Shown: positions 1 through 64,000 of the stretch, piece after piece | How the letters are laid out: every line of letters begins with the position of its first letter | Numbering within the stretch: the stretch's first letter is position 1 | IMG/VR virus record: IMGVR_UViG_3300013099_000017 | Location: 32,001 to 96,000 of that record | Strand: one strand, 5' to 3' | Source: a virus | Length of the DNA stretch: 64,000 nt | Program-made: the position numbers and the translations under genes | Notes under the pieces: generated by a model | Databases searched by the model: none | The model's input: the letters and a program-made list of their open reading frames with translations, nothing else | What the model was told of the DNA's origin: nothing

Positions 1-1
1 A

Positions 2-202
2 ATTCATAATAATAATGCTTGTCGTGAAAATGGTATTGTAACTATTGATGGATATAGTAATTTTTATCCATATAAACAACCGGAACAAAGTTTTAAAAAT
101 GCTGGGTTTGATGTATTAATTTTCATCCCTTCACAGGATGAAGAAGATGGATTGATTACATGTGGAAATGCTATTCTTGGGGGTAGCAAATTAAAGATTT
201 AA
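2..202 (+). CDS. 3' end of hypothetical protein (truncated by window edge)
   Basis: Open frame from base 2 to TAA at 200-202, followed by RBS GGAG and the gp44 start. Confidence 0.5.
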   Translation: MHNNNACRENGIVTIDGYSNFYPYKQPEQSFKNAGFDVLIFIPSQDEEDGLITCGNAILGGSKLKI

Positions 203-226
203 AATAAATTATGGAGATTTAAAAAT

Positions 227-1174
227 ATGGATGTTGTAGAAAACCAATTTTTGTTTGTGGAAAAATATCGTCCACAAACAATTAAAGATGTAATTTTACC
301 AAAAAGATATAAATCAATTTTTAATGAAATTGTAAAGAAAGGCGATCACCAACATTTATTGTTATCGGGTGGAGCAGGTATTGGAAAAACGACAATCGCA
401 AAAGCATTATGTAATGAATTAAAATCTGATGTACTTGTAATTAATGCTTCTGAAAATGGAAATATTGATACATTAAGAATACCTATCAGGAATTTTGCTT
501 CAAGTGTATCAATAACAGCACGAAGAAAAGTTGTTATTTTGGATGAAGCTGATTATTTAAATGCACAATCTACACAACCTGCACTAAGAAGTTTCATGGA
601 AGAATTCGCAAGAAATTGCCGTTTTATATTAACATGCAATTATGTTAATCGTATCATAGAACCATTAAGATCAAGATGTTCTGTTATTGAATTCAATTTA
701 ACCAAACCAGAAAAATTAACTGTTGCCAAAGAATTTTTACATCGTACCGAAGAAATATTGAAATTGGAAGGTGTTGAATTTGATCGTCATGTAATTGGTA
801 ATATAATTAAACAACATAATCCCGATTTCAGAAAAATATTAAATGAAATCCAAAGTAATATTGTTGATGGAAAATTAAATCAAAAATTAACTAATACATT
901 ATCTGTTAATGATGTTGAAGATTTAACAGGTTGGTTAAAAAATAAAGAATTTAAATTATTGAGAGAATGGGTTGCTTTAAATAGTGATATTAGTTTGGTT
1001 GAATTAAATCACATGGTTTATAATAAACTTGATGTTATGTTGAAACCTCAATCAATTCCGGAAGCAATTATGATTATGAATGAATATCAATATAAGGTTG
1101 GGTTTGTTGCTGATCAGGAAATTAATACAATTGCGTTCTTTACAGAATTAATGATGTCGGTGGAATTTAAGTAA
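227..1174 (+). CDS. 44: Clamp loader AAA+ subunit (T4 gp44/RFC-like)
   Basis: EKYRPQ, Walker A GGAGIGKTT, Walker B VVILDEAD, SRC motif. Confidence 0.95.
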   Translation: MDVVENQFLFVEKYRPQTIKDVILPKRYKSIFNEIVKKGDHQHLLLSGGAGIGKTTIAKALCNELKSDVLVINASENGNIDTLRIPIRNFASSVSITARRKVVILDEADYLNAQSTQPALRSFMEEFARNCRFILTCNYVNRIIEPLRSRCSVIEFNLTKPEKLTVAKEFLHRTEEILKLEGVEFDRHVIGNIIKQHNPDFRKILNEIQSNIVDGKLNQKLTNTLSVNDVEDLTGWLKNKEFKLLREWVALNSDISLVELNHMVYNKLDVMLKPQSIPEAIMIMNEYQYKVGFVADQEINTIAFFTELMMSVEFK

Positions 1175-1476
1175 TGGATAGATTGAATCTAAATGTTCAC
1201 ATGGATATTATTGATAAACTTGTTCTTAACTTAGTGTCATGTAAGTTGAATGATGAACATACCAGAATAATGACAAGTTTTATGATTGAAAATTATTTGG
1301 ATCATAATGATATTTATGATTATATAGTTGTTTGTGATGAACGGAATAATTCACATATTGATAGTGGAATGTTAATATATGAGGTTATTATATATAATGA
1401 TGATACTAATCTGTATATATTCAGGCGTAAAGTTTATGATAAAAATGGTAAAGTTATAGTGGAGGTTATTGTATGA
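1174..1476 (+). CDS. Small protein resembling tail-sheath C-terminal domain (copy 1)
   Basis: LNDEHTR...YL...IYDYIVVCDERNN...IDSGML parallels gp18-family LNxxFTR...YL...IYxYRVVCDxTNNT..VIDRNEF. Confidence 0.65.
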   Translation: MDRLNLNVHMDIIDKLVLNLVSCKLNDEHTRIMTSFMIENYLDHNDIYDYIVVCDERNNSHIDSGMLIYEVIIYNDDTNLYIFRRKVYDKNGKVIVEVIV

Positions 1477-1772
1477 GTGATAATAGTAGATTTAGTAAAT
1501 TGTTGAAAATAGTTGATGATTGTCTTTATCATTATTATACTATACTGAATGATACCACCACCAGAACAGGTTTAAAATTGATATTAAATGAAAGTCTGGA
1601 AAAATTTATTCAAGGTGATGAATTTATTATAATATGTGATGAACGTATTAATACACCAGATGTAATTGATAATCATGAATTAAGATGTTTGGTGCATGTT
1701 TATGATCAAGGTGTAGAATATTTAATCCAACGTAAATTAACATCTATGGGGTGTTCTTATTATGAAGAATGA
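1473..1772 (+). CDS. Small protein resembling tail-sheath C-terminal domain (copy 2)
   Basis: LNDTTTR...FIIICDERINTPDVIDNHEL; paralog of 1174-1476. Confidence 0.65.
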   Translation: MSDNSRFSKLLKIVDDCLYHYYTILNDTTTRTGLKLILNESLEKFIQGDEFIIICDERINTPDVIDNHELRCLVHVYDQGVEYLIQRKLTSMGCSYYEE

Positions 1773-2163
1773 TGCATTTTATTATATTGGTTTAATTAAT
1801 ACAAAATCTGAAATGCCCGAAGATTCTGAAATTAAATTAAATTATCTTCCATTTTTAAGTAATCGTAATTTTAGTTATACTATTGATACTGTATTAATGG
1901 CTAATGAAATGAATCGTTTTCCAGATTGTAGCAAAGTGCTACAATTTAAATATTTGTTTCATGCAATTAAAAAACGAAAACGTTTTGCTAAGTGGACAAA
2001 ACCACAAAAACCTTCAATAGATTTTTTGATTGTTAAAAAGTATTATGGTTATAATAACAAAAATACAGAAATAGCAATGAAACTTTTAACCAAAGCACAA
2101 TTAAAAATCATTAAATCAAAAATGAATATTGGTGGTGATAAAAAAAGGAATTATGACGTATGA
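1762..2163 (+). CDS. 62: Clamp loader small subunit (T4 gp62-like)
   Basis: YLPFLSNRNFSY, LQFKYLFHAIKKRKRFAKW, KKYYGYN; position after gp44. Confidence 0.85.
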   Translation: MKNDAFYYIGLINTKSEMPEDSEIKLNYLPFLSNRNFSYTIDTVLMANEMNRFPDCSKVLQFKYLFHAIKKRKRFAKWTKPQKPSIDFLIVKKYYGYNNKNTEIAMKLLTKAQLKIIKSKMNIGGDKKRNYDV

Positions 2164-2420
2164 AATTATTCTCAAATAATGACTATTATATTTATTGTTC
2201 TTCCCCTACTTTATGGGATACTAAAGAAGCAGGGGTAACGGGAAAATGGCGTATTGGTAATGATGGTGATTTTTTTCAAATTGAAATTTGGTATACATCA
2301 ACAAGACAAAAATGGATCTTTTTTAAAGAAAAATATCGATCTACTATATGGGTTGATGAAGGTGATATTCGAGTAAAAGAATATAACTATTATCAGGTAT
2401 TTGATTGTAAAAACACATAA
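2160..2420 (+). CDS. Hypothetical protein
   Basis: ATGA overlap with gp62 stop. Confidence 0.6.
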   Translation: MKLFSNNDYYIYCSSPTLWDTKEAGVTGKWRIGNDGDFFQIEIWYTSTRQKWIFFKEKYRSTIWVDEGDIRVKEYNYYQVFDCKNT

Positions 2421-2467
2421 TTTAATTATCCTAAATATGAATATAATAATAATATTTAGGATAAATT

Positions 2468-2920
2468 ATGAGGCAATCAAAAGAAGTTGATCCATTTTTG
2501 GATATGGGATTATTAATTAAATTAAAAGAACATGATGATTTTTTAAAAATTAAAGAAACCTTAACAAGAATTGGATATGAAGAATCAAACGAAAGCAGTA
2601 TATCAACATTACACCAAGTTTGTTATATATTACACAAACGGGGTCAATATGCAATAATTCACCAAAATGAATTGTTGGTATTGGATGGTAAAGAAAATAA
2701 AATAACGGAAGATGATTTAGAATGTAGAAATACAATAGTTAAATTGTTAAATGAATGGAATTTATTGAAAGTTGATAATCCGGAACTATTGAACTATCTA
2801 AAATTCAAACCAACACATGAAATAAAATTTGTGTCTTTTAAAGATAAAAGCAATTGGAATCTTGAAAGCCACTATAACATTGGAACTAAAAAAGGAAGTG
2901 ATCGTAATGGAAATAGGTAA
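2468..2920 (+). CDS. regA: Translational repressor RegA
   Basis: DDFLKIKETLTRIG, LHQVCYILHKRGQYAIIH, W.L...Y.IG; T4 synteny. Confidence 0.9.
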   Translation: MRQSKEVDPFLDMGLLIKLKEHDDFLKIKETLTRIGYEESNESSISTLHQVCYILHKRGQYAIIHQNELLVLDGKENKITEDDLECRNTIVKLLNEWNLLKVDNPELLNYLKFKPTHEIKFVSFKDKSNWNLESHYNIGTKKGSDRNGNR

Positions 2921-3539
2921 TTTAACAGAAGGTACAACAAAAAGTAATAGCAAGAAACAGAGTAGAGTTTCCAGACCAAAATCAGCACCACCATCCCCCA
3001 CTCCCATAGAAAAATTACCTTCATTGGGTATCTTTGAAATGTTTGAAGATGTTAAATCTATGGAACGTGCTACCAAAAATTCAGCATGTTATGACATATC
3101 ATCATATTTACCCAAAGGTAAAGCAATTAATGTATGGAATTTGAATAATCGTAAACGTGATGTATATTGTAAAAATGTATCACATCTTGAAACGGAATGT
3201 ATTGTTCTTGAACCACAAGATCGTGCATTAATTCCAACTGGTGTTCAATTGGATATTCCATTAAATTATTCTTTTAGATTACATCCGAGAAGTGGATTAT
3301 CTTTAAAAGAAGGAATTAAACTTAACAATTCCGAAGGTATTATTGATAGTGATTATTATCAGCAAGTATATGTAAGTGTGTTTAATTCTTCCGGTGCAAG
3401 AGTTTATATTGAAAATGGTGATCGTATCGCTCAGGGTGAATTACAATTAAGTGTTGTACATACAACCCGAAAAATGCGTAAACCCCCACAACAAAAAACA
3501 GATCGTGTTGGTGGAATTGGTTCAACTGGTAAAAAATAA
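2907..3539 (+). CDS. dut: Trimeric dUTPase
   Basis: SACYDI, PRSGL, GIIDSDY, RVGGIGSTG; likely start ATG 2907 (RBS AAGGAAG) rather than 2829. Confidence 0.92.
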   Translation: MEIGNLTEGTTKSNSKKQSRVSRPKSAPPSPTPIEKLPSLGIFEMFEDVKSMERATKNSACYDISSYLPKGKAINVWNLNNRKRDVYCKNVSHLETECIVLEPQDRALIPTGVQLDIPLNYSFRLHPRSGLSLKEGIKLNNSEGIIDSDYYQQVYVSVFNSSGARVYIENGDRIAQGELQLSVVHTTRKMRKPPQQKTDRVGGIGSTGKK

Positions 3540-3586
3540 TATACCCACAATGGGATATATACAATATTATGTGTGTCTGCTATAAT
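3540..3586 (+). promoter_or_regulatory. Class A cassette, core in inverted orientation
   Basis: TATACCCACAATGGGATATATAC right after stop; TATACA(3558-63)-17bp-TATAAT(3581-86) with TG extension. Confidence 0.75.
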
Positions 3587-3790
3587 GACGGAAATGATGA
3601 ATGAAAAACGAAAATGTGTTGTATGTTTGAAAGAAATTAAAAATTTTCATTCAGATTCATATCATATAACAATGGTTTTAAATGGTAAATTTATTAATGA
3701 TGCACATTTATGTTGTTCATGTTATTTAGAAAGTTTAAGATGTAAAAAAATTCCAATGATGGAATGATCAATAAAATAAAGGATTATATA

Positions 3791-4078
3791 ATGAGTAATG
3801 AAGCTATTACACTTTCACCAAATGATTTGGTGAAAATTAATGCGTTGATTCGTGATGTTAGTGAAACTAAAACTAAAGTTGAACTTTTCAATGAAAGTAT
3901 GAAAAGTTCAAAAAAAGCAATGGTTGATACTATGAAAGAATCCGGTTTAACGGCAAGTCGTTTAAATATAATGATTGGGTTATATCATAATAACACACAG
4001 GAAGAATATTTTAACGAACAATCAGACATTGAAACATTAATGGAAAATACTTTTCCAGACAAACAAGGAAGTGAATAA
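3791..4078 (+). CDS. dsbA: dsDNA-binding protein, T4 DsbA-like
   Basis: LNIMIGLYHNNTQEEYFNEQSDIETLMENTF resembles T4 DsbA C-terminus FNRLLALYHKDNRDVFEAETEEVVELYDTVF. Confidence 0.65.
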   Translation: MSNEAITLSPNDLVKINALIRDVSETKTKVELFNESMKSSKKAMVDTMKESGLTASRLNIMIGLYHNNTQEEYFNEQSDIETLMENTFPDKQGSE

Positions 4079-4398
4079 TGCAAGACAAGATAGAAACAAA
4101 TAAGTTATATTTGTTGGTATTAAAAACGGGTGAAAATTTATTAGCAACAATTACAGAAACAGATGGTGAATACATTTTTTGTGAAAATTTAGTTGCGTTT
4201 ATGCCTGATCAACAAGGTAAATTACTTACAATTCCATATTTACCATTCAGCTTAGAAGATAACTGCGAATTTAATGCAACTGATGATATTCGTCATATGT
4301 TGACTCCAAATGCAAAATTAACTGAATATTACAATACAACATTCAGTAAAATTATCATGCCTGATAATAATTTAATGAAACCAACGTTATTGCCTTAA
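4078..4398 (+). CDS. Conserved T4-like hypothetical protein (possible Sm-like fold)
   Basis: LVLKTGENLLA...PYLPFS pattern typical of small ORFs near gp43. Confidence 0.5.
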   Translation: MQDKIETNKLYLLVLKTGENLLATITETDGEYIFCENLVAFMPDQQGKLLTIPYLPFSLEDNCEFNATDDIRHMLTPNAKLTEYYNTTFSKIIMPDNNLMKPTLLP

Positions 4399-4404
4399 TA
4401 ATTG

Positions 4405-4437
4405 GATATACTCAGTTTTGTTGTAACTGAGTATATC
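4405..4437. repeat. 13-bp perfect inverted repeat (hairpin or terminator)
   Basis: GATATACTCAGTT-TTGTTGT-AACTGAGTATATC. Confidence 0.85.
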
Positions 4438-4456
4438 ATTATAACGTAATTTGAGC

Positions 4457-4485
4457 TTGCAATTTACCCAATTGTTTGCTATAAT
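4457..4485 (+). promoter_or_regulatory. Sigma70-type promoter upstream of the gp43 transcription unit
   Basis: TTGCAA-17bp-TATAAT with TG extension. Confidence 0.7.
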
Positions 4486-4511
4486 GTTTGAAATTTAAGG
4501 AAAAATATATC

Positions 4512-4868
4512 ATGAGTAAAAAGCAAAGTATAACTGAACGGATTCGAGATTATTATTGTTCATGGGATAATAAAAATGAATGGTTGGTTGAAAAGGGAAA
4601 GGTTAAAGAAGGACGTTTATTAAAAGAAGCATGTCTTGAAATTGAACGTCTTGAAGAATCTTATAATAAATTGAACGTAATTTATTATGACTTATACAGT
4701 AAAGATAGGTTTGATCGTGATAAACTAATTCAACCATATCAAGATAAGATTTATAAATTACATCATAAACTTCAAAACATATCTGAATATATTAAAAGTA
4801 TAGAATTTAAAAACAAAGATACTGCAAACATTATTCAATCAATGAAAAATACAATTGAGAAAAAATAA
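4512..4868 (+). CDS. Hypothetical coiled-coil protein
   Basis: ATG 4512 with RBS AAGGA, in ORF 4488-4868. Confidence 0.6.
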   Translation: MSKKQSITERIRDYYCSWDNKNEWLVEKGKVKEGRLLKEACLEIERLEESYNKLNVIYYDLYSKDRFDRDKLIQPYQDKIYKLHHKLQNISEYIKSIEFKNKDTANIIQSMKNTIEKK

Positions 4869-4895
4869 AATTAATTAATAATTTAAGGATAAATT

Positions 4896-7457
4896 ATGTT
4901 TTATACAAACATTTCTCAAATGGGAAATAAATTTCTACATAGATATGTAGATGGAAGCGGTCATAAATATTCAAGATTTATAGATCATACTCCAAGTGTT
5001 TTTGTTCCATCAAATGAAGTTTCGGAATTTCAGGGCGTTAAGGGTGAAAACCTCAAAGAAGTATCGTTTGATAAAGTTGTAGATGCCAAAGAATATATAA
5101 AAACATATAAAAGTGTTTTGGAAATTCATGGACAATTACAATGGCGTTTATCATGTATTCAAAATCTATATCCAAATGATGTCAGTTTTGATATTAATAA
5201 AATTATAATTGCTACTATTGATATTGAAAATTTAATTGGTGATGAAGGATTTACAAAACCAGAAGAAGCGTTACAACCAATAACATCTATCACGGTTGGC
5301 GTTAGACATAATGGAACTAAACATTATTATGCTTTTTCTTGTATTGATTATATTGTTAAAGATGATGATGTTACCCATAAACAATGTGAAGATGAAGAAG
5401 ATTTGTTATTGAAGTTTCTTGATTTTTGGAAACGATTAGAACCTGATGTATTATCAGGTTGGAATTGTGCAGGATATGATGTACCATATATAATTAATCG
5501 TATATCAAACGTTTTAGGTGAACAATTTATTGGACTTATGGCTCCAAGTGCTTATAAACATAATAAAAGATATGCCGTATCATCAAGAACAACACCAGAG
5601 GGTGAAGTTATTTGGTCATTGGCAGGTATATCTATTATGGATTATATGTTGATGTATAAAAAATTCACATTTAAAACAAGAGAAAGATATTCTTTAGATT
5701 ATATTGCTTATATTGAATTAGGTGATAAAAAAATTGATTATTCTGAGCATGGAAATCTTGATGATTTGTTAAGAAATGATCCACAAACATATGTATCATA
5801 TAACATCAAGGACGTTAAATTAATTGATCGTCTTGATGATAAACTTAATATGTTTATGCTTACAACAAGTTTGGCATATATGACACACATTAATTATGAT
5901 GATGTATTTTCACAAGTACGATTATGGGATCAATTTATCTATGTTGAAATGATGAAAGATAAAATTGTTGTACAACCAAAAAAGGATTTTTCAAAGTCTG
6001 AAAAATATGAAGGTGCTGTTGTATTTGAACCTAAAATTGGAATGTTTGATTGGATTGTAAGTTTTGATTTAGATGGACTATATCCACATATCATGATGCA
6101 AAATAATATCAGTATTGAAAAATTAGTTGAATTTGATGATATTTCTCATGATCTGGATATTACACAATATTGGGATGAATATAGTGGCAAAATTGAATTG
6201 GGTATGAGTGTTGATGATTTTGTATCTGCTAAAGAGATACCAATAAAAAAATCATTATTATATCATAATTTAGCATTATCTGCTAATGGTTCGATGTATA
6301 AAAAAGATGAAGATGGTGTTATTCCAATAATGCTTAAACAATTATATCTTAAACGAAAAGTATTCAAAAAAGCCATGTTGGAAGCGGAACAAAAATCATT
6401 AGATTGTGATGATCCAGAAGAAAAAGCCTACTGGAAAAATGAACAATCAAAAAATAAAGTTATGCAAATGGCAATTAAGGTTTGTCTTAATTCATGTTAT
6501 GGAATGATAGGTAATGAGTATTCAAGATTTTATGATGTACGAATTGCAGAAGGTATTACAATGTTTGGACAGTTGGCTATTCGATGGGTATCGGAACGTG
6601 TCAACAATGAATTAAATAGAATTCTAAAAACAGATAATGTTGATTTTATTATTGCAGGTGATACAGATTCATTTTATTTCACATTAAAACCATTAGTTGA
6701 TAAACACTTTCCAGATAAAACACTTGATGAAAAAGTTGAATTGATTGATAAATTTGCTGAAAGATATGTTCAACCAATTATTCATAAAGCATATGATGAT
6801 TTGAAAGAATATATGAATTCATATGAACAAAAAATGAATATGTCAAGAGAAATTATTGCAAGCCGTGGATTTTGGAGAGCAAAGAAAAACTATGCATTAT
6901 TAATTCATAACTCAGAAGGTGTTGCTTATGATACACCAAAATTGAAAATTATGGGTTTAGAATCAGTTAGATCATCAACACCGGAAATATGCCGTAATGC
7001 TATTGAAGAAAGTGTTAAAATTATTTTAACTAAAAATGAAGCTGAATTGCAAACATATGTAAAAGATTTTGAAACCAAATTTAAAGGTTCCCCCATTATT
7101 GATATATCATTTCCAAGAGGTATTAATGATATTAAAAAGTGGACATGTCCATCTGGTTTTTTTAGTAGAACACCAATACATGTTAAGGGATCATTGACAT
7201 ACAATCGTATCATTGAAAGTCGTGATTTAAAAATGACTCCGATTAGAAATGGTAATAAAATTAAATTTATGTATTTAAAAGATCCAAATCCTGCTCATTG
7301 TAATGTAATATCATATCCAGATTACTTACCTGATGAATTTGGTTTAAATGAATATGTTGATTATCATACTCAATATATTAAAGCATATAAAAATCCAATT
7401 GATTCAATTTGTGATTGTATTGGATGGGAATCAACTAAAATAAGGAAATTATTCTAA
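4896..7457 (+). CDS. 43: Family B DNA polymerase (gp43)
   Basis: ExoI DIE, ExoII GWNCAGYDVPYI, ExoIII YNIKD, SFDLDGLYP, KVCLNSCYG, GDTDS. Confidence 0.97.
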   Translation: MFYTNISQMGNKFLHRYVDGSGHKYSRFIDHTPSVFVPSNEVSEFQGVKGENLKEVSFDKVVDAKEYIKTYKSVLEIHGQLQWRLSCIQNLYPNDVSFDINKIIIATIDIENLIGDEGFTKPEEALQPITSITVGVRHNGTKHYYAFSCIDYIVKDDDVTHKQCEDEEDLLLKFLDFWKRLEPDVLSGWNCAGYDVPYIINRISNVLGEQFIGLMAPSAYKHNKRYAVSSRTTPEGEVIWSLAGISIMDYMLMYKKFTFKTRERYSLDYIAYIELGDKKIDYSEHGNLDDLLRNDPQTYVSYNIKDVKLIDRLDDKLNMFMLTTSLAYMTHINYDDVFSQVRLWDQFIYVEMMKDKIVVQPKKDFSKSEKYEGAVVFEPKIGMFDWIVSFDLDGLYPHIMMQNNISIEKLVEFDDISHDLDITQYWDEYSGKIELGMSVDDFVSAKEIPIKKSLLYHNLALSANGSMYKKDEDGVIPIMLKQLYLKRKVFKKAMLEAEQKSLDCDDPEEKAYWKNEQSKNKVMQMAIKVCLNSCYGMIGNEYSRFYDVRIAEGITMFGQLAIRWVSERVNNELNRILKTDNVDFIIAGDTDSFYFTLKPLVDKHFPDKTLDEKVELIDKFAERYVQPIIHKAYDDLKEYMNSYEQKMNMSREIIASRGFWRAKKNYALLIHNSEGVAYDTPKLKIMGLESVRSSTPEICRNAIEESVKIILTKNEAELQTYVKDFETKFKGSPIIDISFPRGINDIKKWTCPSGFFSRTPIHVKGSLTYNRIIESRDLKMTPIRNGNKIKFMYLKDPNPAHCNVISYPDYLPDEFGLNEYVDYHTQYIKAYKNPIDSICDCIGWESTKIRKLF

Positions 7458-8456
7458 TGAATATGAGTATAAGTAATGTGGATGATCCATATTTAAGAAA
7501 ATATGAAGTTGAAGTTGGTAGGGTTTATTTTGTAAGATTACCGGAAGATAAACCAAATGGTAAATTAACTAAAGTTAGAGTTAATGATATAACTGATACT
7601 TCAATTGTATTGAATAAGAATTGGGATGGTAAAGCAAGATGGAATATAATTGAAAATTATGAATATTCAAAAATTGATGTATTGGAAAAAATAAAAGATT
7701 TTTCAGATATAGCAAAGGATATACAACTTATGATGGGTAGGTAATGAATAAATTACTCAAAAAAGAATATGATAAAGTTCCTGATTTTGTAAAAGAGAAT
7801 TTAGCAGAGGCTATTAATTGGGCTATGTTGGCACTTACCATACATGAAGGTGCTGGACACAATATTAATGTAACCGGAAATTCTGATAATCAGGTATGTT
7901 GTTGTTTTGATAAATCATCATGGAAAGCAGATCATTGTGGTGATTATATGGATACTGCAAGTGAAGCAGTCGTTTTAGCAGTATGTGAATATTTAATTGG
8001 AGAATAAATAATGAAAAGTGAAAAACAGTGGTTACTTGAAAAACAAGAAGAATGGAATATAAAGAAAGATCTAAAAATTTCAGAACTTGAACAAGAAATA
8101 TTAGAATTAAAAAAGAATTTAAAACAACATGAATGTGCTACTGATGCAATAACTCCGTGGTTGACATCTTCAATGAACGATATTTATTCTACATATCGAG
8201 AAGCGTATTTTGATTGTTTTGATGGGGATAAATTATGAAAGTTGAAGATTGTTTGATTGAAGATTTAGAAAATCTTATTGATGTTGTCGAAATTATAAAA
8301 CAGGAAGGATCGTTGGCATTTGTTGTTAATTCAATATCGTTGGTCGATGGTGCTCCCGTTGAAAGGAAATTAACAGGATATGATTTATTAACTGAATACC
8401 ATGCCTCTATAATGGATAGAGTTGGCATTGTATTAAGTAATAATGGTTGTGTTTGA
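7457..8456 (+). other. Four small hypothetical ORFs (7457-7744, 7744-8007, 8011-8238, 8235-8456)
   Basis: Tightly coupled start/stop overlaps. Confidence 0.6.
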
Positions 8457-8479
8457 TAAAAAATTAAAAAGGAATTTAA

Positions 8480-9481
8480 ATGAATGAGTTAATGAAAAAA
8501 GTATTTAAAAATACATCAAATCCATATGTTGATACATTGGAAAAGTCTGAATTATTGGATAAAAGTGATCCGATTGTAACAGAAATACCTGCATTAAATT
8601 TAATTTTATCAGGTGAAGTTGATGGTGGATTTAATTGTGGTATCACTACAATTGCAGGGGAATCTAAAAACTTTAAAACATTGTTTGGTTTGAATATGTG
8701 TAAAGCATTTTTAGATAAAAATCCAAAAGGCATTTTAGTCTTTTTTGATTCTGAATTTGGATCACCAAGATCATATTTTAATTTCTTTGGTAAAAGTGGT
8801 ACGGAACGTGTTATACATTTCCCTGTTGCAACTGTTGAAGAATTAAGAACCGAAATGTTAAATCAAATAGAAGGGTTTGATCGTGATGATAAAGTTATGT
8901 TCATGGTGGATTCTATTGGTAATCTTGCTTCAATTAAAGAAACTGAGGATAGTTTAGATGGTAAAACTACTGTTGATATGACAAGAGCTAAAATGATTAA
9001 ATCCCTGTTTAGATTGATTACTGCACGATTAATAATTAAAGATATTCCATTGGTTGTAGTTGGACACACATATCAAACGTTAGAAATGTTTTCTAAACAA
9101 GTTCTTGGTGGTGGTACTGGTACAATTTATGCAAGTGATACTATTATATTTGTTGGTAAGCAACAAGATAAAGATGGTAAAGAATTGCTTGGTTATAACT
9201 TTATATTAAAGTCTGAAAAATCCCGTTTTGTTCGTGAAAAAATGGCTATTCCTGTTAATGTTAAATATGTTGGTGGTATATATAAATATTCCGGTATGTT
9301 TGAACTTGCTGTTAAATATGAGATAATTTTAAATCCTACTAAGGGTTGGTATGAGTATAACGGCAAAAAATTAAGACGTAAAGAAGTTGAAGCTGATGAT
9401 GAAATGATGAAAGAAATTGTATCTAATGAAAAATTTAGACAATTGGTTCAAAGTGAATATCAATTGGATGATGTGTTATAA
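8480..9481 (+). CDS. uvsX: RecA-like recombinase UvsX
   Basis: AGESKNFKT, FFDSEFG, VDSIGNLAS, DMTRAK, GGGTG. Confidence 0.95.
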   Translation: MNELMKKVFKNTSNPYVDTLEKSELLDKSDPIVTEIPALNLILSGEVDGGFNCGITTIAGESKNFKTLFGLNMCKAFLDKNPKGILVFFDSEFGSPRSYFNFFGKSGTERVIHFPVATVEELRTEMLNQIEGFDRDDKVMFMVDSIGNLASIKETEDSLDGKTTVDMTRAKMIKSLFRLITARLIIKDIPLVVVGHTYQTLEMFSKQVLGGGTGTIYASDTIIFVGKQQDKDGKELLGYNFILKSEKSRFVREKMAIPVNVKYVGGIYKYSGMFELAVKYEIILNPTKGWYEYNGKKLRRKEVEADDEMMKEIVSNEKFRQLVQSEYQLDDVL

Positions 9482-9506
9482 TATTACTTGACATGATATC
9501 AAATTC

Positions 9507-10399
9507 ATGTTAATATGGTTAAAATCAAAAATCAAGGTGAATGATGTGAATAAAGATTGGATAGAATTTGATGGTAATAATTGGGCTGATGTTTTGCGTT
9601 TTCTTGTCAGTCATAATGAATATGGAGAATATATAAAACAGTTAGATGGTGATGAAATTATATCTTTTATTTCTAAATTATCGGCTGATATTAATGCTGT
9701 TGCAGGTGATGTGATTTCAATGAAAGATGGTGAAATGGAAATATTTTCTGCCGAAGAATGGAAACTGTACAGCAAACCAACAGATGTAAGTGAAGTTGAA
9801 CGATTATTGAATATTTTACGTGGTAATGTTCTTCCCGATGCTTATATCTTTGAAATGATTACAGCTATTTCAGATGATACTTTGTTTATTGAGCCAGTAA
9901 AATTTACAGATTGGCATAAAATTAATGGCATTTTTTGCAAAATTACAACAAATGAAACAACTAACAGCTATGAGGTAAATACAGTATGATGGTTAAATCA
10001 ATGAAATATAATGGTGAAAATTGGGAAGATATTCTATACTTCTTAAAAGGTGTCGGTGAATATCGAACTGTATTAGAATCGGATGGTGATACATTTGAAT
10101 CTTCTATGTATGTATATTTATCGGATGGTGAAGCAACAATACTTAATGTTAATGATTATGTTGCATATGTTGATGATGATATTGTAATATTTAGTGAACG
10201 TGATTGGATACGTTTCAATAGACCATCATATCTTATTGAATATGAACGGGTATTGAATCTTGTTTTTCCTGCAAGCGAAATTGGAACTAATGTTTTTGAA
10301 CTTGTTGGAGAAATAACAGGTTATGACGTTAAACCATATGGTAATCGTTGTGTTTGGATTTTAGGTGATCGAGTATTTGAGGTAAAAGCCAATGACTAA
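9507..10399 (+). CDS. Tandem paralogous hypothetical pair (9507-9989, 9986-10399)
   Basis: FDGNNWADVLRFL / YNGENWEDILYFL; EVERLLNIL / EYERVLNLV. Confidence 0.55.
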
Positions 10400-10647
10400 T
10401 CATGAATATGCTATGAAATTGATATCCTTGTACACGGCATTATATGAAATCGAACAACACAAATATGATAATATTTGGAAATCATTTCATGAATGTTTGG
10501 ATGATAATGACATTGAATTTTCTGTTGTTAAATATGAATATGATGGAAATCATCAAAAAGGTCGATATGTAATTATATTTAATGATGATTTTTTTGTTAT
10601 CACTGTTGAATCAAAACATCATGGATACATAAAGTGGAGTATTGAAA

Positions 10648-11730
10648 ATGAATAAAGGGGTTAAATATGACAATGATAAACCAAGATGGGGATTGTTGCC
10701 ATATAAACAAGTAGAACAAATTGTTGATGTTTTAACCTTTGGTTCAAAAAAATATTCTGATGATAATTGGAAGAAAGTACCAAATGCAGAAGAACGTTAT
10801 TTTGATGCCATGTTAAGACATATCACAGAATATCGTTATGGTGATAAATCAGATACAGAAACAACTAAATCACATTTGGCTCATGCTATGTGTTGTGCTT
10901 TATTTTTAATGTGGTTTGATGATAATCCTGATGCTGAACGATTTTTTGATGATGATGTTGAAAAAGATGATATCTCTTTTGATTTGAAACCCGATGATAT
11001 TGAAAATTATTATTTTATGGGTGTGGATGCATCATTGAAGTTGATTTCTGATAATATTAAAAAAGGTGTTGTTGATCTTAAAACATGGGTTCAAGTAAAT
11101 ATAAAACGTGATGAAAATGGAACATATTATGAATATGTTGGTAAAAATTCACCACATTTTAAATTCAAAGAACATGATGGTGAATTAGAATTTTATATTC
11201 CCCCTGCCGATATAGTACCACAATTATCCGTTGAAGATATGTTTAATTTAATAAAACCATTAAAAGAGAATGATGGTATTTATCCAACAAGAATGAATCC
11301 ACTTAATAATTTAATTGGTCGTGGTGTTGCAAGTTTAACAACTGAACCAAATCCAATGCAAGATATAATAAAATCACTTGATGAAACTATATTAGATATT
11401 GAAAATGGTAATACAACTTGTCCTAGTGTTGATACAATACCAAAAAGTAATGCAAGTTTAACAACTGAACCGAATCAAGAACCATCTTGCTGTTATAGTA
11501 ATATGGGTAATGTTAAAACAAAATTATGTACACCAGAAGAAATATTGCGGTGTTTGCAAAAGTCTTGTGATGATGCAGGTCATGTTGGTAATAGTTGGTT
11601 TAAGCCAAATACAATGAAGTGTATGCATGGTGCTAACCAATATGCCTATATCGGTAAAAATTCTACCGCAAATTTTTTCTTTTTTGAATTGGTTGATAAT
11701 AAATTTAAACGGATATATAATAATGATTGA
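10648..11730 (+). CDS. dATP/dGTP diphosphohydrolase N-terminal domain (DUF5664-type) fused to a long unknown C-terminus
   Basis: GVKYDNDKPRWGLLP...VLTFGSKKYSDDNW...YFDAMLRH...HLAHAMCCALFL. Confidence 0.8.
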   Translation: MNKGVKYDNDKPRWGLLPYKQVEQIVDVLTFGSKKYSDDNWKKVPNAEERYFDAMLRHITEYRYGDKSDTETTKSHLAHAMCCALFLMWFDDNPDAERFFDDDVEKDDISFDLKPDDIENYYFMGVDASLKLISDNIKKGVVDLKTWVQVNIKRDENGTYYEYVGKNSPHFKFKEHDGELEFYIPPADIVPQLSVEDMFNLIKPLKENDGIYPTRMNPLNNLIGRGVASLTTEPNPMQDIIKSLDETILDIENGNTTCPSVDTIPKSNASLTTEPNQEPSCCYSNMGNVKTKLCTPEEILRCLQKSCDDAGHVGNSWFKPNTMKCMHGANQYAYIGKNSTANFFFFELVDNKFKRIYNND

Positions 11731-12190
11731 TCGTTTTTTTAAATTTATTGTTTTATGGTATACACGATTATTACCTTATAAATTAACCAAGTTTAATCAT
11801 TTTTTCATGAATGTTGCTTTACAATGTGCGAAATTATCACATTGTAAACGAAAACAAGTTGGTTGTGTTATAGTCAAGGGTGGAAATATTATTTCTATTG
11901 GTTATAATGGTACACCAGCAGGGGAAGATAATTGTTGTGAAGATGAAACAGGTGAATTAACAAAATACAATGTTATTCATGCAGAAGATAATGCATTAAG
12001 AAAATTAATGGTTAGCCATGAATCAAGTGTTGGTGCTGATGTTTATTGTACTTTGATGCCATGTGAACGATGTGCAAGTCTATTATTGTCTGCTAAAATT
12101 AAAAGACTTTTTTATCATCAAATTTATAGTTGTAAAAGTGGTATTCAAAAACTAGAAGAACATGGTGTAAAATGCGTAAAACTTTCATAA
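11723..12190 (+). CDS. cd: dCMP deaminase
   Basis: SIGYNGTP, HAEDNA, PCERC; start ATG 11723. Confidence 0.92.
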   Translation: MIDRFFKFIVLWYTRLLPYKLTKFNHFFMNVALQCAKLSHCKRKQVGCVIVKGGNIISIGYNGTPAGEDNCCEDETGELTKYNVIHAEDNALRKLMVSHESSVGADVYCTLMPCERCASLLLSAKIKRLFYHQIYSCKSGIQKLEEHGVKCVKLS

Positions 12191-12694
12191 AATTTGAAGA
12201 TATCCTTGCAGGTACTATATTCCCAAATCATACTATTTCATTTGGAAGATTGTATGATTTTGGTCGAAAATTTTCTGGTATTTATTTGAAAATTGTGTTA
12301 CCATCTATTAGAACAAAAGAAGTTTTGGATTTTTCAAATTATAATATGAAAAATGCTCCATGTAAAAAACATATTATGTTTAGATGGTTCTTTGACTTTA
12401 AAATTAAATCTAACTTTGAAACAAATAAAGCATGGATCGAATATGAAAAATGATGAAACTGTTATAGATTCAATTGAGCAATATAAACGTGTTTTAGAGC
12501 AAACAGTAAAAGGTAAAGATGTTCGATTGTCAGTTGAATATTTTGCATTTTATGGTGCTCTTGATGCATTAATTAAGGTATATAAATCAATTACTTATTT
12601 AATTGATATTGATCATTTTGAAACGAATAAATCCGAAGCTGAGTTTATTCTTAATGAAATTGACATTTTATATAAAAAATACAATATAGGATAA
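12172..12694 (+). other. Two hypothetical ORFs (12172-12453, 12443-12694)
   Basis: Coupled ORFs. Confidence 0.55.
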
Positions 12695-12697
12695 ATT

Positions 12698-13666
12698 ATG
12701 AAATATGTTAAATTTACAGGCAGTTTTAATAAATTAGAAGAACTTGGTTATGGTTATAAAACTTCCCATGGTGAAAAAGTTTTATGGGAAAAGGATAATT
12801 ATTCGATTTGGGTAAGTGGTTCATATTTACTGAATTCCGATCTTGATGATTATTTTCCTTTTATTGTGGAAAAGTTATTTACATTGGATATGGGTGATTT
12901 ACCATTTAGTAATATTAAAACTATTATAAATCCAAAAAAGATTATAGATAGTTTTTATCTGAATATTTATATACATTTAAAAACAAAAGAATGTAGTTTT
13001 AATAATCTTGATTTTGAGATTGGTCGTAAACTTGAACTTCAATCTTATCATGATGATAATAAATATTTTAATGAATGGGTTAAAGCATCCATTGATCCTA
13101 ATTCACTACAACCTTTAATTGAATTATATAATAAGGGTTGGGTTGAAATTGTAGAAGTTGATGTTGATGAAGAACTTGATTGGTTGTTAATAGACTAATG
13201 GAACGTGATGATGAAATATGTTAAATTTACCGGAAAATATGCAGAGTTAAATAAACTTGGATATAAATTTCAAAAACTGTATGCCAATAATTATCAACAA
13301 TGGAATAAAAAAGATTATCGTATTTGGCGAAAGGGTTCAGAAGTAACTCATGATGGTTTAGGTCAAATGTTCCCGTCTATTGTGGAAAAATTATTTACAT
13401 TGGATATAAGTAATCTTCCATTTACAGAATCAGAATATATTATAGATTATTTTTTTATGTTCATTTATGTTCATAGAAAAACCAATACATGTATGTTTGA
13501 TAAAACAGATTGGTTTATTGGAATGAAGCGTGAAGTTGAATCTTATCAAGGTGAAGATGAAACCCTGTATTATGATAATCCTTGGAAAAAAGTAATATTA
13601 TCGGAAAGTTCATTAAAACCTTTAATCGAATTATACAATAAGGGTTGGATTGAAATAACTGAGTAA
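12698..13666 (+). CDS. Tandem paralogous hypothetical pair (12698-13198, 13205-13666)
   Basis: Both MKYVKFTG...LGY, IVEKLFTLD..LPF, PLIELYNKGW.EI. Confidence 0.8.
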
Positions 13667-13753
13667 TATATCCCATTGTGGGTATATAAATATATAATTA
13701 ATTATGTAATACTATGTGTGTTGATTAAGAAAAACTTCCAAAAGGAAAAACAA
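13667..13753 (+). promoter_or_regulatory. Class A cassette with leader
   Basis: TATATCCCATTGTGGGTATATA...TGTAATACT...AAAACTTCCAAAAGGAAA; gene start ATG 13754. Confidence 0.8.
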
Positions 13754-14893
13754 ATGTCGATTTATGTATATTCAGCAACATCAAAAACTTTGCCATTATC
13801 AATTAATGGTGAAATTGTTCAAGCGACATATTACAAATATACCCACAATCAATCATTAGAAAATGATTATAATTGGTTTGGTGAAAAATCTAAGGGGATT
13901 TTTAGTAAAATAAAATATTGGGCTGATCGTGCATTATCAAAGGCAAAAAGAGATAATGTTAAATATGTTATTGTTGGTGATGATGAATATCCTGATTTTC
14001 CACGTTCCGTATTTAAAGTAAGTTATGTTGATGATTTATCTTCCTTTATTTGGGATCATGATCCTAATCATTTACATACCCGTCTTGGTAGTTATCAAAA
14101 ATCGAAAATTGGTAAACGTGTTGTATATTTACCTTTACCTTCATCGAAAGGAAATCATTAATGAACGTTAGAATTATAAAAATTGGTCAAAATGAATTCA
14201 ATGTGAATATCAAAGATGGTCAAGTTTCAACTGTCTCTACTGATTTGGTAGAGAATCTTACAACTGTTAATGTTAATGCAATTAAAGCTATTGTTGGTTC
14301 AAAATAATGAAAAAATTTAATGTATCATTCACTTATAGAGAAGAAGATTTTGATGATGTCTATGAAGGTGAAAGTGAAGATGATGTTATTGCTGTTATTG
14401 AGTGGAATTATGAAACGGATTCTTTTTATGATAATCACTATATAAGTAATTTAGAAATTGAGGAAATTGTAGAATGAATTATTATTCTTTTGTTGTGGAT
14501 ACAGATTCTTATGCTGGAAATTTTGAACGTGAAATGACAGCATATGTTACGGGTGTTCTTGGTGATTGTGAAGTTGGATTAGATGAATCGGTGTTGTTTC
14601 ATGATGAAATGGATTTAGATTTAGATGAATTGATGTATCAAAAACCAAATGAACAAGGTACTCTTAGACCATGTGCGATTGAAAATACAGGGATAGAAAT
14701 ATATGGTGGTGTTGCTATATATTTCTATGAAGATCCATGTGCATATCTTGATATGTTAAAAGAGCGTTCATTGGAATATGCTAAAAAGAATAACATTCAA
14801 ATATTTAGTTTTAGAGTTCAATATATTGAGGAAAGTATCAAAATTACAGAAATTGAATATGAATCATGTAAGGATAAATCATGGAACATTTAA

Positions 14894-14973
14894 TTGATTT
14901 AGATCAATGAAATTATATTCCAATGTGATATAGTATATCTGTAATTAAGAGAAACTTCCAAAAGGAAAATACA
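14894..14973 (+). promoter_or_regulatory. Class B cassette with leader
   Basis: TTGATTTAGATCAA (1 mismatch)...TGATATAGT...GAAACTTCCAAAAGGAAA. Confidence 0.75.
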
Positions 14974-15338
14974 ATGAGAATGACAGAACAAGTTATTGAT
15001 GATCTGATTGAAAAAATGCCAAGTGGTTCCGGTATTGATTGTGATTATAGTTGGACAAAATCAAATGGTAAATTAATCCTTCATAACTCATTTCATAATA
15101 TGAATGATGATGGTTATTATGATGGTTATTCCGAGTTTAAAGTTCATTTAATTTTGAAAGATGATGGGGAATGGATTTTAGATAAAATTCGTTTTGCCAA
15201 AAGTATTACAGATCCCTCCACTTACAGAAAATATTCAAATTATATATTACTTGATTATCTTTACGATACTTATATATGGAATATTGAAGAACGTAATTTG
15301 AAAGTTGGGGATTTTAATAATGCAATGGTAGATTTCTA

Positions 15339-15635
15339 ATGATTTTAGATGCTGATTATAATTATGGTGGTTTATTTGATTTTGTTTCTACTGCATTTCC
15401 TGAATATAAGAAAAATTCAAAATGGGGAAAACATAAAAGACGTTATGTTGAAATTTTGGAAATGAAATTCAAACATGATATGAATTTTGAAGAAATTGGT
15501 AATGAATTAATGAATTATCAAACTGGTAAAGTTGGTGTTTCATCAACAGCAGTAAGGGATTTATATAACAAAGCATTACGTTTATTAAAATCAAAAGGCA
15601 CAATACAAGAATTAAACATTGATAATTATATTTAA
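15339..15635 (+). CDS. Stand-alone sigma70 region-4-like HTH protein
   Basis: ILEMKFKHDMNFEEIG...VSSTAVRDLYNKALRLLK vs RpoD VLRMRFGIDMN..TLEEVG...VTRERIRQIEAKALRKLR. Confidence 0.7.
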   Translation: MILDADYNYGGLFDFVSTAFPEYKKNSKWGKHKRRYVEILEMKFKHDMNFEEIGNELMNYQTGKVGVSSTAVRDLYNKALRLLKSKGTIQELNIDNYI

Positions 15636-15678
15636 TTCTGTTATTATATAATCTAACTTATCCATTAAAGGAAACAAA

Positions 15679-16086
15679 ATGTCAAACTTTAAAAAATCTG
15701 ATGCAGTTCAATCATTAAAAAATTTAAAACCATTTGTTCCAGCTTTTCAGTTATCTATTTTAGCAGGACTTATTGATGGTGAAGAAGGTCAATATTTTAT
15801 TGATACTGTTGTTGAATTGGATTATTTAATTCAACAAATGCCAAAAACTTATGAACAGGATGGAAAGGGTGATCAAGCTGTTGCTTATTTACATTATTTC
15901 ATGGGTGGTATGGATTGGTACATTACTGAAAAAGATATGGAAGATGAACAGTTTCAAGCCTTTGGTTTAGCTAATCTTGGTTATGGTGCTGAACTTGGTT
16001 ATATTTCTATTGAAGAACTAAAAGCAAATAATATTGAAATTGATTTACATTTTACACCAACAATGGTTGGCAATTTAAAGAAATAG
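15679..16086 (+). CDS. DUF2958-like protein
   Basis: MPKTYEQDG..AYLHYF..DWYITE..AFGLANLG..ELGYISIEEL. Confidence 0.6.
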   Translation: MSNFKKSDAVQSLKNLKPFVPAFQLSILAGLIDGEEGQYFIDTVVELDYLIQQMPKTYEQDGKGDQAVAYLHYFMGGMDWYITEKDMEDEQFQAFGLANLGYGAELGYISIEELKANNIEIDLHFTPTMVGNLKK

Positions 16087-16396
16087 TGTTATACTTGTAT
16101 TTTATCACTTCACAGAAGGAAAACAAAATGTCCGATACTTATGACCAAGCTGAAAAAGCTATGAGAGATTTATTAGATGCTTCTAATGTTATGGGGTCTA
16201 ATGATGATATTGCTCAGGCTATTTCAAACGTGCTATTGAGAGAGCATAGAACGCTACAACAAGCATTTTTTCGTTCCTTTAAACAAGCTATGGATGGTTA
16301 TTCTAAAGGTGGCTCAGATGGTCGGAATGAGGGTGCTATTCAATTAGCAAAAGAAATCCATAACTCTGATGTTTATTTACCATTTGTTTAGGGAAT

Positions 16397-16556
16397 ATGA
16401 TTATGTATATTGTTCGTGATTTGGAAACGGGTCGTTATTTGATTAACCTATGATACAGTTGATGAAATTGAGAAAATTATCTTATCGTGGGATCATACTT
16501 GGCATGATTTTGAAGTTGTTAAATTAATTGTACATTCAAGAACAAACAGATCTTGA
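16397..16556 (+). pseudogene. Small ORF with apparent +1 frameshift
   Basis: MIMYIVRDLETGRYLI then YDTVDEIEK... continues in another frame; length 160 nt. Confidence 0.45.
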
Positions 16557-16632
16557 TCTAGATCAATGTAATTTTGGATAAATTTTAATATAATATAATC
16601 TGAATTGAGAAAAACTTCCAAAAGGAAATCCA
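16553..16632 (+). promoter_or_regulatory. Class B cassette with leader
   Basis: TTGATCTAGATCAA...TATAAT...AAAACTTCCAAAAGGAAA; ATG 16633. Confidence 0.8.
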
Positions 16633-16777
16633 ATGAACTTATTTGAATTAGACCAAATCATCAATCAACTGATTGAAGAAAATGATCCAAGTAATAATGA
16701 ATTAATTTCGTTTTATTACAGAAAACGTGATGAACTTGTTGTTGTCCTTTCTAAAAAAATTAATGAGATAATTAAAA

Positions 16778-17170
16778 ATGCCTAATGTTAATATTACCGT
16801 GTATCATGTGATTGTTGGTGAACTTAATGTTGCCAATTGGAAATTAATTCGTGAATTGGCTTATAAAGCTGAGGACAATAAAAAAAGATTAACTGATATG
16901 TTTATCAATGGTGATTATTTTACTGCCGTTGCAGATATTACTAATTCTACATTAGATGATGCTTATCGTTTAACCAATAGCATCGAAGAAGGTTGGTGGA
17001 AAAATGAAGAAGTTACCCCACTATTTAAAGCAAGTGGTGCAAAGTCAACTGATATCGGTGATATAATGATGGTTGAAATTCCACTTGAAGCAAAAACAGA
17101 AAATGATGCAATCGCTCACTATGAATTATATGTAGTTGCTCCGATTGGTTTTGTTAAAATTGATGGATAA
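16778..17170 (+). CDS. YodL-like phage protein
   Basis: LDDAYRLTN...W...KSTDIGDIM. Confidence 0.4.
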   Translation: MPNVNITVYHVIVGELNVANWKLIRELAYKAEDNKKRLTDMFINGDYFTAVADITNSTLDDAYRLTNSIEEGWWKNEEVTPLFKASGAKSTDIGDIMMVEIPLEAKTENDAIAHYELYVVAPIGFVKIDG

Positions 17171-17420
17171 TAATTATGTTAAGATTAAAAGTTAAAGCAG
17201 AGGGCGATACTGAACAAGATTTGGTTAATGCTCTCGAAGAAGTAATTCGTTTAGTTGAAATTGGCAACCGTGAAGGATTTGATATGAATACTTCCGGTGA
17301 GTTCAATTTTGAACTTGAAGAAGATGATCTATTATATTTTCCGGAAGCATAATGAAAGATTGGTAATTTTATTTAATTGTGTTATACTATGTACATATTA
17401 AGAACGGAAATTAATAAAAC

Positions 17421-17576
17421 ATGAAAAGGCTAAAGTTGAATCCTATGAAAAATCCAAGAAACCCATATTACAATCATCCTTTGATGTCTAAGTCTCATGC
17501 TCATGTAAAATCTGAGAAAGCTAAAAGACGTAAAAACAAGGTTGATTTAAATAAATCTGTTGAGCTGGAGAAATAA
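17421..17576 (+). CDS. Small basic protein (51 aa), not in ORF track
   Basis: MKRLKLNPMKNPRNPYYNHPLMSKSHAHVKSEKAKRRK...; upstream TGTTATACT and RBS. Confidence 0.5.
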   Translation: MKRLKLNPMKNPRNPYYNHPLMSKSHAHVKSEKAKRRKNKVDLNKSVELEK

Positions 17577-18099
17577 AATGTTAGAATATGGTGATAGATA
17601 TATCTTAATTGAACATGGTGATGTATTTGCAGGTGGTTGGGATCAATTAATTGATTGTTTTGGAATTGATTCTGAAACACTTGAAGAATTTTGTCGTTTC
17701 CATGATTACACATATACACTCAGTTTATATAATTCTGCCGATAAACTTAATAACGAATTACATAAGTTGTACAAGTATTTGAGCCAACCAAATGAAATTG
17801 TTGATTCCAGCAACAAAGATTATGATGATGGAATTGATACCGGATTTGAACATATTGCTGAAAAACTAAAAGTGATTATTGAAAGTTTTGAAAAGGATAC
17901 TTATTAAATGAATATTGGATCAAAGGTTTTAATTATTGGTGGTAATCATACAGGTGAATTTGGTACATATCTTTATCATAGTCATGATAGTGGTTATTAT
18001 GTGCCATTTGTTCTCTTGCCTGATGATCCTATTGATAAGTATTGTGGTGAACGTTTAAATATGAACTATCGTTGTGTATATGGTCGAGCAAGAAAATGA

Positions 18100-18205
18100 T
18101 ATATCCCATTGTGGGTATATACTCCATTGTTAAATTATGAGATACTATACTTGTGGTGAGGGGAAAGGTTCCCCAATTAGATAAACTTCCAAAAGGAAAT
18201 TCAAA
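18100..18205 (+). promoter_or_regulatory. Class A cassette with long two-hairpin leader
   Basis: Class A palindrome, TGAGATACT, TTGTGGTGA-GGGGAA-AGG-TTCCCC-AATTAGATAAACTTCCAAAAGGAAA. Confidence 0.85.
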
Positions 18206-18562
18206 ATGGCTTATATTAGCAACGAAGATGTTAAAGAAATCAGAAACAATATTAAGAAAGCATTTCCAATTAAAGAAGGTTGGAAATTTTCAATCAGAAG
18301 GCTTAATCACAGTGAAGTAAATGTAGCCATTATGCAATCACCAAAATCACACGGCTTTGAAGGTGATGAACAAGTTAATCAATATTATATTGATGAACAT
18401 TATAAAGATTTGCCATTACAAAGAGAAATGTTGTCTAAACTTAATGACATCATTAAAGAAAAATGGTGGGATGAATCAGATTCTCAGAGTGATTATTTCC
18501 ATTGTGCTTATTACTATACAATCCATATCGGTAAATGGAATAAGGATTGTGTTTCTGTTTAA
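18206..18562 (+). CDS. LPD29-like (polyvalent-protein-associated) early protein
   Basis: IRNNIKKAFP..KFSIRR...SDSQSDYFHCAYY..IHIGKW. Confidence 0.45.
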   Translation: MAYISNEDVKEIRNNIKKAFPIKEGWKFSIRRLNHSEVNVAIMQSPKSHGFEGDEQVNQYYIDEHYKDLPLQREMLSKLNDIIKEKWWDESDSQSDYFHCAYYYTIHIGKWNKDCVSV

Positions 18563-18649
18563 TTGATCTAGATCAATGTATTTTTTCTCAATCCTGATAT
18601 ACTGTATTTGTGATTGAGAAATAAGATAAACTTCCAAAAGGAAATCAAA
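18563..18649 (+). promoter_or_regulatory. Class B cassette with leader
   Basis: TTGATCTAGATCAA, TGATATACT, AGATAAACTTCCAAAAGGAAA; ATG 18650. Confidence 0.85.
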
Positions 18650-20487
18650 ATGAGTAATTTTAATTCTTCCGTTATAAAAGAAATCGCTAATTGTACCGAA
18701 TATAATGATCATTGTCGGGCATTGATATTAGCATCCAAAATGTTGGGATATAGCAAACTTGAACAAGTTTTTACAAAAGTTGGCGAAATAGCAAACATTG
18801 AAGGTGGTTATGATTCAAAATTGATGGAATATCGTTATTCCCGATATCAAGAGTTAATGCTTCTTGCAGAAAATGACTTAACTGGTTTACAATTTCAAAA
18901 TCTTTATGGAGCATTTTAAATGTATCAATCCACTATAACCAACACAAGAGATTTGAAAGTTACAATTTCAAAAGATAACGATATTCGGTTTAAAGTTCCG
19001 GAAGATAAACAGGATTTATATGATCTTGATTTAATCGCTGATAAATTGATGGAATATCCTGTTATTGTCGAATCAACATTAACACTCAGGGGTAAATTGG
19101 ACAAACATAAAAAAGTGTCATTAACTACTCAAAATGGTAGTAAAGCAAACAGAAAACGCAATCGTGTTTATACTGTTTTCTTTGAAGATGATGAAATTTA
19201 TGTCTGATAATTTTTTTTAGATATTGCAATATTAATAACAAAAATTTTACTTGCTTGTACCATTGGTCTAATTGTTATATTATTAGGAGCAAAATAATGG
19301 ATTCATATGATAAGTTTTTAAATGATATTGGTTCTTATGATGTTGTTTATCGTGATGTTAAAGTGGAAGATCAAAAGGGTGTTAATGATTACATCAACAT
19401 GATTTTGTTTTTTGAAGAATATGTTAATAGCATAGAAGTTTATACGGATATGTGGTTATCAACTGTCAATGAATGTCTTTATAGCCCAATTTGTGCATAT
19501 GAAGCATGTATTGTTAATGGAAATAAATATTATATAATTATTGGTATTGGAGATTAAATGTTAAAACGTGAAGAAAAAGTATTATATGATTTAATGGATA
19601 AGTGGAATACTCCAGGTGCAATGTCATATTCAGCAACAGCAGATTTTGATGAAGGGGTTGATATTGGTCGTGAAAATTGTGCAGATGAATTATTGTATGA
19701 ACTTGAAAAATTAATGAGGATTACTGAAAATGGTAAACTTAAATAGAAATTTAATAAAATCTCAAAATCTTACAGATACAGATATATTGGAATTAGAACA
19801 ATTACATGAAACCCGTGAAGCTCTATTTCAATTAATGGCAGATTTGGATATTGATGATGATTTGCCATTACTTAGAACATATGTTGTTTTACTTGAATCA
19901 CTTGAATATAACATGCAACGTGTCTGGAAATTTGAACAAAATAAAGACTATCATACATGGTGGTTTAGATCTCCACATTGTACATGTGGTTGTGGAAATC
20001 AATGTAAATTACATTCAGGGTTCGTGAATTCTGAACAAAATTCTGGTCTTATTTCAGCATTAAAAACTTTTCGCAATGAATTTACAAATTTATACAAATT
20101 GGGATTAAGTATTGTTGGTGGTAAACAGATTGAAGATGGATTATATACATCCGAGAAAACCGATCCAGAAAAAAGTTTAGCATTATATAATTCATATTTT
20201 AATGTGGAAGATGGTAAAATTGTTTCCGTTGGTGAAGAACGTGTGCGTGATGGTGGAATATTTTGGATAGCTAATAAATGAGTTGTGAATTAAATGAAGG
20301 TGTTCCTTGTGAAGATTGTACCCGTGATTATTGTCCGGATATGGTTAATGATGCATTAAGGGTGTGGTATGAGATTCATTCATCAATTGCATATCATGAA
20401 CAAAAAATTGAAAAACTTGAATATGAAAAAGTTGAATGGCTAAAAGAACATAAAGTTTTATTAACTTCATCAATATAGGAAATTAAA

Positions 20488-20808
20488 ATGAAAAAATTAT
20501 TATTAGTATCGCTTTTATTAATGAGTGGATGTTCGAGTTTACAACCATCCACATATACCAATTATAATACACCATATGGCAACGTGGTAAAGGCTACAGG
20601 TACGGCCGCAAATAACTCAGCCTTGGCTAACACAAGTTATAATTGTCCATCATGTGCCATTTCTGGTGGCAATGGTGGGGGTTCGAGAGGTATAACCAAT
20701 TATAATGGTCAAATGGATACGATGGGTAAAATTACCCATGATGCTATTCGTAGTTTATCATTTTCAATTTCAGACAAAATCAATGAATCAATTCGTGATT
20801 CATTTTAA
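20488..20808 (+). CDS. Predicted lipoprotein
   Basis: MKKLLLVSLLLMSG-C lipobox; CPSC motif. Confidence 0.7.
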   Translation: MKKLLLVSLLLMSGCSSLQPSTYTNYNTPYGNVVKATGTAANNSALANTSYNCPSCAISGGNGGGSRGITNYNGQMDTMGKITHDAIRSLSFSISDKINESIRDSF

Positions 20809-21843
20809 ATAAGGAAATATATAATGTTAGAAAAATATAAAGAAGGGGAATTAGAAAATGTAAGAAATCGCTTGTATTTTCTTCAAGATTTAAAAAATGT
20901 TTTAGAAAAACATAATGCTAATTTTGAAATTGAAACATTCCAAACCAGTGTGAAATTTACATATGATTTGAATAATGATGGTCGTAATAGTCAAGTTAGA
21001 AATTTATTAGCTGATTATTCAGGTGAAATTTGGGATGATGATATTCAACGTCTTATTGAAAATGAAGAAAAAGAACTTATATATTTAGGGAATTAAATAA
21101 TGCTGAATAGTTTAATTATTGATAAAAATCGTTTAATTTCTTTACAATCTACATTTTTAAGGGATGATCAATTTAATTATAATAAATTCGATAGTAATTG
21201 TGAATTAAGTGATTTAGATTTTCAAGATATTTATTTACTTAATAAAAATTTACTGATGAATTTGGATTTGTTTATTGTTACTGATAAAGATCAGTATGTG
21301 GTATTTAAAAATCGTGTTGATGGTAATACGGGAACAATCAAACAACTGAAAACATTAAAAAGTTATATTGCTTATTTGGAAAGTCATTATGATGAAAATT
21401 AAAAAAGTTTTGATGGATGTAAATGGTTTATATTATTGTGGTACACATGATAATAAAATTATATGGGATGATCATCCTGATTCTGCTACCGATATTAGAA
21501 ATTCCAATTGGGATTTTTATGGATGGGAAGTTGATATATTGGATAAAATGGTTTTAGAAGTTAAAGAATATGTGGAGTATTTTTCATGAGTAAGTTCAAT
21601 GAACGTAAAAGGCGTAAAATTGAATTTTTATGTGATTTAAATAATGTATTAATAAAACATGATGCAGAAATCATTGCAGATATTCAATCAACAAATGGTG
21701 GTATGGATGATGGGATGTTTATGTATTTCGATTTAAATCAGGGGGATTATTGTCAATTTGATCAAGAATTGGATCATGGGAATGTTGAATGTCGCATTGA
21801 TTCTAATACAATTTACAATATATTAAATAGATTAAATAATTAA

Positions 21844-21921
21844 TATATACCCACAATGGGATATATACGAAAATGATATAATGTGTTAAGATCATGATTA
21901 AACTAAAAAAAGGTAAATAAT
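21844..21921 (+). promoter_or_regulatory. Class A cassette, core inverted
   Basis: TATATACCCACAATGGGATATATAC after stop; TGATATAAT at 21874-82. Confidence 0.75.
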
Positions 21922-22188
21922 ATGATAAGTTCTAAACAGGTGATCGATTTACATCAAGCACTAAACAATGGAAAAACCATTATGGTTGAATTCCTTAAAG
22001 CAGATGGTTCAAGTCGTGAAATGACATGTGTTAATAGTCCGGAAGTTGCTGGAATTACTGATTGGGATTATAAAGGTGGTAAAAGTCCGTCAAGTGGCGA
22101 AAATCATCAAGTTGTGTTTGATGTTGATAAGAACGAATTCCGTTCATTCTTATATTCAACTGTTCAGAAATGGGCTATTACAAAATAA
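21922..22188 (+). CDS. DUF2693/WYL-like SH3-fold protein
   Basis: VEFLKADGSSREMTC...VFDVDKNEFRSF. Confidence 0.6.
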   Translation: MISSKQVIDLHQALNNGKTIMVEFLKADGSSREMTCVNSPEVAGITDWDYKGGKSPSSGENHQVVFDVDKNEFRSFLYSTVQKWAITK

Positions 22189-22587
22189 TCACTTGGGGTA
22201 TTAAATGACAAGTTGTAATGAGTGTAAAAAAACAGAAGAATGTCGTTATATAAATCTTGAAGAAACATGTTTAAGTTGTAAATTCGATACTATGTTTTTT
22301 AATTTTACTGATGTAGATCCATGCAATACATGTTTCCAAGGTTCAAATTATGTTGCATTTGTGGATTATTTCAATGATTAAATCTTCAATAATTAAACCA
22401 CTAATAATTGTAATTCTTGTTGCAATTTTATGTGGTTTAATATATGCTATGGTTGAAAGTAAGAAAAATACTTTCACATTCTTAGATTATCAGGCACGTT
22501 GTAATGATGCAGGTGGTGTAGTTGTTTTTACATTACCGGATTATACTTGTTATGAAAATCAAATAATAATTGAACGGTGAATCAATA

Positions 22588-22811
22588 ATGACAATGAATA
22601 GATTTATATTAAAAAATATAAAAACGGGACAATATCTTTGGATGTTGATCCTGAATCAGATCAAAAAATAAAACTTAATTTTACTGATGATATTAATGAT
22701 GCGTATTATTTTGATGATGAACAAATTTCATATCATCGTGAATATTATTTTGGTAATACAGATTATAAAAAATATAATCTTGAAATTGTTTATATTATGG
22801 GCGATAAATAA
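22588..22811 (+). pseudogene. Small ORF with apparent -1 frameshift near 22640
   Basis: MTMNRFILKNIKTGQYL then DVDPESDQKIKLNFTDDINDAYYF... in another frame, ending at TAATG overlap with next gene; 224 nt. Confidence 0.5.
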
Positions 22812-24089
22812 TGAAAAACGATATGTCAAAACTTGATTGGATTGTTGCTGGAACTATAACGTTTTTAATTGGTCTTGTGTTTATGGTTGCTATGATTAAA
22901 GGAGAGGCAAATAAAGAAATTTATGAAGATTTTAGTTCAGCCTGTTTAAAAGAAAATGGTATTGTTGTAAACAATAAAAACAAGATGGGGTTTGAGTGTT
23001 ATCAAAATCAAATTCTTGTTGATTATTATGATACATATAATAATCATGAGTAATTGGTATAAAGTCAAATATCTATTTTATAATGTATCTTTTGAAAGTA
23101 CATTAATTGCTGATAGCATTGAACAAGCTAAAACAAGATTAGGCAATAATATAACAATTATTGAATGGGAAATATTATGATTAGAATTATCGTTGATACA
23201 GAAAAAGAAAAAGAAAGATTATTAGAAGAATCTTTGTTTATTCATAAACAGAGACATATTGATATTAATTTTTGCAATACATTGGCTCATATATACACAT
23301 ATCCTGATATTATTGAAGTTACAAAAAAAGAGAAAACTGGTAGGTTTGTGTCATGATTACAGATAAAGCAATTGATACTGTAATGTGTGCGTTAGGATTG
23401 GAAAATTTTCTTAGGCGAAATATATTCAAACGTTGGTCAAATTATCAAGGTATCGTTAAATTTGAAGAAATTTGTGAACATGAAATTCAATGGTTTTTCC
23501 AAAGCCATTTATCAAAAAATATACATACATAAGGAACAAATAATGTTAATAAGAAGTGATATGTTATGTATGACTAATGTACAATGGAATAAATTTGAAT
23601 CCATTTTTGGTAAAGGTGATATTGTTGATTTATCAATAAAAAAATTATATGATGAAGTTGGTTTGATTTCATTTAAGACAGTATTAACAAATGAAGATGA
23701 AAATTTATTTATTCATTATTTATATCGGTACGATAAATTAAAAAGGAACACATGAAATGATTGAATGTTATTTTAGGTGGTGTGAACATCATTACAAAGA
23801 TGAACCATTTTGTAAATTAGATAAATGTGTTGCTACAAAAGAACAAATGATGAAATTTACGGAATTGAGAAAAGATGATTTAACCATCTTAGTAAAAAAA
23901 GATACCGAAGGGGTATTATGAAAGATCGAATGGAATATAATAAACGTGGTAAGAAATGGGTAATTACAAAACCCAATGGTGTGAATATTGCTTATACGTT
24001 TGATGAAATGGTTGAAATGAAAAACATTTTAAAACATTTAATTAAAATAGAACAACTTAACGAAATTAACAAAAAAGGGTAAATTTATT

Positions 24090-25076
24090 ATGATAAAAGT
24101 GGAAGGTAAAAAAGGTATTTATGCAGAAATAGTTGCTGATTCTGTAAGTGAAAATGGTGATCGATTAACAACATTCCGATTACATTATCCAAGAATAATT
24201 CATGCAGAAGTAATGACACATCGAATGTTTTCCCGAAATGCATCAAGTTCAAGAGCAATTCCAGTTAAAACAATTTTAGAACAGGTTAATGAAAATCCTG
24301 CAATGCCCGTTCAATTTGGTAAAAATAAATCAGGTATGCAAGATGATGGTGAACATGCTGAACTAATTCAACTTGATTATGTTGATGAATGTGGTGATCA
24401 GCAACTTCAATTTATTACTCCGGAAGAATTTTGGGAATTGAGTGCGGTTTCTGCCAGTGAATTTGCTGAAACATTTGCTGATGCTGGTTATCATAAACAA
24501 GTTTGTAATCGTTTATTAGAACCATATCAATATATGAATGTTATCGTTAGTATGACCGATATTGATAATTTTTGGCATTTGCGTTTACACAAAGATGCTG
24601 ATCCAACATTTGTTAATTTATCTGAATGTATGAAAGATGCTTATGATGAATCAATTCCAGAAAAAATAGTAGATGAAGATTATCATCTACCATTCATTGA
24701 TAAAATACATCCTATTGTCGGACTGACTAAATATTTTGCCGATGATATTGAAATTACATTGGAAGAAGCAATTAAAATTTCAATATCATTATGCTGTCAA
24801 GTAAGTTATCGTAAATCGGATTTCTCAATTGAAAAAGCAATTAAAATTTGGGATATGTTAGTAACAATGAATCCGGTACATGCTTCACCATTAGAACATG
24901 TTGCTAAACCATTTTCTGATGGTGAATACATTAAACGGGCAATCATTCAGGAAAAAATTGTTGAAGCTAAATTGCTTGGTATTGATGCAATGTATTGTGG
25001 TAATTTCAGGGGTTGGATACAATATAGAAAAGGTGTTAAGAATGAAAATATTTCCATTTTTAATAACTGGAAATAA
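24090..25076 (+). CDS. thyX: Flavin-dependent thymidylate synthase ThyX
   Basis: HAEVMTHRMFSRNASSSRAIP, NRLLEP, HASPLEH. Confidence 0.9.
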   Translation: MIKVEGKKGIYAEIVADSVSENGDRLTTFRLHYPRIIHAEVMTHRMFSRNASSSRAIPVKTILEQVNENPAMPVQFGKNKSGMQDDGEHAELIQLDYVDECGDQQLQFITPEEFWELSAVSASEFAETFADAGYHKQVCNRLLEPYQYMNVIVSMTDIDNFWHLRLHKDADPTFVNLSECMKDAYDESIPEKIVDEDYHLPFIDKIHPIVGLTKYFADDIEITLEEAIKISISLCCQVSYRKSDFSIEKAIKIWDMLVTMNPVHASPLEHVAKPFSDGEYIKRAIIQEKIVEAKLLGIDAMYCGNFRGWIQYRKGVKNENISIFNNWK

Positions 25077-25089
25077 ATATGTATATGTG

Positions 25090-25097
25090 TATAAATA
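25090..25097 (+). promoter_or_regulatory. T4 late-type promoter motif
   Basis: TATAAATA followed by ATCCAAAAGGAAA leader variant and ORF 25116. Confidence 0.45.
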
Positions 25098-25996
25098 ATC
25101 CAAAAGGAAAATATTATGAAAGTTGTACCAATGTTAAATGAAGTGGGGAATGTAGTAAAGAACCAATACACTTATTATTTTGAAGGTTGTTATATACTTC
25201 AATCATATGATCGATGGACGGTAAAAATTGAAGGGGATGGTCAAATTTATCTTGATGAAAAATCATGGGATGCTTCAAAAACTACTGCAAAATACAGAAA
25301 TCAATTTTTGAATATGGGTACAAATGAAATTCATGAAAAAATTAAAACTGGTGAAATTAAAGTGATTAATCTTAATGGGGATTCATCATGAGTTCATTTT
25401 CATTTGGTAATAAAGTAAGAACTATGCAACGGGCAGATCTTGAACAATTGGTTTTTAAAATGGAAGATCAATTATTAAATGTAATTGATGATGAAGCTCG
25501 TCTTAATCAAGAGGGGGAGATTTTACCTGCTGACAGACAACCTGATCATGTTGCTGAAATTATGAGGTTAATTGAATTTTAATGGATACTCATACATATT
25601 TTGGTTTATGTGCAGATCATGATTGGGAATTTTTCAGAAACTATTTTAATTCTGATAATAAAGAACAATCTTTGAATGGTGAAGAAGAATCAAATACACT
25701 ACTTTATCATTATCGAAAATGTAGTGTATGTCGTGATATTTATGATGCTTGGTATACCTTTAAAATTATTAATAAAGGTGAAGGCATAAAACCAAATTTT
25801 GATGATTTTATAGGGGATGTTTATGAAGGAGTGGAAAACTCAAACGGATGCTAATAGCAACAAAAGCTGGAACAATAAATGCACTAATTATGATTGTCCG
25901 GAACATGTAAATAATTATCAAGTTGGTAATTGTAGACTTGGTATAAATTTCAGGGGATGTAAGATAGCTAAAAAAGCTAAAAAATATTTTAAATAA

Positions 25997-26054
25997 TATC
26001 CCATTGTGTAATAATATAATCTGAATTGAGAGAAAACTTCCAAAAGGAAATGAA
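25997..26054 (+). promoter_or_regulatory. Truncated class A cassette with leader
   Basis: TATCCCATTGTG then TATAAT and AAAACTTCCAAAAGGAAA. Confidence 0.7.
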
Positions 26055-26269
26055 ATGAGTTTTGAAGCAAAAATTGCAGTCTTATATGATTTTGATGGAT
26101 TTCGGGCTAATGTTGTAGAAATCATTACCCGTAAAATTCAAACTATAGGACGGGGTTCAAAAGAAAAACGTTTTATTTCTTATAAGGGTAAACGTCAAGA
26201 TGTGTTTACTTTACCTAATTGTTATCTTGATACTACTCCATTTTGTATTTCAGTAAGGAATTATAGTTA

Positions 26270-26735
26270 ATGTCTAAACTTAATAAATTCAAAAAAGTTG
26301 CTCAATTTTTATATTCTATGGATTATTATTCGTTTGTGGAAATAACCCAATTTGATAATAATGATTCTATATATTGTGCTTGTAAATGGGATGAATTTAG
26401 ACGTAATCCACTTGGTGAATTCTTGGAGTATGATGAAGAACTTCAACAGCAATTTGTGGATTATATTAATAATGCAGTATGATAATGGTGTTGAAATTAT
26501 CCAAGATTGGCAGAGCATAAATAGTAATGAATCTAATAAACTTAATATTTTCAAGTCAATTGCACAATCATTATATTCAATGAGTTATGAAACGTATACA
26601 CATATAACGAATTTTAATGATGTTCATTATAATTGGATTCAATGGGAAGCATTTAGTCGAGATAGAATTGTTGAATTCTTGAATTATGATGAAGAACTTC
26701 AACAAAGATTTGTTGATTTTATTAATAATAAATAG
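26270..26735 (+). CDS. Tandem paralogous pair (26270-26482, about 26472-26735)
   Basis: FKKVAQFLYSM...EFLEYDEELQQQFVDYINN / FKSIAQSLYSM...EFLNYDEELQQRFVDFINN. Confidence 0.75.
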
Positions 26736-26845
26736 GTTGTAATAATGAATGAATATGTAGGAATTTTGGGTTATATTGAATTGTGGGCTATTGTCCCATA
26801 TACTCATATGGTTGTGTTTCAAATATCAGAATGGATTAAATTATA

Positions 26846-27169
26846 ATGGGAGTTTTTGGGGGACGTTATTCAAGTTCATGTAATCGACAATATGATCGTA
26901 ATGATAATACCGCACCAAATCCAAATAAATTTAAATTCAGTATTTTACGTGTAATTCAAGGTAAAAATGATTTAGTGTTTTTAGAAGTTCATTATCCGGA
27001 TTGTATAACATATGATGGTATTAAATATATTGTTATGAATTCATCTTTAATTGAATGGTCTAATTTTCACGAACTTGATCCACATTTTATTGAAGGAAAT
27101 AATGTTATAGCAAGATTTGCACCAACACAAGATGGTTATGGATATGCTATGAATATGATAGGAATGTAA
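26846..27169 (+). CDS. Conserved phage hypothetical protein
   Basis: PNPNKF..YPDCITYDG..LDPHF..ARFAPT pattern. Confidence 0.55.
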   Translation: MGVFGGRYSSSCNRQYDRNDNTAPNPNKFKFSILRVIQGKNDLVFLEVHYPDCITYDGIKYIVMNSSLIEWSNFHELDPHFIEGNNVIARFAPTQDGYGYAMNMIGM

Positions 27170-27322
27170 TTATGAATGGTTTACAATGGGAACTTGATTG
27201 GGTTTGGAAAAATCGTGATCAATATTGTTGTGATTTACATGCATTGTCTGTTATTGAAAATATTAAAAAACGGTATCAGATTAACAAATTAAAAGATGAA
27301 ATTGAAAAATTGAAAAAATAAT

Positions 27323-27402
27323 ACGCTTGTAGCTCAGTCCGGAATTAGAGCAGGGTGCTTCTAACGCCCGTGTCGAGGGTTCAAATCCCCCCTAGCGTAC
27401 CA
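27323..27402 (+). tRNA. tRNA-Arg(TCT)
   Basis: Cloverleaf: ACGCTTG/CTAGCGT acceptor, GCTC/GAGC D stem, loop CT-TCT-AA, TTCAAAT T loop, encoded CCA. Confidence 0.9.
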
Positions 27403-27404
27403 AA

Positions 27405-27644
27405 TTAATGTTTGTGTTGATGATCATCTTTATGTAAATGATCACCATCAACATGAAGATAACCATCAAAATCATCAAAGAAATCATCGTGATGAAGATA
27501 ATAATCTTCCAATAAATTATCATTTAACATACAATCACATTCACTATAATAAGTATATTTTGCATTTGTTGTTATATGATATCCTATAAAAAAGACTGCA
27601 ATAAGAAATAATATATATGTAATTTTCATAATTGTAATATTCAT
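27405..27644 (-). CDS. Small His/Asp-rich protein with N-terminal hydrophobic segment
   Basis: MKITYILFLIAVFFIG...LHHDDFFDDFDGYLHVDGDHLHKDDHQHKH; no competing + strand ORF; GAT-rich coding bias on minus strand. Confidence 0.6.
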   Translation of the reverse strand: MNITIMKITYILFLIAVFFIGYHITTNAKYTYYSECDCMLNDNLLEDYYLHHDDFFDDFDGYLHVDGDHLHKDDHQHKH

Positions 27645-28122
27645 GTTTATATTTATTAATTTACAAAAGTAGGAATTTACCTATACACAAATATGTTAAA
27701 GTGTGAGACAATTCACATATTGAAATAAAAAAAGAAAGGAAAATAAATCATGGCAAATTTTAAAGCTCGTTTTGATAATGATACTTTTTTGAATTTTGGA
27801 ACAGTTAATGAAATTGTGAAATCCAAATCAACCGCAGGTGTTTTTATTGAAAGTATTGAAATCAATCCCATTGAATGTGGGGTTTTAACTCCAATAACTT
27901 TTAAATTTCTGGCTTTATTTGAAACTTTAACTTTGGATATAATTAACCGTTTGGAACACGGTGAATTTGATACACTCTTAAATGAAATGGATAGTGTATA
28001 ACGAATATGATGGTCAGTATATAATGACATCATGTAAAATCATTTACACTAATGTAGATGGTTTAAGGGACTAACTTATAGGGTATGGATACCCACAAAC
28101 TTTAATATTAAGGAAATATAAA

Positions 28123-29205
28123 ATGAAAAATGTAATTTTAAGTGCAATTGTTGCACTAACGCTTGCCTCTGGTGTTGCGTTTGCTACTGGTTATGATTAT
28201 AGTGGTGGTGTTGTAGCTGGATCTCAGGGTTCAGGTGAAGCATCTTCGGGTGGTAATGGTCGAACAGGTGGAACGGTAACTCAATCCTCAACTTCTCAGG
28301 CGTATAATGAAACGGGTGCAACCGCTTCAAGTGTGAAAAACGGTGATAAAGTTGATGTGACTGCTACTACACGTTCTGCTGGTTTTACTGTACAATCTTC
28401 ACAAACTACTCAGCGTGGAAATGCTCAGGGGTCAACGGGATCGTTAGCTGTTCAAGGTGGTTCTGCTAATGCTAACGCTGATGGTAGTGTTCGTGATCGT
28501 GATGGTACTATTAGCTGGGATGGTAATTGGGGAACTGCTAACGCTTCGGGTGATGCTAGTGTATCGTCTAAGTCTGCTCAGGGTTCCGGTGGTTTAACAT
28601 TTTCTTCTGGAAATGGAAAATCTACATATGGTACTGATAGTTATGCAGGAAATGCATCTTATGCAGGTGTTGAAGTTGATGCTGATGCTTCTCGTAATGT
28701 GACAGGTGTGCAATTATCATCTTATGGTGAATCTTTTGGTGGTAATGGACAAATTGTTAATGGTACTCAGCGTGGTAATGCGTTTGGTGTAGCAGGGGCA
28801 ATTGGTGGTCAAGAAGGTTCTGCTCAGGGTAATGCTGGTGGTGGAATTGTATTTGGACAAGCTACTGGTTGGACAAGTGGTGTAGCAGGGGCAGGTCAAG
28901 CATCTAATGCTTCAAATGCTGATGTTAAATCTGGTGGTGTTGTATTTGGTGTTAATGGTGGTGATGCTCGCTCTATTACAAATACAGGCTCATGGAATGG
29001 TTCAAATTCCGGTGTAGTTGGTACTACAACTCCTGATAATAGCTTAACATCTGTTAATACATGGGGCAATGAAGGTGGCGGATCAAATTCCAACACTGTA
29101 AATCGTGATCGTGGCTTTGCAGGTGCAATTGGTGGTGGTAATGCTACTAATAGTGGTTATGGTAATGGTGTAGGTGGTTTCTCTACTTATGGTAATCCTC
29201 AGTAA
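28123..29205 (+). CDS. Secreted Gly/Ser/Asn/Thr-rich protein with three imperfect internal repeats
   Basis: Signal peptide MKNVILSAIVALTLASGVAFA; TQRGNAQG / TQRGNAFG / RDRGFAG; no Cys. Confidence 0.8.
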   Translation: MKNVILSAIVALTLASGVAFATGYDYSGGVVAGSQGSGEASSGGNGRTGGTVTQSSTSQAYNETGATASSVKNGDKVDVTATTRSAGFTVQSSQTTQRGNAQGSTGSLAVQGGSANANADGSVRDRDGTISWDGNWGTANASGDASVSSKSAQGSGGLTFSSGNGKSTYGTDSYAGNASYAGVEVDADASRNVTGVQLSSYGESFGGNGQIVNGTQRGNAFGVAGAIGGQEGSAQGNAGGGIVFGQATGWTSGVAGAGQASNASNADVKSGGVVFGVNGGDARSITNTGSWNGSNSGVVGTTTPDNSLTSVNTWGNEGGGSNSNTVNRDRGFAGAIGGGNATNSGYGNGVGGFSTYGNPQ

Positions 29206-29213
29206 AGGAAACT

Positions 29214-29253
29214 AATTTATTACACATCATTTAATCATGATGTGTAATAAATT
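29214..29253. repeat. 17-bp perfect intercistronic inverted repeat
   Basis: AATTTATTACACATCAT-TTAATC-ATGATGTGTAATAAATT. Confidence 0.9.
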
Positions 29254-29276
29254 TTAAACAACAAAGGAAATAAATT

Positions 29277-29900
29277 ATGAAAAAAATTATAGTGTTAATG
29301 ATATTAAGTATGTTCTTATTATCATCTAATGTTTTTGCAGATAATAACGGAAATCTTAATCGTGTCTCCGGTGAAACAACTTCTGCTAATGTACAGGGTG
29401 TTCAATCAGGATCATTATCAGGATCATATTTAGGTTTAGATCAATCTGATCATTCTACTACAACTATTGATGCAAGTGATTTAAGTAGAAGTGTACCAAG
29501 TGTATTTTCGGCAGGTGTTACGGCAGGTGGTTCAAATCCATGTATCGTTTCAGTTGGTGGTGGTGCTGGGTGGCAAGGTGCTGGATTTAACTTTGCAAGG
29601 GCTTATAATGATGGTGAATGTCAAGTTCGTGAAAGTTTACGTTTGATTGTTGCTATTTTGCCTAACACAAGTGATGTTGGTTCACAAATGTTAATTCGTG
29701 AAACAGCGTGTCAATCTGATATTTTTTGGCAGTCAATGGAGCGTGTTTATATTGCTACAAAAGATACCCGTTTTTTATGTACAACACCAAGACCAGAAAA
29801 TAAACCAATTGCTATTCGTGATCGTGTTCAGGAAGAAATTATCAGAACACAGGCTCCAAAAAGATCATTTGAATCTCAAAAAATCAACGATGTGTTTTAA
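29277..29900 (+). CDS. Secreted protein with four Cys
   Basis: Signal peptide ..LSSNVFA; PSVFSAG..NPCIVSVGGG..DGECQVRE..TACQ..FLC. Confidence 0.75.
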   Translation: MKKIIVLMILSMFLLSSNVFADNNGNLNRVSGETTSANVQGVQSGSLSGSYLGLDQSDHSTTTIDASDLSRSVPSVFSAGVTAGGSNPCIVSVGGGAGWQGAGFNFARAYNDGECQVRESLRLIVAILPNTSDVGSQMLIRETACQSDIFWQSMERVYIATKDTRFLCTTPRPENKPIAIRDRVQEEIIRTQAPKRSFESQKINDVF

Positions 29901-29912
29901 GGGGAAAATGAT

Positions 29913-30149
29913 ATGAAAAAAATATTAATAGCTTTATTTTTAATGTTCAGTTTCAATATTGTTAGTGCTTTGGAAGTTGAACCAGTTGATGAAAATCTTC
30001 CTGATACTGATACATCTGTATTAAAATCAAATGATATGGATGATCCGGTGTTTGGGTTAGGTGATAATTTACAGGGACCGAACTCCCATTTACAATATAA
30101 CACGATACCTGTTTCACAGGGTATGAAGGTTCAACAACCAAAGTTGTAA
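29913..30149 (+). CDS. Small secreted acidic protein
   Basis: Signal peptide MKKILIALFLMFSFNIVSA. Confidence 0.7.
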   Translation: MKKILIALFLMFSFNIVSALEVEPVDENLPDTDTSVLKSNDMDDPVFGLGDNLQGPNSHLQYNTIPVSQGMKVQQPKL

Positions 30150-30173
30150 GCGTGTTTGAAATTGTACGATAAT

Positions 30174-30203
30174 AAAAAACATCAAGTGATTGGTGTTTTT
30201 TTG
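30174..30203 (+). terminator. Rho-independent terminator closing the secreted-protein operon
   Basis: AAAAAACATCAA-GTGA-TTGGTGTTTTTT. Confidence 0.75.
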
Positions 30204-30206
30204 TTA

Positions 30207-30294
30207 ATATCCCATTGTGAGTATATACATTTATTAACTAATAAACGATACTATGCTTATCGTTTAAAGATAAATTTTCAAAAGGAAATAAATA
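30207..30294 (+). promoter_or_regulatory. Class A cassette
   Basis: ATATCCCATTGTGAGTATATACA; TATACA-17bp-GATACT; leader AGATAAATTTTCAAAAGGAAA. Confidence 0.8.
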
Positions 30295-30870
30295 ATGAAT
30301 ATTGTTAATGTTGCATTTAAAAATGCAGTTGTTGAAGTATTAGCTCAATATGGTTTTCGTTTAGGTTTAAATAATCTTGATCGCAAATACAATGTGATTT
30401 ATCATGATAATATTGATCGTTTCACATTAGAATATCGTGAATTTCATGGTAGAATCTCACTCCGTTTAGATGGTACAACAATCACAAACTCTCGTAAAAT
30501 TGATTATTATGAAGATGATGAAAAAGCATTAGTCAATCTTACTTCACGGTTGAAACGTATTCTAAAAAATGAACGTGAATATAATGAATTGCGTGTCAAA
30601 CGTGATAATGCAAATCGTGATAATAAAGCGAAAATTGCAGAAAAGATTGATGGTTTCAATAATCGCAAAGGTGGTCATAGTATTGTTGTTGATCCGGATT
30701 CATTGGAAGATGAATATTCTCAATTAACTGTTTTTTATCGTTCATACGAATTTATTGCAAAAGTTGATGAAGAAGGTCTTTTATTTACAAGACAAAATTT
30801 ATTAAATAAACCAACTGAGGATTTACCATTAGATAAGTTGACAGGTATTGTTGATATTTTGGTAGATTAA

Positions 30871-30945
30871 TATCTCTTTATGGGTATTCATTATTACATA
30901 ATTAAATGTAATAATGATTTCAAGATTAATTAATAGGAAATAAAA
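30871..30945 (+). promoter_or_regulatory. Degenerate class A cassette
   Basis: TATCTCTTTATGGGTATTCA after stop; TGTAATAAT. Confidence 0.55.
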
Positions 30946-31494
30946 ATGACTAAATTATTTACTGCTAAATATGAAAGTGATGAAGATGTTGAATCATTCA
31001 CATTAGAGTTTGATGAAATTGATGAATTATTGGCAATTGTTGAACCAATTGAAGATGATTATTTCATTGATCGGGATGATATTAAAATCACTTGGAATTC
31101 CAATGCTGATGAAGGTGATGAAATTGTCAAGTTTTTGTATAAGTTGAACGATCTTACAATGGATGAAATGGTAAACACTTATGATGGTGATTATGATGAT
31201 TATCTGGAAAATGGTGATCTCTTTTATCAATTCATGTATTTAACTGAATATAATTCATATGATGCTGAAACCGCTATGGAAAAGGCTGATGATGTTTCAA
31301 TTTATCAGGGTGATGCAGAAGATTATGTGGAGCAATTCACAAAAGATTGTAATGGTGAAATTCCACAATTTTTAGAGTTTTATATTAATTGGGAACAAAT
31401 GGCAAGTGATTTTGTTCGTGATGGTGAATTGCTTGAACTTGATGATATTGTCGGTGGTGATAACGTTTGGGTTACTAATGGTAATTCAATGTAA
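30946..31494 (+). CDS. ardA: ArdA-like antirestriction DNA-mimic protein
   Basis: Very acidic; C-terminal YQGDAEDYVEQF..EIPQFLEFYINWEQMASDF..DGE. Confidence 0.7.
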   Translation: MTKLFTAKYESDEDVESFTLEFDEIDELLAIVEPIEDDYFIDRDDIKITWNSNADEGDEIVKFLYKLNDLTMDEMVNTYDGDYDDYLENGDLFYQFMYLTEYNSYDAETAMEKADDVSIYQGDAEDYVEQFTKDCNGEIPQFLEFYINWEQMASDFVRDGELLELDDIVGGDNVWVTNGNSM

Positions 31495-31504
31495 TATTAA
31501 ATTT

Positions 31505-31579
31505 GGGTCTGTAGTTCAACTGGTCAAACGTGCCACTCATAATGGCTTATTTCAGGTTCGAGTCCTGACAGACCTACCA
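31505..31579 (+). tRNA. tRNA with CAT anticodon (elongator Met or Ile2)
   Basis: GGGTCTG/CAGACCT acceptor, loop CT-CAT-AA, TTCGAGT T loop, CCA; lacks initiator G-C triplet. Confidence 0.88.
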
Positions 31580-31735
31580 AATTGAAGGATTGTATTATGA
31601 AAAAGAATAAAACAAAACAACGTAAATTGCGTAAATGTGAACAGGGTATTAAAACAAAATCTCATAATCGGGGATGTAAATATACACTTGGTGCTAATGG
31701 ATTTGTTCCTTCATTTATAGCTGATTCCTTCCGAT

Positions 31736-31743
31736 TATAAATA
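31736..31743 (+). promoter_or_regulatory. T4 late-type promoter
   Basis: TATAAATA 27 nt before ATG 31771. Confidence 0.55.
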
Positions 31744-31770
31744 CAAGCATTATATAATAAAGGAAACGTA

Positions 31771-32175
31771 ATGAAAAATGTTTTAATAGCAATAGTATTT
31801 TTTGCAATAATGATTACTATTGGTCAAGTTCGTGCAGAGAGATCACCATTTAATGAAAATTATTATAATCGGATATGGTGTGCAGAAAAAGGTGGGGTTC
31901 CAGAATTCAGATTGGATGATGGTAAACGTGTTGATTGTTTGTTACCGGATTATGCAGTCGAAGCAGATTGGGCTAATTATAAAGCCTATGAATCAATTGG
32001 ACAAGCGTTACATTATGCAAAAGAAACTAACCGGAAGGTTGGTATATTGTTAATCATTAAAGATGAAGATGGTTTTAAATGGGTACAATTGGTATCAGAT
32101 AACCTTAAATATTATCACATACATAAAGCAAAGGTGTGGTATATTATTGCTAATGAGCGATTTACCTACAAATGA
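31771..32175 (+). CDS. Signal-peptide protein with PD-(D/E)xK-like nuclease motif
   Basis: Signal ..GQVRA; RVDC..YAVEADW..ESIGQALHY. Confidence 0.55.
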   Translation: MKNVLIAIVFFAIMITIGQVRAERSPFNENYYNRIWCAEKGGVPEFRLDDGKRVDCLLPDYAVEADWANYKAYESIGQALHYAKETNRKVGILLIIKDEDGFKWVQLVSDNLKYYHIHKAKVWYIIANERFTYK

Positions 32176-32727
32176 AGGAAAATATATTATGAAATATACT
32201 GTAAGAATTATTGAAAGTGAACGGGGTTGGGGTCAAATAGTTGATGAAATTAAAGAATTCGATTCTGATGATGAAGCATATGAATTTGTAAGAAAATATA
32301 ATGCTCAAAATAATTTAGATTATGTTCCTGATTGGTATATGTATGCACAAGATCCCGTGAGGATTGAAAAATGAGTGATCAAGTACAAACAACATTAGAT
32401 CCATTAAACAAATTCACAAAGTATAAGGCTTATGAAATTGCTGATGTTTGTGGAATTTTACCAATTTGGGTTTTAAATTATAATTTTTTCGATAAACCAT
32501 TAAAAGATGCATTAAAAATTCAATATGGGTTTCCATTTGGTGATGATGATATGTCCAATTTTACTGGTAATGTTGAAGCTGATGGAACATTTACATATCC
32601 GGAAGATCCCACAAAATACCCTCTAATACGCATTGTAAGAGGTTCTGAGACATTTTATCAGTATCTTGATAGTTGGGTGGCTATTGTACAGGAAGATGGT
32701 TCATTTTATGTTGATAGAATGGATTAA

Positions 32728-32810
32728 TATATCCCATTGTGGGTATATACATTTACTGTAGATATCATATAATAAAGACATAAGATAAATTAATCCAAAA
32801 GGAAAACATC
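32728..32810 (+). promoter_or_regulatory. Class A cassette
   Basis: Full palindrome, TATACA-16bp-TATAAT, leader TAATCCAAAAGGAAA; ORF 32811-32978. Confidence 0.8.
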
Positions 32811-34222
32811 ATGAACACTCAACTTGTAGCAAGTCAACTAGAAAATGATTTAGCATATCAGCAGTCGGTTCAACAGAATGACCCATACAACATGATGTTG
32901 GTGTTACGTGCATATCAACTTCCATACAAAATTACTGATGCAACGGCATTAATTGAATATGCCAAGGGTAAAAAATAATGCCTATTACAACCAATAATCA
33001 TATTCGGGATTATCTTGATATTTCTGATGTTCCTGAATCTGAAATTGATGAATGGAATTCGGAATGTAGTTTATGGGTAAAATACAGGGGTATGTATCTT
33101 GCTCTTTCTGATTTTGGATATAATCCTTATTCGGAATGGTCTGCTACTTATGGTTTAACAAATACAGCATCAATTGTTCTTAAACCTATTGAAAGTGATC
33201 AATATATTATTGGTCTTGCAACATGAATTGGTTTGAAAAATTATTTGTAGCATTGGAAGTGTTAGCCATTATTGGTATGATTGTTTATTCTGTACTTCAA
33301 TTTTTTGGAATTGTATGATAATGGATATTGAAGAAATATTGGAAAAATTGTTTATCGTTTGTATTGTACTCCATGCAATTTACATGACATGTTTTTGAGA
33401 AAATTATGAGCGTATATGACTTATTAAAAAAAGATTTAGATGAATTGATGGATCTCTGTCAATCAAAAAACATTTATGTTAGTTGGAATAAAAATTCAAT
33501 ATTTATTTGTGATTTAAATGGTGAGTTAATGTATCAGGGTGATGCACCACAAGAACCAATTAGCTATCAATTTCTAATGAAAAAAATTAAGGAAATTTTG
33601 TGAAATATAAGGTAAGTATTGAGAAAAAGTATCTTTATATTTGGAAAGCTAATAGGGAAAATCCTATATTAGAATTTTCTGTTTCAGAAAAAGGTATAAC
33701 GTTAATTGATGGTGATGTGAAAATTAAACAAGATTTTTATAGTCGTGAAGAAATCAAGAATTTAAAATATGAATTGGAGTTAATGAAATGACAAGTAAAG
33801 TATTATGTGCTTTAGGTGTTAAAGATGGTAAAACCGAATATCTTTATGATTTTTCATGGGATTGTGATTGGTATTGGGGTGGTGGTTATGTTGGTAATAA
33901 ACACTTACATCATCATTTTAATGGGTTAGTTGGTGGAAACATTAACATGCATGATGCGTTTGAAGAATATTATGATAGTACCAAAATAACAAAAGATCAA
34001 TTGTGGCGATTGTGTGATCTTATGAAACAATTTTATGCTCATAGAGAAAGTTCTGAATGTTTTCAATGGGGTGGCAATTATACATGTTCAGGTAGATCTC
34101 ATGAAGAAATTAATTCTGATTTGGGTAAAGCATTAAATGAACATATCGAAAAGGTCATTATTCCCGAAGTTCGGAAATTATTGAAAGATGTTGATACGCA
34201 GGAATCTGTAAAAATATCTTAA

Positions 34223-34324
34223 TATATCCCATTGTGGGTATATACATCTATTGTTAAATATAAGATAATGTATTTGTGGTAAGGGGATTTCCCCAAATAG
34301 ATAAACTTCCAAAAGGAAAACACC
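34223..34324 (+). promoter_or_regulatory. Class A cassette with long two-hairpin leader
   Basis: TATACA-17bp-GATAAT; TTGTGGTAA-GGGGA-TT-TCCCC-AAATAGATAAACTTCCAAAAGGAAA. Confidence 0.85.
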
Positions 34325-35287
34325 ATGTATAATGGTAATTTTGAACAAGAATCTGAACAGGTCATTGAAAAATATGAACCGAAACTGAGAGTAATGTTTC
34401 CTGACTTTCATGTTAATATGAGAGTAAGTAAATTGCTTGGTACAACATTGTGGATTAATATATCTTCTCCGCATGAAATAACAAGACATAATGCAGATGT
34501 TAATATTGATTTTCATGTTTTCAATGAAGATCATGTTCCTTCATTAGAGAAAAATCTTTGTCCAAAAAAATATAAATTTCGTAAAATCAACGGTGATACC
34601 TTAGATGTTATGGTTGGTAAATTTATGGTTTGGATTGCAAAGAATGAATCTGAAATGAAATCCGATTGGGTTAATTATAAGGACAAGAAAATGAGTAAAT
34701 CAGATTATCAGGTGTATAAAAAAAATGGAAATCAATATGTCATTTATCAGGAATTTGATAAATGGAATATTTATCAACTTTCATGGTCTAGTGCTAATAA
34801 ATTAGTTTCTTCCCATGATACAAACGCAGAGGCGGTATCAGCATTATGAACTTTTGTATTATGTACATTGCAAGAATCTCAAATGTAAGCAATGATTTTC
34901 AATATATATTTGTATCGAAACATCAAATAACACAAGATGATGTTATAACATATTTAAATTCCAAAGATGAAAGTTTGGATTTAGAAGTTAATCGCTTGGG
35001 TTTATATTCTAATTTACTTAATAAGTTTATTACTTATAAAGTTAATACCATTGAGGAAATTTAAAAATGAGTCCTACTAAAATTTTAAATATCGTAAATA
35101 AATTTGATAATCTATTTAAATTCTTTGGATATATTTTTATTGTTTGTATTTTAATGTTTACATTATATTTACTTGCAGTCAATATTCATTATGTTAGTGT
35201 ATTTGGTGTATTCTTGTTTTTACTATATGTATTGGTCAGATATATGGTTGCCTATTACAAGAAAAATAATCCGGATAGGAGAAATTC

Positions 35288-36018
35288 GTGAATCAAACAG
35301 TAATCGGTCGTTTATATGGTATTGTTATTATGTTAATATTATTGGCAATGTCATTTGATTTGATGTACCCAAATGTGATTTTAGTTGGTGTATTATTTGC
35401 TGTTCGTGTTCTACTTATAGTTGATAATCTTAATAGAAATGATGTGAAAGATATATTAATTACTGATTTTAAAACAATAGGTTTATTATTGAATTTATTT
35501 GTTTTGATGTTAATATTATTTGGTTTTATTGAATTTTGGTACATATATGTAATATCACAATCAACTGTATTACTTTTTGGTGCAGTATGGTATTTGGAAA
35601 ATAAACCAGAAATACAGACATTATATCAACTAGCAATTTGGAAAAGGAATAGGGGAAGATGAAAAAAAAAACGATTACAATTGTACGTTTAATTACAATA
35701 ACAATATATTTGATCATATTTGCAATGTCCTTTGGTTTAATAGAACTGAATGGATTGCTGGTAGCAAGTTTATTTATTGTTCAAATTTATATATTTTGTG
35801 GATTCATTAGTACATTAAATGCTCATGAATATGGTAATGTGCCGAAAGGTTGGTTATATTATTTGACTAACACTATTTCAGCTATATTAATATTGTTTAT
35901 GTTATTTGGACAAATAGAATTTTGGTACATGGTTATTTTGAGCCATATAATTTTATTTGGGGCGGTTATTGTATTTAAACGGAAAGCAGAACATGAATTA
36001 TTGGAGAGTAGAAAATGA
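35288..36018 (+). CDS. Tandem paralogous multi-pass membrane proteins (35288-35662, 35659-36018)
   Basis: Hydrophobic helices; shared LFG.IEFWY..V.S...LFGAV. Confidence 0.7.
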
Positions 36019-36956
36019 GTTATTGTGATTTTAATCATACGTTATTTAAACAGTTTACAAGTCATAAGACTAAGATATTTCCTGCTCTATCTGATGATTG
36101 GGAATTGATTAATAAAGCATATAACACAAGTGATGGTGTTGCGTTAAAGTCTAAAAATTTAAATCAAATTGTATATGATATTCCAATGAGGCGATTTATT
36201 ACATTTTGTAAAACATTTAATATTACCATAACAGGTAATCTTTTACATGGTGAATATGCCGTTGGTCAAGATAGATCAGTATATGTTAAAAAAGATTTTG
36301 ATAAGTGGAATGACAAATATAACAAACGTACAGAAAATATTATTTCTTTACGTGATGCTAAAGTAGGTCATGTTTATAGAACGGTGTGTGGATTGTCTGT
36401 AATTTATTTGGGTGCTATGTATCAGGCGAAAGTCATAACAAAAAAATGGGATGATTTATCAAATTTCACTAAAATTACAAAAGTTCATTTCATTCAAACA
36501 AATGTAAGTTTTGATGATGATAATCCTCAGTATGGAATACAACCTGTAAGAAATTATAAATTTATACGAGACATGGGTTATGCTTTGGATGCAGATGAAA
36601 TTGCTAATGTGTTTGAACATCAATATTACGGTGATAATAGCATCGTGTATTGGGATAAAAAACGTCCAAATGGTGTTCCAAAATACGGAATCATTCCAAG
36701 TATTAGAAAACCATATTATCCAAATCAGGATAATTATGCAAAGAAAAATGTGTCATTGTATTATTATACTCCATTATTTGCCAAATATCAGAATAGATTT
36801 TGGAAATTAAGGAATAGCACAACATTAAGATCATCTTATTCAGTTGATAAAGAAACGCTAAAATATTCTGGTAAAAATCAAGATCAAGGTTGGGGTTGTT
36901 CAGGGGAACAAATTAAAGTAGATAATGAATTTTATAGAATTGGTGTTATTGATTAA

Positions 36957-37038
36957 TATATCCCATTGTGGGTATATACACAAATATTATATTATGTGAT
37001 AATGGGTTCAAGATTAAATAAACAGGAAAGGAAATGAA
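36957..37038 (+). promoter_or_regulatory. Class A cassette
   Basis: TATACA(36975-80)-17bp-GATAAT with TG extension. Confidence 0.8.
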
Positions 37039-37284
37039 ATGAAGTGGTGTAAAGATTCTTATTTTAAAGATTTAAGTGATGATGAATTGCTCATTGAATA
37101 TGATGATGCCCGTAGTTTGATGTCGTATTATAATGCGGCCGAAGGAAATTGGAGTAGTGAAACGGGTGCTCGAAATGAATGTAGTTATTATCTTAATGAA
37201 GTGAGAACTGAAATTGGTATTCGAGATTTGACCCCAAATACAGGAACTTATTTATGCTAAATAAGCATAAAGGGGAATTTATAT

Positions 37285-37914
37285 ATGGAATTAAACAAAG
37301 ACTTTTTTCAAAGTTTAAATGAATCATTATTAACTGAATCGGGTTTATCAAGGGTTTGGAAACAAACAAAAGAACATGATTTTGGAACAATTACTGCTTT
37401 TCGTAGTGCCAAAGATTGCAATAAAGGTGAAGCATATACAAAAGCTGATAACATGAAACGAAATAAATCACTTGTTTCAAAATTACAGTCATTGCGATAT
37501 GGTATCACTAAAATCAAAGGTTCATATATTGAGAACTATGGTTCACAAAATGAAAAAGAAGTTGGTGAAAATTCGTTTATTGTAATTGATCTTCAAGACA
37601 AGGGTACATTGAAAAAAGATTTATTAAAATTGGGTGAAGAATTTGAACAAGATTCTATCATTTTTGGTAAAGCAGGAAAGGCAGGAACATTAGTTGGTTC
37701 AAATAAATGTCCTGATGGATATCCAGGATATCGTAAAGAAGCTAAACAAGGTGGTGCTATTTTTGGTAAAACTGGTGAATTTATGAGTCGGGTTAAAGGT
37801 AGACCATTTATTTTTACAGAAGAAGTTGAAAATTATGGTGTCAAAAAATATCCAACTGAGTTAAGGGGTGTAGTTGAATTATCAAAACTACATTGGTCTG
37901 AAATCGAAGTATAA
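37285..37914 (+). CDS. Conserved phage protein (DUF3293-like), possible head-packaged protein
   Basis: ESGLSRVW..HDFGTITAFR..LGEEFEQDSIIF; upstream CTAAATA; N-terminal LNE/LTE. Confidence 0.45.
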   Translation: MELNKDFFQSLNESLLTESGLSRVWKQTKEHDFGTITAFRSAKDCNKGEAYTKADNMKRNKSLVSKLQSLRYGITKIKGSYIENYGSQNEKEVGENSFIVIDLQDKGTLKKDLLKLGEEFEQDSIIFGKAGKAGTLVGSNKCPDGYPGYRKEAKQGGAIFGKTGEFMSRVKGRPFIFTEEVENYGVKKYPTELRGVVELSKLHWSEIEV

Positions 37915-38782
37915 AGGTTTTTATTATGCAATACATTTTAAAACAAATTGAATATGATGAATTAGTTCATTTAAAAGAAAAACACCAGAAACGTTACTTG
38001 AATGAACTTCAAAAAGTTTGTACAATGGCATGTGATAATACCCCAATTTTATATTGGGATAAAACAATTCCGGAACCTTGGGGTTGTATTATCACCATTG
38101 AAAAAGAAAATGAAGAAAATGGTACTGATGAAGAATGGTGTTGTGATGAATGTCCAACAATTAAAGTATGTCCTTATGAATACAAAACTTATAGTAAATA
38201 AAGGGTTTTTATAATGAGTGATGTTAAAACAATAATTCAACATTCTGTATTAGTTGTATTAGGTGAAAAAAATAATAAATTTTTATTTAATTCAAAAGAA
38301 GATAAAGATGAATTTTTATTAAGTGAAAATAAATTTTGTATTAATCAATTACAAAATTATATTGGTGCGTTTGATAAACTCGAACGCAAAACTTTCAAGT
38401 TTGAACTTGAAAAAAAGCGTATGGCTCATGCTGTACATTGTGGATTTCATGAAGTTGCCAATACAGGTACATGGAATCGTTCTGCAAATTATGACGCATT
38501 AATTGCGTAAAGGTGTTAAATTATGAGTAAAGATTATAAAGTTGGTATTCGTTTCCCTAATAAAAACGATGAAAAGTACAGATTAGGGTATATCTTTTTG
38601 CCGACCGAAGTAAAACGTGATGCTTATATTCGTGATGAATTGGAATTCTGCAAAAGTGAAGAAAAATCCTATTTAAGTGCGTTATATAAAAATCAGCGTC
38701 TTAGTTCTATTCAGGCATTATACAATAAGCGTATTGAATTTGCGAAATTGAATGGTTTGGATATTGAAATGGTTAAGGCATA

Positions 38783-39370
38783 ATGCTCAATGTTATGGTA
38801 GACAATGAATCGGTTGGATTGAAACCAAATTCAGCCGTTGCACAAATTGGAGCAGTAATTTTTCAAGATGATTTTACAATCATGGATCGATATTGTATAA
38901 ATTTAAATATTGATCAACAGTTGGATTTGGGTTCAACTTATGATGATGGAACTCTCGATTGGTGGATGCTTCAAGAAGATGAAAATTCTGATTTATATAA
39001 TTCGGTTTTTGATAATCCAATGAACTTAGATGGTGCTTATAAAAATTGGTCAACATGGTTAAAGGATAATTCCCCTGTAAATGATGTTGGATTTAGATTT
39101 TGGTGTAATCATTTATTATTCGATGTACCAATGTTAAATAATTTCATGTCGTATTATGATGATAATATGAAACATTATATCAAATATAATAATTTTGAAG
39201 ATTTTGCAACTGTCCGAAATATGGCAAAACGTAAAGTAAGCAATTTTAAGGTACTTGAAAATAAAATTAATGTGGATGCTAATGGTGCTAGTCATAATGC
39301 CTTGTATGATGCTGTTTGGCAGACTAAATCATTAGAATTATCATATAAAGTGCTGGACATTCAATTATAA
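38783..39370 (+). CDS. DEDD 3'-5' exonuclease (Rv2179c/DUF5051-like)
   Basis: MVDNES, QIGAV, FDVPML, HNALYDA. Confidence 0.8.
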   Translation: MLNVMVDNESVGLKPNSAVAQIGAVIFQDDFTIMDRYCINLNIDQQLDLGSTYDDGTLDWWMLQEDENSDLYNSVFDNPMNLDGAYKNWSTWLKDNSPVNDVGFRFWCNHLLFDVPMLNNFMSYYDDNMKHYIKYNNFEDFATVRNMAKRKVSNFKVLENKINVDANGASHNALYDAVWQTKSLELSYKVLDIQL

Positions 39371-39377
39371 TATTTCA

Positions 39378-39424
39378 TATATCTCTTTTGGGATATATGA
39401 AATATTTAATCAATTTGATATAAT
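39378..39424 (+). promoter_or_regulatory. Variant class A cassette
   Basis: TATATCTC-TTTT-GGGATATA; TGATATAAT 39416-24. Confidence 0.7.
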
Positions 39425-39458
39425 ATGTGTGTAGGTTGAAAAACCATTTTTAAATTTG

Positions 39459-39486
39459 AATAGGTAATAGGTAATAGGTAATAAGT
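39459..39486 (+). repeat. 7-nt tandem repeat x4 in translation initiation region
   Basis: AATAGGT x3 + AATAAGT, ending 2 nt before ATG 39488. Confidence 0.85.
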
Positions 39487-39487
39487 A

Positions 39488-40489
39488 ATGAAACGGACAA
39501 CAGATGTAAATCATGCAATGTATGGTAAAGAACCATCTATTCCAAATCAGGTATTTATGGATACGAAAGCATATAATATGTTTTTACATTCATCCTTTAA
39601 CTGGTACAATAACATGGTTAAAGATACCGAAAAAAAGAAATGGGTCATTAAATGGGGTATTGCCCGTGGATTCAATATATCAGATTTGAAAGCAATTCCG
39701 GATACTTATTTAACTACTCTTGGTTCAATGGTGAGAATGGATGATAATGGTTTCAAATTTAATGATATGCATTATCAAACAATTTCAACTAAATTAGGTG
39801 AATTGGTATTAAAGTTCAAAGAAATCAAACGTGAACAGCCTACAATAAAAAAGATTACAGTTGATAAGGTTGGTTTGGTTATGACTGTTTTTGATAATGC
39901 TATTGATAACGTTATGGACAATAAACCATATCCAAAATTAACAATCGATCATCCATTATCAGCACCAAATGTCAATGAACTGAAATCATATTATACAAGA
40001 CAGTTGGATGAACTTGAAACTGGTTCAAAATTTATTAAAGTTCATAATGAGATTTTAAATTTATTATCTGGTAAAGATAAAGTTAAAAAGCCCACAACAC
40101 GAAAACCTAAAATTAGGAAAGCACGTTCTCCTAAAAAGCAGGTGGCTAACTTGAACTTTATGATTGCTGATACTACATTAGGAATCAAATCCATTAAACC
40201 GGAAAAAATAATTGGTGCTTCTAAGTTGGTGATGTTTAATACCAATAATCGAAAGTTGACTATTTTCTATGCTGATGATGGTGGATTTTCTATCAAGGGT
40301 TCAACCTTGCAGAATTTTACAAAACAATCTTCCACTAAAACTATCAGGAAACCGGAAGATAAATTATCTGAATTTATTGGAGCACCAAAAACACGTACAG
40401 ATAAAATTTATTCTCAAATTAAATCGGTCAAGGGTTCGGTAACTGGTCGAATTAATAAACACAATATATTACTAAAGGTATTTAATTAA
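39488..40489 (+). CDS. Conserved T4-like hypothetical protein (basic C-terminal domain)
   Basis: SIKPEKIIGAS.LVMFNT..RKL..KGSTL..KTIRKPE. Confidence 0.55.
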   Translation: MKRTTDVNHAMYGKEPSIPNQVFMDTKAYNMFLHSSFNWYNNMVKDTEKKKWVIKWGIARGFNISDLKAIPDTYLTTLGSMVRMDDNGFKFNDMHYQTISTKLGELVLKFKEIKREQPTIKKITVDKVGLVMTVFDNAIDNVMDNKPYPKLTIDHPLSAPNVNELKSYYTRQLDELETGSKFIKVHNEILNLLSGKDKVKKPTTRKPKIRKARSPKKQVANLNFMIADTTLGIKSIKPEKIIGASKLVMFNTNNRKLTIFYADDGGFSIKGSTLQNFTKQSSTKTIRKPEDKLSEFIGAPKTRTDKIYSQIKSVKGSVTGRINKHNILLKVFN

Positions 40490-40781
40490 TGAATCCATTT
40501 AAAGTAACATTGAAAGTAGAGAAACCCGATCCAACATATTCATTTGATGAATTGGGTCATAGGAGTATTGGTCGGATTCAGCGTGGGAAATACAAGGGAT
40601 TATTTGTTCTTGTGATTAAAGAAGATGTAAATGAACCAATATTAGTTGAACTAACTGGATTGTTTTATCTAAAAGGTAAACAATTAAAAGAGTTTGGTTC
40701 AAATATCGAAGCACTTAATGTTGATTATAATATAACATTATCATTATCACGTATACCAGAATCAGAAAGGATTAACTTAAA

Positions 40782-41028
40782 ATGATTGAAATTGTAAATG
40801 AACAAAAAGATGTAATAGTCTTAGCAAAAGATATGAAACAAGGTCAATTTGGTGTTATTGTTGAAAGTGAAGCTCAATATCTGATAGGTGATATTGTAGG
40901 GGGAACAATTGATTTCTTTAAATGGTAAAAACACATGGAAAAATCTTTCTCTGCCACAATTTAAAATTAAACTTTTGCATGATGGTACTATTTTTAAACT
41001 TACTAATAATGGAATTAAAAATGCTTAA
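40782..41028 (+). pseudogene. Frameshifted paralog of 41021-41290
   Basis: +1 shift at G5 run 40899-40903; removing one G gives IVGEQLISLNGKNTW, matching IVMRVYGELIVSLTSTHSW. Confidence 0.5.
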
Positions 41029-41299
41029 ACTTATAAAAGGTTCTGATCCGAAATACATTAAGGCAACTGAAATGACTATTAATCAAGTTGCCATTATCCG
41101 AAATAATAAAGATGATGATGTTGATCAAAAATATGTTGGTTTGATTGTTATGCGAGTTTATGGTGAACTGATTGTATCTTTAACTTCAACTCATTCATGG
41201 GGTGGAAATTGTCGTAGTTTAAATGCTCTTACTTTTAATCTCGAAGTAATACCAAATGGAAGTATGTTTGAAGTTGTGAATAATGAATAAGGATGTTAA

Positions 41300-42148
41300 A
41301 TGTTATTAATTGATTTAAGTTCGGTTGTAATAAATGCCGTACAGGGTGCAATTATACAAAATGATCTTAGTTTATCATTGGTTCGTAATTGTACCATGTC
41401 TCAGTTACTATATTACAAAAAACGATATTCAAAATATGGTAAGCCAATTTTATGTGTAGATTCAAGACACTATTGGCGTAAAGATTTTTTTAAATTTTAT
41501 AAACAAAATCGAAAAAAGATCCGTAAAAAATCCAGCATGGATTGGGACTTGTTTTTTGAATATTTTGCCAAAGTAAAACAGGAACTTCAAGACTATGTTC
41601 CATATATGTATATTGATGTTGAAAAATGTGAAGCTGATGATATCATTGCCATTATTGCAATGAAATCATCTGAGCCTGTTATGATTGTATCTGCTGATAA
41701 AGATATGGCACAATTACAAACCAAAGGGAAGGATATTAAGCAATATTCACCAATGACCAAAAAACAAATTACATTGAAGTCATTAGATTATTCATTAATT
41801 GAACATATTATTCGTGGTGATAATTCAGATGGTATTCCAAATATTAAATCCGATGATGATGTATTTTTATGTGAAGATAAAAGACAGAAATCAATTACCA
41901 CCACATTAATTAAAGATGCTTTACTTTTGGAACGTACCGAATTAATATGTCAAAATCAAATCGAATTGGGAAAATTTAAACGAAATCAAATCTTAATTGA
42001 TGTTGCTCATATTCCCGAAAATTATAAAAAAGATATTAGGGATGCTTGGAAATTTCAACAAGATAATCCACCAAAAGATAAATTAAAAACATATTTTATT
42101 AAATTTAGAATGAAATTATTATTTAATAAAATAAGCCAATTTAGATAA
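41300..42148 (+). CDS. rnh: T4 RNase H / 5'-3' flap exonuclease
   Basis: LIDLS, EADDII, VSADKDMAQLQ, GDNSDGIPNI. Confidence 0.93.
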   Translation: MLLIDLSSVVINAVQGAIIQNDLSLSLVRNCTMSQLLYYKKRYSKYGKPILCVDSRHYWRKDFFKFYKQNRKKIRKKSSMDWDLFFEYFAKVKQELQDYVPYMYIDVEKCEADDIIAIIAMKSSEPVMIVSADKDMAQLQTKGKDIKQYSPMTKKQITLKSLDYSLIEHIIRGDNSDGIPNIKSDDDVFLCEDKRQKSITTTLIKDALLLERTELICQNQIELGKFKRNQILIDVAHIPENYKKDIRDAWKFQQDNPPKDKLKTYFIKFRMKLLFNKISQFR

Positions 42149-42189
42149 GAACTAAATAGAATCATAATAGTAATTAAGGATGAAATATT

Positions 42190-42594
42190 ATGAAAACTTT
42201 AACGTTAGATTTTTTAAATTGTATTTACAATGGCGAAGGAACATGCAGAACACCAACAGAACAAATGATAAAAGATCCGGTCTTTGCTGGATATGCTCAA
42301 TTAGCTTATTCAGATAAAGTACCAACATATAAGATTATACCTGTACATAAACGTGATCCGAGAACTCCATTAGGTTTGGACTTTTCAAATTTACAAATGT
42401 CATTCAGGAAATTTTATCAAGGTGCATATGTTATTAATGATAATAAAATATCAAGACGTATACTGATTCAAGTTGCAGAAGCATTATCTCAGGTGGAAGT
42501 AAAATTTTTACGTGAAGTATTAAAAGGTAAAATTGGATTTTACTCAAAGCAACAATATTTACTTGATATGGATAGTGCTAATGCCGACATATGA
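42190..42594 (+). CDS. Conserved T4-like hypothetical protein downstream of rnh
   Basis: RRILIQVAEALSQVEVKFL pattern; synteny. Confidence 0.45.
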   Translation: MKTLTLDFLNCIYNGEGTCRTPTEQMIKDPVFAGYAQLAYSDKVPTYKIIPVHKRDPRTPLGLDFSNLQMSFRKFYQGAYVINDNKISRRILIQVAEALSQVEVKFLREVLKGKIGFYSKQQYLLDMDSANADI

Positions 42595-42829
42595 TTATAA
42601 ATGCAATGAGTGTGGATATTATTTTGAAACATCTTCACCAATGGCAGAAAGACATAATCCAAAATGTTGTCCCAAATGTGGAGCATATGAAAGTAAGCAA
42701 GTCATTACACGGGGCAATGCTGTTTTGGATTCAGTAAGAATGGGTAGAACTAAAGTATCAGAAGGATTTAGGGATACTTTAATCGACATTAAAAAAGAGC
42801 ATCCAGGCTCAACAATTAAAATAAGATAA
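42581..42829 (+). CDS. FmdB-family zinc-ribbon protein
   Basis: MPTYDYKCNECG...CPKCG. Confidence 0.8.
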   Translation: MPTYDYKCNECGYYFETSSPMAERHNPKCCPKCGAYESKQVITRGNAVLDSVRMGRTKVSEGFRDTLIDIKKEHPGSTIKIR

Positions 42830-43062
42830 AGGAATATATAATGAATAAACAAGATGTGTTAGATATAGAACGGTTAAAAGTTGATCGGTTAATTACTTTA
42901 CATGATATTGAATCAAATGAAGAAGAAATAAAACGACTTAAAACTCTTAGTGATCATGATGGGGAATTTTATGAAGAAATGGCTTTAAAATATTCTCAAT
43001 TAGATTTAAAACAAATTGATTTGGATATTGCTAACATTCTGCGTAATTATCCAACAGAGTAA

Positions 43063-43139
43063 TTATATCTCTTAATGGGTATATACATATATATCCATTT
43101 GCTGTATTATTTAGAAAAACTTCCAAAAGGAAAAATATA
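43063..43139 (+). promoter_or_regulatory. Variant class A cassette with leader
   Basis: TATATCTCTTAATGGGTATATACA...AAAACTTCCAAAAGGAAA. Confidence 0.75.
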
Positions 43140-44243
43140 ATGAAAGATCATCCTATTACTTCAAAATGGGTTCAAGAAAATTTTAACATTGATGATGAAC
43201 GTCAAATTCTCAGAGAATTGGATTATTCCGGTGATTTTGTAGATTTGATTGAAGCAGATGTTGGTGATGGTGTATCTATTTCTGAATTTATTGAAATTGT
43301 TAAATCATCATTAAAAGGTCATGATTTTGTGTCCTTTAATGAAATTCGATATTCCGGAACCACATTAGATTTATCAAAATGGGTATCTGCTACTGAAACT
43401 GATAATCAAGTTATTGATCGATTAAAAGTTGAAGAACGGGCAAAACGCAAAGTCATTAAACAGGAAGAACAAGATCGTGTTGATTATGAACGATTGAAAC
43501 TCAGATTTGAACCGAAATCAATAACCAAAGTAAATTTGGATTTACTTGAATGTAGTCAATGTCGATTGGGTAAAAATTATTTAAATCTTTGTGATTTAAC
43601 ACATCCTGAATTTACTGAGTGCTTAGAATATGTTAATAATCATGAGGATTTATAAATGAGAAAACTAGTACCGTCTTATTGGTGGGATTTTGGAAAAGAT
43701 GGTTTTATCATTGTTGAAAGTGATGAAAATGATTTTCCTATTCTTGGTGAATTTGAATATGATGTAAAAGGCTATGCCGATCAAGCCATAAACCAAGCAC
43801 TAAAATTAATTAATGATCTTCGTTCCGGAAGAATTACACCAAAGGAGTGTATTAAAAATGGTTAAAAGTTATGAAAAGTATGATAATCTATTACCATACC
43901 CAAAATTAAAAAATCAAGCGTTTCCTGAACCAAAACGAAAAGATTTTGTTAGTTATACAGAACATGGTATAGCTATGGATGACTGGGAACGAAATCGCTG
44001 TACATATGATGTTGAACGGAAGAAATTGATAAAAGAATATCAAGATGAACAATCTCGAATGATTGCTTTGTTTTTTGATGATTTAATGAGTGAACTTGAT
44101 TGGGATGTTTTACCCAAAGAAAAAATTGATAAATTAAAATCTCATATTTGGGAAGAAGGACATCATGCAGGTTTTCCGGAATGTTATAACGTTGCTTATG
44201 ATATGGTAGAATTGGTTGATGTATTAATTAAAGGATGTAAATA

Positions 44244-45284
44244 ATGTTTAAATTTAAAAAATATGATAAAATTACTAATAGTTATGATGGTAAACATGTT
44301 CGTGCAGTAAAAATGGCTATGCTTGAACAAAACATAGAAGATGTGTGGATTGTTACTGAAAAAATTCATGGTGCTAATTTTGCATGTTATGTAAAGCCCA
44401 ATGAAGATTATATGGATGATACTCCATATTCAATTCAATATGCTTCACGTAATAACTTGTTAAGTGAATCTGAATCCGATGCTTTTTATAATTTCCAGTC
44501 TATTAAAGCAGACGTTAGTGAAAAAGTAAAAGAACTTTATAAAAATATATATGATGGTGATACTGCTGATGTTGATGAAATTATTGTTTATGGTGAATTA
44601 TTTGGTGGTTCATATGATCATCCTGATGTTGAACGTGTAAATCAATCACGGGTACAAAAAGGTGTCATGTATTGTCCGGATTTACATTTCAAGGCGTTTG
44701 ATATTTTTATACGTTATAATGATGGTGATGAAATGTATATGAATCCTGCGTTTTTTAATAAAATTTGTTTTGATGTGGGTGTTGATTATATTCCTGCAAA
44801 ATTGATTGGGACGTTGGATGAATGTTTATCTTATCAAAATGATTTTAATTCTTTGATTTATGTTGATTATGATTTACCTGATGTTGGTGAAAATACATGT
44901 GAGGGTGTTGTCATTAAACCCATATATCCATTTTATGACAATCGTGGCAATCGTGCTATTTTCAAGAACAAAAATGATAAATTCAAAGAAGTTGCAGGCG
45001 AACGTAAAAATAAAGTTACACAACCAATTGAATTATCGGATAAAGATAAAGAACATTTTGAATTGGTTGAACGTTATACCACAATGAATCGTTTGAATAA
45101 TCTTGAATCTAAAATTGGTGAACTTGAAGAAGCTAAACAAATTGGTGAATTCATGAAAGGTATGTGTGTTGATGTTAATGAAGATATCAAATTTGAACTG
45201 GATGTTTTATTAACTAAACGTGCCAAAGGTCATTTAATTAAAATGGTCAAAACTTTAATTATGGAAAAGTTATACAACACTTGA
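44244..45284 (+). CDS. rnlB: RNA ligase 2 (Rnl2 family)
   Basis: EKIHGANF, GELFGG, FKAFDI, EGVVIKP, FKNKN. Confidence 0.92.
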   Translation: MFKFKKYDKITNSYDGKHVRAVKMAMLEQNIEDVWIVTEKIHGANFACYVKPNEDYMDDTPYSIQYASRNNLLSESESDAFYNFQSIKADVSEKVKELYKNIYDGDTADVDEIIVYGELFGGSYDHPDVERVNQSRVQKGVMYCPDLHFKAFDIFIRYNDGDEMYMNPAFFNKICFDVGVDYIPAKLIGTLDECLSYQNDFNSLIYVDYDLPDVGENTCEGVVIKPIYPFYDNRGNRAIFKNKNDKFKEVAGERKNKVTQPIELSDKDKEHFELVERYTTMNRLNNLESKIGELEEAKQIGEFMKGMCVDVNEDIKFELDVLLTKRAKGHLIKMVKTLIMEKLYNT

Positions 45285-45322
45285 TCTAGATCAATGTAAG
45301 TTGGTATAACTTATGAGATACT
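45281..45322 (+). promoter_or_regulatory. Class B cassette
   Basis: TTGATCTAGATCAA overlapping stop; TGAGATACT. Confidence 0.75.
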
Positions 45323-45365
45323 AAATTTGTCGTTAAAACATTTAGACATTTAGGCATTTTGTGTC

Positions 45366-45396
45366 AGGGGGGATTTACAGCTCCCCTTCTTTTTTC
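45366..45396 (+). terminator. Terminator-like hairpin inside a 5' leader
   Basis: AGGGG-GGATTTACAGCT-CCCCT followed by TCTTTTTT. Confidence 0.45.
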
Positions 45397-45413
45397 TTTA
45401 AGGAATATATATA

Positions 45414-47414
45414 ATGAATAACGTATTACAATTAACTAATGCAGTCAACTTATTTAAAAACTCCAAACAAACACCAGAAGATTATACAAACTTCATCATG
45501 GTGGTTCAGGGTGTTACCCGTCAAGGTAGTGGATTGATGTGGTCACAAATAAACAAAATATTACTTGAAACATTACAACCCGAAAACACATGGTTGCGTA
45601 TATTTCCTACATATGAAGATTATATGTATGTTGTTGATCAACAATTGGAATCTACATATGGATGTGGTCATGTAGATTTAGATGATTATAACTGGATGGA
45701 TGCATATAATGATGAAGTTGTGCCAAGTGATGTTGTTCAAGAATTCAATCGTTATCATGGTATATTATGAAACTTAATAACATAGTAAATCGGCTTTATG
45801 CATTATCTCAGGCATTTAATTTAGTTGGTAATGAAGTTGTTGCTAAAAAATTAAATGAATGTTGTGAAATTATGGATGATGAAATTCAATCAATTGAATC
45901 TGAATTTGAAGATTATGAAATTACAATTGCCGAGTTAGAAACACCAAAATGGTCTGGAGTAAAACCTACTGAATCCGGTTATTATTTATGGAAAGAATTA
46001 AATAGACCATCTTGTAATATGAATAGACGGATTGCCAAAATTAAAAAAAGTGGTATGGGTTCCGATTTGTTTGTTAGTTTTGAAGAACCTCAATCTGGTT
46101 TAGAAGAATATACAAAATTGTCATTGATTGCAGATCGAGATTGGCTGAAAGTTGGAGAATTGTAATGGCAGGTATTGAAAAAGTATGTGAATATTCAGGG
46201 GATTATGATGGTCATAATATGTATGAATATAAACGTAATCGTATTCAAGTTAATCCAGAATACAGAAAATTATTTAAAGGATTAAAATTTAAATTTTTCA
46301 GATTTTTACCCAATTATGATTTGTCGAATTGGAGAAATAATCCAATGACTGATTATTGTTTATATGTACCTGATTTAAAAGGTCAGGTGGATGGTTTTTA
46401 TTACAATTGGACATATAATGAGTTGGGGATTGTTAGGCGTAAATTACAACGTTTAATGGGTGTCAATAAGTTAAATGAAATTCGTATTCCATTAGCAATG
46501 AATGAAGTGTGGGATTATTGTCACAAAACATCTTTACCTTTTGATGATTTCATGTTAAGATGTGAAACATACTCAAACGATCAATGGTTAGAAATTATTC
46601 GTTTGGCTGAATATGATAAAGTTTTTGGGAAATAAAAATGAAAATTGTTACAGTAACCGATAATTATGATCAAACACATAAAGATGTTTTATATCTTGAA
46701 ACCTTAGATGATTTGGATGAATTTGCAGAACTTAGTAATTCAGAAAATGAAGAAGAAATAAAATTGGCATTAAAAACTGATGTTAAGGAAGATAGATGGG
46801 ATCATTTATTTTCACACACACTTGGTTGTATGGCAACTTCTGTCGGTTTATCAAAAATTACAGGAGCAAATTCGATTATTGGTAGTGGTATTCTATTGGA
46901 ACAGAAACTCAATAGATTCCGTTCTTTACTTGAAAATGGTACTGCCATTATTGTTAATAAACATGGTGGATATTTTCCATGTTATGACTTCATGGATATA
47001 AATATTATCAAGTCTGATGAATATGTTTTGGATAAAACTCAATGGATTAAAATTAAAGATGATACCAAAATAATCAATCTTGAAAATGATATGGTTTTGG
47101 AACAACATTCAATGACTTATATGAGAGCATTGGATAAAAATTATTCATCTATCAGACGGTTGAAAAAATTCAATAAACAGGAATTGACTGAAATTTTTAA
47201 AGCGTTTAAATCCAAAGGTGGTGAAATTGCATATATTTACACCACTGGAATTGATGTTGATCAAATGTATGATTATACAGAAGCATTGATTGATGCAGGT
47301 ATTGAAGATATTCGGTTTGAGTTTAATTCTGGAATTGATGATAAGATTAAACAATTTTTGAATGATTTTAAAGATAAAAAAATAACATTTACTATAATAA
47401 ATGAGGTTCGGTAA
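45414..47414 (+). other. Hypothetical ORFs (45414-45770, 45767-46165, 46165-46635, 46638-47414)
   Basis: Coupled ORFs. Confidence 0.6.
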
Positions 47415-47416
47415 AA

Positions 47417-47812
47417 ATGGCAGGAAATTTAATTTTAATTCGGGGATTACCTGGATCTGGTAAAACAACAATGGCAAAAGAATTGCTGAAAGTTTTGGAT
47501 GCTGTACATGTTGAAGCTGATATGTATTTTATAAATGCCAATGATGGTAATTATAATTTTAATCCAAAATGTTTACATCAAGCTCATTCATGGTGTCGAG
47601 CTATTGCTAGTGAGGGGTTATCTTTAGGTCGTAATATTATTGTTTCTAATACATTTACAACCCAAAAAGAAATGAAACCATATCTTAATATGGATTATGA
47701 TTCTATTGCTATCTTTGAAGCAAAAGGTAAGTATAAATCAATTCATAATGTTCCAAAAGAAACTATCAAAAAAATGAAAGATCGTTGGGTCGATTTATAT
47801 GAAAGTGATTAG
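47417..47812 (+). CDS. P-loop kinase (AAA_33 / polynucleotide-kinase-like)
   Basis: LILIRGLPGSGKTT, VEADMYF, IVSNTF, HNVP. Confidence 0.8.
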   Translation: MAGNLILIRGLPGSGKTTMAKELLKVLDAVHVEADMYFINANDGNYNFNPKCLHQAHSWCRAIASEGLSLGRNIIVSNTFTTQKEMKPYLNMDYDSIAIFEAKGKYKSIHNVPKETIKKMKDRWVDLYESD

Positions 47813-48224
47813 TTTTATTATTCTGTTGTGTTTGTTTGGTGAAGTTCAATCAAATCCTTTTATTGTTAGTGATGTTGGTCAATACCATAAAACAAATACA
47901 ATGGTTAATTATAATGTAAAACGTGGGATATTAGTTGTCAATAATATTGATGTTCTTTCACAGTATTATGTGAGTGGCAAATTTAAATTAATAACAGATA
48001 TACCTGCAATTGTATTTGAATTGGTTGAATATAATTATGTTCATGAATTTGAAAACCCTGAGTGGCAGGATAAACATTATTCGTTTTTTGATGGAAAAAT
48101 TTTAACTATCGAATATTTAACTATTGATGATGATTCAAATATTTGGGATGAACATTGGAATGTTGAACTTAAACATTTGGGTGGCAATATATTTGAATTG
48201 ATTAATTTAAATAAAGTAAAATAA
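47799..48224 (+). CDS. Predicted exported protein
   Basis: Hydrophobic N-terminus MKVISFIILLCLFGEVQS. Confidence 0.5.
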   Translation: MKVISFIILLCLFGEVQSNPFIVSDVGQYHKTNTMVNYNVKRGILVVNNIDVLSQYYVSGKFKLITDIPAIVFELVEYNYVHEFENPEWQDKHYSFFDGKILTIEYLTIDDDSNIWDEHWNVELKHLGGNIFELINLNKVK

Positions 48225-48289
48225 TACCCACAATGGGATATATATTATTTATTATAATTGTTATATAATAACACAAATGGAGAATTATT
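48225..48289 (+). promoter_or_regulatory. Class A cassette, core inverted
   Basis: TACCCACAATGGGATATATA immediately after TAA. Confidence 0.7.
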
Positions 48290-48482
48290 ATGCCACAACT
48301 TAAAGTATGTTTTCCACATACAAAATCATGTTATACAGATGCTTGTATTATAATTGACACATATCACAATGATAGTGAGGATGATATAATCAAACGAGCC
48401 AAAGAAAAAATTCAAAATGAAACTAAATTATGTTTTAGTGAATTTGATGGTTATCGTTCTATTCCTACTACAATAAAGAAAG

Positions 48483-48490
48483 TATAAATA
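48483..48490 (+). promoter_or_regulatory. T4 late-type promoter
   Basis: TATAAATA before a 51-aa membrane ORF starting 48516. Confidence 0.55.
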
Positions 48491-49924
48491 GCCTATTAAA
48501 TTATAGGAAAACATAATGTCAAAAGCAACACAAACGATAATTCATTGGGGATTAATTGGGGTTTTAGTATTTTCAACTTACACATTTATTCAATTATATA
48601 ATATAATTGAAAATGATTTACAATATACCACTATTGATGGTGTTAAACATTTAAAGGATATTGATATATGATGGAAAACTTTGAAAAATATGCTATTAAT
48701 ACAGTTATTGTTATTGCGTTAATTACAACAATAGTTTCTTTCGTTTATGGTTTTTGGTATATGAAACGAAGCATTAATGCTTGGTTATATTATGATGGTG
48801 TAACTACTGAGCAAGTTTGTGAAATGGTAAAGCCTGAATACATCAAAGATGGATATTGTAAATGAAATTCAGTGAAAGTTATGTAGGGCAACCAGTTTTT
48901 ATAAAAAACGATACATCTAAATTTGGTTATATTAAGAAATTATCATTTATTGAATATGATGATTCTGATTCTAATATAAATACCATTAATAATATTTATG
49001 TTATAGTTGATCGTGGTGAAACATCAATTGAATATGATATTAAAGAATTAACCCCAGCAAAAGGAAATATGTAATGTATAGAAATTATTTGTATAAATGT
49101 CCAATTTGTAGTCATGAGCAGAATTATTCAGTTGATCGAGTGAATGAACGTTGCTACTGTCAAAAATGTGAAAAAGATGGTAAAGCTGTTTTAATGGATC
49201 AAATTAAAGTAAATAAAGATGTCAAGGTTGAACTATTGATTGAAGATGATTGTAGATGATTGTAGTATTGTCGTTAATAATTAATTCTATTATGGCAGTA
49301 TTTGCTTTATATATGTTATGGACAGGATTAACGTTATTTAAAATGACTGATGAAGAATATTCAAGACATAGGCAATTATTATTACATCCGGAAGAAGATC
49401 ACACAGGCGATACCACAACATCAATTCTTATGGATAAAGATGGAAATGTTATAAGACGGGTACGATGTTCTCTTGGTGCAACAAAAAGATTATTACACAA
49501 AGTATGGAATAGATAATGGTAGACAAACAGAAAGATTTAGTGTATAAAGTATTAATTCATCTTCATGATAAACTTAAACTCAATAAAAAATCTGAGGTAG
49601 TTTTTAAAGAATATATGGATTTTTATAAACAGGAAGAACCTGTAAATGAAAATGATCCAGAAATAATGTATGAAAATTATAAATCATGGTGAAATATTAT
49701 GGAATATTCAAAAAATATTGATTGGGGTGTTAAAATTAATACCGATGGTGAAATATCCATTGGTGCTATTATTGATGGTTATATGCAATATCGGGTTTTT
49801 ACAATTACAGATTTAGAATTCTTTTTAGAAAAAGCAAAAGATCATAAAATGGATTTTGATGATCTTGTTTGTGCATACACTAGAGGTGGGATGTCATTAA
49901 CTGATGCCCTTAAAAAAATTAATC

Positions 49925-50317
49925 ATGGATGAAATTCATTTAAGAAAAAAAGATTTCAAACTTGAATGGTTTAGCGGTACTGGTGCTGGTGGTCAACATA
50001 GAAATAAACATCAAAATTGTTGCAGAATAACTCATATTGAAAGTGGGTTAAAAGCACAAGGTACGGATCATAAATCAAGGGTATCAAATCAAAATGATGC
50101 TTTCATGAAATTAGCTAAAATGGTGATATCATTTTACCATGCAGATAAAATGAAAACACGCATAACAAGATCTGAAACCATTAGAAATTATCATGCTGTT
50201 AGAAATGAAGTTCATGATAAAGCAAGTGGACTAAAACAATCATATAAAGATGTGGTTGAAAATGGAAATTTAGGTAAAATGATTAAAGCCCGAATGGAGG
50301 CAACACATAATGAATAA
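49925..50317 (+). CDS. Mini class-I release factor (GGQ domain only)
   Basis: GTGAGGQHRNK, RITHIESG, C-terminal RSETIRNY..V.D..G.L. Confidence 0.85.
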   Translation: MDEIHLRKKDFKLEWFSGTGAGGQHRNKHQNCCRITHIESGLKAQGTDHKSRVSNQNDAFMKLAKMVISFYHADKMKTRITRSETIRNYHAVRNEVHDKASGLKQSYKDVVENGNLGKMIKARMEATHNE

Positions 50318-50512
50318 TAATACACATTTAACTTTATTGGAATTGAAACAGGAAATAGAACAACTTGATTATATTTTAAATCGAAATGATGTGGTGGATA
50401 TTATAACCACATATATTGACCGTGAAAAACCAATATCAATTGATGAATATAAACGTGACATGGGTTTAAGTTATGCCAATGATTTAGATTTTACCCAAAT
50501 GGGGAATGGTTA

Positions 50513-50695
50513 ATGAAAGTTTATGATTACAAATGTTTAGATAAAGAATGTGGGATCGTAGATGAACGTTTTGTCAAAGATCCAGATGATTTTCAATTTT
50601 GTCAAATATGTGGTTGTGAAATGGAAAAAATGCTATCCGCCCCAGCAATGGTCAAAGGCAATTTTTATAATGATAAGTGTGGTTCTAAAAAATGA
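50513..50695 (+). CDS. FmdB-family zinc-ribbon protein
   Basis: YDYKC..CG...CQICG..KMLSAP. Confidence 0.75.
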   Translation: MKVYDYKCLDKECGIVDERFVKDPDDFQFCQICGCEMEKMLSAPAMVKGNFYNDKCGSKK

Positions 50696-50831
50696 AAATT
50701 TTATATTTTTTTGGTAATATCTTATATGTTCTATTACTACCATATTGGTTATACATGTCTAAATTTCATTGGAAGAAAAATAGTTTATTTATATTAGCAC
50801 AATATAAAATGGTTTTAACGGGTAAACTTAC

Positions 50832-51416
50832 ATGAGTTCTACAAATAGAAATGCTGTAAGAAATAAAAACGATTATTATATTACACCAATAAATCAAATT
50901 GAATTATTTTGGGAACATTTTACTAAACATAATTATATTAATTTATATGATTCTGTTCTTGATCCTTCTGCTGGTGGTGATCCGGAACATCCTATTATGC
51001 CTTATCCAAGTGTACTACAATCTCATTTCAATCATCCAATAAAAACGATTGATATTCGGGAAGATAGTATTGCTGAAATCAAGGGAAATTATTTAGACTT
51101 GACAATGGATAAAAAGTATAATATAATCGTTGCTAATCCACCATTTAATTTGGCAATAGATTTTATTAAAAAAGCATTAAATGATGTTGCTATTGATGGA
51201 TATGTAATTATGCTTCTGCGTTTAAATTTCTTTGGTAGTGAAAAGCGTTATAACTTTTTAAAAGATAATATGCCCGAAGAATGTTATGTCCATTCTAAAA
51301 GAATGGGGTTTATTCCAGAACAACCAAATAAAACAGATAGTATTGAATATGCTCATTTTGTTTGGAGAAATAGACACAATAGGGATTATTCAACTAATTT
51401 AAGGATTATAAGATGA
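50832..51416 (+). CDS. N6-adenine/N4-cytosine DNA methyltransferase
   Basis: DYYITP, VLDPSAG, IVANPPF, MLLRLNF. Confidence 0.85.
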   Translation: MSSTNRNAVRNKNDYYITPINQIELFWEHFTKHNYINLYDSVLDPSAGGDPEHPIMPYPSVLQSHFNHPIKTIDIREDSIAEIKGNYLDLTMDKKYNIIVANPPFNLAIDFIKKALNDVAIDGYVIMLLRLNFFGSEKRYNFLKDNMPEECYVHSKRMGFIPEQPNKTDSIEYAHFVWRNRHNRDYSTNLRIIR

Positions 51417-51652
51417 TATTAATGGAAGAAATTGGAAAAAATGGGGAACGGTTTACACAAGAAATTTATACTATGTGTAAAATGCACAACATGACACATC
51501 TTGATGCTATTACCTTATTTTGTGAAGAACATGATATGGATGTGCAGGATGTAATTCCTTTAATTGGTTCAACATTAAAAGAACAAATTAGAATGGAAGC
51601 AGAAAAAAGAAGGATGCTTGAAGTTGAACACAATACACCAAGTCTTTTTTAA
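51413..51652 (+). CDS. 33: Late transcription coactivator gp33
   Basis: MTHLDAITLFCEEHDMD..LKEQIRMEA..L pattern. Confidence 0.75.
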   Translation: MILMEEIGKNGERFTQEIYTMCKMHNMTHLDAITLFCEEHDMDVQDVIPLIGSTLKEQIRMEAEKRRMLEVEHNTPSLF

Positions 51653-52301
51653 TTATTCGTAAATTTCCAATAGAGGATTAATATAATGTATTCAAATGAT
51701 GATTTAACTGTTGATATTCTATCTATCTATAGAGATAGAATTAATCGAGTTTTAAAACAATTTCCAATTAAATTAGTATCTAACACAACTCATATTATTG
51801 ATAGATTGAAAGATCGTGATTTAAATAATATGGATTTACGAACTGTATTGCAATTATTGTATAGAACGTATTTGCCTGAGTTTATTTATTTGGCAACATT
51901 GGAAGAAACCAAAAGACCATTTAAAATTGAAATTAAAAATGAACACATTATTATTGTGTTAAGTCGTATTGATGAATATAAATGGAAAATCAATACTGTA
52001 CTTGATCCGAAGATTCACAGTAAACACGAAAAAACTGGTAATTATCAAAAATACATTAATACAGATATACCACTTTCGGGAGACATGGTAAAATGGTAAA
52101 AAATTATTATGGCAGAAACACAAGGGTTTATCAAAAAGGGAAAAATCAACACAAACTTCCTATGCCAAAATTAGTAAGAAATGAAGTTGAAAATAATACT
52201 GAATATTTGGAAAACTATTCTTTAAATAACTTACTTAAAATAATGTTATATCTTGTCGTATTTTTTGTTATTATGATAGCAACATTCATGGACTAATGTT
52301 A

Positions 52302-52559
52302 ATGAATCAAACAAAATTATAAAGTTTATTAGAAACCTCTGTCAATATAGCAAGTGGATTTATTGTATCTTTATTTTTATGGTCATTTGTGGTTGCTCCA
52401 TTATGGGGATTAGAAATGAGTACATTTGATAATCTTGGTATTGTTTCAATTTTCACAGTATCAGCAATTGGGCGTGGTTATGTTTGGCGTAGATTCTTTA
52501 ATGCTGGAATACACAAAGCGATACACAAATATGTAAACAAATATGTAAGGAGTTTTTAA
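52302..52559 (+). pseudogene. Membrane-protein gene with in-frame TAA at codon 7
   Basis: MNQTKL*SLLETSVNIASGFIVSLFLW...GRGYVWRRFFN; frame stays open to 52559. Confidence 0.65.
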
Positions 52560-52739
52560 TTATGGAATTACCATTTGTATTAAAATTATTTTTCAGTGAA
52601 TTGATGCTTATAATTCTTTTGGCTTTATGTGGTTTATTTTTTTCACTGAATGAAACGTACCAAAAATTCTTAACAGGAATATTATTTGGATTGTGTATTA
52701 TAATGTTAATAACATTATTTTTAGGAGTATGGGGATTTA

Positions 52740-52935
52740 TATGATAGAATTACATAGATTTGATGGGAATAAAATATCATTTATAGCAAGAAATATTTTT
52801 GCAATTGAACCAAATGAATATTCAAAAAAATGCAATACAAATATTTATGTCGTTGGTGATAAAAAAGATAAACCTTCATTTTCCGTATTAGAAAAATATG
52901 AAGATGTTTTACGTGATATGGCAAGATTTTCTTAA
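52740..52935 (+). CDS. FlbD-like small protein
   Basis: MIELHRFDG..F....I..IE....T.I......V.E..EDV pattern. Confidence 0.4.
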
Positions 52936-53258
52936 AGGAAAAATAATGAATACGATACAAAGTATTGGATTTATTGAATGCAAAAATTAGCAGTTGATTC
53001 AAGAATAAGAATTGAGTTAGAAGGTGTAAAACAATCTGTTCAACACATGTTTAATCAAAACAATGAAGAATTAAATAAAATGGTCATGGATGAAATTGAT
53101 CGACAACTTCAACTGGAATGGGTTCAGGATAAAATTAGATGGTCTGTTGAATCTTGTATCAAAGAAGCAATAGATGATATTTCTAATAACTACCGATTAA
53201 AATCAGCAATTACAGGATTAATCGGAAAATCAATCGAAAAATTAATTAAGGAACCAAA

Positions 53259-54395
53259 ATGAGACAATTTCCAACTTTATATAAATTTGATACAAAAGGA
53301 AAAGTTCGCAGATGGGATATTTATTCTGATGAAAATATTTTTGTAGTTGAACATGGTTTAGATGGAGGTAAAATTCAATCAAAACCAACAAAATGTAAAC
53401 CCAAAAATATTGGTAAAACAAACGAAACTACACCCGAAGAACAGGCTGAAAAAGAAGCTGTTGCAAGATGGGAAAAACAAATTCGTATAGAAGATTATGC
53501 CGAAAATATTAATGAAGCTGGGTTACAAAATAGACCAATGTTGGCACATGATTATCGAAAAGTACCACATCGAGTTAATTGGAATTATACTACATGTCAA
53601 TTTAAATTAGATGGTCTGCGTTTACTTGGTGGTTATCGTTGGGATGATTCAGCACTTGTTGAATTAATGAGCAGAAAGGGTGAGGTTTATCCTATACCAC
53701 ATTTTCAGCGTCCAGTAGAAGAATTACTTGAAATCATTATTGATGAAATTGGATATGATTGTCATGCTATTGATGGTGAAGCATATATTCATGGTATGAA
53801 ATTACAACATATTACAAGTTTAGCAAGAAAAAATAAACCAGAATCATTTGATTTAAAATATTACTTATTTGATTTGGTTATGTATCATACTGAATTTGGT
53901 GAACGTTTTGGTATTTTAGAAAAAGCATTAAAAATTTATTCAAACCGCAATAATGGTAGTGATCATCCATTTGTATTAGTTGAAGTAACATCATGTGAAA
54001 ATGAAGATCAAATGAAAACTTTTCATGGTCAGGCAATTGAAAAGGGATATGAGGGTGCTATGATCCGTCATATAAACGGCAAATATAAAAAGGGACGTTC
54101 TGCCGATTTATTCAAGTATAAAGAATTTTTTGATGTTGAATGTAAAATCATTGGAATGAAATCAGATAATAATGATAATGCCATGTTTGTTGTCATTGCT
54201 CCCAATGGTGTGGAACTTGATGTAACACCAAAACGTACACACAAAGAACGTAAAGAAATGTTAAAACATCCTGATGATTATATCGGAAAATGGCTTACTG
54301 TTAAATATCAGGCATTAACTGAATCCGGTAATTTACAATTTCCAATTGGTTTAGATTTACGTGAATGTGGTGATGATGGTAAACCAATTATATGA
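53259..54395 (+). CDS. 30: ATP-dependent DNA ligase
   Basis: QFKLDGLR, IDGEAY, LFDL, EGAMIR, KYK, TVKYQ..T..G.LQFP. Confidence 0.93.
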   Translation: MRQFPTLYKFDTKGKVRRWDIYSDENIFVVEHGLDGGKIQSKPTKCKPKNIGKTNETTPEEQAEKEAVARWEKQIRIEDYAENINEAGLQNRPMLAHDYRKVPHRVNWNYTTCQFKLDGLRLLGGYRWDDSALVELMSRKGEVYPIPHFQRPVEELLEIIIDEIGYDCHAIDGEAYIHGMKLQHITSLARKNKPESFDLKYYLFDLVMYHTEFGERFGILEKALKIYSNRNNGSDHPFVLVEVTSCENEDQMKTFHGQAIEKGYEGAMIRHINGKYKKGRSADLFKYKEFFDVECKIIGMKSDNNDNAMFVVIAPNGVELDVTPKRTHKERKEMLKHPDDYIGKWLTVKYQALTESGNLQFPIGLDLRECGDDGKPII

Positions 54396-55165
54396 ATAAA
54401 TTGAGGGAAAATCAGGGGGGATATTTCATAACACGAAAATCCCCGTTTATTGAAGGTGTTGAATTTAAGAAAAAAGCTATTGAAGTTGTATTTAATTTTG
54501 CTTATGCTATGACATTTGGAGAAGGTGAACATCGAGATCATAGAACTGGTGGAAGTTATAATAGAAAAAAAGGTCAAATTTTCATTAATGCTTTCCAAGG
54601 TAAATTAGCCGAAATAGCTATATTTGATGTATTCAATAAAATAAATAAGGAAGCATATAATAAATTATCTAAGATAGATTTTGATATTTATGGTTTGGGT
54701 GAATGGGATGATAGTGATATAGTTTTGGGAAAATTGAAATTTTCGATTAAATCTACAAAACATTATGGAAATTTATTATTACTTGAAACGAAAGATTGGA
54801 ATAATGCAGGGGAATATCTTCCAAATAAAAATACAGATAAAACTTGCATATATGATTATTTTGTATTAGTTAGAATTAAGCCTGATGGTGAAAAAGTAAT
54901 GAAGGAAAATAGATTACTATATTCTAATGATTATATTGAGAAGGATCATTTGTTTTCATTAATATATCAAGAACAATGGTTTTATGATATTGCAGGATAC
55001 ATAACCAATAATAACTTTAAATATATAATCGAAAATGATTTTGTTCTACCAAAGGGGGGATTACTTAATGGTAAGATACCTATGGATGCCGAAAACTATT
55101 ATGTTCAAAGTGGCGATTTAAATGATTTTCAGCGATTAGTTGGTCGATTTAAAAATACTAATTAA
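54392..55165 (+). CDS. Putative PD-(D/E)xK restriction-endonuclease-like protein
   Basis: QGKLAE..D.D...SIKSTK catalytic-like spacing. Confidence 0.5.
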   Translation: MNKLRENQGGYFITRKSPFIEGVEFKKKAIEVVFNFAYAMTFGEGEHRDHRTGGSYNRKKGQIFINAFQGKLAEIAIFDVFNKINKEAYNKLSKIDFDIYGLGEWDDSDIVLGKLKFSIKSTKHYGNLLLLETKDWNNAGEYLPNKNTDKTCIYDYFVLVRIKPDGEKVMKENRLLYSNDYIEKDHLFSLIYQEQWFYDIAGYITNNNFKYIIENDFVLPKGGLLNGKIPMDAENYYVQSGDLNDFQRLVGRFKNTN

Positions 55166-55183
55166 CTACTTGATTTAAAACGC

Positions 55184-55274
55184 TATTCTTATTAAATGAC
55201 GTTTAAATGACCATTTAATAAGAATATCCATCCTACCACACCAATTCACATATTAAAACGTCATTTAAACGTCA
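55184..55274. repeat. Nested inverted repeats
   Basis: 15-bp IR 55184-98/55212-26; 55197-55211 is also the exact reverse complement of 55260-55274. Confidence 0.9.
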
Positions 55275-55290
55275 AATAAAAGCAACTTTT

Positions 55291-55347
55291 CCTTATAAAT
55301 CAACAACTTATCCCATAATAAGAAAATCCTTATAAATCAATGACTTA
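55291..55347. repeat. Two 20-bp direct repeats (iteron-like)
   Basis: CCTTATAAATCAACAACTTA (55291-310) and CCTTATAAATCAATGACTTA (55328-347). Confidence 0.85.
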
Positions 55348-55390
55348 GAAAAAGCCTTGGTATTGTTGGAAACTCATATAAACACTGAAA

Positions 55391-55415
55391 AATATTCATA
55401 TTAAGTATGAATATT
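55391..55415. repeat. 10-bp perfect inverted repeat
   Basis: AATATTCATA-TTAAG-TATGAATATT. Confidence 0.85.
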
Positions 55416-55447
55416 ATGCATATTAAAAAAATAATGCTTGACAGGGG

Positions 55448-55475
55448 TTGACAAGATTTCAACTAGTGGTATAAT
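55448..55475 (+). promoter_or_regulatory. Near-consensus sigma70 promoter
   Basis: TTGACA-16bp-TATAAT with TG extension; second TTGACA at 55438. Confidence 0.8.
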
Positions 55476-55585
55476 TCCACTGTTAATAATGAATGTTAGG
55501 GATCTATAATATATTATGTAGAAGAAAAAGGTTTGCCTTTGGCAATGCCGTAGGCAGTTAATTAATGAATAATAAGGAATAAATA

Positions 55586-56208
55586 ATGAATTTAAAGTTT
55601 GATAAAGAACATTGGTTAAAAGATAAAGAGTATTTTAACAAAAATGATGGTGTTGATCTTGATGTTGAATTAATGGATAAGTATAAATATTATTTTTTTG
55701 GTTTTATAGATTCTCCTGTTGATATATATGAGAATGTTGTTATTGAAGCCAAATCAAATAATTTTCATAATGAAGATAAATTAAGATTATATCTTGATTC
55801 ATATCGTGGTACTTGTAAAAAATTGATATTGTATTGTATTTTACGAAATAATAATGATATGTTAAGATTAAGATATGTAATAATTCCGGAGGATGTTGAA
55901 TAATGCAATTAATATTTGATAAAGAACATTGGTTAAGGGATAAAGAAGAATTCCAAAATGATCTTGATGAACTTGATGTTGAATTGATGGATAAGTATAA
56001 AGACTATTTTTTTGGTTTTATGGAATGTCCGGTTGATTCATATTATGACAATCAGTTGATTATTGCTAAAATTACTGATTTATATGATGAAGATGAATTG
56101 AGATTATATCTTGACTCACATCGTGGAACTGGGACAAAATTGGTATTATATCAGATTTTACGCAATGAAAATGGTATGATACGATTAAGATCGGCAATGA
56201 TTTCATAA
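55586..56208 (+). CDS. Tandem paralogous pair (55586-55903, 55903-56208)
   Basis: FDKEHWL.DKE.F..LDVELMDKYK.YFFGF..LRLYLDS.RGT..KL.LY.ILRN. Confidence 0.85.
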
Positions 56209-56291
56209 TATATCTCTTTTGGGATATATATATTTCATGAAAATTAAACGATAATACAAGCATAAGATAAATTTCCAAAAGGAAAATAGTT
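56209..56291 (+). promoter_or_regulatory. Variant class A cassette with leader
   Basis: TATATCTC-TTTT-GGGATATA; AGATAAATTTCCAAAAGGAAA. Confidence 0.75.
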
Positions 56292-56500
56292 ATGTCAATC
56301 ATTACATTAACAGCATTAGTTGAAGATAATGTACTCAATTTATATCCTGCAATATCAAAAGATGATAAGTGGTTTATTAGACATGATGGTGGTGCTAATG
56401 GTCAATTCACATTATTTGAAGTTTTAAGCAATGATGAAGTAGTAATAGTTGATTATTTTTCTACTGTTGATAAAGCAATTGAAGTAGGACAAAAACTATA

Positions 56501-56902
56501 ATGTTATCAATAGTTGATATTAAAGCAGGAAAAGCCATTTTTACCGTATCTAATGATAAGGGTGATCATTACACATATAAAGTGAGTAAAGCGGATAATG
56601 GTTCTGTTTGGTTTGTTTCAACATTGGTTGGAAGTGATAACGAGAATTCTTATTCTTATCTTGGTATAATTACTACTGCAAATATTTTCAGATTGACCAA
56701 AGGTTCAAAATTTGGTGAAGATTCAAAATCATATAAAATTTTTAAATGGGTATTTGATATTATCAAAGGTGTCAAATCATTACCAATTGGATATGATGTT
56801 AAACATGCAGGATGTTGTTTGAAATGTGGTAGAACTTTGACAACACCCGAAAGTATTGATAGTGGTTATGGTCCGGTTTGTCTTAAAAAGGTATATGGTT
56901 AA
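56501..56902 (+). CDS. DUF6011 zinc-finger protein
   Basis: CLKCGRTLTTPESIDSGYGPVC. Confidence 0.8.
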   Translation: MLSIVDIKAGKAIFTVSNDKGDHYTYKVSKADNGSVWFVSTLVGSDNENSYSYLGIITTANIFRLTKGSKFGEDSKSYKIFKWVFDIIKGVKSLPIGYDVKHAGCCLKCGRTLTTPESIDSGYGPVCLKKVYG

Positions 56903-57421
56903 TTATGAAACAACTTGAATTTAAACCATATTTTGATGGTGGATTAAATTTAGTTGGTGATTATACCGTTGTTTGGTGTGGACGTTCAATTGTTCTTTTG
57001 GGTACATATGATGGTATTGAAAATATTGATACTAGAGAATATATTATTAACATTAATGATTTGACTTTATAGGTGAAAAATGTTTAAAATTGAAGTACAC
57101 ACCGTTGATGGAGAAACAACTTATACAGCGATAGCAATTGAAGAAGTTTATAATATTTATTATATTGATGGAACTTGGACTGCTATTGACAAAGATAATA
57201 AAATTGTTGATAAAGACAGGTATCGTTATGATTTATTTGATAGGTTGGAAATGTTATATGAAAAATAAAGAACCATGTATTGATTGTCCGGATAAAGAAG
57301 AAATTCTTAAATTATTAAATTCGGTTCATGATAAGGGTGTACCAAATTGGTCAACATCTGATCTTCAATTGGTTCGTGAAAATTTGAAGTTATTAACTTA
57401 TCTTTGGTTCAGGGTCGAATT

Positions 57422-58354
57422 ATGAATGTATTGGGATTGTTTTCTGGTATTGGTGGATTTGAATATGGATTACAAAATGTTGGATATAATATTAAGGCAT
57501 TATGTGAGATTGAACCATATCCAGTTTCAGTATTAAAGAAAAACTTTCCAACTATACCTATAATTAATGACGTTAGGGATATTGTTCATAATTCATTTAA
57601 AGATATTGATGTTATTGCTGGTGGATTTCCATGTACAGATATATCCAGAGCAGGAAAAATGAATGGTGGTATACGTGGTGAAAAATCTGGATTATGGTTT
57701 GAATTTAGGAGAATAATAAATGACATTAAACCAAAATATGCTATTATTGAAAACGTCAATTCAATACTTGGAAACGGAATTGAAACAGTCTTATCCAACC
57801 TTGCCGAAATCGGGTATGATGCGACTTGGACATCGTATGACACAAAATACTTTGGATTACCACAACGTAGAAGTAGAGTGTATATTATTGCCGTTCGTGA
57901 CGGAATCAAAGACGGAACCGAAATCTTCCAGTTTAAAGAACGTAGTACAGAACAACACAGATACAAAGTTCAATCTATCAAAAAGAGCTTTGAATGGGAT
58001 TATACGCAGGATGGAAGAATCGAAAATCCCTTTGCCTTTTTTACTAGACAAAGAAGTGATGAATTTGCTTGTACAGGATTAAGTTCTACTTTAATGAAGC
58101 GAGATTATAAAGATTTTACCGATATAATAGCCCAAAATGGACAATTAAGACGGGTTACACCAACTGAGCGTATGTTGTTGCAGGGGTTTCCAAAAGATTG
58201 GCTTATAAAGTCAACTAACACCAATATGTATTCATGCAATGGAATGAGTGTACCAGTTATTGAAGAAATTGGAAAACAATTATTTCAATATGATAAAAAA
58301 TATGGTATGATGTCATATGTTAAAGATATTAAACTACAAAGGAAATTGTTTTGA
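57422..58354 (+). CDS. C5-cytosine DNA methyltransferase family protein
   Basis: LFSGIGG, GGFPC, IENV, PQRRSRVYI, terminal RRVTPTER..LQGFP. Confidence 0.92.
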   Translation: MNVLGLFSGIGGFEYGLQNVGYNIKALCEIEPYPVSVLKKNFPTIPIINDVRDIVHNSFKDIDVIAGGFPCTDISRAGKMNGGIRGEKSGLWFEFRRIINDIKPKYAIIENVNSILGNGIETVLSNLAEIGYDATWTSYDTKYFGLPQRRSRVYIIAVRDGIKDGTEIFQFKERSTEQHRYKVQSIKKSFEWDYTQDGRIENPFAFFTRQRSDEFACTGLSSTLMKRDYKDFTDIIAQNGQLRRVTPTERMLLQGFPKDWLIKSTNTNMYSCNGMSVPVIEEIGKQLFQYDKKYGMMSYVKDIKLQRKLF

Positions 58355-59010
58355 AAAAAGATACTTTTAAGTTTGAAGATATTGATAATTTTAATCGACA
58401 TATTGAATTGTCTATCCCAAATTACAAAGGATTAGTTGATATATTCACATCATTTGCTTATGAATTCACTACACATGATGGGGTATTAATTGATTTGGGG
58501 TGTAGTACAGGATCATTCTTGGAACAATTGCCAAAAATAAAAAGTGCTCAATATATTGGTGTTGATGAAGTTGAATTTGTAGATCAAATTAATGTTAATA
58601 ATGAATTTGATTATACTTTTATTAAAGGTGATATCTTGGATTGTTTAACTGAATATAATAATGATGATATTGATGTTATTGTATTAATGTTTACATTACA
58701 GTTTTTGGGTAATAAAAAACGTAAAAAAGTTGTTCAAGAATTAAAGAAATTTGTTGAACGTGGTACAACTGTATTAATATCGGAAAAAGTTTATTTAAAT
58801 GATAGTAAAGTTAATTCTATTTTACAAAGAAACCATAGAGCAATGAAGCGTCATAATTTTACTGATACTGAAATAGTAAATAAAGAATATCAATTGGCTG
58901 GCTCAATGTTTAATAAATCATATACTGACATTATAGAAGAATTGAATTTTATTGGAAATGTCAACCAAGTTTGGCAAAGTTATAATTTTATGGGATGGGT
59001 GATAAAATGA
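58351..59010 (+). CDS. CmoA-like SAM-dependent enzyme
   Basis: FNRHIELSIPNY, DLGCSTG, GDI, VLMFTLQFL, ISEK, WQSYNF align with E. coli CmoA. Confidence 0.85.
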   Translation: MKKDTFKFEDIDNFNRHIELSIPNYKGLVDIFTSFAYEFTTHDGVLIDLGCSTGSFLEQLPKIKSAQYIGVDEVEFVDQINVNNEFDYTFIKGDILDCLTEYNNDDIDVIVLMFTLQFLGNKKRKKVVQELKKFVERGTTVLISEKVYLNDSKVNSILQRNHRAMKRHNFTDTEIVNKEYQLAGSMFNKSYTDIIEELNFIGNVNQVWQSYNFMGWVIK

Positions 59011-59485
59011 TTGAATTAGATGAACCAAAATATAAACAAGCAATAAAAATGTTATATGATAATGGTATTATGTGTGAAGCTGTACGTGATGAAGAAAATG
59101 ATATAAAATTGGCAGTTGAAGGAGAATTTAATTTTTTTGATTATTATCCTTCAACAGGTAGATGGGTGCAACGATTGAGTCATGAATATTTGAGTACAGC
59201 CAGAGAAGGATTTAGTTTACTAAAATTAATTAATTATATAAAGGATCAATAATGCACGATAAAACACAAAGAGCTATGGATGCTTTGGAAATTAATCAGA
59301 TTGGGTTTGAAGTAAAAAATAATGGTATCCAGTTAATTGTAGAGGGGAATGATGGATTTATTGATTTTTACCCTACTACAGGAAATTGGAAATGTCGAAT
59401 TAATGATTCTGAAACTTATGATTCAGGAACCGGATTTAGTTTGAGAAATTTAATTGATCATATTTTGGGGGATCATCGTGGGTGA
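58995..59485 (+). CDS. Tandem paralogous pair (58995-59252, 59252-59485)
   Basis: VEG..FFDYYPSTGRW / VEG..FIDFYPTTGNW; G.FSL..LI. Confidence 0.7.
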
Positions 59486-59724
59486 AATATCCGATAGTTA
59501 TTATTTACCAGTAAAAGAAGATTCCTTTATTACTTATGCTATTGCCAAAGAAGATGTGATGGAAGAATTTAGATATTTAACAAATATCTCTCAATATTCA
59601 CCATCACTCAAACGAGCTAATATATATAAATTAAATGAAGGATTATCTAAATTATTCCAATTAGAAAATCATGTTTTGTTGAAGTTGGAAACTAAGGTAA
59701 GTCGGGTTGACGTGGAGGTCAAAA

Positions 59725-59964
59725 ATGGCTAGAAAAGGTAAAAAACGTAGTATTGCAGTATTTGGTTGTACTCTTGATGATGGTTCATAATTGAATCACA
59801 CAGATTCTGAATTTGTTTCTGTTATTGTAAATCCTGATAAAACTGTAAGTGTAACTGATATTAACAACAATAGTACAATATTATTAGATATTAATGGTGA
59901 TCCGGTTAAATCCGAGAACAAATTAATTAACGATAATATTTTGCCATTTCTTTCAATTCTATAA
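59725..59964 (+). pseudogene. ORF with in-frame TAA at codon 22
   Basis: GGAGG RBS; MARKGKKRSIAVFGCTLDDGS*LNHTDSEFVSV... open to 59964. Confidence 0.5.
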
Positions 59965-60238
59965 TAGAAAGATTATTTTTGGCACGATTGGCTTTAACTG
60001 ATAAAACTTGAATATTGTCTGGTTCATAACCAAGATCACTATCAATTCTATCTATTGAAGGTGAAAATTCATTATAACCCCTTGCATTATAATCAATAAT
60101 ATGGTTTAATAGTGGACACGTTAAAGGTAATGATAAATCATATAAATCGGTTAATGTGAGTGTAAATTTAATATTTCTTTTTTTAGCAGATGCTTTCAAA
60201 TGAGATAATAATTTTTTGTAGTTTAGTGTATGTATCAT
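59927..60238 (-). CDS. HNH-like endonuclease
   Basis: CPLL..SIDRIDSDLGYEPDNIQVLSVKANRAK; start ATG 60238 with TATAAATA at 60250-57 on minus strand. Confidence 0.75.
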   Translation of the reverse strand: MIHTLNYKKLLSHLKASAKKRNIKFTLTLTDLYDLSLPLTCPLLNHIIDYNARGYNEFSPSIDRIDSDLGYEPDNIQVLSVKANRAKNNLSIIELKEMAKYYR

Positions 60239-60444
60239 AATATTGTAATTATTTATAAGGTGAAATAAAATGAACGATTGTTTTAGATGTAAGCGGAAAC
60301 ACACAACATATTGTAATAGTTGTCGTAAAAATCCAAAATTGAAAGATAATTTCATTGAAAGTGATGAATATCATATTAATAAGTGGAGTTTGGAAGGAAA
60401 AGGTGCTAAGGTAATTGATGTCACTTATATGTAATTATTATTTT

Positions 60445-60452
60445 TATAAATA
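60445..60452 (+). promoter_or_regulatory. T4 late promoter
   Basis: TATAAATA 27 nt before ATG 60480. Confidence 0.7.
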
Positions 60453-60479
60453 GATAAAATAACTTTATAAGGTCAATTA

Positions 60480-61418
60480 ATGTTAAAATTCAAAAACTAT
60501 CTTGTTGAACAGGATTTATTAAATGAGAAACTATTATTAATTAATAGTGGTAAAAAATATGGACAGGTAGTTTTTCTTGCTGGTGGTGCTGGTTCTGGAA
60601 AGGGGTTTGCTGGAAATAATTTTATGAATATTCAGGATTTTAAAGTTCGGGATGTTGATGAAATGAAAAAAGCATATCTTACACTTAATAAATTGAGACA
60701 CAAATATCCTGAATTAGATGGACTTGATTTAAAAAAACCAGAAGATGTTTTTAAAATGCATGGTTTTATTAAGAAAAAAGGTACAGTTAAATCTACATTA
60801 GATAATATGCTTTCTGTTATTGTAAATCCAAACATTTTACCAAATATCGTATTTGATGTTACATTACAGTATGTTTCTAAAATTGATGATACCGTTCCAT
60901 TATTAATCAAAGCTGGATATAAACCCGAAAATATTCATATTATATGGGTGTTGACTGATTATGAAATTGCATTTAAAGCAAATTTGGAAAGGGATCGTAT
61001 TGTTCCTTATGGTAAAGATGGTACACCAAATATTATATTAGATACTCATGTTGGTGCAAGTAAAACAATGTGGAATATTGTTGGTAAAAATAATATTCCA
61101 AAATCAATTAATGGCGGTATTTATGTTATACTGAATAATCGTGATCAAACTATTGTATTTAAAGAAGGTGATAAAAAAGATTTCAGAACAGCAAAAGATG
61201 ATAAAGATGCACCAGCAAAAATAACAACAAGCCCTAGAAAATATGTTAGTAAAAGTAGTGAGAATTACAAAAAGAAAACTATCGTTGTTAAAGATTTCAC
61301 ATATTTAACATATAAAGAACCTGGGAAGGCTCCCAAAAAAGATAAAGAAATTTATAAACAGTTATTTGGATGGGTTAAAGCTAATATTCCAAAATCAGCA
61401 TTAAAATTCATTAATTGA
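60480..61418 (+). CDS. Zeta-toxin/AAA_33-like P-loop protein with capsid-targeting-like N-terminus
   Basis: MLKFKNYLVE..LNE; VVFLAGGAGSGKG; IVFDVT; A..AN..RDRIVP. Confidence 0.65.
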   Translation: MLKFKNYLVEQDLLNEKLLLINSGKKYGQVVFLAGGAGSGKGFAGNNFMNIQDFKVRDVDEMKKAYLTLNKLRHKYPELDGLDLKKPEDVFKMHGFIKKKGTVKSTLDNMLSVIVNPNILPNIVFDVTLQYVSKIDDTVPLLIKAGYKPENIHIIWVLTDYEIAFKANLERDRIVPYGKDGTPNIILDTHVGASKTMWNIVGKNNIPKSINGGIYVILNNRDQTIVFKEGDKKDFRTAKDDKDAPAKITTSPRKYVSKSSENYKKKTIVVKDFTYLTYKEPGKAPKKDKEIYKQLFGWVKANIPKSALKFIN

Positions 61419-61423
61419 TGATA

Positions 61424-61518
61424 TATATCCCATTGTGAGTATATACATTAACATTTAATAATGTGATAATAATCCTGTAGTGAGAGATAGCGTTCCCATT
61501 TAAAGAAAAGGAGTCGAT
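61424..61518 (+). promoter_or_regulatory. Class A cassette
   Basis: TATATCCCATTGTGAGTATATACA; TATACA-17bp-GATAAT with TG extension. Confidence 0.8.
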
Positions 61519-61722
61519 ATGAGTTATTCAGTTGTTCATTCCGAAAGATATTTAGTTGATAAAAAAGAAACAGAATATTCTAGTCTGGAAAAAATCAAAG
61601 AACGTTATTCCGTTTATTGGAATTATGTTAAAGATGAAATTTCTGCTCTGAATGTTGGTGATAGTGTTGATGTTCATTATGATGATTATGTTTCTCTGAA
61701 TGTTAAAAAAGTTTCTTAACTC

Positions 61723-61822
61723 TTGATCTAGATCAAGGTAAATATCCTCTATCATTGATATACTATATTTGTGGTGAGGGAATTGTTCCCAAAATAGAAA
61801 AACTTCCAAAAGGAAATTCAAA
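61723..61822 (+). promoter_or_regulatory. Class B cassette with long two-hairpin leader
   Basis: TTGATCTAGATCAA; TGATATACT; GGGAA-TTG-TTCCC; AAAACTTCCAAAAGGAAA. Confidence 0.85.
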
Positions 61823-62398
61823 ATGAAAGCAACACATAAAGGTACTTGTCAATGTTGTGGTGCAATGCAAAAACTTCCAAATGGCGTATTATCTAATCAT
61901 GGTTATACAGTTGATTGGGGTATGTTCAATGGCACTTGTCAAGGTGCAGGTCATAAGCCTTTTGAAAAATCAACAGATTTAATCGAAAGTTTCATAAATC
62001 AAGCCAAAGCTCAAATCGAAAATTTAAACAATGAAATCAGTGAAGTTTCTAATTCAACTGATGTTAAATCGGTTTGGTATCGTAAATATATTCCTGCAAC
62101 ATACAGCAAACAAGCACATTATGTTTGGGAAAAACGTGGTTTATTATTAGATAAAGTTTATTCTGAAAGATTTACTTCTTGGAAATGGGATAGTTTACCA
62201 ACTGATACCAAAGACGTTAATCGTGGTAAAACAGGTGTTGGTGATCATAAACCAAATCCCGATGATGCAGTTAAATTTGAAAATGAAAAATATACCGCAA
62301 TGTTAAGCAAAAAGGTTCAAGGTATTGAAGGTTATATCCAATGGCAAGAAGAACGTATTTCCGGTTGGACTGAGCAACCTTTACAGGAAATTAAATAA
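61823..62398 (+). CDS. Conserved phage hypothetical protein (Cys/His motif)
   Basis: GTCQCCG...HGYTV.WGMFNGTCQG. Confidence 0.6.
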   Translation: MKATHKGTCQCCGAMQKLPNGVLSNHGYTVDWGMFNGTCQGAGHKPFEKSTDLIESFINQAKAQIENLNNEISEVSNSTDVKSVWYRKYIPATYSKQAHYVWEKRGLLLDKVYSERFTSWKWDSLPTDTKDVNRGKTGVGDHKPNPDDAVKFENEKYTAMLSKKVQGIEGYIQWQEERISGWTEQPLQEIK

Positions 62399-63184
62399 TG
62401 TTAAAACCTAGAATTGCTAAACTGAAAAAGGATACTCAATTAAAAATTAAACGATATGTAAATTTTCAAGAACAATATATTGGTGAAGTTGGGGATAAAT
62501 CTCCAACATATTTTTTATTCTTGAAACGCATGGAAAAACAATATCATAAAACCCTATCCACAATAAATAAACTTGGATCAAATTAAATGGATGATACATT
62601 AACAATATCGGAAAAGATAAAAGAAGCTCAATATTATTTTAATACTTATTCTGAAACTGTCCGACTATATGAAGAAATTCATGGAGTCGGTAATTATTCA
62701 CCTAAACTAACTGTATTATACACACTGGAATCATAAAATGGATATTGAAGAAATAAAAAAAGAACACAATTATATGTTGGATAGTTATTCAAAACAACTA
62801 AAAACATATCAAGATGAAAATGGATGTGATGATTATCCTGATTATATGATGTATACAATTAAATTGATAGAATTTTATCGTGGTACTTTGACTATATTAA
62901 ATCGAATTGAAAATGGTGTATTTAAATGAATATACAGAATATCTTGTTTACCGATTACAAATGGAAGAATATTATCGTGGTGTTTGGAACACATTAAATG
63001 AACTTAAACGGGGTGCATAATGAAAAAATATAAATTCTCTGTTATTTATTTCATCTATAATGAAGAAGATGAAATAAAAAAAGTTATTGATGTTATGTAT
63101 GGCTCAGGACATCAATCAGTTGTAGATGAAATCAAAAAACTGGAAAATTTTGTCACTATGGTTTATATTGGAGTAATTGAGTAA

Positions 63185-63287
63185 TATATCCCATTGTAGG
63201 TATATATTTATCAATATAATTGTGAGATACTATACTTGTGGTGAGGGGATTTCCCCAATTAGATAAACTTCCAAAAGGAAATAAATC
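63185..63287 (+). promoter_or_regulatory. Class A cassette with long two-hairpin leader
   Basis: TATATCCCATTGTAGGTATATA; TGAGATACT; GGGGA-TT-TCCCC; AGATAAACTTCCAAAAGGAAA. Confidence 0.85.
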
Positions 63288-63785
63288 ATGAACTATTTTT
63301 CTGCCGTTTCAACTGTCGAAGAAATCAAAAAACTTTATCGTAAATTGTGTTCTAAATTTCATCCGGATCGTGGTGGTGATTTAGAAATCATGAAAACGGT
63401 AAACGTTCAATATAAAGAATCCCTTGCTGGAAATCATGGTCAAAAATCTACCGATAATTTTGGTAAAGAACATACTTATTACTACAATGAGCATGTAGAA
63501 GATGCATTGATGGAAAAAATTCAGGAACTTTTAGCCCTCAATATGACAGGTGTTGAAGTTGCTTTAATTGGTGTTTGGATTTGGGTGACGGGCGATAATA
63601 CTAAAGATTATCGCACACAATTCAAAAACCTTAAATTACGTTGGCACTCAAAGCGTCAAGCGTGGTACTTTCAAACAAGTAAGAAGCGTACCAAATATAA
63701 GAGAAACTTTTCAATGGATGATATGGCTCATGCTTATGGTTATCAGACATTCAAAAGTGATGATAATAAATTGGCACTTGCCTAA
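63288..63785 (+). CDS. J-domain (DnaJ-like) protein
   Basis: EIKKLYRKLCSKFHPDRGGD: HPD motif. Confidence 0.85.
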   Translation: MNYFSAVSTVEEIKKLYRKLCSKFHPDRGGDLEIMKTVNVQYKESLAGNHGQKSTDNFGKEHTYYYNEHVEDALMEKIQELLALNMTGVEVALIGVWIWVTGDNTKDYRTQFKNLKLRWHSKRQAWYFQTSKKRTKYKRNFSMDDMAHAYGYQTFKSDDNKLALA

Positions 63786-64000
63786 TGAATATCGTTGATT
63801 TCTTTTTTACTTCTTATGTTGTTATTATCACATCAATTCCGTTTATATTTTATTATGATGATATTAAACGGAAACGGTGGGTTAATGGAAAAGATGATAC
63901 CATAAAATAACTATTATAGGATAATATTATGATCAAATCACAACAAAATGCTCTTGTTGTTCTTTCTGTTATGGGTGAACTTGTTACAGAAAAAATTTCA

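Follow-up and report, generated by a model that had tools for sequence, protein, structure and literature searches.

The window analysed here, 64,000 nucleotides (positions 32,001 to 96,000) of the IMG/VR virus record IMGVR_UViG_3300013099_000017, belongs to an uncultured T4-like myovirus with a T4-type baseplate (gp25 and gp6/7/8 genes are present) and a polymerase 41% identical to its best cultured match. The phage sequence occurs mainly in sediment metagenomes, and no RNA dataset is among those listed as containing it. Near the start of the window, two small open reading frames, ORF A and ORF B, lie between the genes for the large and small clamp-loader subunits (Table 1). The initial annotation had placed two ORFs of about 100 residues at this junction and quoted motifs of the tail-sheath C-terminal domain in them. 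Both ORFs are real, encode 100 and 99 residues on the plus strand, and contain these motifs. The gp44 stop is overlapped by the start of ORF A (TAATG) and the stop of ORF A by the start of ORF B (ATGA), with a GGAGG Shine-Dalgarno sequence before ORF B; the start of gp62 shares 11 nt with the end of ORF B. GC and GC3 of both ORFs resemble those of the neighbouring genes. The arrangement is not an assembly artefact, because six other assemblies of the same phage repeat it with one or two substitutions. A single substitution in ORF B, at window position 1588, gives N40 here and S in other assemblies and contigs.

The two ORFs are 31% identical over 68 residues. They are therefore, as judged from this divergence, old paralogs and not the product of a recent tandem duplication.

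Table 1. Features at and around the gp44–gp62 junction; positions refer to the window unless another record is named.
Feature	Position	Strand	Evidence or remark
Genes between gp45 and gp44	L001:6458-9029; genome about 29,630-32,202; end reaches window 1-202		
gp44, clamp-loader large subunit (5' flank)	227..1174	+	PHROG 168, E 1.8e-104; Pfam Gp44_lid
ORF A, 100 aa, putative stand-alone sheath C-terminal domain	1174..1476	+	PHROG; HMM; AlphaFold2 pLDDT 87
ORF B, 99 aa, putative stand-alone sheath C-terminal domain	1473..1772	+	PHROG; HMM; AlphaFold2 pLDDT 95
gp62, clamp-loader small subunit (3' flank)	1762..2163	+	Pfam PF16790, E 6.8e-10; PHROG 225
Terminator-like hairpin within gp62	1923-1947		chance level
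86-aa ORF between gp62 and regA	2160-2420		no known family
Small hydrophobic (membrane-like) ORFs just 5' of a sheath-domain gene	L104:75-514; L105:1-93		
DruA (PF14236) domain gene	L108:9001-10233; genome 142,046-143,278		

The gp44–gp62 slot in related phages

In T4, gp44 and gp62 are adjacent, but the initial statement that this is normally so does not extend to environmental relatives: an insert of about 270–900 nt separates them in 68 of 77 related environmental loci with gp62 in view, a set that includes some near-duplicates. By inspection, the inserts include GroES-like, SET-like and small membrane-anchored proteins. The location is thus not unusual in itself; it is the sheath-domain content that is specific to this lineage. 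A GroES-like protein of about 100 residues (by inspection) is common at the junction, in L010, L011, L013–L015, L017 and about 20 other loci, and SET-domain-like ORFs occur at the gp44 loci L022, L023, L031, L032 and L043.

Word-based searches yielded nothing beyond the phage's own proteins and a single ortholog, and scans of IMG/VR and JGI with gp44 or gp62 returned only relatives at 36–55%, with no sheath-domain insert. An exhaustive profile search of 1.84 billion representatives placed the five closest non-self homologs at this junction: four of them (P0009, P0010, P0013 and P0015) immediately precede a verified gp62, and P0011 comes straight after gp44. Looking for the same insertion in related genomes, as had been proposed, thus uncovered sheath-domain genes at this position, in a number that is zero, one or two within the lineage. 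The locus L007, at 94% nucleotide identity, has an A-type gene only and no ORF B; L102/L103, whose gp62 is 80% identical, have one B-type gene only; and in a co-occurring relative, contigs from three sediment/marine runs join the end of gp44 to the start of gp62. Because the copy number varies, these phages can do without the sheath-domain genes, and this speaks against a core virion part or an essential chaperone. The suggestion in the initial annotation that they might be chaperones or virion components is weakened by the direct gp44–gp62 junction in the co-occurring relative. ORF B begins ATGAGTGATAAT and gp62 of L007 begins ATGAGTAATGAT; given these starts, ORF B could have been gained or lost precisely by microhomology. 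Small hydrophobic ORFs are found just 5' of a sheath-domain gene in two loci (Table 1); in L104 there are two of them, with near-identical starts.

Expression context

No TATAAATA late-promoter motif was found on the plus strand between genome positions 23,809 and 41,281, a range that includes the 9 kb upstream of A and B. Ahead of gp45, at about genome position 28,830, there is a sigma70-like site. Promoter candidates from a scan of window positions 1–3000 were at chance level and were set aside. From the translational coupling of A and B to the replication genes gp44 and gp62 and the lack of a nearby late-promoter motif, we infer early or middle expression; the non-late context originally proposed is therefore likely.

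Relationship to the tail-sheath C-terminal domain

ORFs A and B match the end of the tail-sheath profile PHROG 10581 (E 1e-4 and 2e-4), and in tblastn against phage genomes every function-annotated gene among the matches listed is a sheath gene. An HMM built solely from the C-terminal 120 residues of 48 complete sheaths, which were retrieved with the A/B profile and so carry some selection bias, gives 41.3 bits for ORF A and 39.8 bits for ORF B, compared with maxima of 13.9 and 10.1 bits in 1000 shuffles of each. This HMM has no other match in the contig. The 144-kb contig (79% complete) does not include the phage's own sheath gene, nor did the search of longer homologs return it; a 207.6-kb assembly of the phage exists. 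Aligned by hhalign, the eight slot proteins reach 97.3% (E 1.6e-11) against a full sheath and 1.2% against the phage's own gp25, represented by a single sequence. A profile of 25 small proteins aligns to residues 555–653 of T4 gp18 with an E-value of 1e-17 and to eCIS sheaths with E-values of 1e-7 to 0.5.

The alignment covers only the last ~110 residues of the sheath; the core domain III (PF04984) and the N-terminal arm are missing from A and B. Longer homologs listed in the search carry PF17482, most of them together with PF04984. Neither A, B nor four slot orthologs reach the cut-off of PF17482 (Phage_sheath_1C), and when A and B were scanned directly against Pfam and NCBIfam, nothing relevant was matched. 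Neither the PDB profile search nor the fold lists contained a T6SS TssC chain, an absence that is not an exclusion. PF17541 occurs in 11% of the members of one Atlas look-alike cluster (score 0.88), which is only a lead towards similarity to TssC. The sheath homology stated in the initial annotation is borne out by PHROG 10581, tblastn, the full-sheath HMM and hhalign; of the profile and structure comparisons it had called for, the HMM, hhalign and, for ORF B, Foldseek agree with a sheath origin, but a direct match to PF17482 was not obtained. As judged by these alignments, A and B are derived from the T4-type sheath C-terminal domain and are not themselves tail sheath proteins by membership. 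The NDxxTR and CDxxNNTPxxID motifs of the T4 gp18 handshake domain (domain IV; PF17482) are common to the A/B class. Unlike gp18, A and B are without domains I–III and the N-terminal arm, have lost the hinge proline and the arm motif, and are encoded among replication genes as optional, fast-evolving genes.

Motifs and modelled fold

In assembled sheaths, the handshake domain provides a platform of two strands, which subunits of the next ring complete with their N-arm and C-arm (PMC10457771, PMC13450770). The T4 counterpart is domain IV, which lies in the interior (PMC3004832). The N-terminus of ORF A falls at the position of the DRINVRR helix of the sheath. Across the eight slot proteins, the N-x-x-x-(T)R, D, C-D, N-N and I-D positions are each kept in five to eight, and the RINVRRL helix motif is lost. 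The hinge proline at the start of the C-arm, present in 47 of 49 full sheaths, is found in one of the eight slot proteins, where a short D/G/N-rich turn replaces the hinge. In the arm motif TRTGVxFxE, T and F are kept in none of the eight and G in seven.

AlphaFold2 models of both proteins contain two long helices and four strands. The ORF B model superposes on the sheath (VIA, Z 8.7, rmsd 2.2 over 80 residues) through its two helices and two strands, and the ORF A model matches sheath chains with Z 7.5–8.0. In Foldseek, T4-type sheaths fill the top rows for ORF B; for ORF A no match reached E<=0.001, and T4 gp18 stood at rank 13. The fold of ORF B also matches 2ia7 (Z 6.8) and TssE (6gj1_D, Z 6.6), middling values, and IraD matches both models (Z 7.5 and 7.0). 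Z values of 7–8 are middling, and a Z near 7 may reflect merely a common arrangement. Matches to the inositol-monophosphatase fold (Z about 8) were rejected as analogy, at 3–10% identity.

Sheath chains align to residues 1–80 of the models only, whereas gp25, TssE and IraD align to about residues 1–95, and the full-length models match closed four-strand sheets. The C-terminal arm is therefore modelled as folded back onto the protein's own sheet, which would make A and B closed monomers. The alignment behind the models consisted of sheath-like proteins, and modelling one chain by itself may artificially fold back an arm that would otherwise be swapped. A homodimer prediction for ORF B scored 0.01, which is evidence neither for nor against a dimer. 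The predicted architecture is the same small stand-alone fold as that of gp25/TssE and IraD, with the third strand folded back. The phage's own gp25 has no sequence similarity to A and B, and descent would be from the sheath, not from gp25.

Evolutionary rates

ORF A and its ortholog in L007 have a dS of 0.19, similar to the flanking genes, and a dN/dS of 0.63, compared with 0.09 for gp44 (Fisher p 0.0002) and 0.18 for gp62 (p 0.04). The ORF A ratio is not significantly below 1 (p 0.18). ORF B and P0010 share about 41% identity, compared with 80–88% for the gp62, gp44 and regA that accompany them. A two-codon deletion near position 1354 removes the conserved NNTP-loop proline from ORF A; the single-copy L007 ortholog retains it and scores 56 bits with the sheath HMM, compared with 41 for ORF A. 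The deletion and the lower score fit relaxation or retargeting of ORF A once two copies were present. None of the eight slot proteins is disrupted; all are coupled to the neighbouring genes, and they have diverged to 26–42% identity. In a quick tree, six of the eight group together (SH-aLRT 85); as this tree is weakly supported, we claim no donor or order of events.

A wider class of stand-alone sheath domains

About half of the best 150 profile matches are small proteins of 90–230 residues, and about ten of the 150 resemble contig-end fragments of sheath genes. PF17482 is matched at E<=0.01 by 51 of 78 small relatives. Two proteins checked outside the lineage have complete genes that lie in non-structural regions; one of these genes follows uvsX and gp41. 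Atlas look-alikes are clusters of viral hypothetical proteins of about 100 residues (0.89–0.91). About 25 of the small homologs among the best 150 have a twin-arginine-like leader, for which Pfam TAT_signal is matched at E<=0.01 in three; examples are P0014, P0017, P0021, P0025, P0036, P0037, P0044 and P0059. Two proteins, P0012 and P0088, were excluded as artefacts of repeats. No account of stand-alone sheath domains turned up in literature searches, and the class is apparently undescribed in the searchable literature, as a variant of a known domain.

Possible function

We tentatively prefer the reading that A and B are closed monomeric mimics that titrate a factor recognising the sheath. On this reading, A and B are optional accessory genes derived from a T4-type handshake domain and located in the variable slot that precedes gp62; translational coupling to replication genes would probably have the proteins made before the real sheath. 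Each protein is predicted to be a small acidic domain of two helices and four strands, the former C-terminal arm forming a fold-back hairpin. Such a protein would be unable to build a sheath, yet would display the conserved NDxxTR and CDxxNNTP surface. It may bind and titrate a factor, from the host or from a co-resident element, by which the sheath domain is recognised, for example an immune sensor or a tail-assembly inhibitor, and later tail assembly would thus be protected; two divergent copies could cover a wider range of factors. A mimic is favoured because the genes are small, optional, exchangeable and fast-evolving and keep one conserved sheath face. On the other side, the conserved motif could serve folding only, and ORF A has drifted from the sheath consensus with a dN/dS not significantly below 1.

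A precedent is DSAD1 of phage SPbeta, which mimics the tail tube protein and blocks DSR2 (PMC10973363). Like DSAD1, A and B would be small phage proteins that mimic a tail structural protein, and they fit the profile of such anti-defence mimics in small size, dispensability, fast evolution and a location in an early region, the timing being read from context. DSAD1 is a tested DSR2 inhibitor and a mimic of the tail tube, whereas A and B are true sheath homologs known from sequence, for which neutralisation of a sensor is our proposal. We found no paper on a defence system that senses the sheath; the tail sheath is listed only as a possible, undiscovered trigger (bioRxiv 10.64898/2026.01.04.697583).

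The decoy role raised in the initial annotation is plausible, but its proposal that strand exchange poisons the sheaths of T6SS, tailocins or competitors finds no support. The donor arm and hinge proline are lost, the models are self-closed, and affinity is to T4-type (1e-17) over eCIS sheaths; the first two points favour a closed mimic over a strand-swapping poison. On this idea, the free domain would act as a dominant-negative cap that captures the N- and C-arms of sheath subunits and stalls the sheaths of a co-infecting myophage, tailocin, eCIS or T6SS. The handshake domain does accept the arms of the next ring in sheaths (PMC10457771, PMC13450770), interference with tail assembly is a known strategy (Rta, PMC12987554), and free gp25-type domains, which likewise look closed, do accept arms in the baseplate. 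We nonetheless consider capping quite unlikely: the models fill the platform with the protein's own strands, the T4-type affinity would leave the phage's own sheath most exposed, and a lytic phage would presumably gain little from blocking the T6SS of a doomed cell. The small fold may instead have been repurposed as a host-takeover or regulatory binder whose target is unrelated to sheaths. IraD, which has a gp25-like fold, binds RssB. It has been described as resembling T4 gp25 (PMC6546054) and matches both models, and the leader-bearing homologs indicate that the domain is reused in other settings. Retention of the sheath-specific CDxxNNTP loop across very divergent copies, a loop that the phage's own gp25 does not have, speaks against such repurposing, as does the chance that the IraD match reflects only a common arrangement, and we regard it as unlikely.

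That A and B are nearly neutral leftovers of a captured sheath fragment, which an insertion hotspot tolerates, would agree with the variable gp44–gp62 junction, with the high dN/dS of ORF A and with the loss of its loop proline. Eight intact, neighbour-coupled proteins that keep the motif at 26–42% identity, and dozens of similar small proteins in other phages, make this improbable. Least probable among these readings is an assembly aid or minor virion part, which would chaperone the arms of unassembled gp18 or cap or initiate the sheath. Its fold is that of the sheath initiator gp25, and the baseplate is of T4 type; against it stand the relative with an empty slot, a gp25 already encoded by the phage, the fast evolution, and a surrounding region free of the late-promoter motif.

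Extending the titrating mimic to the whole class, stand-alone sheath domains may be widespread counter-defence decoys that imply an undiscovered bacterial sensor or inhibitor of the handshake domain, with the gp44–gp62 slot as an exchangeable cassette of zero to two alleles under arms-race selection; we hold this broader view to be doubtful. Were the proteins decoys, they would point to a bacterial defence, so far hypothesised, that senses or blocks the tail sheath, and would serve as baits to find it; were they sheath caps instead, the genes would encode inhibitors of contractile machines. The locus offers natural variants with zero, one and two copies together with a hinge-loss signature, which eases testing of the class.

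Neighbouring genes

In this phage gp45 and gp44 are separated by four further genes: a 69-aa ORF, a macro-domain gene, a Thg1 tRNA-His guanylyltransferase and a 329-aa radical-SAM-like gene. The gap between gp62 and regA, occupied here by the 86-aa ORF, contains different DNA of 187–671 nt in co-occurring relatives and is therefore a second variable slot. Elsewhere in the genome, the DruA-domain gene adjoins NAD-salvage genes, namely NAMPT and a cytidylyltransferase-NUDIX fusion.

Follow-up and report, generated by a model that had tools for sequence, protein, structure and literature searches.

The window, a stretch of 64,000 nucleotides from the genome of an uncultured T4-like phage of sediment, contains 21 cassettes, each extending from the stop codon of one gene to the ATG of the next. 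Their parts follow in the order stop codon, palindrome, variable spacer of fixed length, TG-extended -10 box, an optional GGGG..CCCC hairpin, ribosome-site leader and ATG. All of them lie on the forward strand, and two palindromes, class A and class B, can occupy the first position.

The class A dyad, TATAYCC-N6-GGRTATA, occurs in either orientation. In forward orientation it was found at 13667..13753, where it begins at the stop codon and is followed by the -10 box AATACT with TG and a leader, at 18100..18205 (GGGG..CCCC 5'UTR hairpin and leader), at 32728..32810, for which relative L126 has the inverted form at the orthologous site, at 34223..34324 (5'UTR hairpin and leader) and at 36957..37038, whose module includes the SAM lyase gene (37285-37914). 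Three class A palindromes are reverse-complemented (3540, 21844 and 48225). The corresponding cassettes lie at 3538..3600, with a TG-extended TATAAT, at 21844..21921, with TGATATAAT 10 bp nearer than usual and the weaker TGTTAAGAT at the canonical offset, and at 48223..48289, where the orthologous site in relative L080 is inverted as well. A more symmetric variant, TATATCTCTTTTGGGATATATA (A'), is present in four copies: at 39378..39487, where the orthologous cassette is retained in L080, at 43063..43139, which has a leader and whose adjoining upstream gene is replaced in L080, at 56209..56291, at a stop codon and with a leader, and in degenerate form at 30871..30945, directly ahead of a gene with a weak ArdA-like match (30946-31494) that it is predicted to drive. 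The remaining class A copies are a truncated one at 25997..26054, in which the left half-palindrome is joined directly to the -10 region and the leader is intact, two with a GAG variant of the arm (30207..30294, in the right arm and preceded by a true intrinsic terminator at ~30170-30203, and 61424..61518, with a hairpin-like 5'UTR) and an AGG variant with hairpin and leader at 63185..63287.

Class B cassettes occupy five sites. The copy at 14894..14973 has an FNR-type box, TTGATTTAGATCAA, at the stop codon, the -10 box TATAGT with TG and a leader, the one at 16553..16632 combines a perfect TTGATCTAGATCAA with TATAAT and a leader, and the one at 18563..18649 lies at a stop codon with TATACT, TG and a leader. 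At 45281..45413 about 75 nt and a strong terminator follow before the ribosome site, and the orthologous site in L080 is class A. The part comprising -10, hairpin and leader in the class B cassette at 61723..61822 is common to the class A cassettes at 18100 and 63185.

These elements are far more frequent than expected by chance. With up to three mismatches the 18-mer core of class A has 11 matches in the window (0.08 expected), there are 5 true copies of class B, TTGATCTAGATCAA (0.9 expected), and the leader AAACTTCCAAAAGGAAA is matched 13 times (0.95 expected). A whole-genome motif count, which the preliminary description of this DNA had suggested, yielded 31 intergenic copies in the 144,243-bp record, 25 of class A and 6 of class B, again far above chance, and about 30 groups of accessory genes are each preceded by such a reusable unit of putative operator, predicted promoter and mRNA leader. 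All 31 copies of the whole record are co-directional with the genes and are confined to two stretches of the genome, 24-109 kb and 131-144 kb, with none in the late and structural blocks at 1-21 kb and 109-131 kb. The same distribution, concentrated in variable (hyperplastic) regions and rare in structural blocks, is a trait of the promoter-early stem-loop (PeSL) cassettes of the T4-type phages RB49/phi1, T4/PST and KVP40/nt-1 (Arbiol et al. 2010, PMC2839356; Comeau et al. 2014, PMC4122927). As the layout agrees with that of the published PeSL cassettes, the kind of element is already known.

The distance between palindrome and promoter is the most constant property of the cassettes. A strict -10 match begins exactly 31.5 nt downstream of the dyad centre in 19 of the 25 class A copies, compared to a background of 1.9% per position, and the remaining copies have a near-match at the same offset. 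The offset is identical for the forward, inverted and symmetric variants, and the sequence of the spacer is not conserved. The only -35 element of class A is TATACA, with four of six consensus matches, 17 bp from the -10 box; class B has none. Since the genome also carries canonical promoters (TTGACA-N17-TATAAT) and late promoters (TATAAATA), the cassettes constitute a separate class of predicted promoters. Transcription would start ~7 nt past the -10 box, by the sigma-70 RNA polymerase of the host, and with starts predicted in this way both palindromes occupy the position of a class II activator, the class A centre falling at about -43.5. From there the palindromes would be bound as double-stranded DNA by dimeric regulators, that of class A being of phage or host origin, and the cassettes would then define two regulons.

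Much of this anatomy had been anticipated. The preliminary description read 16 class A and 5 class B copies as PeSL-like promoter cassettes that mostly begin near the upstream stop codon, with TATACA ahead of (G/T/A)ATA(A/C)T and with two palindromes on one chassis. Its elements are present at all 21 positions and the anatomy agrees with its reading: the palindrome starts 0-7 nt after the stop codon in 18 of the 21 copies, the hexamers are TATACA-like at a spacing of 17 bp, a TG extension is found in ~14 of the 21, and the -10 box keeps its 31.5-nt distance in 19/25 class A copies. A shared chassis is evident from the downstream part of the class B cassette at 61723, which is near-identical to that of the class A cassettes at 18100 and 63185. 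The FNR-box identity of class B and the class II position of both palindromes were not part of that description.

TATACA together with a TG extension may suffice for promoter activity without any activator. The cassettes would then be unregulated promoters read by host RNA polymerase alone, and the palindrome would be AT-rich upstream DNA kept by copying. For this speak the placement of TATACA 17 bp from the -10 box in both orientations, the TG extension in about two thirds of the copies and the outcome of the searches for a regulator gene: no CRP/FNR, MotA or AsiA gene (for the last two PF09114, PF09158 and PF09010) was found in the 144-kb record, which is 79% complete, and Pfam scans of 123 small proteins of the window gave one weak sigma-70 region-4-like match and no class A regulator. 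However, class B lacks a properly spaced -35-like hexamer and yet is a perfect 14-bp palindrome, the left arm and the CCC/GGG core of class A are conserved across phages with unrelated genes, and -35 or UP elements have neither dyad symmetry nor free orientation. We regard unregulated promoters as rather improbable.

Alternatively, the palindromes could act as RNA or single-stranded DNA stem-loops, as in a classical PeSL, which terminate, attenuate or stabilise at the 3' end the upstream transcripts and thereby insulate the modules, the promoter simply following. The palindromes start 0-7 nt past the stop codon in 18/21 copies, and a start right at the stop codon is what a terminator or a 3'-end hairpin would show, the published PeSLs being an example; the stem-loops of the RB49/phi1 PeSLs were shown to terminate transcription (PMC2839356). 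The calculated folding energies are -7.8 to -8.9 kcal/mol for class A and only -2.8 kcal/mol for class B (z = -0.25), so that in the same slot class B forms no stable hairpin. Compared with shuffled sequences, folding is more stable for A' and for inverted class A (z ~-3.5) and no better for forward class A (z = -1.0). Dyad positions 5 and 16 keep their pairing, with T.G in this genome and C-G in that of relatives, and two copies have T-A; on the other hand, G-to-A changes in the GGG arm are left uncompensated in 6 of the 25 class A copies, which retain the geometry. None of the palindromes is followed by a U tract or was called by a generic terminator scan. Furthermore, the loop sequence is conserved, a terminator does not need an exact distance of 31.5 nt to the -10 box, and the copy at 30207 already has a true terminator before its palindrome. 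The GGGG..CCCC hairpin sits within the cassette's own transcript. From folding energy and context, terminator activity of the palindromes is unlikely, and the classical stem-loop explanation as a whole appears unlikely to us as well. Weak folding, the missing U tract and the tolerance of uncompensated stem mutations lead us to read the palindromes as operators for two dimeric regulators rather than as terminators.

FNR is a bacterial oxygen sensor. Its box, TTGATnnnnATCAA, is perfect in all six intergenic class B copies and occurs eight times genome-wide (1.8 expected). In class B it takes the form TTGAT-N4-ATCAA, a perfect 14-bp palindrome without a -35-like hexamer at the right distance, and its centre precedes the first base of the -10 box by 28.5-29.5 nt, equivalent to -40.5/-41.5 only if transcription starts 7 nt after the -10 box (hexamer from -12 to -7). 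The central CTAG, which FNR does not need, is conserved in class B. No class B copy was seen in ~45 kb of sequence from relatives. Match, predicted position and the missing usable -35 element are in line with the class II FNR-dependent promoters of Proteobacteria, for which the consensus and a position of -41.5 (±4) have been given (Myers et al. 2013, PMC3688515); the sites described here differ in lying in a lytic phage genome and in their conserved CTAG centre, and the host may lack FNR. If class B is read by a host protein of the FNR/CRP family, six modules would be coupled to the oxygen or redox state of the host. A comparable case is provided by T4-like cyanophages, in which numerous sites for NtcA, a regulator of the CRP family, lie before the genes (Sullivan et al. 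2010, PMC3037559), though the box there is GTA-N8-TAC and no repeated cassette with a common leader has been described around it.

Downstream of the promoter, the ribosome-site leader is a conserved 17-mer whose UUCC forms base pairs with GGAA in the ribosome site, and the GGGG-loop-CCCC hairpin would often form the 5' end of the transcript. The phage encodes RegA at 2468-2920, and the shared leader may be a target of this translational repressor. A class A cassette that lacks the leader is present in relative L009, 28 nt upstream of a tRNA-Glu gene.

The preliminary description had also suggested that the cassettes serve as a recombination scaffold for gene gain and loss, and it proposed to compare indel end points with those of related genomes. 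In PeSLs, it is at the cassettes that insertions, deletions and replacements between relatives are located. This comparison disclosed no enrichment at cassettes: against the syntenic relative L080, which is ~70% identical to the window and thus far more distant than the 96% pair on which PeSLs were defined, breakpoints of gene gain or loss were counted at 2 of the 4 cassette junctions and at 13 of the 29 others (Fisher p = 1). Single gene changes that abut cassettes do exist in L138, L126 and L080. The part of the suggestion that finds support is exchange between the cassettes themselves. They evolve in concert within each genome, as position 5 of the dyad is T in 17/17 copies here and C in 5/6 in the relative, the counts for the 5'UTR variant are 10/0 here and 0/5 in the relative, and all four positional orthologues are closer to paralogues of their own genome than to each other. 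Furthermore, a comparison of orthologous sites shows class B instead of class A in one case and an inverted palindrome in another. Concerted evolution and these swaps of class and orientation point to exchange between cassettes. Recombination between PeSL cassettes yields mini-circles. The joints seen in assembled metagenome contigs were rejected as signs of recombination, as they represent cross-mapping of paralogous cassettes with sides below 30 nt.

The same observations, together with a gene in relative L096 that is flanked by two 100-nt cassettes of 95% identity, could be taken to mean that recombination or mobility is the primary role of the cassettes, with the palindromes as targets of a site-specific recombinase or nuclease and any likeness to promoters secondary. 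This would, however, leave the fixed promoter geometry unexplained; no recombinase is tied to the cassettes, exact matches between any two of them in this genome reach 32 bp at most, and neither the L080 breakpoints nor the rejected contig joints lend it support. We consider it highly improbable.

Taken together, the cassettes of this phage are probably PeSL-type composite expression cassettes with predicted promoter activity, in which the palindromes serve as operators of dimeric regulators; this assignment, drawn from sequence, is the one that we favour with some reservation. Early promoters of PeSLs have sigma-70-like -35 and -10 boxes ~17 bp apart. In common with them, the cassettes have an AT-rich start, a promoter, a stem-loop of a G-run and a C-run and a Shine-Dalgarno site, their variants are specific to the phage lineage and some gene swaps adjoin them. 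They deviate from known PeSLs because the usual -35 box has given way to either of the two conserved palindromes, whose class II distance is fixed, the -35 element here being non-sigma-70-like. In addition, the -10 box is TG-extended, the leader is a conserved 17-mer, the palindromes are unlikely to be terminators and breakpoints are not enriched against the 70%-identical relative. A G-run/C-run stem-loop downstream of the -10 box is allowed by the PeSL definition (PMC2839356; PMC4122927).

An activator site in place of the -35 element, ahead of an extended -10-type box, is also found in the middle promoters of T4 and in the PmSL of nt-1 (MotA box and -10), in the latter phage as part of PeSL-like units. 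The sites of the present cassettes differ from these in being palindromic and in their location further upstream. MotA-dependent middle promoters of T4 have a TGCTT Mot box at -30. For the present cassettes this type was rejected: the aligned copies contain no TGCTT Mot box, and motA and asiA, judged by searches with the three Pfam models named above, are absent from the 144-kb record (79% complete).

The accepted view of how variable genes are carried and expressed in T4-type phages is built on PeSL cassettes. If our assignment is true, the cassette design extends to an uncultured lineage, marine or of sediment, that is very distant, its DNA polymerase being only 41% identical to that of the nearest cultured phages, and the 'stem-loop' of a PeSL can serve as an operator through which cassettes are grouped into regulons. 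Owing to the cassette repeats, short-read assemblies of this phage break at predictable sites, and the fixed geometry of the cassettes offers a clean, testable design with six FNR-box promoters and 25 promoters with the second operator on one chassis. Tentatively, and as one possibility, a strictly lytic T4-like phage of anoxic sediment might wire ~30 accessory modules, including those with the SAM lyase gene and the weak ArdA-like match, to two interchangeable operators, one read by FNR and one by an undescribed dimeric factor. Accessory expression would then follow the redox state of the host, and an operator swap by gene conversion would shift a module from one regulon to the other. In that case a lytic phage may link its accessory genes to the global oxygen regulator of its host, as cyanophages apparently do with NtcA and nitrogen.

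The preliminary description had listed about 21 cassettes, most of them beginning close to the upstream stop codon, and the elements claimed were present at every one of its coordinates. Searches of the window returned 11 matches to the 18-mer core of the class A palindrome at up to 3 mismatches (0.08 by chance), 5 to the class B palindrome TTGATCTAGATCAA (0.9 by chance) and 13 to the leader AAACTTCCAAAAGGAAA (0.95 by chance), and with a looser template the intergenic copies in the whole record numbered 25 for class A and 6 for class B. Three class A copies in the window (3540, 21844 and 48225) are reverse-complemented, and four follow a more symmetric variant, TATATCTCTTTTGGGATATATA. Likewise, 18 of the 21 window copies begin 0–7 nt from the upstream stop codon, in agreement with the placement proposed before. 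Within the window the cassettes mark off modules holding 1 to 24 genes each; in the genome they are confined to 24–109 kb and 131–144 kb, and the two structural blocks are free of them. The cassette elements are thereby confirmed as real and functional-looking.

Alignment on the dyad centre revealed a fixed order of stop codon, palindrome, about 12 non-conserved bases and TG-n-(G/T/A)ATA(A/C)T, followed in the 3' part by AGATAAACTTCCAAAAGGAAA, 3–8 nt and the ATG. About ten genomic copies carry TGTGGT-n-GGGG-loop-CCCC between the -10 box and the leader; no double compensatory changes were found in a covariation check of these 5'UTR hairpins, and the case for RNA structure therefore rests on invariant stems and variable loops. 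With the class A dyad defined as TATAYCC-N6-GGRTATA, the distance from its centre to the first base of the -10 box is exactly 31.5 nt for forward, inverted and symmetric variants alike. At this single offset a strict -10 match was observed in 19 of the 25 class A copies, against a background of 1.9% per position, and the other copies show near-matches at the same place. Since the spacer is constant in length and variable in sequence, selection on geometry rather than recent copying is indicated. The class B centre lies 28.5–29.5 nt upstream of the -10 box; a hexamer occupying -12 to -7 would put the class A centre near -43.5 and that of class B near -40.5/-41.5. In two truncated cassettes (window 25997–26020, genome 105124–105145) the -10 box directly follows the left half of the palindrome, as if a deletion had occurred between the short TGTG repeats present in the palindrome and in the extended -10.

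A palindrome close behind a stop codon could also be read as a transcription terminator. Predicted RNA folding gave -7.8 to -8.9 kcal/mol for class A and -2.8 kcal/mol for class B (z = -0.25), no U run follows the palindromes, and they were not called in a terminator scan. Genuine GC-rich, U-tailed terminators exist in the phage, one of them immediately 5' of the class A copy at 30207. Furthermore, in 6 of 25 class A copies the GGG arm has a G-to-A substitution with no compensating change, yet spacing and -10 box are retained, and the loop sequence of the palindromes is conserved. All of these observations argue against a terminator role, and as judged from sequence the palindromes would rather be operators, a reading we hold to be likely. 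That the cassettes act as promoters appears highly probable. The genome has, in addition, promoters of the canonical TTGACA-N17-TATAAT form and late boxes of T4 type (TATAAATA), so that the cassettes constitute a separate promoter class with an upstream site in place of the -35 box; MotA and AsiA are absent from the record, which is 79% complete. In the related contig L009 a class A palindrome with its -10 box, lacking the ribosome-site leader, is positioned 28 nt 5' of a tRNA-Glu gene, which supports promoter function. The class A right arm supplies TATACA 17 bp from the -10 box, and together with the TG extension it might suffice unaided. A sigma-70 promoter scan (157 sites versus 145 expected) was uninformative at 29% GC. 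A role of the leader as target of a trans-acting RNA was dropped, as the genome holds no antisense copy of it; the inverted class A arm resembles a DnaA box, which was taken to be coincidental, and a literature search for the class A motif matched only unrelated primers.

The class B box matches the FNR consensus, whose class II activating position is -41.5 (±4) (Myers et al., PMC3688515). The genome contains 8 matches to TTGATnnnnATCAA versus 1.8 expected; among them are all six intergenic copies of class B, each upstream of a -10 box. No CRP/FNR-family protein is encoded in the 144,243-bp record (79% complete), so the reader of class B would be a host protein. The many sites for the CRP-family protein NtcA in T4-like cyanophages provide a precedent (PMC3037559); no description of FNR boxes in T4-like phages was found in the literature. 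We consider the chances of FNR-type control of class B to be about even. The box also contains two GATC sites, and a Dam-like enzyme (weak match), if it methylates GATC, could affect binding. In the class B cassette at 45281–45413 the promoter is followed by about 75 nt whose end forms a strong GC hairpin with a U run (~45365–45397), directly 5' of the next gene's ribosome site; a small RNA or an attenuator of transcription may be encoded here.

The window corresponds to bases 32001–96000 of a 144,243-bp IMG/VR virus record with 29% GC, which CheckV rates as 79% complete. It encodes a T4-type clamp loader, a family B DNA polymerase, RNA ligase 2, DNA ligase and RegA, and a gp33-type late coactivator is also encoded; nearly all genes are on the + strand. 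Identity of the DNA polymerase to that of cultured phages does not exceed 41%, cyanomyoviruses being nearest, and megablast against a phage database gave no match. The phage DNA occurs in sediment metagenomes, and among the data sets listed as containing the window there was no RNA run. The T4-type genes, the distant polymerase and the sediment origin together indicate an uncultured, distant T4-like phage. An identical 313-aa protein is encoded on four contigs, the longest of 207,615 bp, and two tRNA genes (27323–27399 and 31505–31576) lie in the window. The gene just outside it is presumably a gp55-like late sigma factor, as judged by eye from its likeness to the T4 sequence. Just upstream of genome 24389–24469 (3390–3470 of L208, a stretch of the same record upstream of the window) stands a further palindrome, TTGACATATGTCAA, and the class A-binding factor might therefore repress the gp55-like gene. 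For the RegA translational repressor (2468–2920, Pfam E = 8e-34) the invariant 17-nt cassette leader is a plausible common target. A 98-aa protein (15339–15635) in the module of the class B cassette at 14894 shows a weak sigma-70 region 4 match (Pfam E = 5e-4, below cut-off) and no PHROG match; it is a candidate DNA-binding regulator. Cassette-driven modules contain a SAM lyase gene (37285–37914, above the Pfam cut-off) and weak ArdA-like (30946–31494) and Dam-like (50832–51416) genes, a content that would fit early anti-restriction functions. Two near-identical copies (window 55430–55490, genome 134690–134745) also exist of a second, unrelated promoter unit, which combines a pair of overlapping TTGACA boxes with a perfect TGG/TGT-TATAAT.

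Relatives were identified by exact-motif and protein-anchored scans and form a small clade, all from sediment-type samples. The contig L080 (=L120) is syntenic with 37.2–52.7 kb of the window at ~70–80% nucleotide identity, and L096, L138 and L126 are further members; L009 (=L140) has cassettes in common with this genome and no genes, and at 1421–5569 it carries an array of ten tRNA genes with interleaved cassettes. Protein-anchored searches detected no cassettes in distant phages with single genes in common. Exact matches to the class A core in viral contigs were mostly coding coincidences in a conserved gene of unrelated phages (L010–L017), so that searches by motif only are polluted, and the leader and metagenome scans gave chance single matches for the most part.

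The cassettes had also been proposed as a recombination scaffold with indel ends at the cassettes. Of 33 gene junctions scored against L080 for gene gain, loss or replacement, 4 lie at cassettes and 2 of these are breakpoints, as are 13 of the 29 remaining (Fisher p = 1). At the distance of L080, indel ends thus fail to coincide with cassettes, an outcome that the preliminary description had named as refuting it, and preferred indel endpoints at cassettes are not supported. Position 5 of the dyad is occupied by T in this genome (17 of 17 copies) and mostly by C in L080, L096 and L138, three contigs of a single sample (5 of 6 copies; p = 1.8e-4). In the 5'UTR, 10 copies of this genome show TGTGGT-n-GGG and 5 copies from those contigs show TGTGTTGGTTGGGG, with no overlap (p = 3.3e-4), and four of four positional orthologues are closer to paralogues of their own genome than to each other. 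Furthermore, the site after RNA ligase 2 bears class B here (the cassette at 45281) and class A plus an extra 90-aa gene in L080, and the palindrome after the gene at 32371 is forward here and inverted in L126. In L138 the gene at 14474–14893 and the class B cassette at 14894 are both missing and one additional class A cassette is present; in L096 a single gene has a cassette on either side, and the pair shares 95% identity across 100 nt. Exact matches between cassettes of this genome reach at most 32 bp. Genome-specific variants, paralogue-like orthologues and swaps at orthologous sites point to exchange between cassettes, and gene conversion between them is supported. The many contig joints at cassettes in four DNA runs (13000–32999) are cross-mapping of paralogous or related cassettes and were rejected as deletions; their sides are below 30 nt, and in some of them sequence from a different cassette copy lies between the sides. 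In public short-read contigs of this phage, ends or overlaps coincide exactly with the conserved leader (18179–18198, 30269–30295), and the cassettes consequently fragment assemblies of this phage clade. At 2942–3728 of L080 a 0.8-kb replacement without + strand gene ends in a canonical TTGACA-N17-TATAAT promoter; part of it resembles genome 23398–23518, and the replacement may therefore be a mobile minus-strand gene.

The likeness to the PeSL (promoter-early stem-loop) cassettes of T4-type phages was borne out. PeSLs combine an AT-rich start, a sigma-70 promoter, a G-run/C-run stem-loop, which may stand anywhere including downstream of the -10 box, and a Shine-Dalgarno site; they are enriched in variable regions and undergo recombination among themselves (Arbiol et al. 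2010, PMC2839356). They occur in three T4 subgroups and include a Mot-box variant (Comeau et al. 2014, PMC4122927). The present cassettes lie within this published envelope, but their palindromes are operator-like and keep a fixed class II distance; they also differ in having two interchangeable operator types, one being an FNR box, a TG-extended -10 box and an invariant 17-nt leader. The kind of cassette is thus already known from T4-type phages, and the variant carried by this phage is new.

Follow-up and report, generated by a model that had tools for sequence, protein, structure and literature searches.

A mobile three-gene cassette of predicted exported proteins in T4-like and other phages of hydrothermal sediment

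In an uncultured T4-like phage of deep-sea vent sediment, three consecutive plus-strand genes belong to a real, mobile accessory unit of phages, and their organization supports a self-contained transcription unit of predicted exported proteins. The cassette lies in the 64,000-nucleotide stretch of DNA analysed here, positions 32,001 to 96,000 of record IMGVR_UViG_3300013099_000017, which we refer to as the window. We favor the reading, to which we give a probability of roughly 0.4, that this is a mobile moron-type cassette that gives rise to a wall-associated envelope complex, perhaps with a role in exclusion or in envelope protection. The features of the cassette, with the coding regions confirmed by a check of the open reading frames, are as follows.

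28081..28094, plus strand: palindrome GGGTAT-GG-ATACCC in the 5' leader, separated by 28 nt from the start of gene 1
28123..29205, plus strand: gene 1 (360 aa), a Cys-free, Gly/Ser/Ala/Thr/Asn-rich, predicted exported all-beta protein, described from its ORF, its relatives and an AF2 model
29214..29253, plus strand: perfect 17-bp intercistronic hairpin with a 6-nt loop and without a proper U-run, found by folding
29277..29900, plus strand: gene 2 (207 aa), a predicted exported protein whose N-terminal part is variable and of low complexity and is followed by a conserved four-Cys domain (about 130 aa), with 59 clusters
29913..30149, plus strand: gene 3 (78 aa), a predicted exported remnant of an OmpA/Pal-like peptidoglycan-binding protein, recognized by family alignment
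30175..30203, plus strand: terminator-like stem-loop (ACATCA/TGGTGT) followed by seven T, 3' of gene 3

At least 20 metagenomic and viral loci contain the cassette; most come from Guaymas-type hydrothermal sediment, and at least four phage backbones are represented. Besides its T4-like carriers (the window and loci L007, L011 and L015), it occurs in L005, whose phage has an HK97-type portal and a protease-capsid fusion, in L004/L006, a phage whose terminase differs, and, at L018, in phages that encode a DnaE-type polymerase. Genes 2 and 3 form the core of the cassette. They stand side by side in all 18 loci for which downstream DNA is available, with a spacing of 3-17 nt where the ORFs were mapped, and in the window gene 3 starts 12 nt past the stop of gene 2. 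Gene 1 was found in 10 loci and lies 45-93 nt 5' of gene 2, with a hairpin between them, in five of the six mapped three-gene loci; the listed gap in L011 is 29 nt because the ORF of gene 2 there opens at an upstream TTG. For the gene 2 clusters (59) and for distant gene 1-like proteins (P0035-P0045), genomic context was read only where locus DNA was recovered. Conserved synteny had been set beforehand as a refutation test for the operon, and the synteny of the cassette is kept in other phages. Since gene 2 has no match in 185,579 prokaryote species represented by one genome each (GTDB), the cassette appears to be phage-borne. GenBank phages and PLSDB plasmids yielded no close DNA or protein match to the cassette, a tblastn search of 50,697 phage records returned nothing for gene 2, and no description of the cassette was found in literature searches.

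The preliminary description of this DNA proposed that each of the three genes opens with a Sec-type signal peptide, and inspection of the proteins bears this out. All three have Lys among the first residues, a hydrophobic core of 12-16 residues and a small-x-small site (AFA/T, VFA/D and VSA/L), and signal peptides are present throughout the families of all three, so that the features expected for the Sec pathway and signal peptidase I are shared by the proteins and their relatives. All three lack a lipobox Cys and any second hydrophobic segment. Genes 1 and 3 encode no Cys at all and gene 2 has none before residue 89, which separates them from bacterial lipoproteins. Although the G+C content of the region is 38.5% versus 28%, the difference is due to amino-acid composition only, as the GC3 of genes 1 and 2 (0.14-0.15) equals that of the replication genes of the phage. 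Genes 1 and 2 are fully adapted to the phage in codon usage. Gene 1 also ranks highest among 63 ORFs in its share of T-ending codons (0.60 vs 0.43 ± 0.08), a bias that gives a weak hint of high expression.

The mature form of gene 1 is about 339 aa long (32.5 kDa, pI 4.6). As first described, the full-length protein of 360 aa is free of Cys and rich in small and polar residues, with Gly, Ser, Ala, Thr and Asn accounting for 235 of the 360 positions; 23 are aromatic. The earlier expectation of a beta-rich protein, for which an AlphaFold check had been suggested, agrees with the AF2 prediction of an all-beta fold (mean pLDDT 74, pTM 0.67) in which 11 antiparallel strands of 20-28 residues form a meander of long hairpins. 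The five models scored 74, 70, 56, 56 and 48, and two of them are reasonably confident. Fold searches with the model returned topological likeness only, to barrels and to pore hairpins, and the best low-rmsd matches were to giant beta-pores, whose walls are near-flat (2.0-3.0 A across 122-126 residues). The three imperfect repeats of about 100 aa that had been noted hold in part. The middle and last thirds align by profile (hhalign E 7e-6, prob 84%), and the first and middle thirds are related in pairwise comparison (z 5.7 against shuffles) and weakly by profile (E 0.06), but no alignment was obtained between the first and last thirds (z 0); the detectable repeat unit is about 110 aa. Full-length relatives with 38-50% identity and lengths of 359-369 aa occur in L005, L007, L011, L012 and L015, and a collection of 1.84 billion representatives contains five strong full-length clusters, one of which is that of the window itself, together with one fragment. 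Searches of Pfam, PHROG, NCBIfam and PADLOC and of PDB sequences gave no match to gene 1, and scans of viral and genome collections returned no distant gene 1-like proteins. On these comparisons, gene 1 appears to found a new protein family with a length fixed at about 360 aa. In the ESM Atlas, gene 1 drew sub-threshold leads, the best of which (0.87) was to an unnamed bacterial cluster and another (0.78) to a cluster carrying HfaD; these leads were discounted.

Gene 2 combines a Gly/Ser/Asn/Gln-rich head of variable length with the conserved four-Cys domain. Among relatives, the length of this low-complexity part varies between about 40 and about 170 residues, and the family has 46 invariant columns that include C89, C115, C145 and C168, the four Cys being invariant across 26 relatives. 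The four-Cys domain proposed in the preliminary description is confirmed; the role of minor subunit that was also suggested is backed by no test. Gene 2 is the only one of the three with invariant Cys, which is what a disulfide-bonded, non-cytoplasmic protein would be expected to show. All 59 clusters of gene 2 are metagenomic and lack Pfam domains, and the ESM Atlas returned unnamed viral clusters only. Two apparent leads were set aside: a match to Pfam YjbE (E 0.07) in two gene 2 relatives looks compositional, and the residues AYNDG ... RES, considered as a lytic-transglycosylase motif, are in the wrong order and are accompanied by no such Pfam domain. For gene 2, AF2 gave a poor model (pLDDT 48), and a complex prediction for residues 62-207 of gene 2 with mature gene 3 scored 0.00 in a run without controls, which weighs neither way.

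A link to cultured phages comes from PHROG 20531, a group of exported phage proteins annotated as "unknown function" whose members include gp25 of Achromobacter phage JWAlpha (AHC93978.1) and proteins of phage JWDelta and of the Ralstonia phages phiRSL1 (ORF070), RsoM2USA and RSP15 (ORF122). Nine of the 26 gene 2 relatives match this group (best E 5e-5), and gene 2 of the window scores only E 0.024. In hhalign, the gene 2 family aligns with the end domains of the JWAlpha, RSL1 and RSP15 proteins over 67 columns (prob 90%, E 1.5e-6), and the first three Cys of gene 2 align with those end domains. The architecture is likewise shared: members of PHROG 20531, like gene 2, have a signal peptide, a hypervariable Gly/Asn/Ser/Gln-rich region and a four-Cys end domain of about 110-130 aa. 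However, the proteins of the cultured phages are longer (304-361 aa, compared with 207 aa for gene 2) and end in ...DPIVR.RLGLPPL, a tail that is absent from gene 2. On these similarities and differences, gene 2 is probably related to PHROG 20531 at a distance and not an ordinary member. Moreover, unlike the genes of the cassette, the cultured-phage members stand alone with no gene 1-like or OmpA-like neighbor, which indicates that a three-part complex is not general to the family.

The "short acidic protein" that gene 3 was first taken to be is accurate as to size and charge, since the mature form has 59 aa and a pI of 4.05, but the protein is the remnant of an OmpA-like peptidoglycan binder. 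Relatives of gene 3 are 148-173 aa long and match Pal/OmpA models of NCBIfam (Pal/YiaD/YfiB-type). Five of six exceed the curated cut-off for Pfam OmpA PF00691 (29-43 bits vs 27.2), and the sixth reaches 25.5 bits against the same cut-off. Gene 3 of the window itself has no Pfam match and therefore falls outside PF00691, and PF00691 has no match anywhere in the 144-kb record. It aligns to positions 1-45 and 133-163 only of the family model, and an in-frame deletion has taken about 87 residues, the OmpA-type domain, from it. The family alignment suggests that gene 3 of the window descends from a PF00691 member that has lost the domain. The deletion spared the signal peptide as well as a C-terminal tail that is invariant in the family (P-x-F-G ... 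G-P-x-x-H-L-Q-Y-x-T). Seven of the nine invariant columns of the family lie in this tail, the others being the initiator Met and an Asp beside the deletion. The retention of the tail after a natural loss of the anchor draws attention to this part of gene 3.

Relatives of gene 3 share with OmpA/Pal-type proteins a domain that includes the ...TD.RGS..YN..L..RRA..V core, and, as in TpgA and Pal, this domain would tie a partner to the wall. They differ from Pal, YiaD, YfiB and TpgA in lacking a lipobox, a barrel or a glycine-zipper part and in having the extra C-terminal tail, which no NCBIfam model covers, and gene 3 of the window departs further from OmpA/Pal proteins in that the entire PF00691 domain is gone. 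The OmpA-like ancestry of gene 3 favors a periplasmic location over one outside the cell. With the wall-binding domain lost, either tethering through gene 3 is dispensable in this phage or the cassette is decaying here.

Signals at the DNA and RNA level are consistent with a single bounded unit. A Shine-Dalgarno sequence precedes the ATG of gene 1, and the leader palindrome, whose exact sequence occurs once in the window, is found at the aligned position 5' of gene 1 in L007, L011, L012 and L026, while in L015 both arms are altered (GTGAAT..ATTTCAC). It may be an RNA 5' hairpin or a protein-binding site. Folding confirms the 17-bp hairpin that separates gene 1 from gene 2 (-18.4 kcal/mol, z -6.7), with none of 200 shuffled sequences folding as well. 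Hairpins of unrelated sequence occupy the equivalent place in L005, L006, L007, L009, L011 and L015, and the presence of a hairpin 3' of gene 1 in 7/7 loci despite the differing sequences fits the earlier proposal that it sets the expression of gene 1 relative to genes 2 and 3. The terminator said to close the operon is weak on its own in the window (a 6-bp stem plus U7, z -1.6), and at the equivalent position past gene 3, six of seven relatives (L005, L007, L011, L013, L015 and L018) have strong intrinsic terminators with a GC-rich stem and U-run. About 100 nt 5' of gene 1, L007, L011, L012 and L026 carry TATAAATA, the T4 late-promoter consensus; the exact motif is absent upstream of gene 1 in the window, which has TATATAAT in its place.

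How might these parts work together? We propose that the cassette is a moron-type accessory carried by tailed phages whose hosts are Gram-negative bacteria of hydrothermal sediment and that it is expressed as a single transcript, on which the leader with its conserved palindrome would be followed by gene 1, the hairpin, the close-set genes 2 and 3 and the terminator. The hairpin past gene 1 probably stabilizes or partly terminates the gene 1 message. All three products would be exported by Sec, cleaved by signal peptidase I and most likely held in the periplasm of the infected cell. The gene 2 domain may be braced by two disulfides behind its variable head. In the standard form of gene 3, the OmpA/Pal-type domain would bind peptidoglycan and the invariant tail would hold a partner, most likely gene 2. 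Gene 1, in cassettes that have it, would be the component made in abundance, forming a polar sheet of long beta-hairpins and probably associating with itself. The three proteins together would form a wall-associated layer or complex that alters the envelope during infection, the most likely purpose being to block later-arriving phages or to guard the wall and outer membrane until lysis. In the phage of the window, the complex would no longer be tethered through gene 3. Counting against this explanation, no homologue of known function backs any purpose, and this extends to PHROG 20531. The poor AF2 model of gene 2, the lost wall-binding domain of gene 3 in this phage and the solitary position of the cultured-phage members of PHROG 20531 also weigh against it.

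Exported accessory proteins are not in themselves surprising in a lytic T4-like phage, contrary to what the preliminary description held, as T4 has Spackle, Imm and RI. Spackle and Imm of T4, Llp of T5 and Bor and Lom of lambda are exported exclusion or envelope proteins of phages, and they are comparable to the cassette in proposed function only, as small accessory genes of lytic or temperate phages that are dispensable and mobile and whose products act on the envelope. The cassette, likened to them by its predicted function, differs in being a three-protein unit with a wall anchor. A PDB sequence profile search gave no similarity to solved structures, and so none to Spackle if the PDB copy includes Spackle. 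The exclusion genes of T4 itself are early genes, and late expression, as suggested by TATAAATA in the four relatives, would fit an exclusion role less well.

An alternative explanation, and the one from which the preliminary description started, is that gene 1 supplies the major subunit of an extracellular fiber or functional amyloid, with gene 2 as a minor subunit or nucleator and gene 3 as a helper. Curli (CsgA/CsgB, CsgG/E/F) and Fap (FapC, FapF) do resemble the cassette in having a Sec-exported, Cys-free, Gly/Ser/Asn-rich and beta-rich major protein with imperfect internal repeats and smaller exported partners alongside. The predicted extended sheet of gene 1, with its long antiparallel strands and its best low-rmsd matches in near-flat pore walls, should need partners or self-stacking if it stood alone, and the kept position of the hairpin and the top-ranked codon bias suit a major subunit, as the variable Gly/Ser/Asn/Gln-rich head of gene 2 suits the scheme in general. 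The likeness of gene 1 to CsgA and FapC nevertheless does not extend to a family link. Gene 1 matches zero Pfam-A families at E<=1, curlin repeats and other described amyloid families included, and hmmscan of gene 1 and 17 relatives against Pfam-A (E<=1 and E<=0.1) gave one weak lipoprotein-signal match in a single relative. The repeats of curli and Fap are about 20-35 aa (about 20 residues for the curlin strand-loop-strand), in contrast to a unit of about 110 aa in gene 1 that is detectable only in part, and the predicted fold of gene 1 is not a solenoid. Also counting against a fiber, only two of the five AF2 models of gene 1 are reasonably confident. The near-constant length of gene 1 across relatives as divergent as 38-50% identity suggests a defined fold and not an open-ended repeat polymer. 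A fiber outside a Gram-negative cell requires an outer-membrane channel of the CsgG/FapF kind, but the three genes bounded by the leader and the terminator encode none, genes 2 and 3 have no match to CsgG/FapF-type channel families, and the partner supplied by the third gene is a wall binder that places the system in the periplasm. Nothing demonstrates that the cassette encodes an amyloid fiber, and we consider this explanation unlikely. An intermediate idea, which we hold to be equally doubtful, is that the cassette makes a phage-built envelope material in which gene 1 sheets stack in a silk- or amyloid-like manner, the gene 2 head seeds or caps the stacks and gene 3 pins them to peptidoglycan. 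If true, this would be a previously undescribed phage-encoded matrix, periplasmic or extracellular after lysis, linked via gene 2 to the widespread and unstudied PHROG 20531 of proteobacterial phages.

The position of the cassette in L005 and L004/L006, at a junction adjoining the packaging genes, is relevant to a different possibility, that it is a late lysis module whose proteins act on the link between wall and outer membrane at the end of infection or are released onto neighboring cells or free virions. Such junctions are frequent sites of lysis genes, as they are of morons, and both the late-promoter motif 5' of gene 1 in four relatives and the peptidoglycan binding predicted from the domain in gene 3 relatives would be in keeping with it. 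Yet no holin, endolysin or spanin was identified adjoining the cassette in any locus, the three proteins have no lipobox, membrane anchor or enzyme-family match, and the window lacks the exact promoter motif, so that a lysis role seems distinctly unlikely. It is more improbable still that gene 1 is an outer-membrane beta-barrel of porin or channel type, with genes 2 and 3 as periplasmic ties to the wall in the manner of a split OmpA. The OmpA-like partner gene agrees with this, and the highest-Z matches of gene 1 are CymA, autotransporter translocators and TonB-dependent receptors with meander topology (Z 5.8-6.7), the top BFVD match being a phage "autotransporter beta-domain" protein; these matches, however, have an rmsd of 12-16 A and a Foldseek TM of about 0.1, which gives no clear superposition. 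Further, no strand of gene 1 has a hydrophobic face (family-averaged hydrophobic fraction <=0.40 on either side), the protein is poor in aromatic residues, and the family ends in ...GGFTTLP or ...YGNPQ instead of the aromatic C-terminal residue typical of barrel-assembly signals. Finally, the low-complexity composition of gene 1, and a first word-based protein search that returned only gene 1 itself, might suggest a spurious open frame in compositionally odd DNA and a coincidental operon. Conservation refutes this reading, to which we assign a negligible probability: relatives of equal length have matching neighbors on different phage backbones, the GC3 and the codon choice agree with those of the phage, and a Shine-Dalgarno sequence is present.

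If the cassette does encode a wall-associated envelope complex, it would belong to a class of genes that determine the entry of other phages, the timing of the burst and the appearance of the cell surface, and few such systems are understood beyond those of T4, T5 and lambda. The cassette is compact, clearly bounded and horizontally mobile, and its three separable predicted exported parts comprise a recognizable wall anchor, a new all-beta family and a family shared with the cultivable phages JWAlpha and phiRSL1. The presence of PHROG 20531 members in cultivable phages makes the gene 2 family testable at the bench.

In L006, a 133-aa Gly/Ala/Ser-rich exported protein is encoded 5' of gene 2, and its alignment with gene 1 covers the signal peptide only. 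By its position and composition, it is an analogue of gene 1 rather than an evident homologue.

The three genes lie where the preliminary description had placed them, as plus-strand open reading frames (ORFs) encoding proteins of 360, 207 and 78 residues:

28123-29205, + strand: gene 1, ORF of 360 aa with an exported-looking start
29277-29900, + strand: gene 2, ORF of 207 aa with an exported-looking start
29913-30149, + strand: gene 3, ORF of 78 aa with an exported-looking start

By inspection, each protein has a Sec-type signal peptide with an M-K-(K/N) start, a 12-16-residue hydrophobic stretch and a small-x-small cleavage site, and all three lack both a lipobox and a further hydrophobic segment. 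As had been described, the gene 1 product is Cys-free (Gly+Ser+Ala+Thr+Asn, 65%) and the gene 2 product has four Cys residues; mature gene 3 consists of 59 residues with a pI of 4.05. The phage (G+C, 27-31%) is of the T4 type, since it encodes a family B DNA polymerase, UvsX, thymidylate synthase, RNA ligase and DNA ligase. At the cassette the G+C content climbs locally to 38.5%, which reflects amino-acid composition. At third codon positions, genes 1 and 2 have a G+C fraction of 0.14-0.15, equal to that of the phage replication genes, so the cassette did not arrive recently as foreign DNA. Two tRNA genes, tRNA-Arg(TCT) (27323-27402) and tRNA-Met(CAT) (31505-31579), bracket the accessory region in which the cassette lies. 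The cassette proteins are also present on a 207-kb contig. The window covers bases 32001-96000 of a 144-kb IMG/VR record, a fragment estimated to be 79% complete; the Gp23-type major capsid model PF07068 had no match in this record, and control genomes likewise gave no match.

Conservation of synteny had been suggested as a check on the operon, and the arrangement is indeed kept in other phages. Gene 2 has 59 relatives at the cluster level, all of them metagenomic and lacking both Pfam domains and informative names, and the three families were mapped onto DNA retrieved from 3 viral and 22 metagenomic loci (partly overlapping sets). Wherever a locus reaches far enough downstream (18 loci), gene 3 comes directly after gene 2, with a spacing of 3-17 nt in loci with mapped ORFs. 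In 10 loci (the window, L005, L007, L009-L013, L015 and L026), gene 2 has a gene 1 relative upstream of it; gene 1 is absent from others with sufficient upstream DNA, such as L018, L021, L023 and L027. In L006, a 133-aa exported Gly/Ala/Ser-rich protein, at most a candidate homolog, occupies the place of gene 1. T4-like neighbors surround the cassette in the window, L007, L011 and L015, the last with an Rnl1-type ligase, while the backbone of L005 carries an HK97-type portal and a protease-capsid fusion, that of L004 and L006 another terminase type, and that of L018 a DnaE-type polymerase. No gene 2 relative was found among 185,579 prokaryote species (one genome per species) or in GenBank phages or plasmids. 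Because adjacency is conserved, backbones differ and these genomes hold no relative, the cassette behaves as a phage-borne accessory unit whose core is two genes and whose first gene is optional. In the two-gene form, a conserved 65-aa protein lies immediately before gene 2 (L018, 938-1135; L021, 114-311; L023, 1106-1303); it is non-exported, has a basic tail, occurs in phages with a DnaE-type polymerase and has no PHROG match. Nearly all relatives come from a single JGI metagenome set (Ga01643xx = 33000131xx), of which metagenome 3300013103 is cited in papers as Guaymas Basin hydrothermal sediment.

Relatives of gene 3 measure 148-173 aa and have an OmpA family domain, which scored above the Pfam threshold in five of the six examined, with domain-level matches to Pal, YiaD and YfiB-type NCBIfam models. 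The window copy retains the signal peptide, about 25 residues beyond it and the C-terminal tail, and lacks about 87 residues in frame, corresponding to the whole wall-binding domain. It is the sole copy seen without the domain, which is present in all 13 complete copies, and no other OmpA gene occurs anywhere in the 144-kb record. Of nine columns that are invariant across the family, seven fall in this tail, which is about 25 residues long and reads P-x-(F/Y)-G ... G-P-x-x-H-L-x-(Y/W)-x-T; the remaining two hold the initiator Met and an Asp adjoining the deletion. Since the tail is family-invariant and was kept despite the loss of the domain, it is the best candidate for a partner contact, and gene 2, always adjacent and tightly spaced, is the natural candidate for the partner.

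An alignment of 26 gene 2 relatives revealed a Gly/Ser/Asn/Gln/Ala-rich head that varies and spans about 40-170 residues, a strongly conserved core domain (about 130 residues; 46 invariant columns, among them four Cys), and a variable tail, often with a terminal Phe or Trp. Model matches and profile-profile alignment suggest that gene 2 is a remote relative of PHROG 20531, an uncharacterized family of exported phage proteins. The PHROG 20531 model, which finds JWAlpha gp25 with E 1e-157, matched window gene 2 with E 0.024 and 9 of the 26 relatives (best E 5e-5), and an end-domain profile from JWAlpha gp25, phiRSL1 ORF070 and RSP15 ORF122 aligned with the gene 2 profile (probability 90%, E 1.5e-6) with the first three Cys in register. 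Gene 2 thus appears to extend this family to T4-like and other vent-sediment phages. In cultured phages the PHROG 20531 genes stand alone, annotated as hypothetical and with no OmpA-like or gene 1-like neighbor. The AlphaFold2 model of gene 2 was unreliable.

Gene 1, a new family, had no matches in Pfam, PHROGs, NCBIfam, PADLOC or PDB sequences, and membership of a described amyloid family was rejected on this basis. When 1.84 billion cluster representatives were searched in full with HMMER, a profile of six close relatives retrieved five strong full-length members (359-362 aa, including the window's own), one fragment and eleven weak matches (E 1e-12 to 8e-4), all unnamed and metagenomic, most of them exported, Gly/Ser/Thr/Asn-rich and 344-403 aa long, some with His-rich loops. 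The weakly related proteins P0035-P0045 include two shorter ones (129 and 231 aa) and several with His-rich loops; P0041 occurs on 13 contigs of up to 42 kb. Close relatives share 38-50% identity at almost unchanged length, which argues for a defined fold. The three internal repeats proposed earlier were partly supported, but with a unit of about 110 aa rather than 100. AlphaFold2 (18 sequences; mean pLDDT 74, pTM 0.67, five models spanning 48-74) predicted a meander of 11 antiparallel strands of 20-28 residues. The model superposed on no solved or predicted fold (Foldseek TM about 0.1 in PDB and BFVD); VIA-align gave Z of 6.7 or less, with outer-membrane barrels at an rmsd of 12-16 Å and nearly flat walls of MACPF-type pores as the sole low-rmsd matches. 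A classic membrane barrel was rejected, given that the predicted strands lack a hydrophobic face on either side and the C-terminus lacks an aromatic end residue. Our reading of gene 1 is a polar protein built as an extended beta-sheet, which would probably have to self-associate or bind partners. Of the 63 ORFs in the record, gene 1 makes the greatest use of T-ending codons within the Gly, Ala, Thr and Ser families (0.60 versus a mean of 0.43, sd 0.08); this hints weakly at high expression, the codon-expression link not being established for this host.

Where might these proteins act? The export signals, the restriction of invariant Cys to gene 2, the wall-binding partner, the lack of lipid anchors and of an outer-membrane channel, and a spread limited to phages all point to the periplasm of a Gram-negative host, where the products would form a wall-associated complex. 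By analogy with T4 Spackle and Imm and T5 Llp, which are among the few understood exported phage accessory proteins, its purpose would most likely be to keep out other phages or to protect the envelope. Less likely readings are a late-acting, lysis-related role and the proposal in the preliminary description that the operon builds an extracellular fiber or matrix from a CsgA- or FapC-like gene 1 product; the composition of gene 1 and its predicted extended sheet are consistent with that proposal, yet it is weakened by the lack of a family link to amyloids, the lack of an export channel and the presence of a wall anchor. No description of a three-gene arrangement with an OmpA-type partner and conserved tail was found in the literature searched.

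The transcription signals of the cassette are conserved in position and not in sequence. The 17-bp perfect hairpin noted after gene 1 (29214-29253) is real, with a stability far above that of shuffled sequence (z -6.7), and each of the seven loci examined has a hairpin after gene 1, with unrelated stems of 7-17 bp and a clear U-run in L015 only. The idea that it keeps gene 1 output well above that of genes 2 and 3 is reasonable, although it more likely acts via message stability than via termination. A textbook terminator (GC-rich stem plus U-run) follows gene 3 in six of seven relatives; its positional equivalent in the window, a stem-loop with seven T (30175-30203), is present as claimed but weak on its own. 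The window, L007, L011, L012 and L026 share the palindrome GGGTAT-GG-ATACCC upstream of gene 1, and both of its arms are changed in L015. Four relatives have TATAAATA, the T4 late-promoter consensus, about 100 nt upstream of gene 1; the window has TATATAAT at this site and no exact TATAAATA near gene 1. Across the window TATAAATA is rarer than expected (13 found versus 20.7). One exact copy lies 28 nt before the ATG of an ORF two genes downstream of the cassette (31771-32175, in region 31736-32175), which encodes an exported-looking protein of 134 aa with a signal-peptide-like start. Directly past the cassette terminator is TAATATCCCATTGTGAGTATATAC (30205-30235), and a related CAATATCTCTTTGTGGGTATATACAAAGG hairpin likewise follows the cassette in L007 (7190-7225) and L011 (2717-2752); this element seems to open the next promoter cassette.

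Follow-up and report, generated by a model that had tools for sequence, protein, structure and literature searches.

The Locus and Its Gene Pair

The stretch of viral DNA analysed here (the window) is 64 kb long and corresponds to bases 32001-96000 of a 144,243-bp IMG/VR viral contig. The window is AT-rich (28-29% GC) and nearly all of its genes are found on the + strand. The stretch is present only in sediment and marine metagenome contigs of 2017-2018 from public runs, among which no RNA datasets carrying it are listed. It encodes a C5-cytosine DNA methyltransferase homologue (MTase) directly followed by a phage-type homologue of CmoA (Table 1). The two reading frames have the tetranucleotide TTGA (58351-58354) in common, which contains both the TTG start of the CmoA gene and the TGA stop of the MTase gene, and reading of the sequence thereby bore out the 4-nt overlap claimed in a preliminary description of this DNA. 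A Shine-Dalgarno core (AGGA) precedes the TTG start by 7 nt. An overlap of the same style is found in two relatives (L048 and L051). Both genes show dN/dS values of 0.19-0.28 against relatives at 65-83% identity, indicating purifying selection. Since the pair is conserved under purifying selection and recurs in many diverged lineages, it is not a chance juxtaposition. Promoter-like sites were not enriched relative to shuffles (35 vs. 29.8). In one close relative, about 320 nt separate the MTase and CmoA genes without overlap (L049:1417-1733), and this spacer contains a strong promoter-like TTGACA-17-TATAAT cassette.

Table 1. Coordinates of the gene pair and its diagnostic residues (window numbering).
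Feature	Position	Strand	Evidence or remark
C5-cytosine DNA transferase, 310 aa, ATG 57422 to TGA 58354	57422..58354	+	PF00145, phrog_116, AlphaFold, relatives 75-83% identical
Transferase motifs: I FSGIGGF, IV GGFPCTDIS, VI ENV, VIII QRRSR, X CNGMSVPV	57422..58354	+	
Catalytic Cys71 codon, motif IV GFPC (CmoX: SPPC)	57632..57634	+	Alignments
Motif X, residues 270-279 YSCNGMSVPV; where CmoX has Arg350	58229..58258	+	Alignments
Asn273 codon, within motif X	58238-58240	+	
Translational coupling junction	58340..58354	+	AGGA 58340-58343, TTG start 58351, MTase TGA 58352-58354
Phage-type CmoA homologue, 219 aa, TTG 58351 to TGA 59010	58351..59010	+	TIGR00740, phrog_4752, PDB matches, AlphaFold
Met113 codon, E. 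coli CmoA Asn132 position	58687..58689	+	Alignments; SpCmoA: Leu
Glu179 codon, E. coli CmoA Arg199 position	58885..58887	+	Alignments; SpCmoA: Glu

A coupled pair of this kind has a published precedent in Synechococcus phage S-B43, and the statement in the preliminary description that the CmoX of this phage writes 5-carboxymethylcytosine proved correct. In S-B43, SpCmoA makes carboxy-SAM (Cx-SAM) with a kcat of 2.33 per s compared with 0.23 for the E. coli enzyme, SpCmoX writes 5-carboxymethylcytosine, and SpCmoY then ligates glycine onto the base (PMC12783734). The window pair resembles the S-B43 CmoA-CmoX(-CmoY) system (CmoX structure 8YF3) in that a phage CmoA, hydrophobic at position 132 and acidic at position 199 (E. 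coli numbering), lies beside a C5-cytosine transferase which keeps the catalytic Cys, ENV, and QxRxR. Unlike in S-B43, the gene order is MTase then CmoA, and no CmoY is encoded in the contig.

The CmoA Homologue

The best NCBIfam family for the CmoA-like ORF is TIGR00740 (CmoA), with a score of 63.7 bits against a curated cut-off of 193.3. The validated SpCmoA also scores below this value (115.6 bits) and all other phage homologues scored 38-76 bits; the failure of SpCmoA makes the cut-off unfit for phage CmoA. The ORF matched phrog_4752 with 127 bits, and its sequence matches in the PDB are CmoA/YecO only. Its AlphaFold model (pLDDT 91.7) is predicted to have the CmoA fold, which consists of a class I MTase core with N-terminal helices and a C-terminal helical lid, and CmoA/YecO entries supply its six top-ranking PDB chains (4iwn, 1im8, 4gek; TM 0.75-0.80, rmsd 2.9-3.5 Å). 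For comparison, the S-B43 locus, Moraxella phage Mcat8, and E. coli cmoA were retrieved. In an alignment of 38 sequences, about 30 positions conserved in the CmoA family are present in the window protein, including Y39, D62/G64/S66/G68, D89, GDI, FTLQF, R143, SEK, KR185-186, EI194-195, and K198.

The preliminary description had pointed out that two active-site residues of E. coli CmoA are replaced, N132 by Met (VLMFTLQFL) and R199 by Glu (NKEY vs. QKRS), and took this as a sign that a different SAM derivative may be made. HMMER and MAFFT alignments agree on both replacements, which are Met113 and Glu179 in the window protein. E. coli CmoA holds on to its product tightly, and Arg199 is the only residue there that touches the carboxylate of the product (PMC4482062); the window protein thus has Glu179 in place of the residue that contacts the Cx-SAM carboxylate. 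The interpretation as a different derivative did not hold, as SpCmoA itself has Leu and Glu at these positions, and all 37 phage homologues in the 38-sequence alignment are hydrophobic at 132 and carry Asp or Glu at 199. These homologues include ones found beside transferases that carry an arginine in motif X (Arg-type) and beside CmoY ligases. Because the validated SpCmoA also has Glu, Arg199 does not define the phage branch of CmoA. The window CmoA is moreover 41-49% identical to CmoAs adjoining Arg-type transferases and SpCmoY-like ligases. With Met and Glu being normal in phage CmoA, this half of the pair is therefore best described as an ordinary phage Cx-SAM synthase; from its sequence and model it looks functional, and it would be expected to produce Cx-SAM. 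In the faster phage CmoAs, product inhibition may be relieved by the absence of Arg199.

Nothing in the analysis pointed to a novel SAM derivative. An alternative in which the enzyme makes another SAM derivative, or feeds Cx-SAM to host CmoB for the cmo5U modification of tRNA with no link to DNA, would draw on the Met and Glu residues and on the NCBIfam score below cut-off, but SpCmoA likewise departs from E. coli CmoA at both positions and scores below the cut-off, and in its fold and conserved residues the window protein is a CmoA. The E. coli CmoA/CmoB tRNA cmo5U pathway (4GEK; PMC4482062) has in common with the window protein the CmoA fold and SAM motifs (TM 0.79, 25% identity). It differs in the Glu at the Arg199 position, in that the phage has no CmoB, and in that the partner is a DNA enzyme. 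No CmoB family match was found in the contig. Over the full length of the contig, ARAGORN detected no tRNA genes other than tRNA-Arg(tct) and tRNA-Met(cat) (window positions 27323-27402 and 31505-31579), neither of which belongs to the cmo5U set. The alternative would also leave the close coupling with a DNA enzyme unexplained, and it is regarded as very improbable. A tblastn match of E. coli CmoB to ORF 60480-61418 (38 residues, E 0.001) is weak and was judged spurious; this ORF codes for a P-loop protein whose similarity to Zeta toxin is weak.

The Transferase

The upstream gene product matches PF00145 with 197.8 bits (E 4e-58; cut-off 22), TIGR00675 with 183 bits, and phrog_116 with 240 bits. 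Together with motifs I, IV (PC), VI (ENV), VIII (QxRxR), and X, this places it in the C5-MTase superfamily. The best PDB match of its AlphaFold model (pLDDT 82.5) is M.HhaI with a TM of 0.70, while SpCmoX (8yf3) gave 0.61. Yang et al. (Nat Commun 2025; PMC12783734) defined CmoX enzymes by an SPPC motif and by Arg350, a residue which binds the carboxymethyl group and takes the place of Asn304 in M.HhaI. Natural SpCmoX is strictly specific for Cx-SAM, and its R350N variant is inactive (PMC12783734). Genomic association with a phage CmoA is found in the window as well, by way of the gene overlap. The sequence reads GGFPCT rather than SPPC and CNGMSVPV in motif X, is about 26% identical to SpCmoX, and is without the insert of about 19 residues after motif IV; where SpCmoX has Arg350, it has Asn or no equivalent. 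By its motifs, the window MTase is not a CmoX.

Residues 269-284 of the window MTase, which comprise motif X, read MYSCNGMSVPVIEEIG, and the motif X sequence which sets the enzyme apart from CmoX is YSCNGMSVPVIEEIG. Compared with canonical enzymes, motif X is short by 2 residues, which makes the residue equivalence of Asn273 ambiguous. Alignments with E. coli Dcm and DNMT2, as well as anchoring on the final helix of the AlphaFold model (277-294), place Asn273 on the canonical Asn. HMMER against HhaI and hhalign against Arg-type families shift it by one or two residues. Asn273 is therefore a probable structural equivalent of M.HhaI N304 and SpCmoX R350. The earlier claim that motif X keeps this Asn stands insofar as Asn273 is there and motif X contains no cationic residue; the correspondence to HhaI N304 is only probable.

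Among 120 members of the family to which the enzyme belongs (referred to here as NGM), Asn is found at position 273 in 109 (91%) and Lys or Arg in none, nor do these occur beside it. G274 is present in 117 of the 120 and M275 in all, and F69 and C71 are likewise invariant. No substitute cationic residue was found among the family-invariant positions outside the canonical motifs. The conserved Arg and Lys residues of the family sit in a strongly conserved variable region (FTRQRSDEF...KRDYK) which is modelled at low confidence. The enzyme is similar to M.HhaI and other canonical C5-MTases in its top structural match, in all catalytic motifs, in Phe-Pro-Cys, and probably in the motif X Asn. It differs from them in the shortened motif X, in the invariant Gly-Met after the Asn, in the conserved variable region, and in belonging to a family that was seen in phages only and is linked to CmoA. 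The database cluster representative of the window MTase (P0106) has RRSIVY in place of the RRSRVY of the window, so that the second motif VIII Arg is missing; either an inactive variant or an error in sequencing could account for this.

Distribution and Linkage to CmoA

A search of viral contigs with the window CmoA as query gave 43 loci. In most of them CmoA lies downstream of an Arg-type C5-MTase (GGTPCATFS, GR(A/S/G)MSINV) without SPPC, and five of these loci also encode an SpCmoY homologue at about 50% identity. Marine Arg-type cassettes (L006-L046, L084-L099) are similar to the window in their CmoA (41-49% identity), the MTase-then-CmoA order, the gene overlap, and the motif X tail xMS(I/V)xV. 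Their transferases differ in carrying Arg, in their length of 355-554 aa, and in being only about 25-30% identical to that of the window. The marine Arg-type transferases read GR(A/S/G)MSINV and have GTPC for SPPC, so the published SPPC and R350 filter would miss them, and some adjoin SpCmoY-like ligases. Many CmoY-CmoX-CmoA loci (L134, L137, L141, L143-L144, L146-L148, L150, L154-L159, and L161-L163) were found to contain tandem CmoX pairs, both SPPC/GRM and 47-77% identical to SpCmoX, which presumably differ in DNA specificity.

The close relatives of the window pair keep an Asn-type MTase upstream, with 75-83% identity for the MTase and 65-73% for CmoA. Wider members of the NGM family are 45-61% identical, have about 295-310 residues, and share (F/Y)xCNGM(S/T)VPV. 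A CmoA-like ORF is directly adjacent in about 12 distinct NGM lineages, which is every one examined outside a single CmoA-less clade. CmoA is located upstream of the transferase in some lineages and downstream in others, and the identity of the linked CmoAs to the window CmoA falls as low as 19-25%. One carrier of the NGM-CmoA pair is a 347-kb jumbo phage. In the CmoA tree, the partner type switches between Arg-type and Asn-type at least 3-4 times, and each of the two phage CmoA subfamilies has partners of either type. For example, the CmoA of Mcat8, whose partner is an SPPC/Arg CmoX, groups with CmoAs of Asn-type partners.

A scan of 185,579 prokaryote species genomes did not bring up the NGM family in its top 80 matches, which covered the catalytic half only or were about 30% identical. 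From this, NGM is not an ordinary restriction-modification methylase family; judged by the sequences found, it is apparently confined to phage and metagenome sequences and distinct from CmoX. Among 50,697 records of cultured phages, the family is found in four, all of them Vibrionaceae phages without CmoA; Vibrio phages S4-7, 1.052.A, and 1.233.A are among its carriers. Members without CmoA all fall into a single nested clade, which has a C-terminal extension and is made up of the cultured Vibrionaceae phages (three types) and a metagenomic contig (L053). The genes cmoA-cmoB are native to gamma-proteobacteria (PMC4482062), and in E. coli the CmoA of the host is enough to supply a phage transferase (PMC12783734). 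A literature search found no published description of the NGM family. In Vibrio phage S4-7, a hypothetical gene for a 208-aa protein overlaps the start of the Asn-type MTase gene (L081:2628-3254), in the position occupied elsewhere by CmoA; the protein has no NCBIfam match, CmoA included. In two other loci a second C5-MTase follows the Asn-type cassette (L052:5504-6520 and L060:4890-5933), with KQYERCSGIP in motif X, which is neither GN nor GR.

Carboxymethylation or Methylation

The favoured reading is that the NGM transferase is an Arg-less carboxymethyltransferase that would write 5-carboxymethylcytosine with CmoA-made Cx-SAM, a proposal which is given an even chance on the basis of sequences and predicted models. 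In the proposed mechanism, the window CmoA would convert host SAM and prephenate to Cx-SAM, and the coupled transferase would use the Cys-addition mechanism of C5-MTases to attach the carboxymethyl group at position C5 of cytosines in replicated phage DNA. The resulting 5-carboxymethylcytosine would shield phage DNA from host nucleases. The NGM transferase would have to recognize the Cx-SAM carboxylate without a motif X arginine.

The family's near-obligate linkage to CmoA speaks for Cx-SAM as the cofactor, and the canonical pocket speaks for SAM. Also counted for Cx-SAM are the functional look of the CmoA half, the absence of the family from the top prokaryote matches, and the contig's content, in which no other Cx-SAM consumer (CmoB, a second C5-MTase, or a cmo5U tRNA) was found. 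The exchange of partner types in the CmoA tree, with both subfamilies serving both kinds of transferase, is consistent with Cx-SAM use, as is the fact that the cultured members of the CmoA-less clade infect hosts which make Cx-SAM themselves. Experiments show moreover that an Asn-type enzyme can bind this cofactor. Wild-type M.MedI, which has Asn, shows a KM of 8 µM for Cx-SAM with weak carboxymethyl transfer, its kcat being 0.0003 per min compared with 0.685 for N377K (PMC12015181). Counted against Cx-SAM are the SAM-canonical pocket (GFPC(Q/T), ENV, QRRxR, and Asn in the great majority of members) and a predicted fold nearer to M.HhaI than to SpCmoX. The incompleteness of the contig (79% complete by CheckV) was also set on this side.

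The published experiments weigh in the same direction. A cationic residue was required for efficient use of Cx-SAM in all of them (PMC12783734, PMC12015181, PMC13288465), and removal of Arg350 left SpCmoX dead. The engineered variants M.MpeI N374K, M.MedI N377K, and M.CviPI Y205K/R are built on a C5-MTase scaffold and altered at the same pocket position (PMC12015181, PMC13288465). They use Cx-SAM by means of a cationic residue; the window enzyme keeps a wild-type-like Asn. Wild-type M.CviPI does not use Cx-SAM (PMC13288465).

Downstream ligases were also considered. In 80 loci collected with a CmoY profile, every transferase with readable motifs was Arg-type and none best matched the Asn family; conversely, no CmoY was found in about 27 Asn-type loci. 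Both observations were counted against Cx-SAM. The search for an amide-ligase partner that the preliminary description had called for came up empty, with no SpCmoY match by tblastn and no Asn_synthase, ATP-grasp_4, or AMP-binding family match in the 144-kb, 79% complete contig. Without such a ligase, the modification would stop at 5-carboxymethylcytosine. The contig also has no match to the dCMP hydroxymethylase/thymidylate synthase family.

Several of these observations would fit a transferase that is an ordinary SAM-dependent 5mC methylase and a CmoA with another role, such as draining or remodelling the host SAM pool against SAM-dependent defences. A draining role of phage CmoA was floated in the discussion of PMC12783734. 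This explanation agrees with the canonical pocket residues including the Asn, the HhaI-like fold, the published dependence on a cationic residue, the lack of CmoY ligases beside NGM transferases, and the occurrence of the family without phage CmoA in Vibrio phages. However, it leaves unexplained why CmoA is almost always adjacent, in either order and with two CmoA subfamilies, to a transferase family that is not seen in the best bacterial matches. Moreover, a SAM-draining CmoA coupled to a SAM-dependent MTase would be self-defeating. Plain methylation is viewed as rather unlikely, though it is the main competitor.

A further explanation is that the transferase takes both SAM and Cx-SAM, and that phage CmoA shifts their ratio to give mixed 5mC and 5-carboxymethylcytosine. 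The low KM of wild-type M.MedI for Cx-SAM combined with slow transfer would be in keeping with this, and N-to-K variants of such enzymes retain methyl transfer (PMC12015181, PMC13288465). SAM is about 400-fold above Cx-SAM in uninfected E. coli (PMC13288465), and SpCmoA is ten times faster than the E. coli enzyme (PMC12783734). The strict specificity of natural SpCmoX for Cx-SAM speaks against dual use, which is considered improbable.

Natural 5-carboxymethylcytosine was first described in December 2025, and the transferases are currently recognized by one arginine. If carboxymethyl transfer from Cx-SAM is correct for the NGM family, the family would add to CmoX another natural lineage of enzymes that carboxymethylate cytosine in DNA, one that needs no cationic motif X residue, a conclusion for which the balance is likewise even. 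In that case the sequence rule for predicting cofactor choice would be incomplete, as the SPPC and Arg350 signature misses this family, and 5-carboxymethylcytosine would be commoner than in the published census. It would extend to jumbo and other marine phages, and to cultured Vibrio phages with the transferase alone, drawing on host Cx-SAM. A compact enzyme of 310 residues with a different cofactor pocket would also become available for sequencing chemistry. If the NGM family only methylates, phage CmoA would have a second role outside carboxymethylation, which would also be new. The cultured Vibrio phages with an NGM enzyme make the cofactor question directly testable.

Neighbouring Genes

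The small genes flanking the pair were not counted as parts of the module because they are not conserved with it in other lineages. Directly 3′ of the CmoA gene are two tandem small paralogues (58995-59252 and 59252-59485) of 85 and 77 aa which are 38% identical; they have no Pfam match, and the module is found elsewhere without them. An ORF at 57138-57425 was rejected as spurious, since it is the ORF overlapping it (57080-57268) that has a homologue in L049. A second tandem paralogue pair of 105 and 101 aa lies further upstream (55586-55903 and 55903-56208), with alike N-termini (..FDKEHWL.DKE.F) and alike C-terminal halves. Other neighbours encode an ATP-dependent DNA ligase (53259-54395; PF01068 and OB domain) and a DUF6011 protein (56501-56902). 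A lone minus-strand ORF at 59927-60355 has no Pfam match and appears HNH-like by eye.
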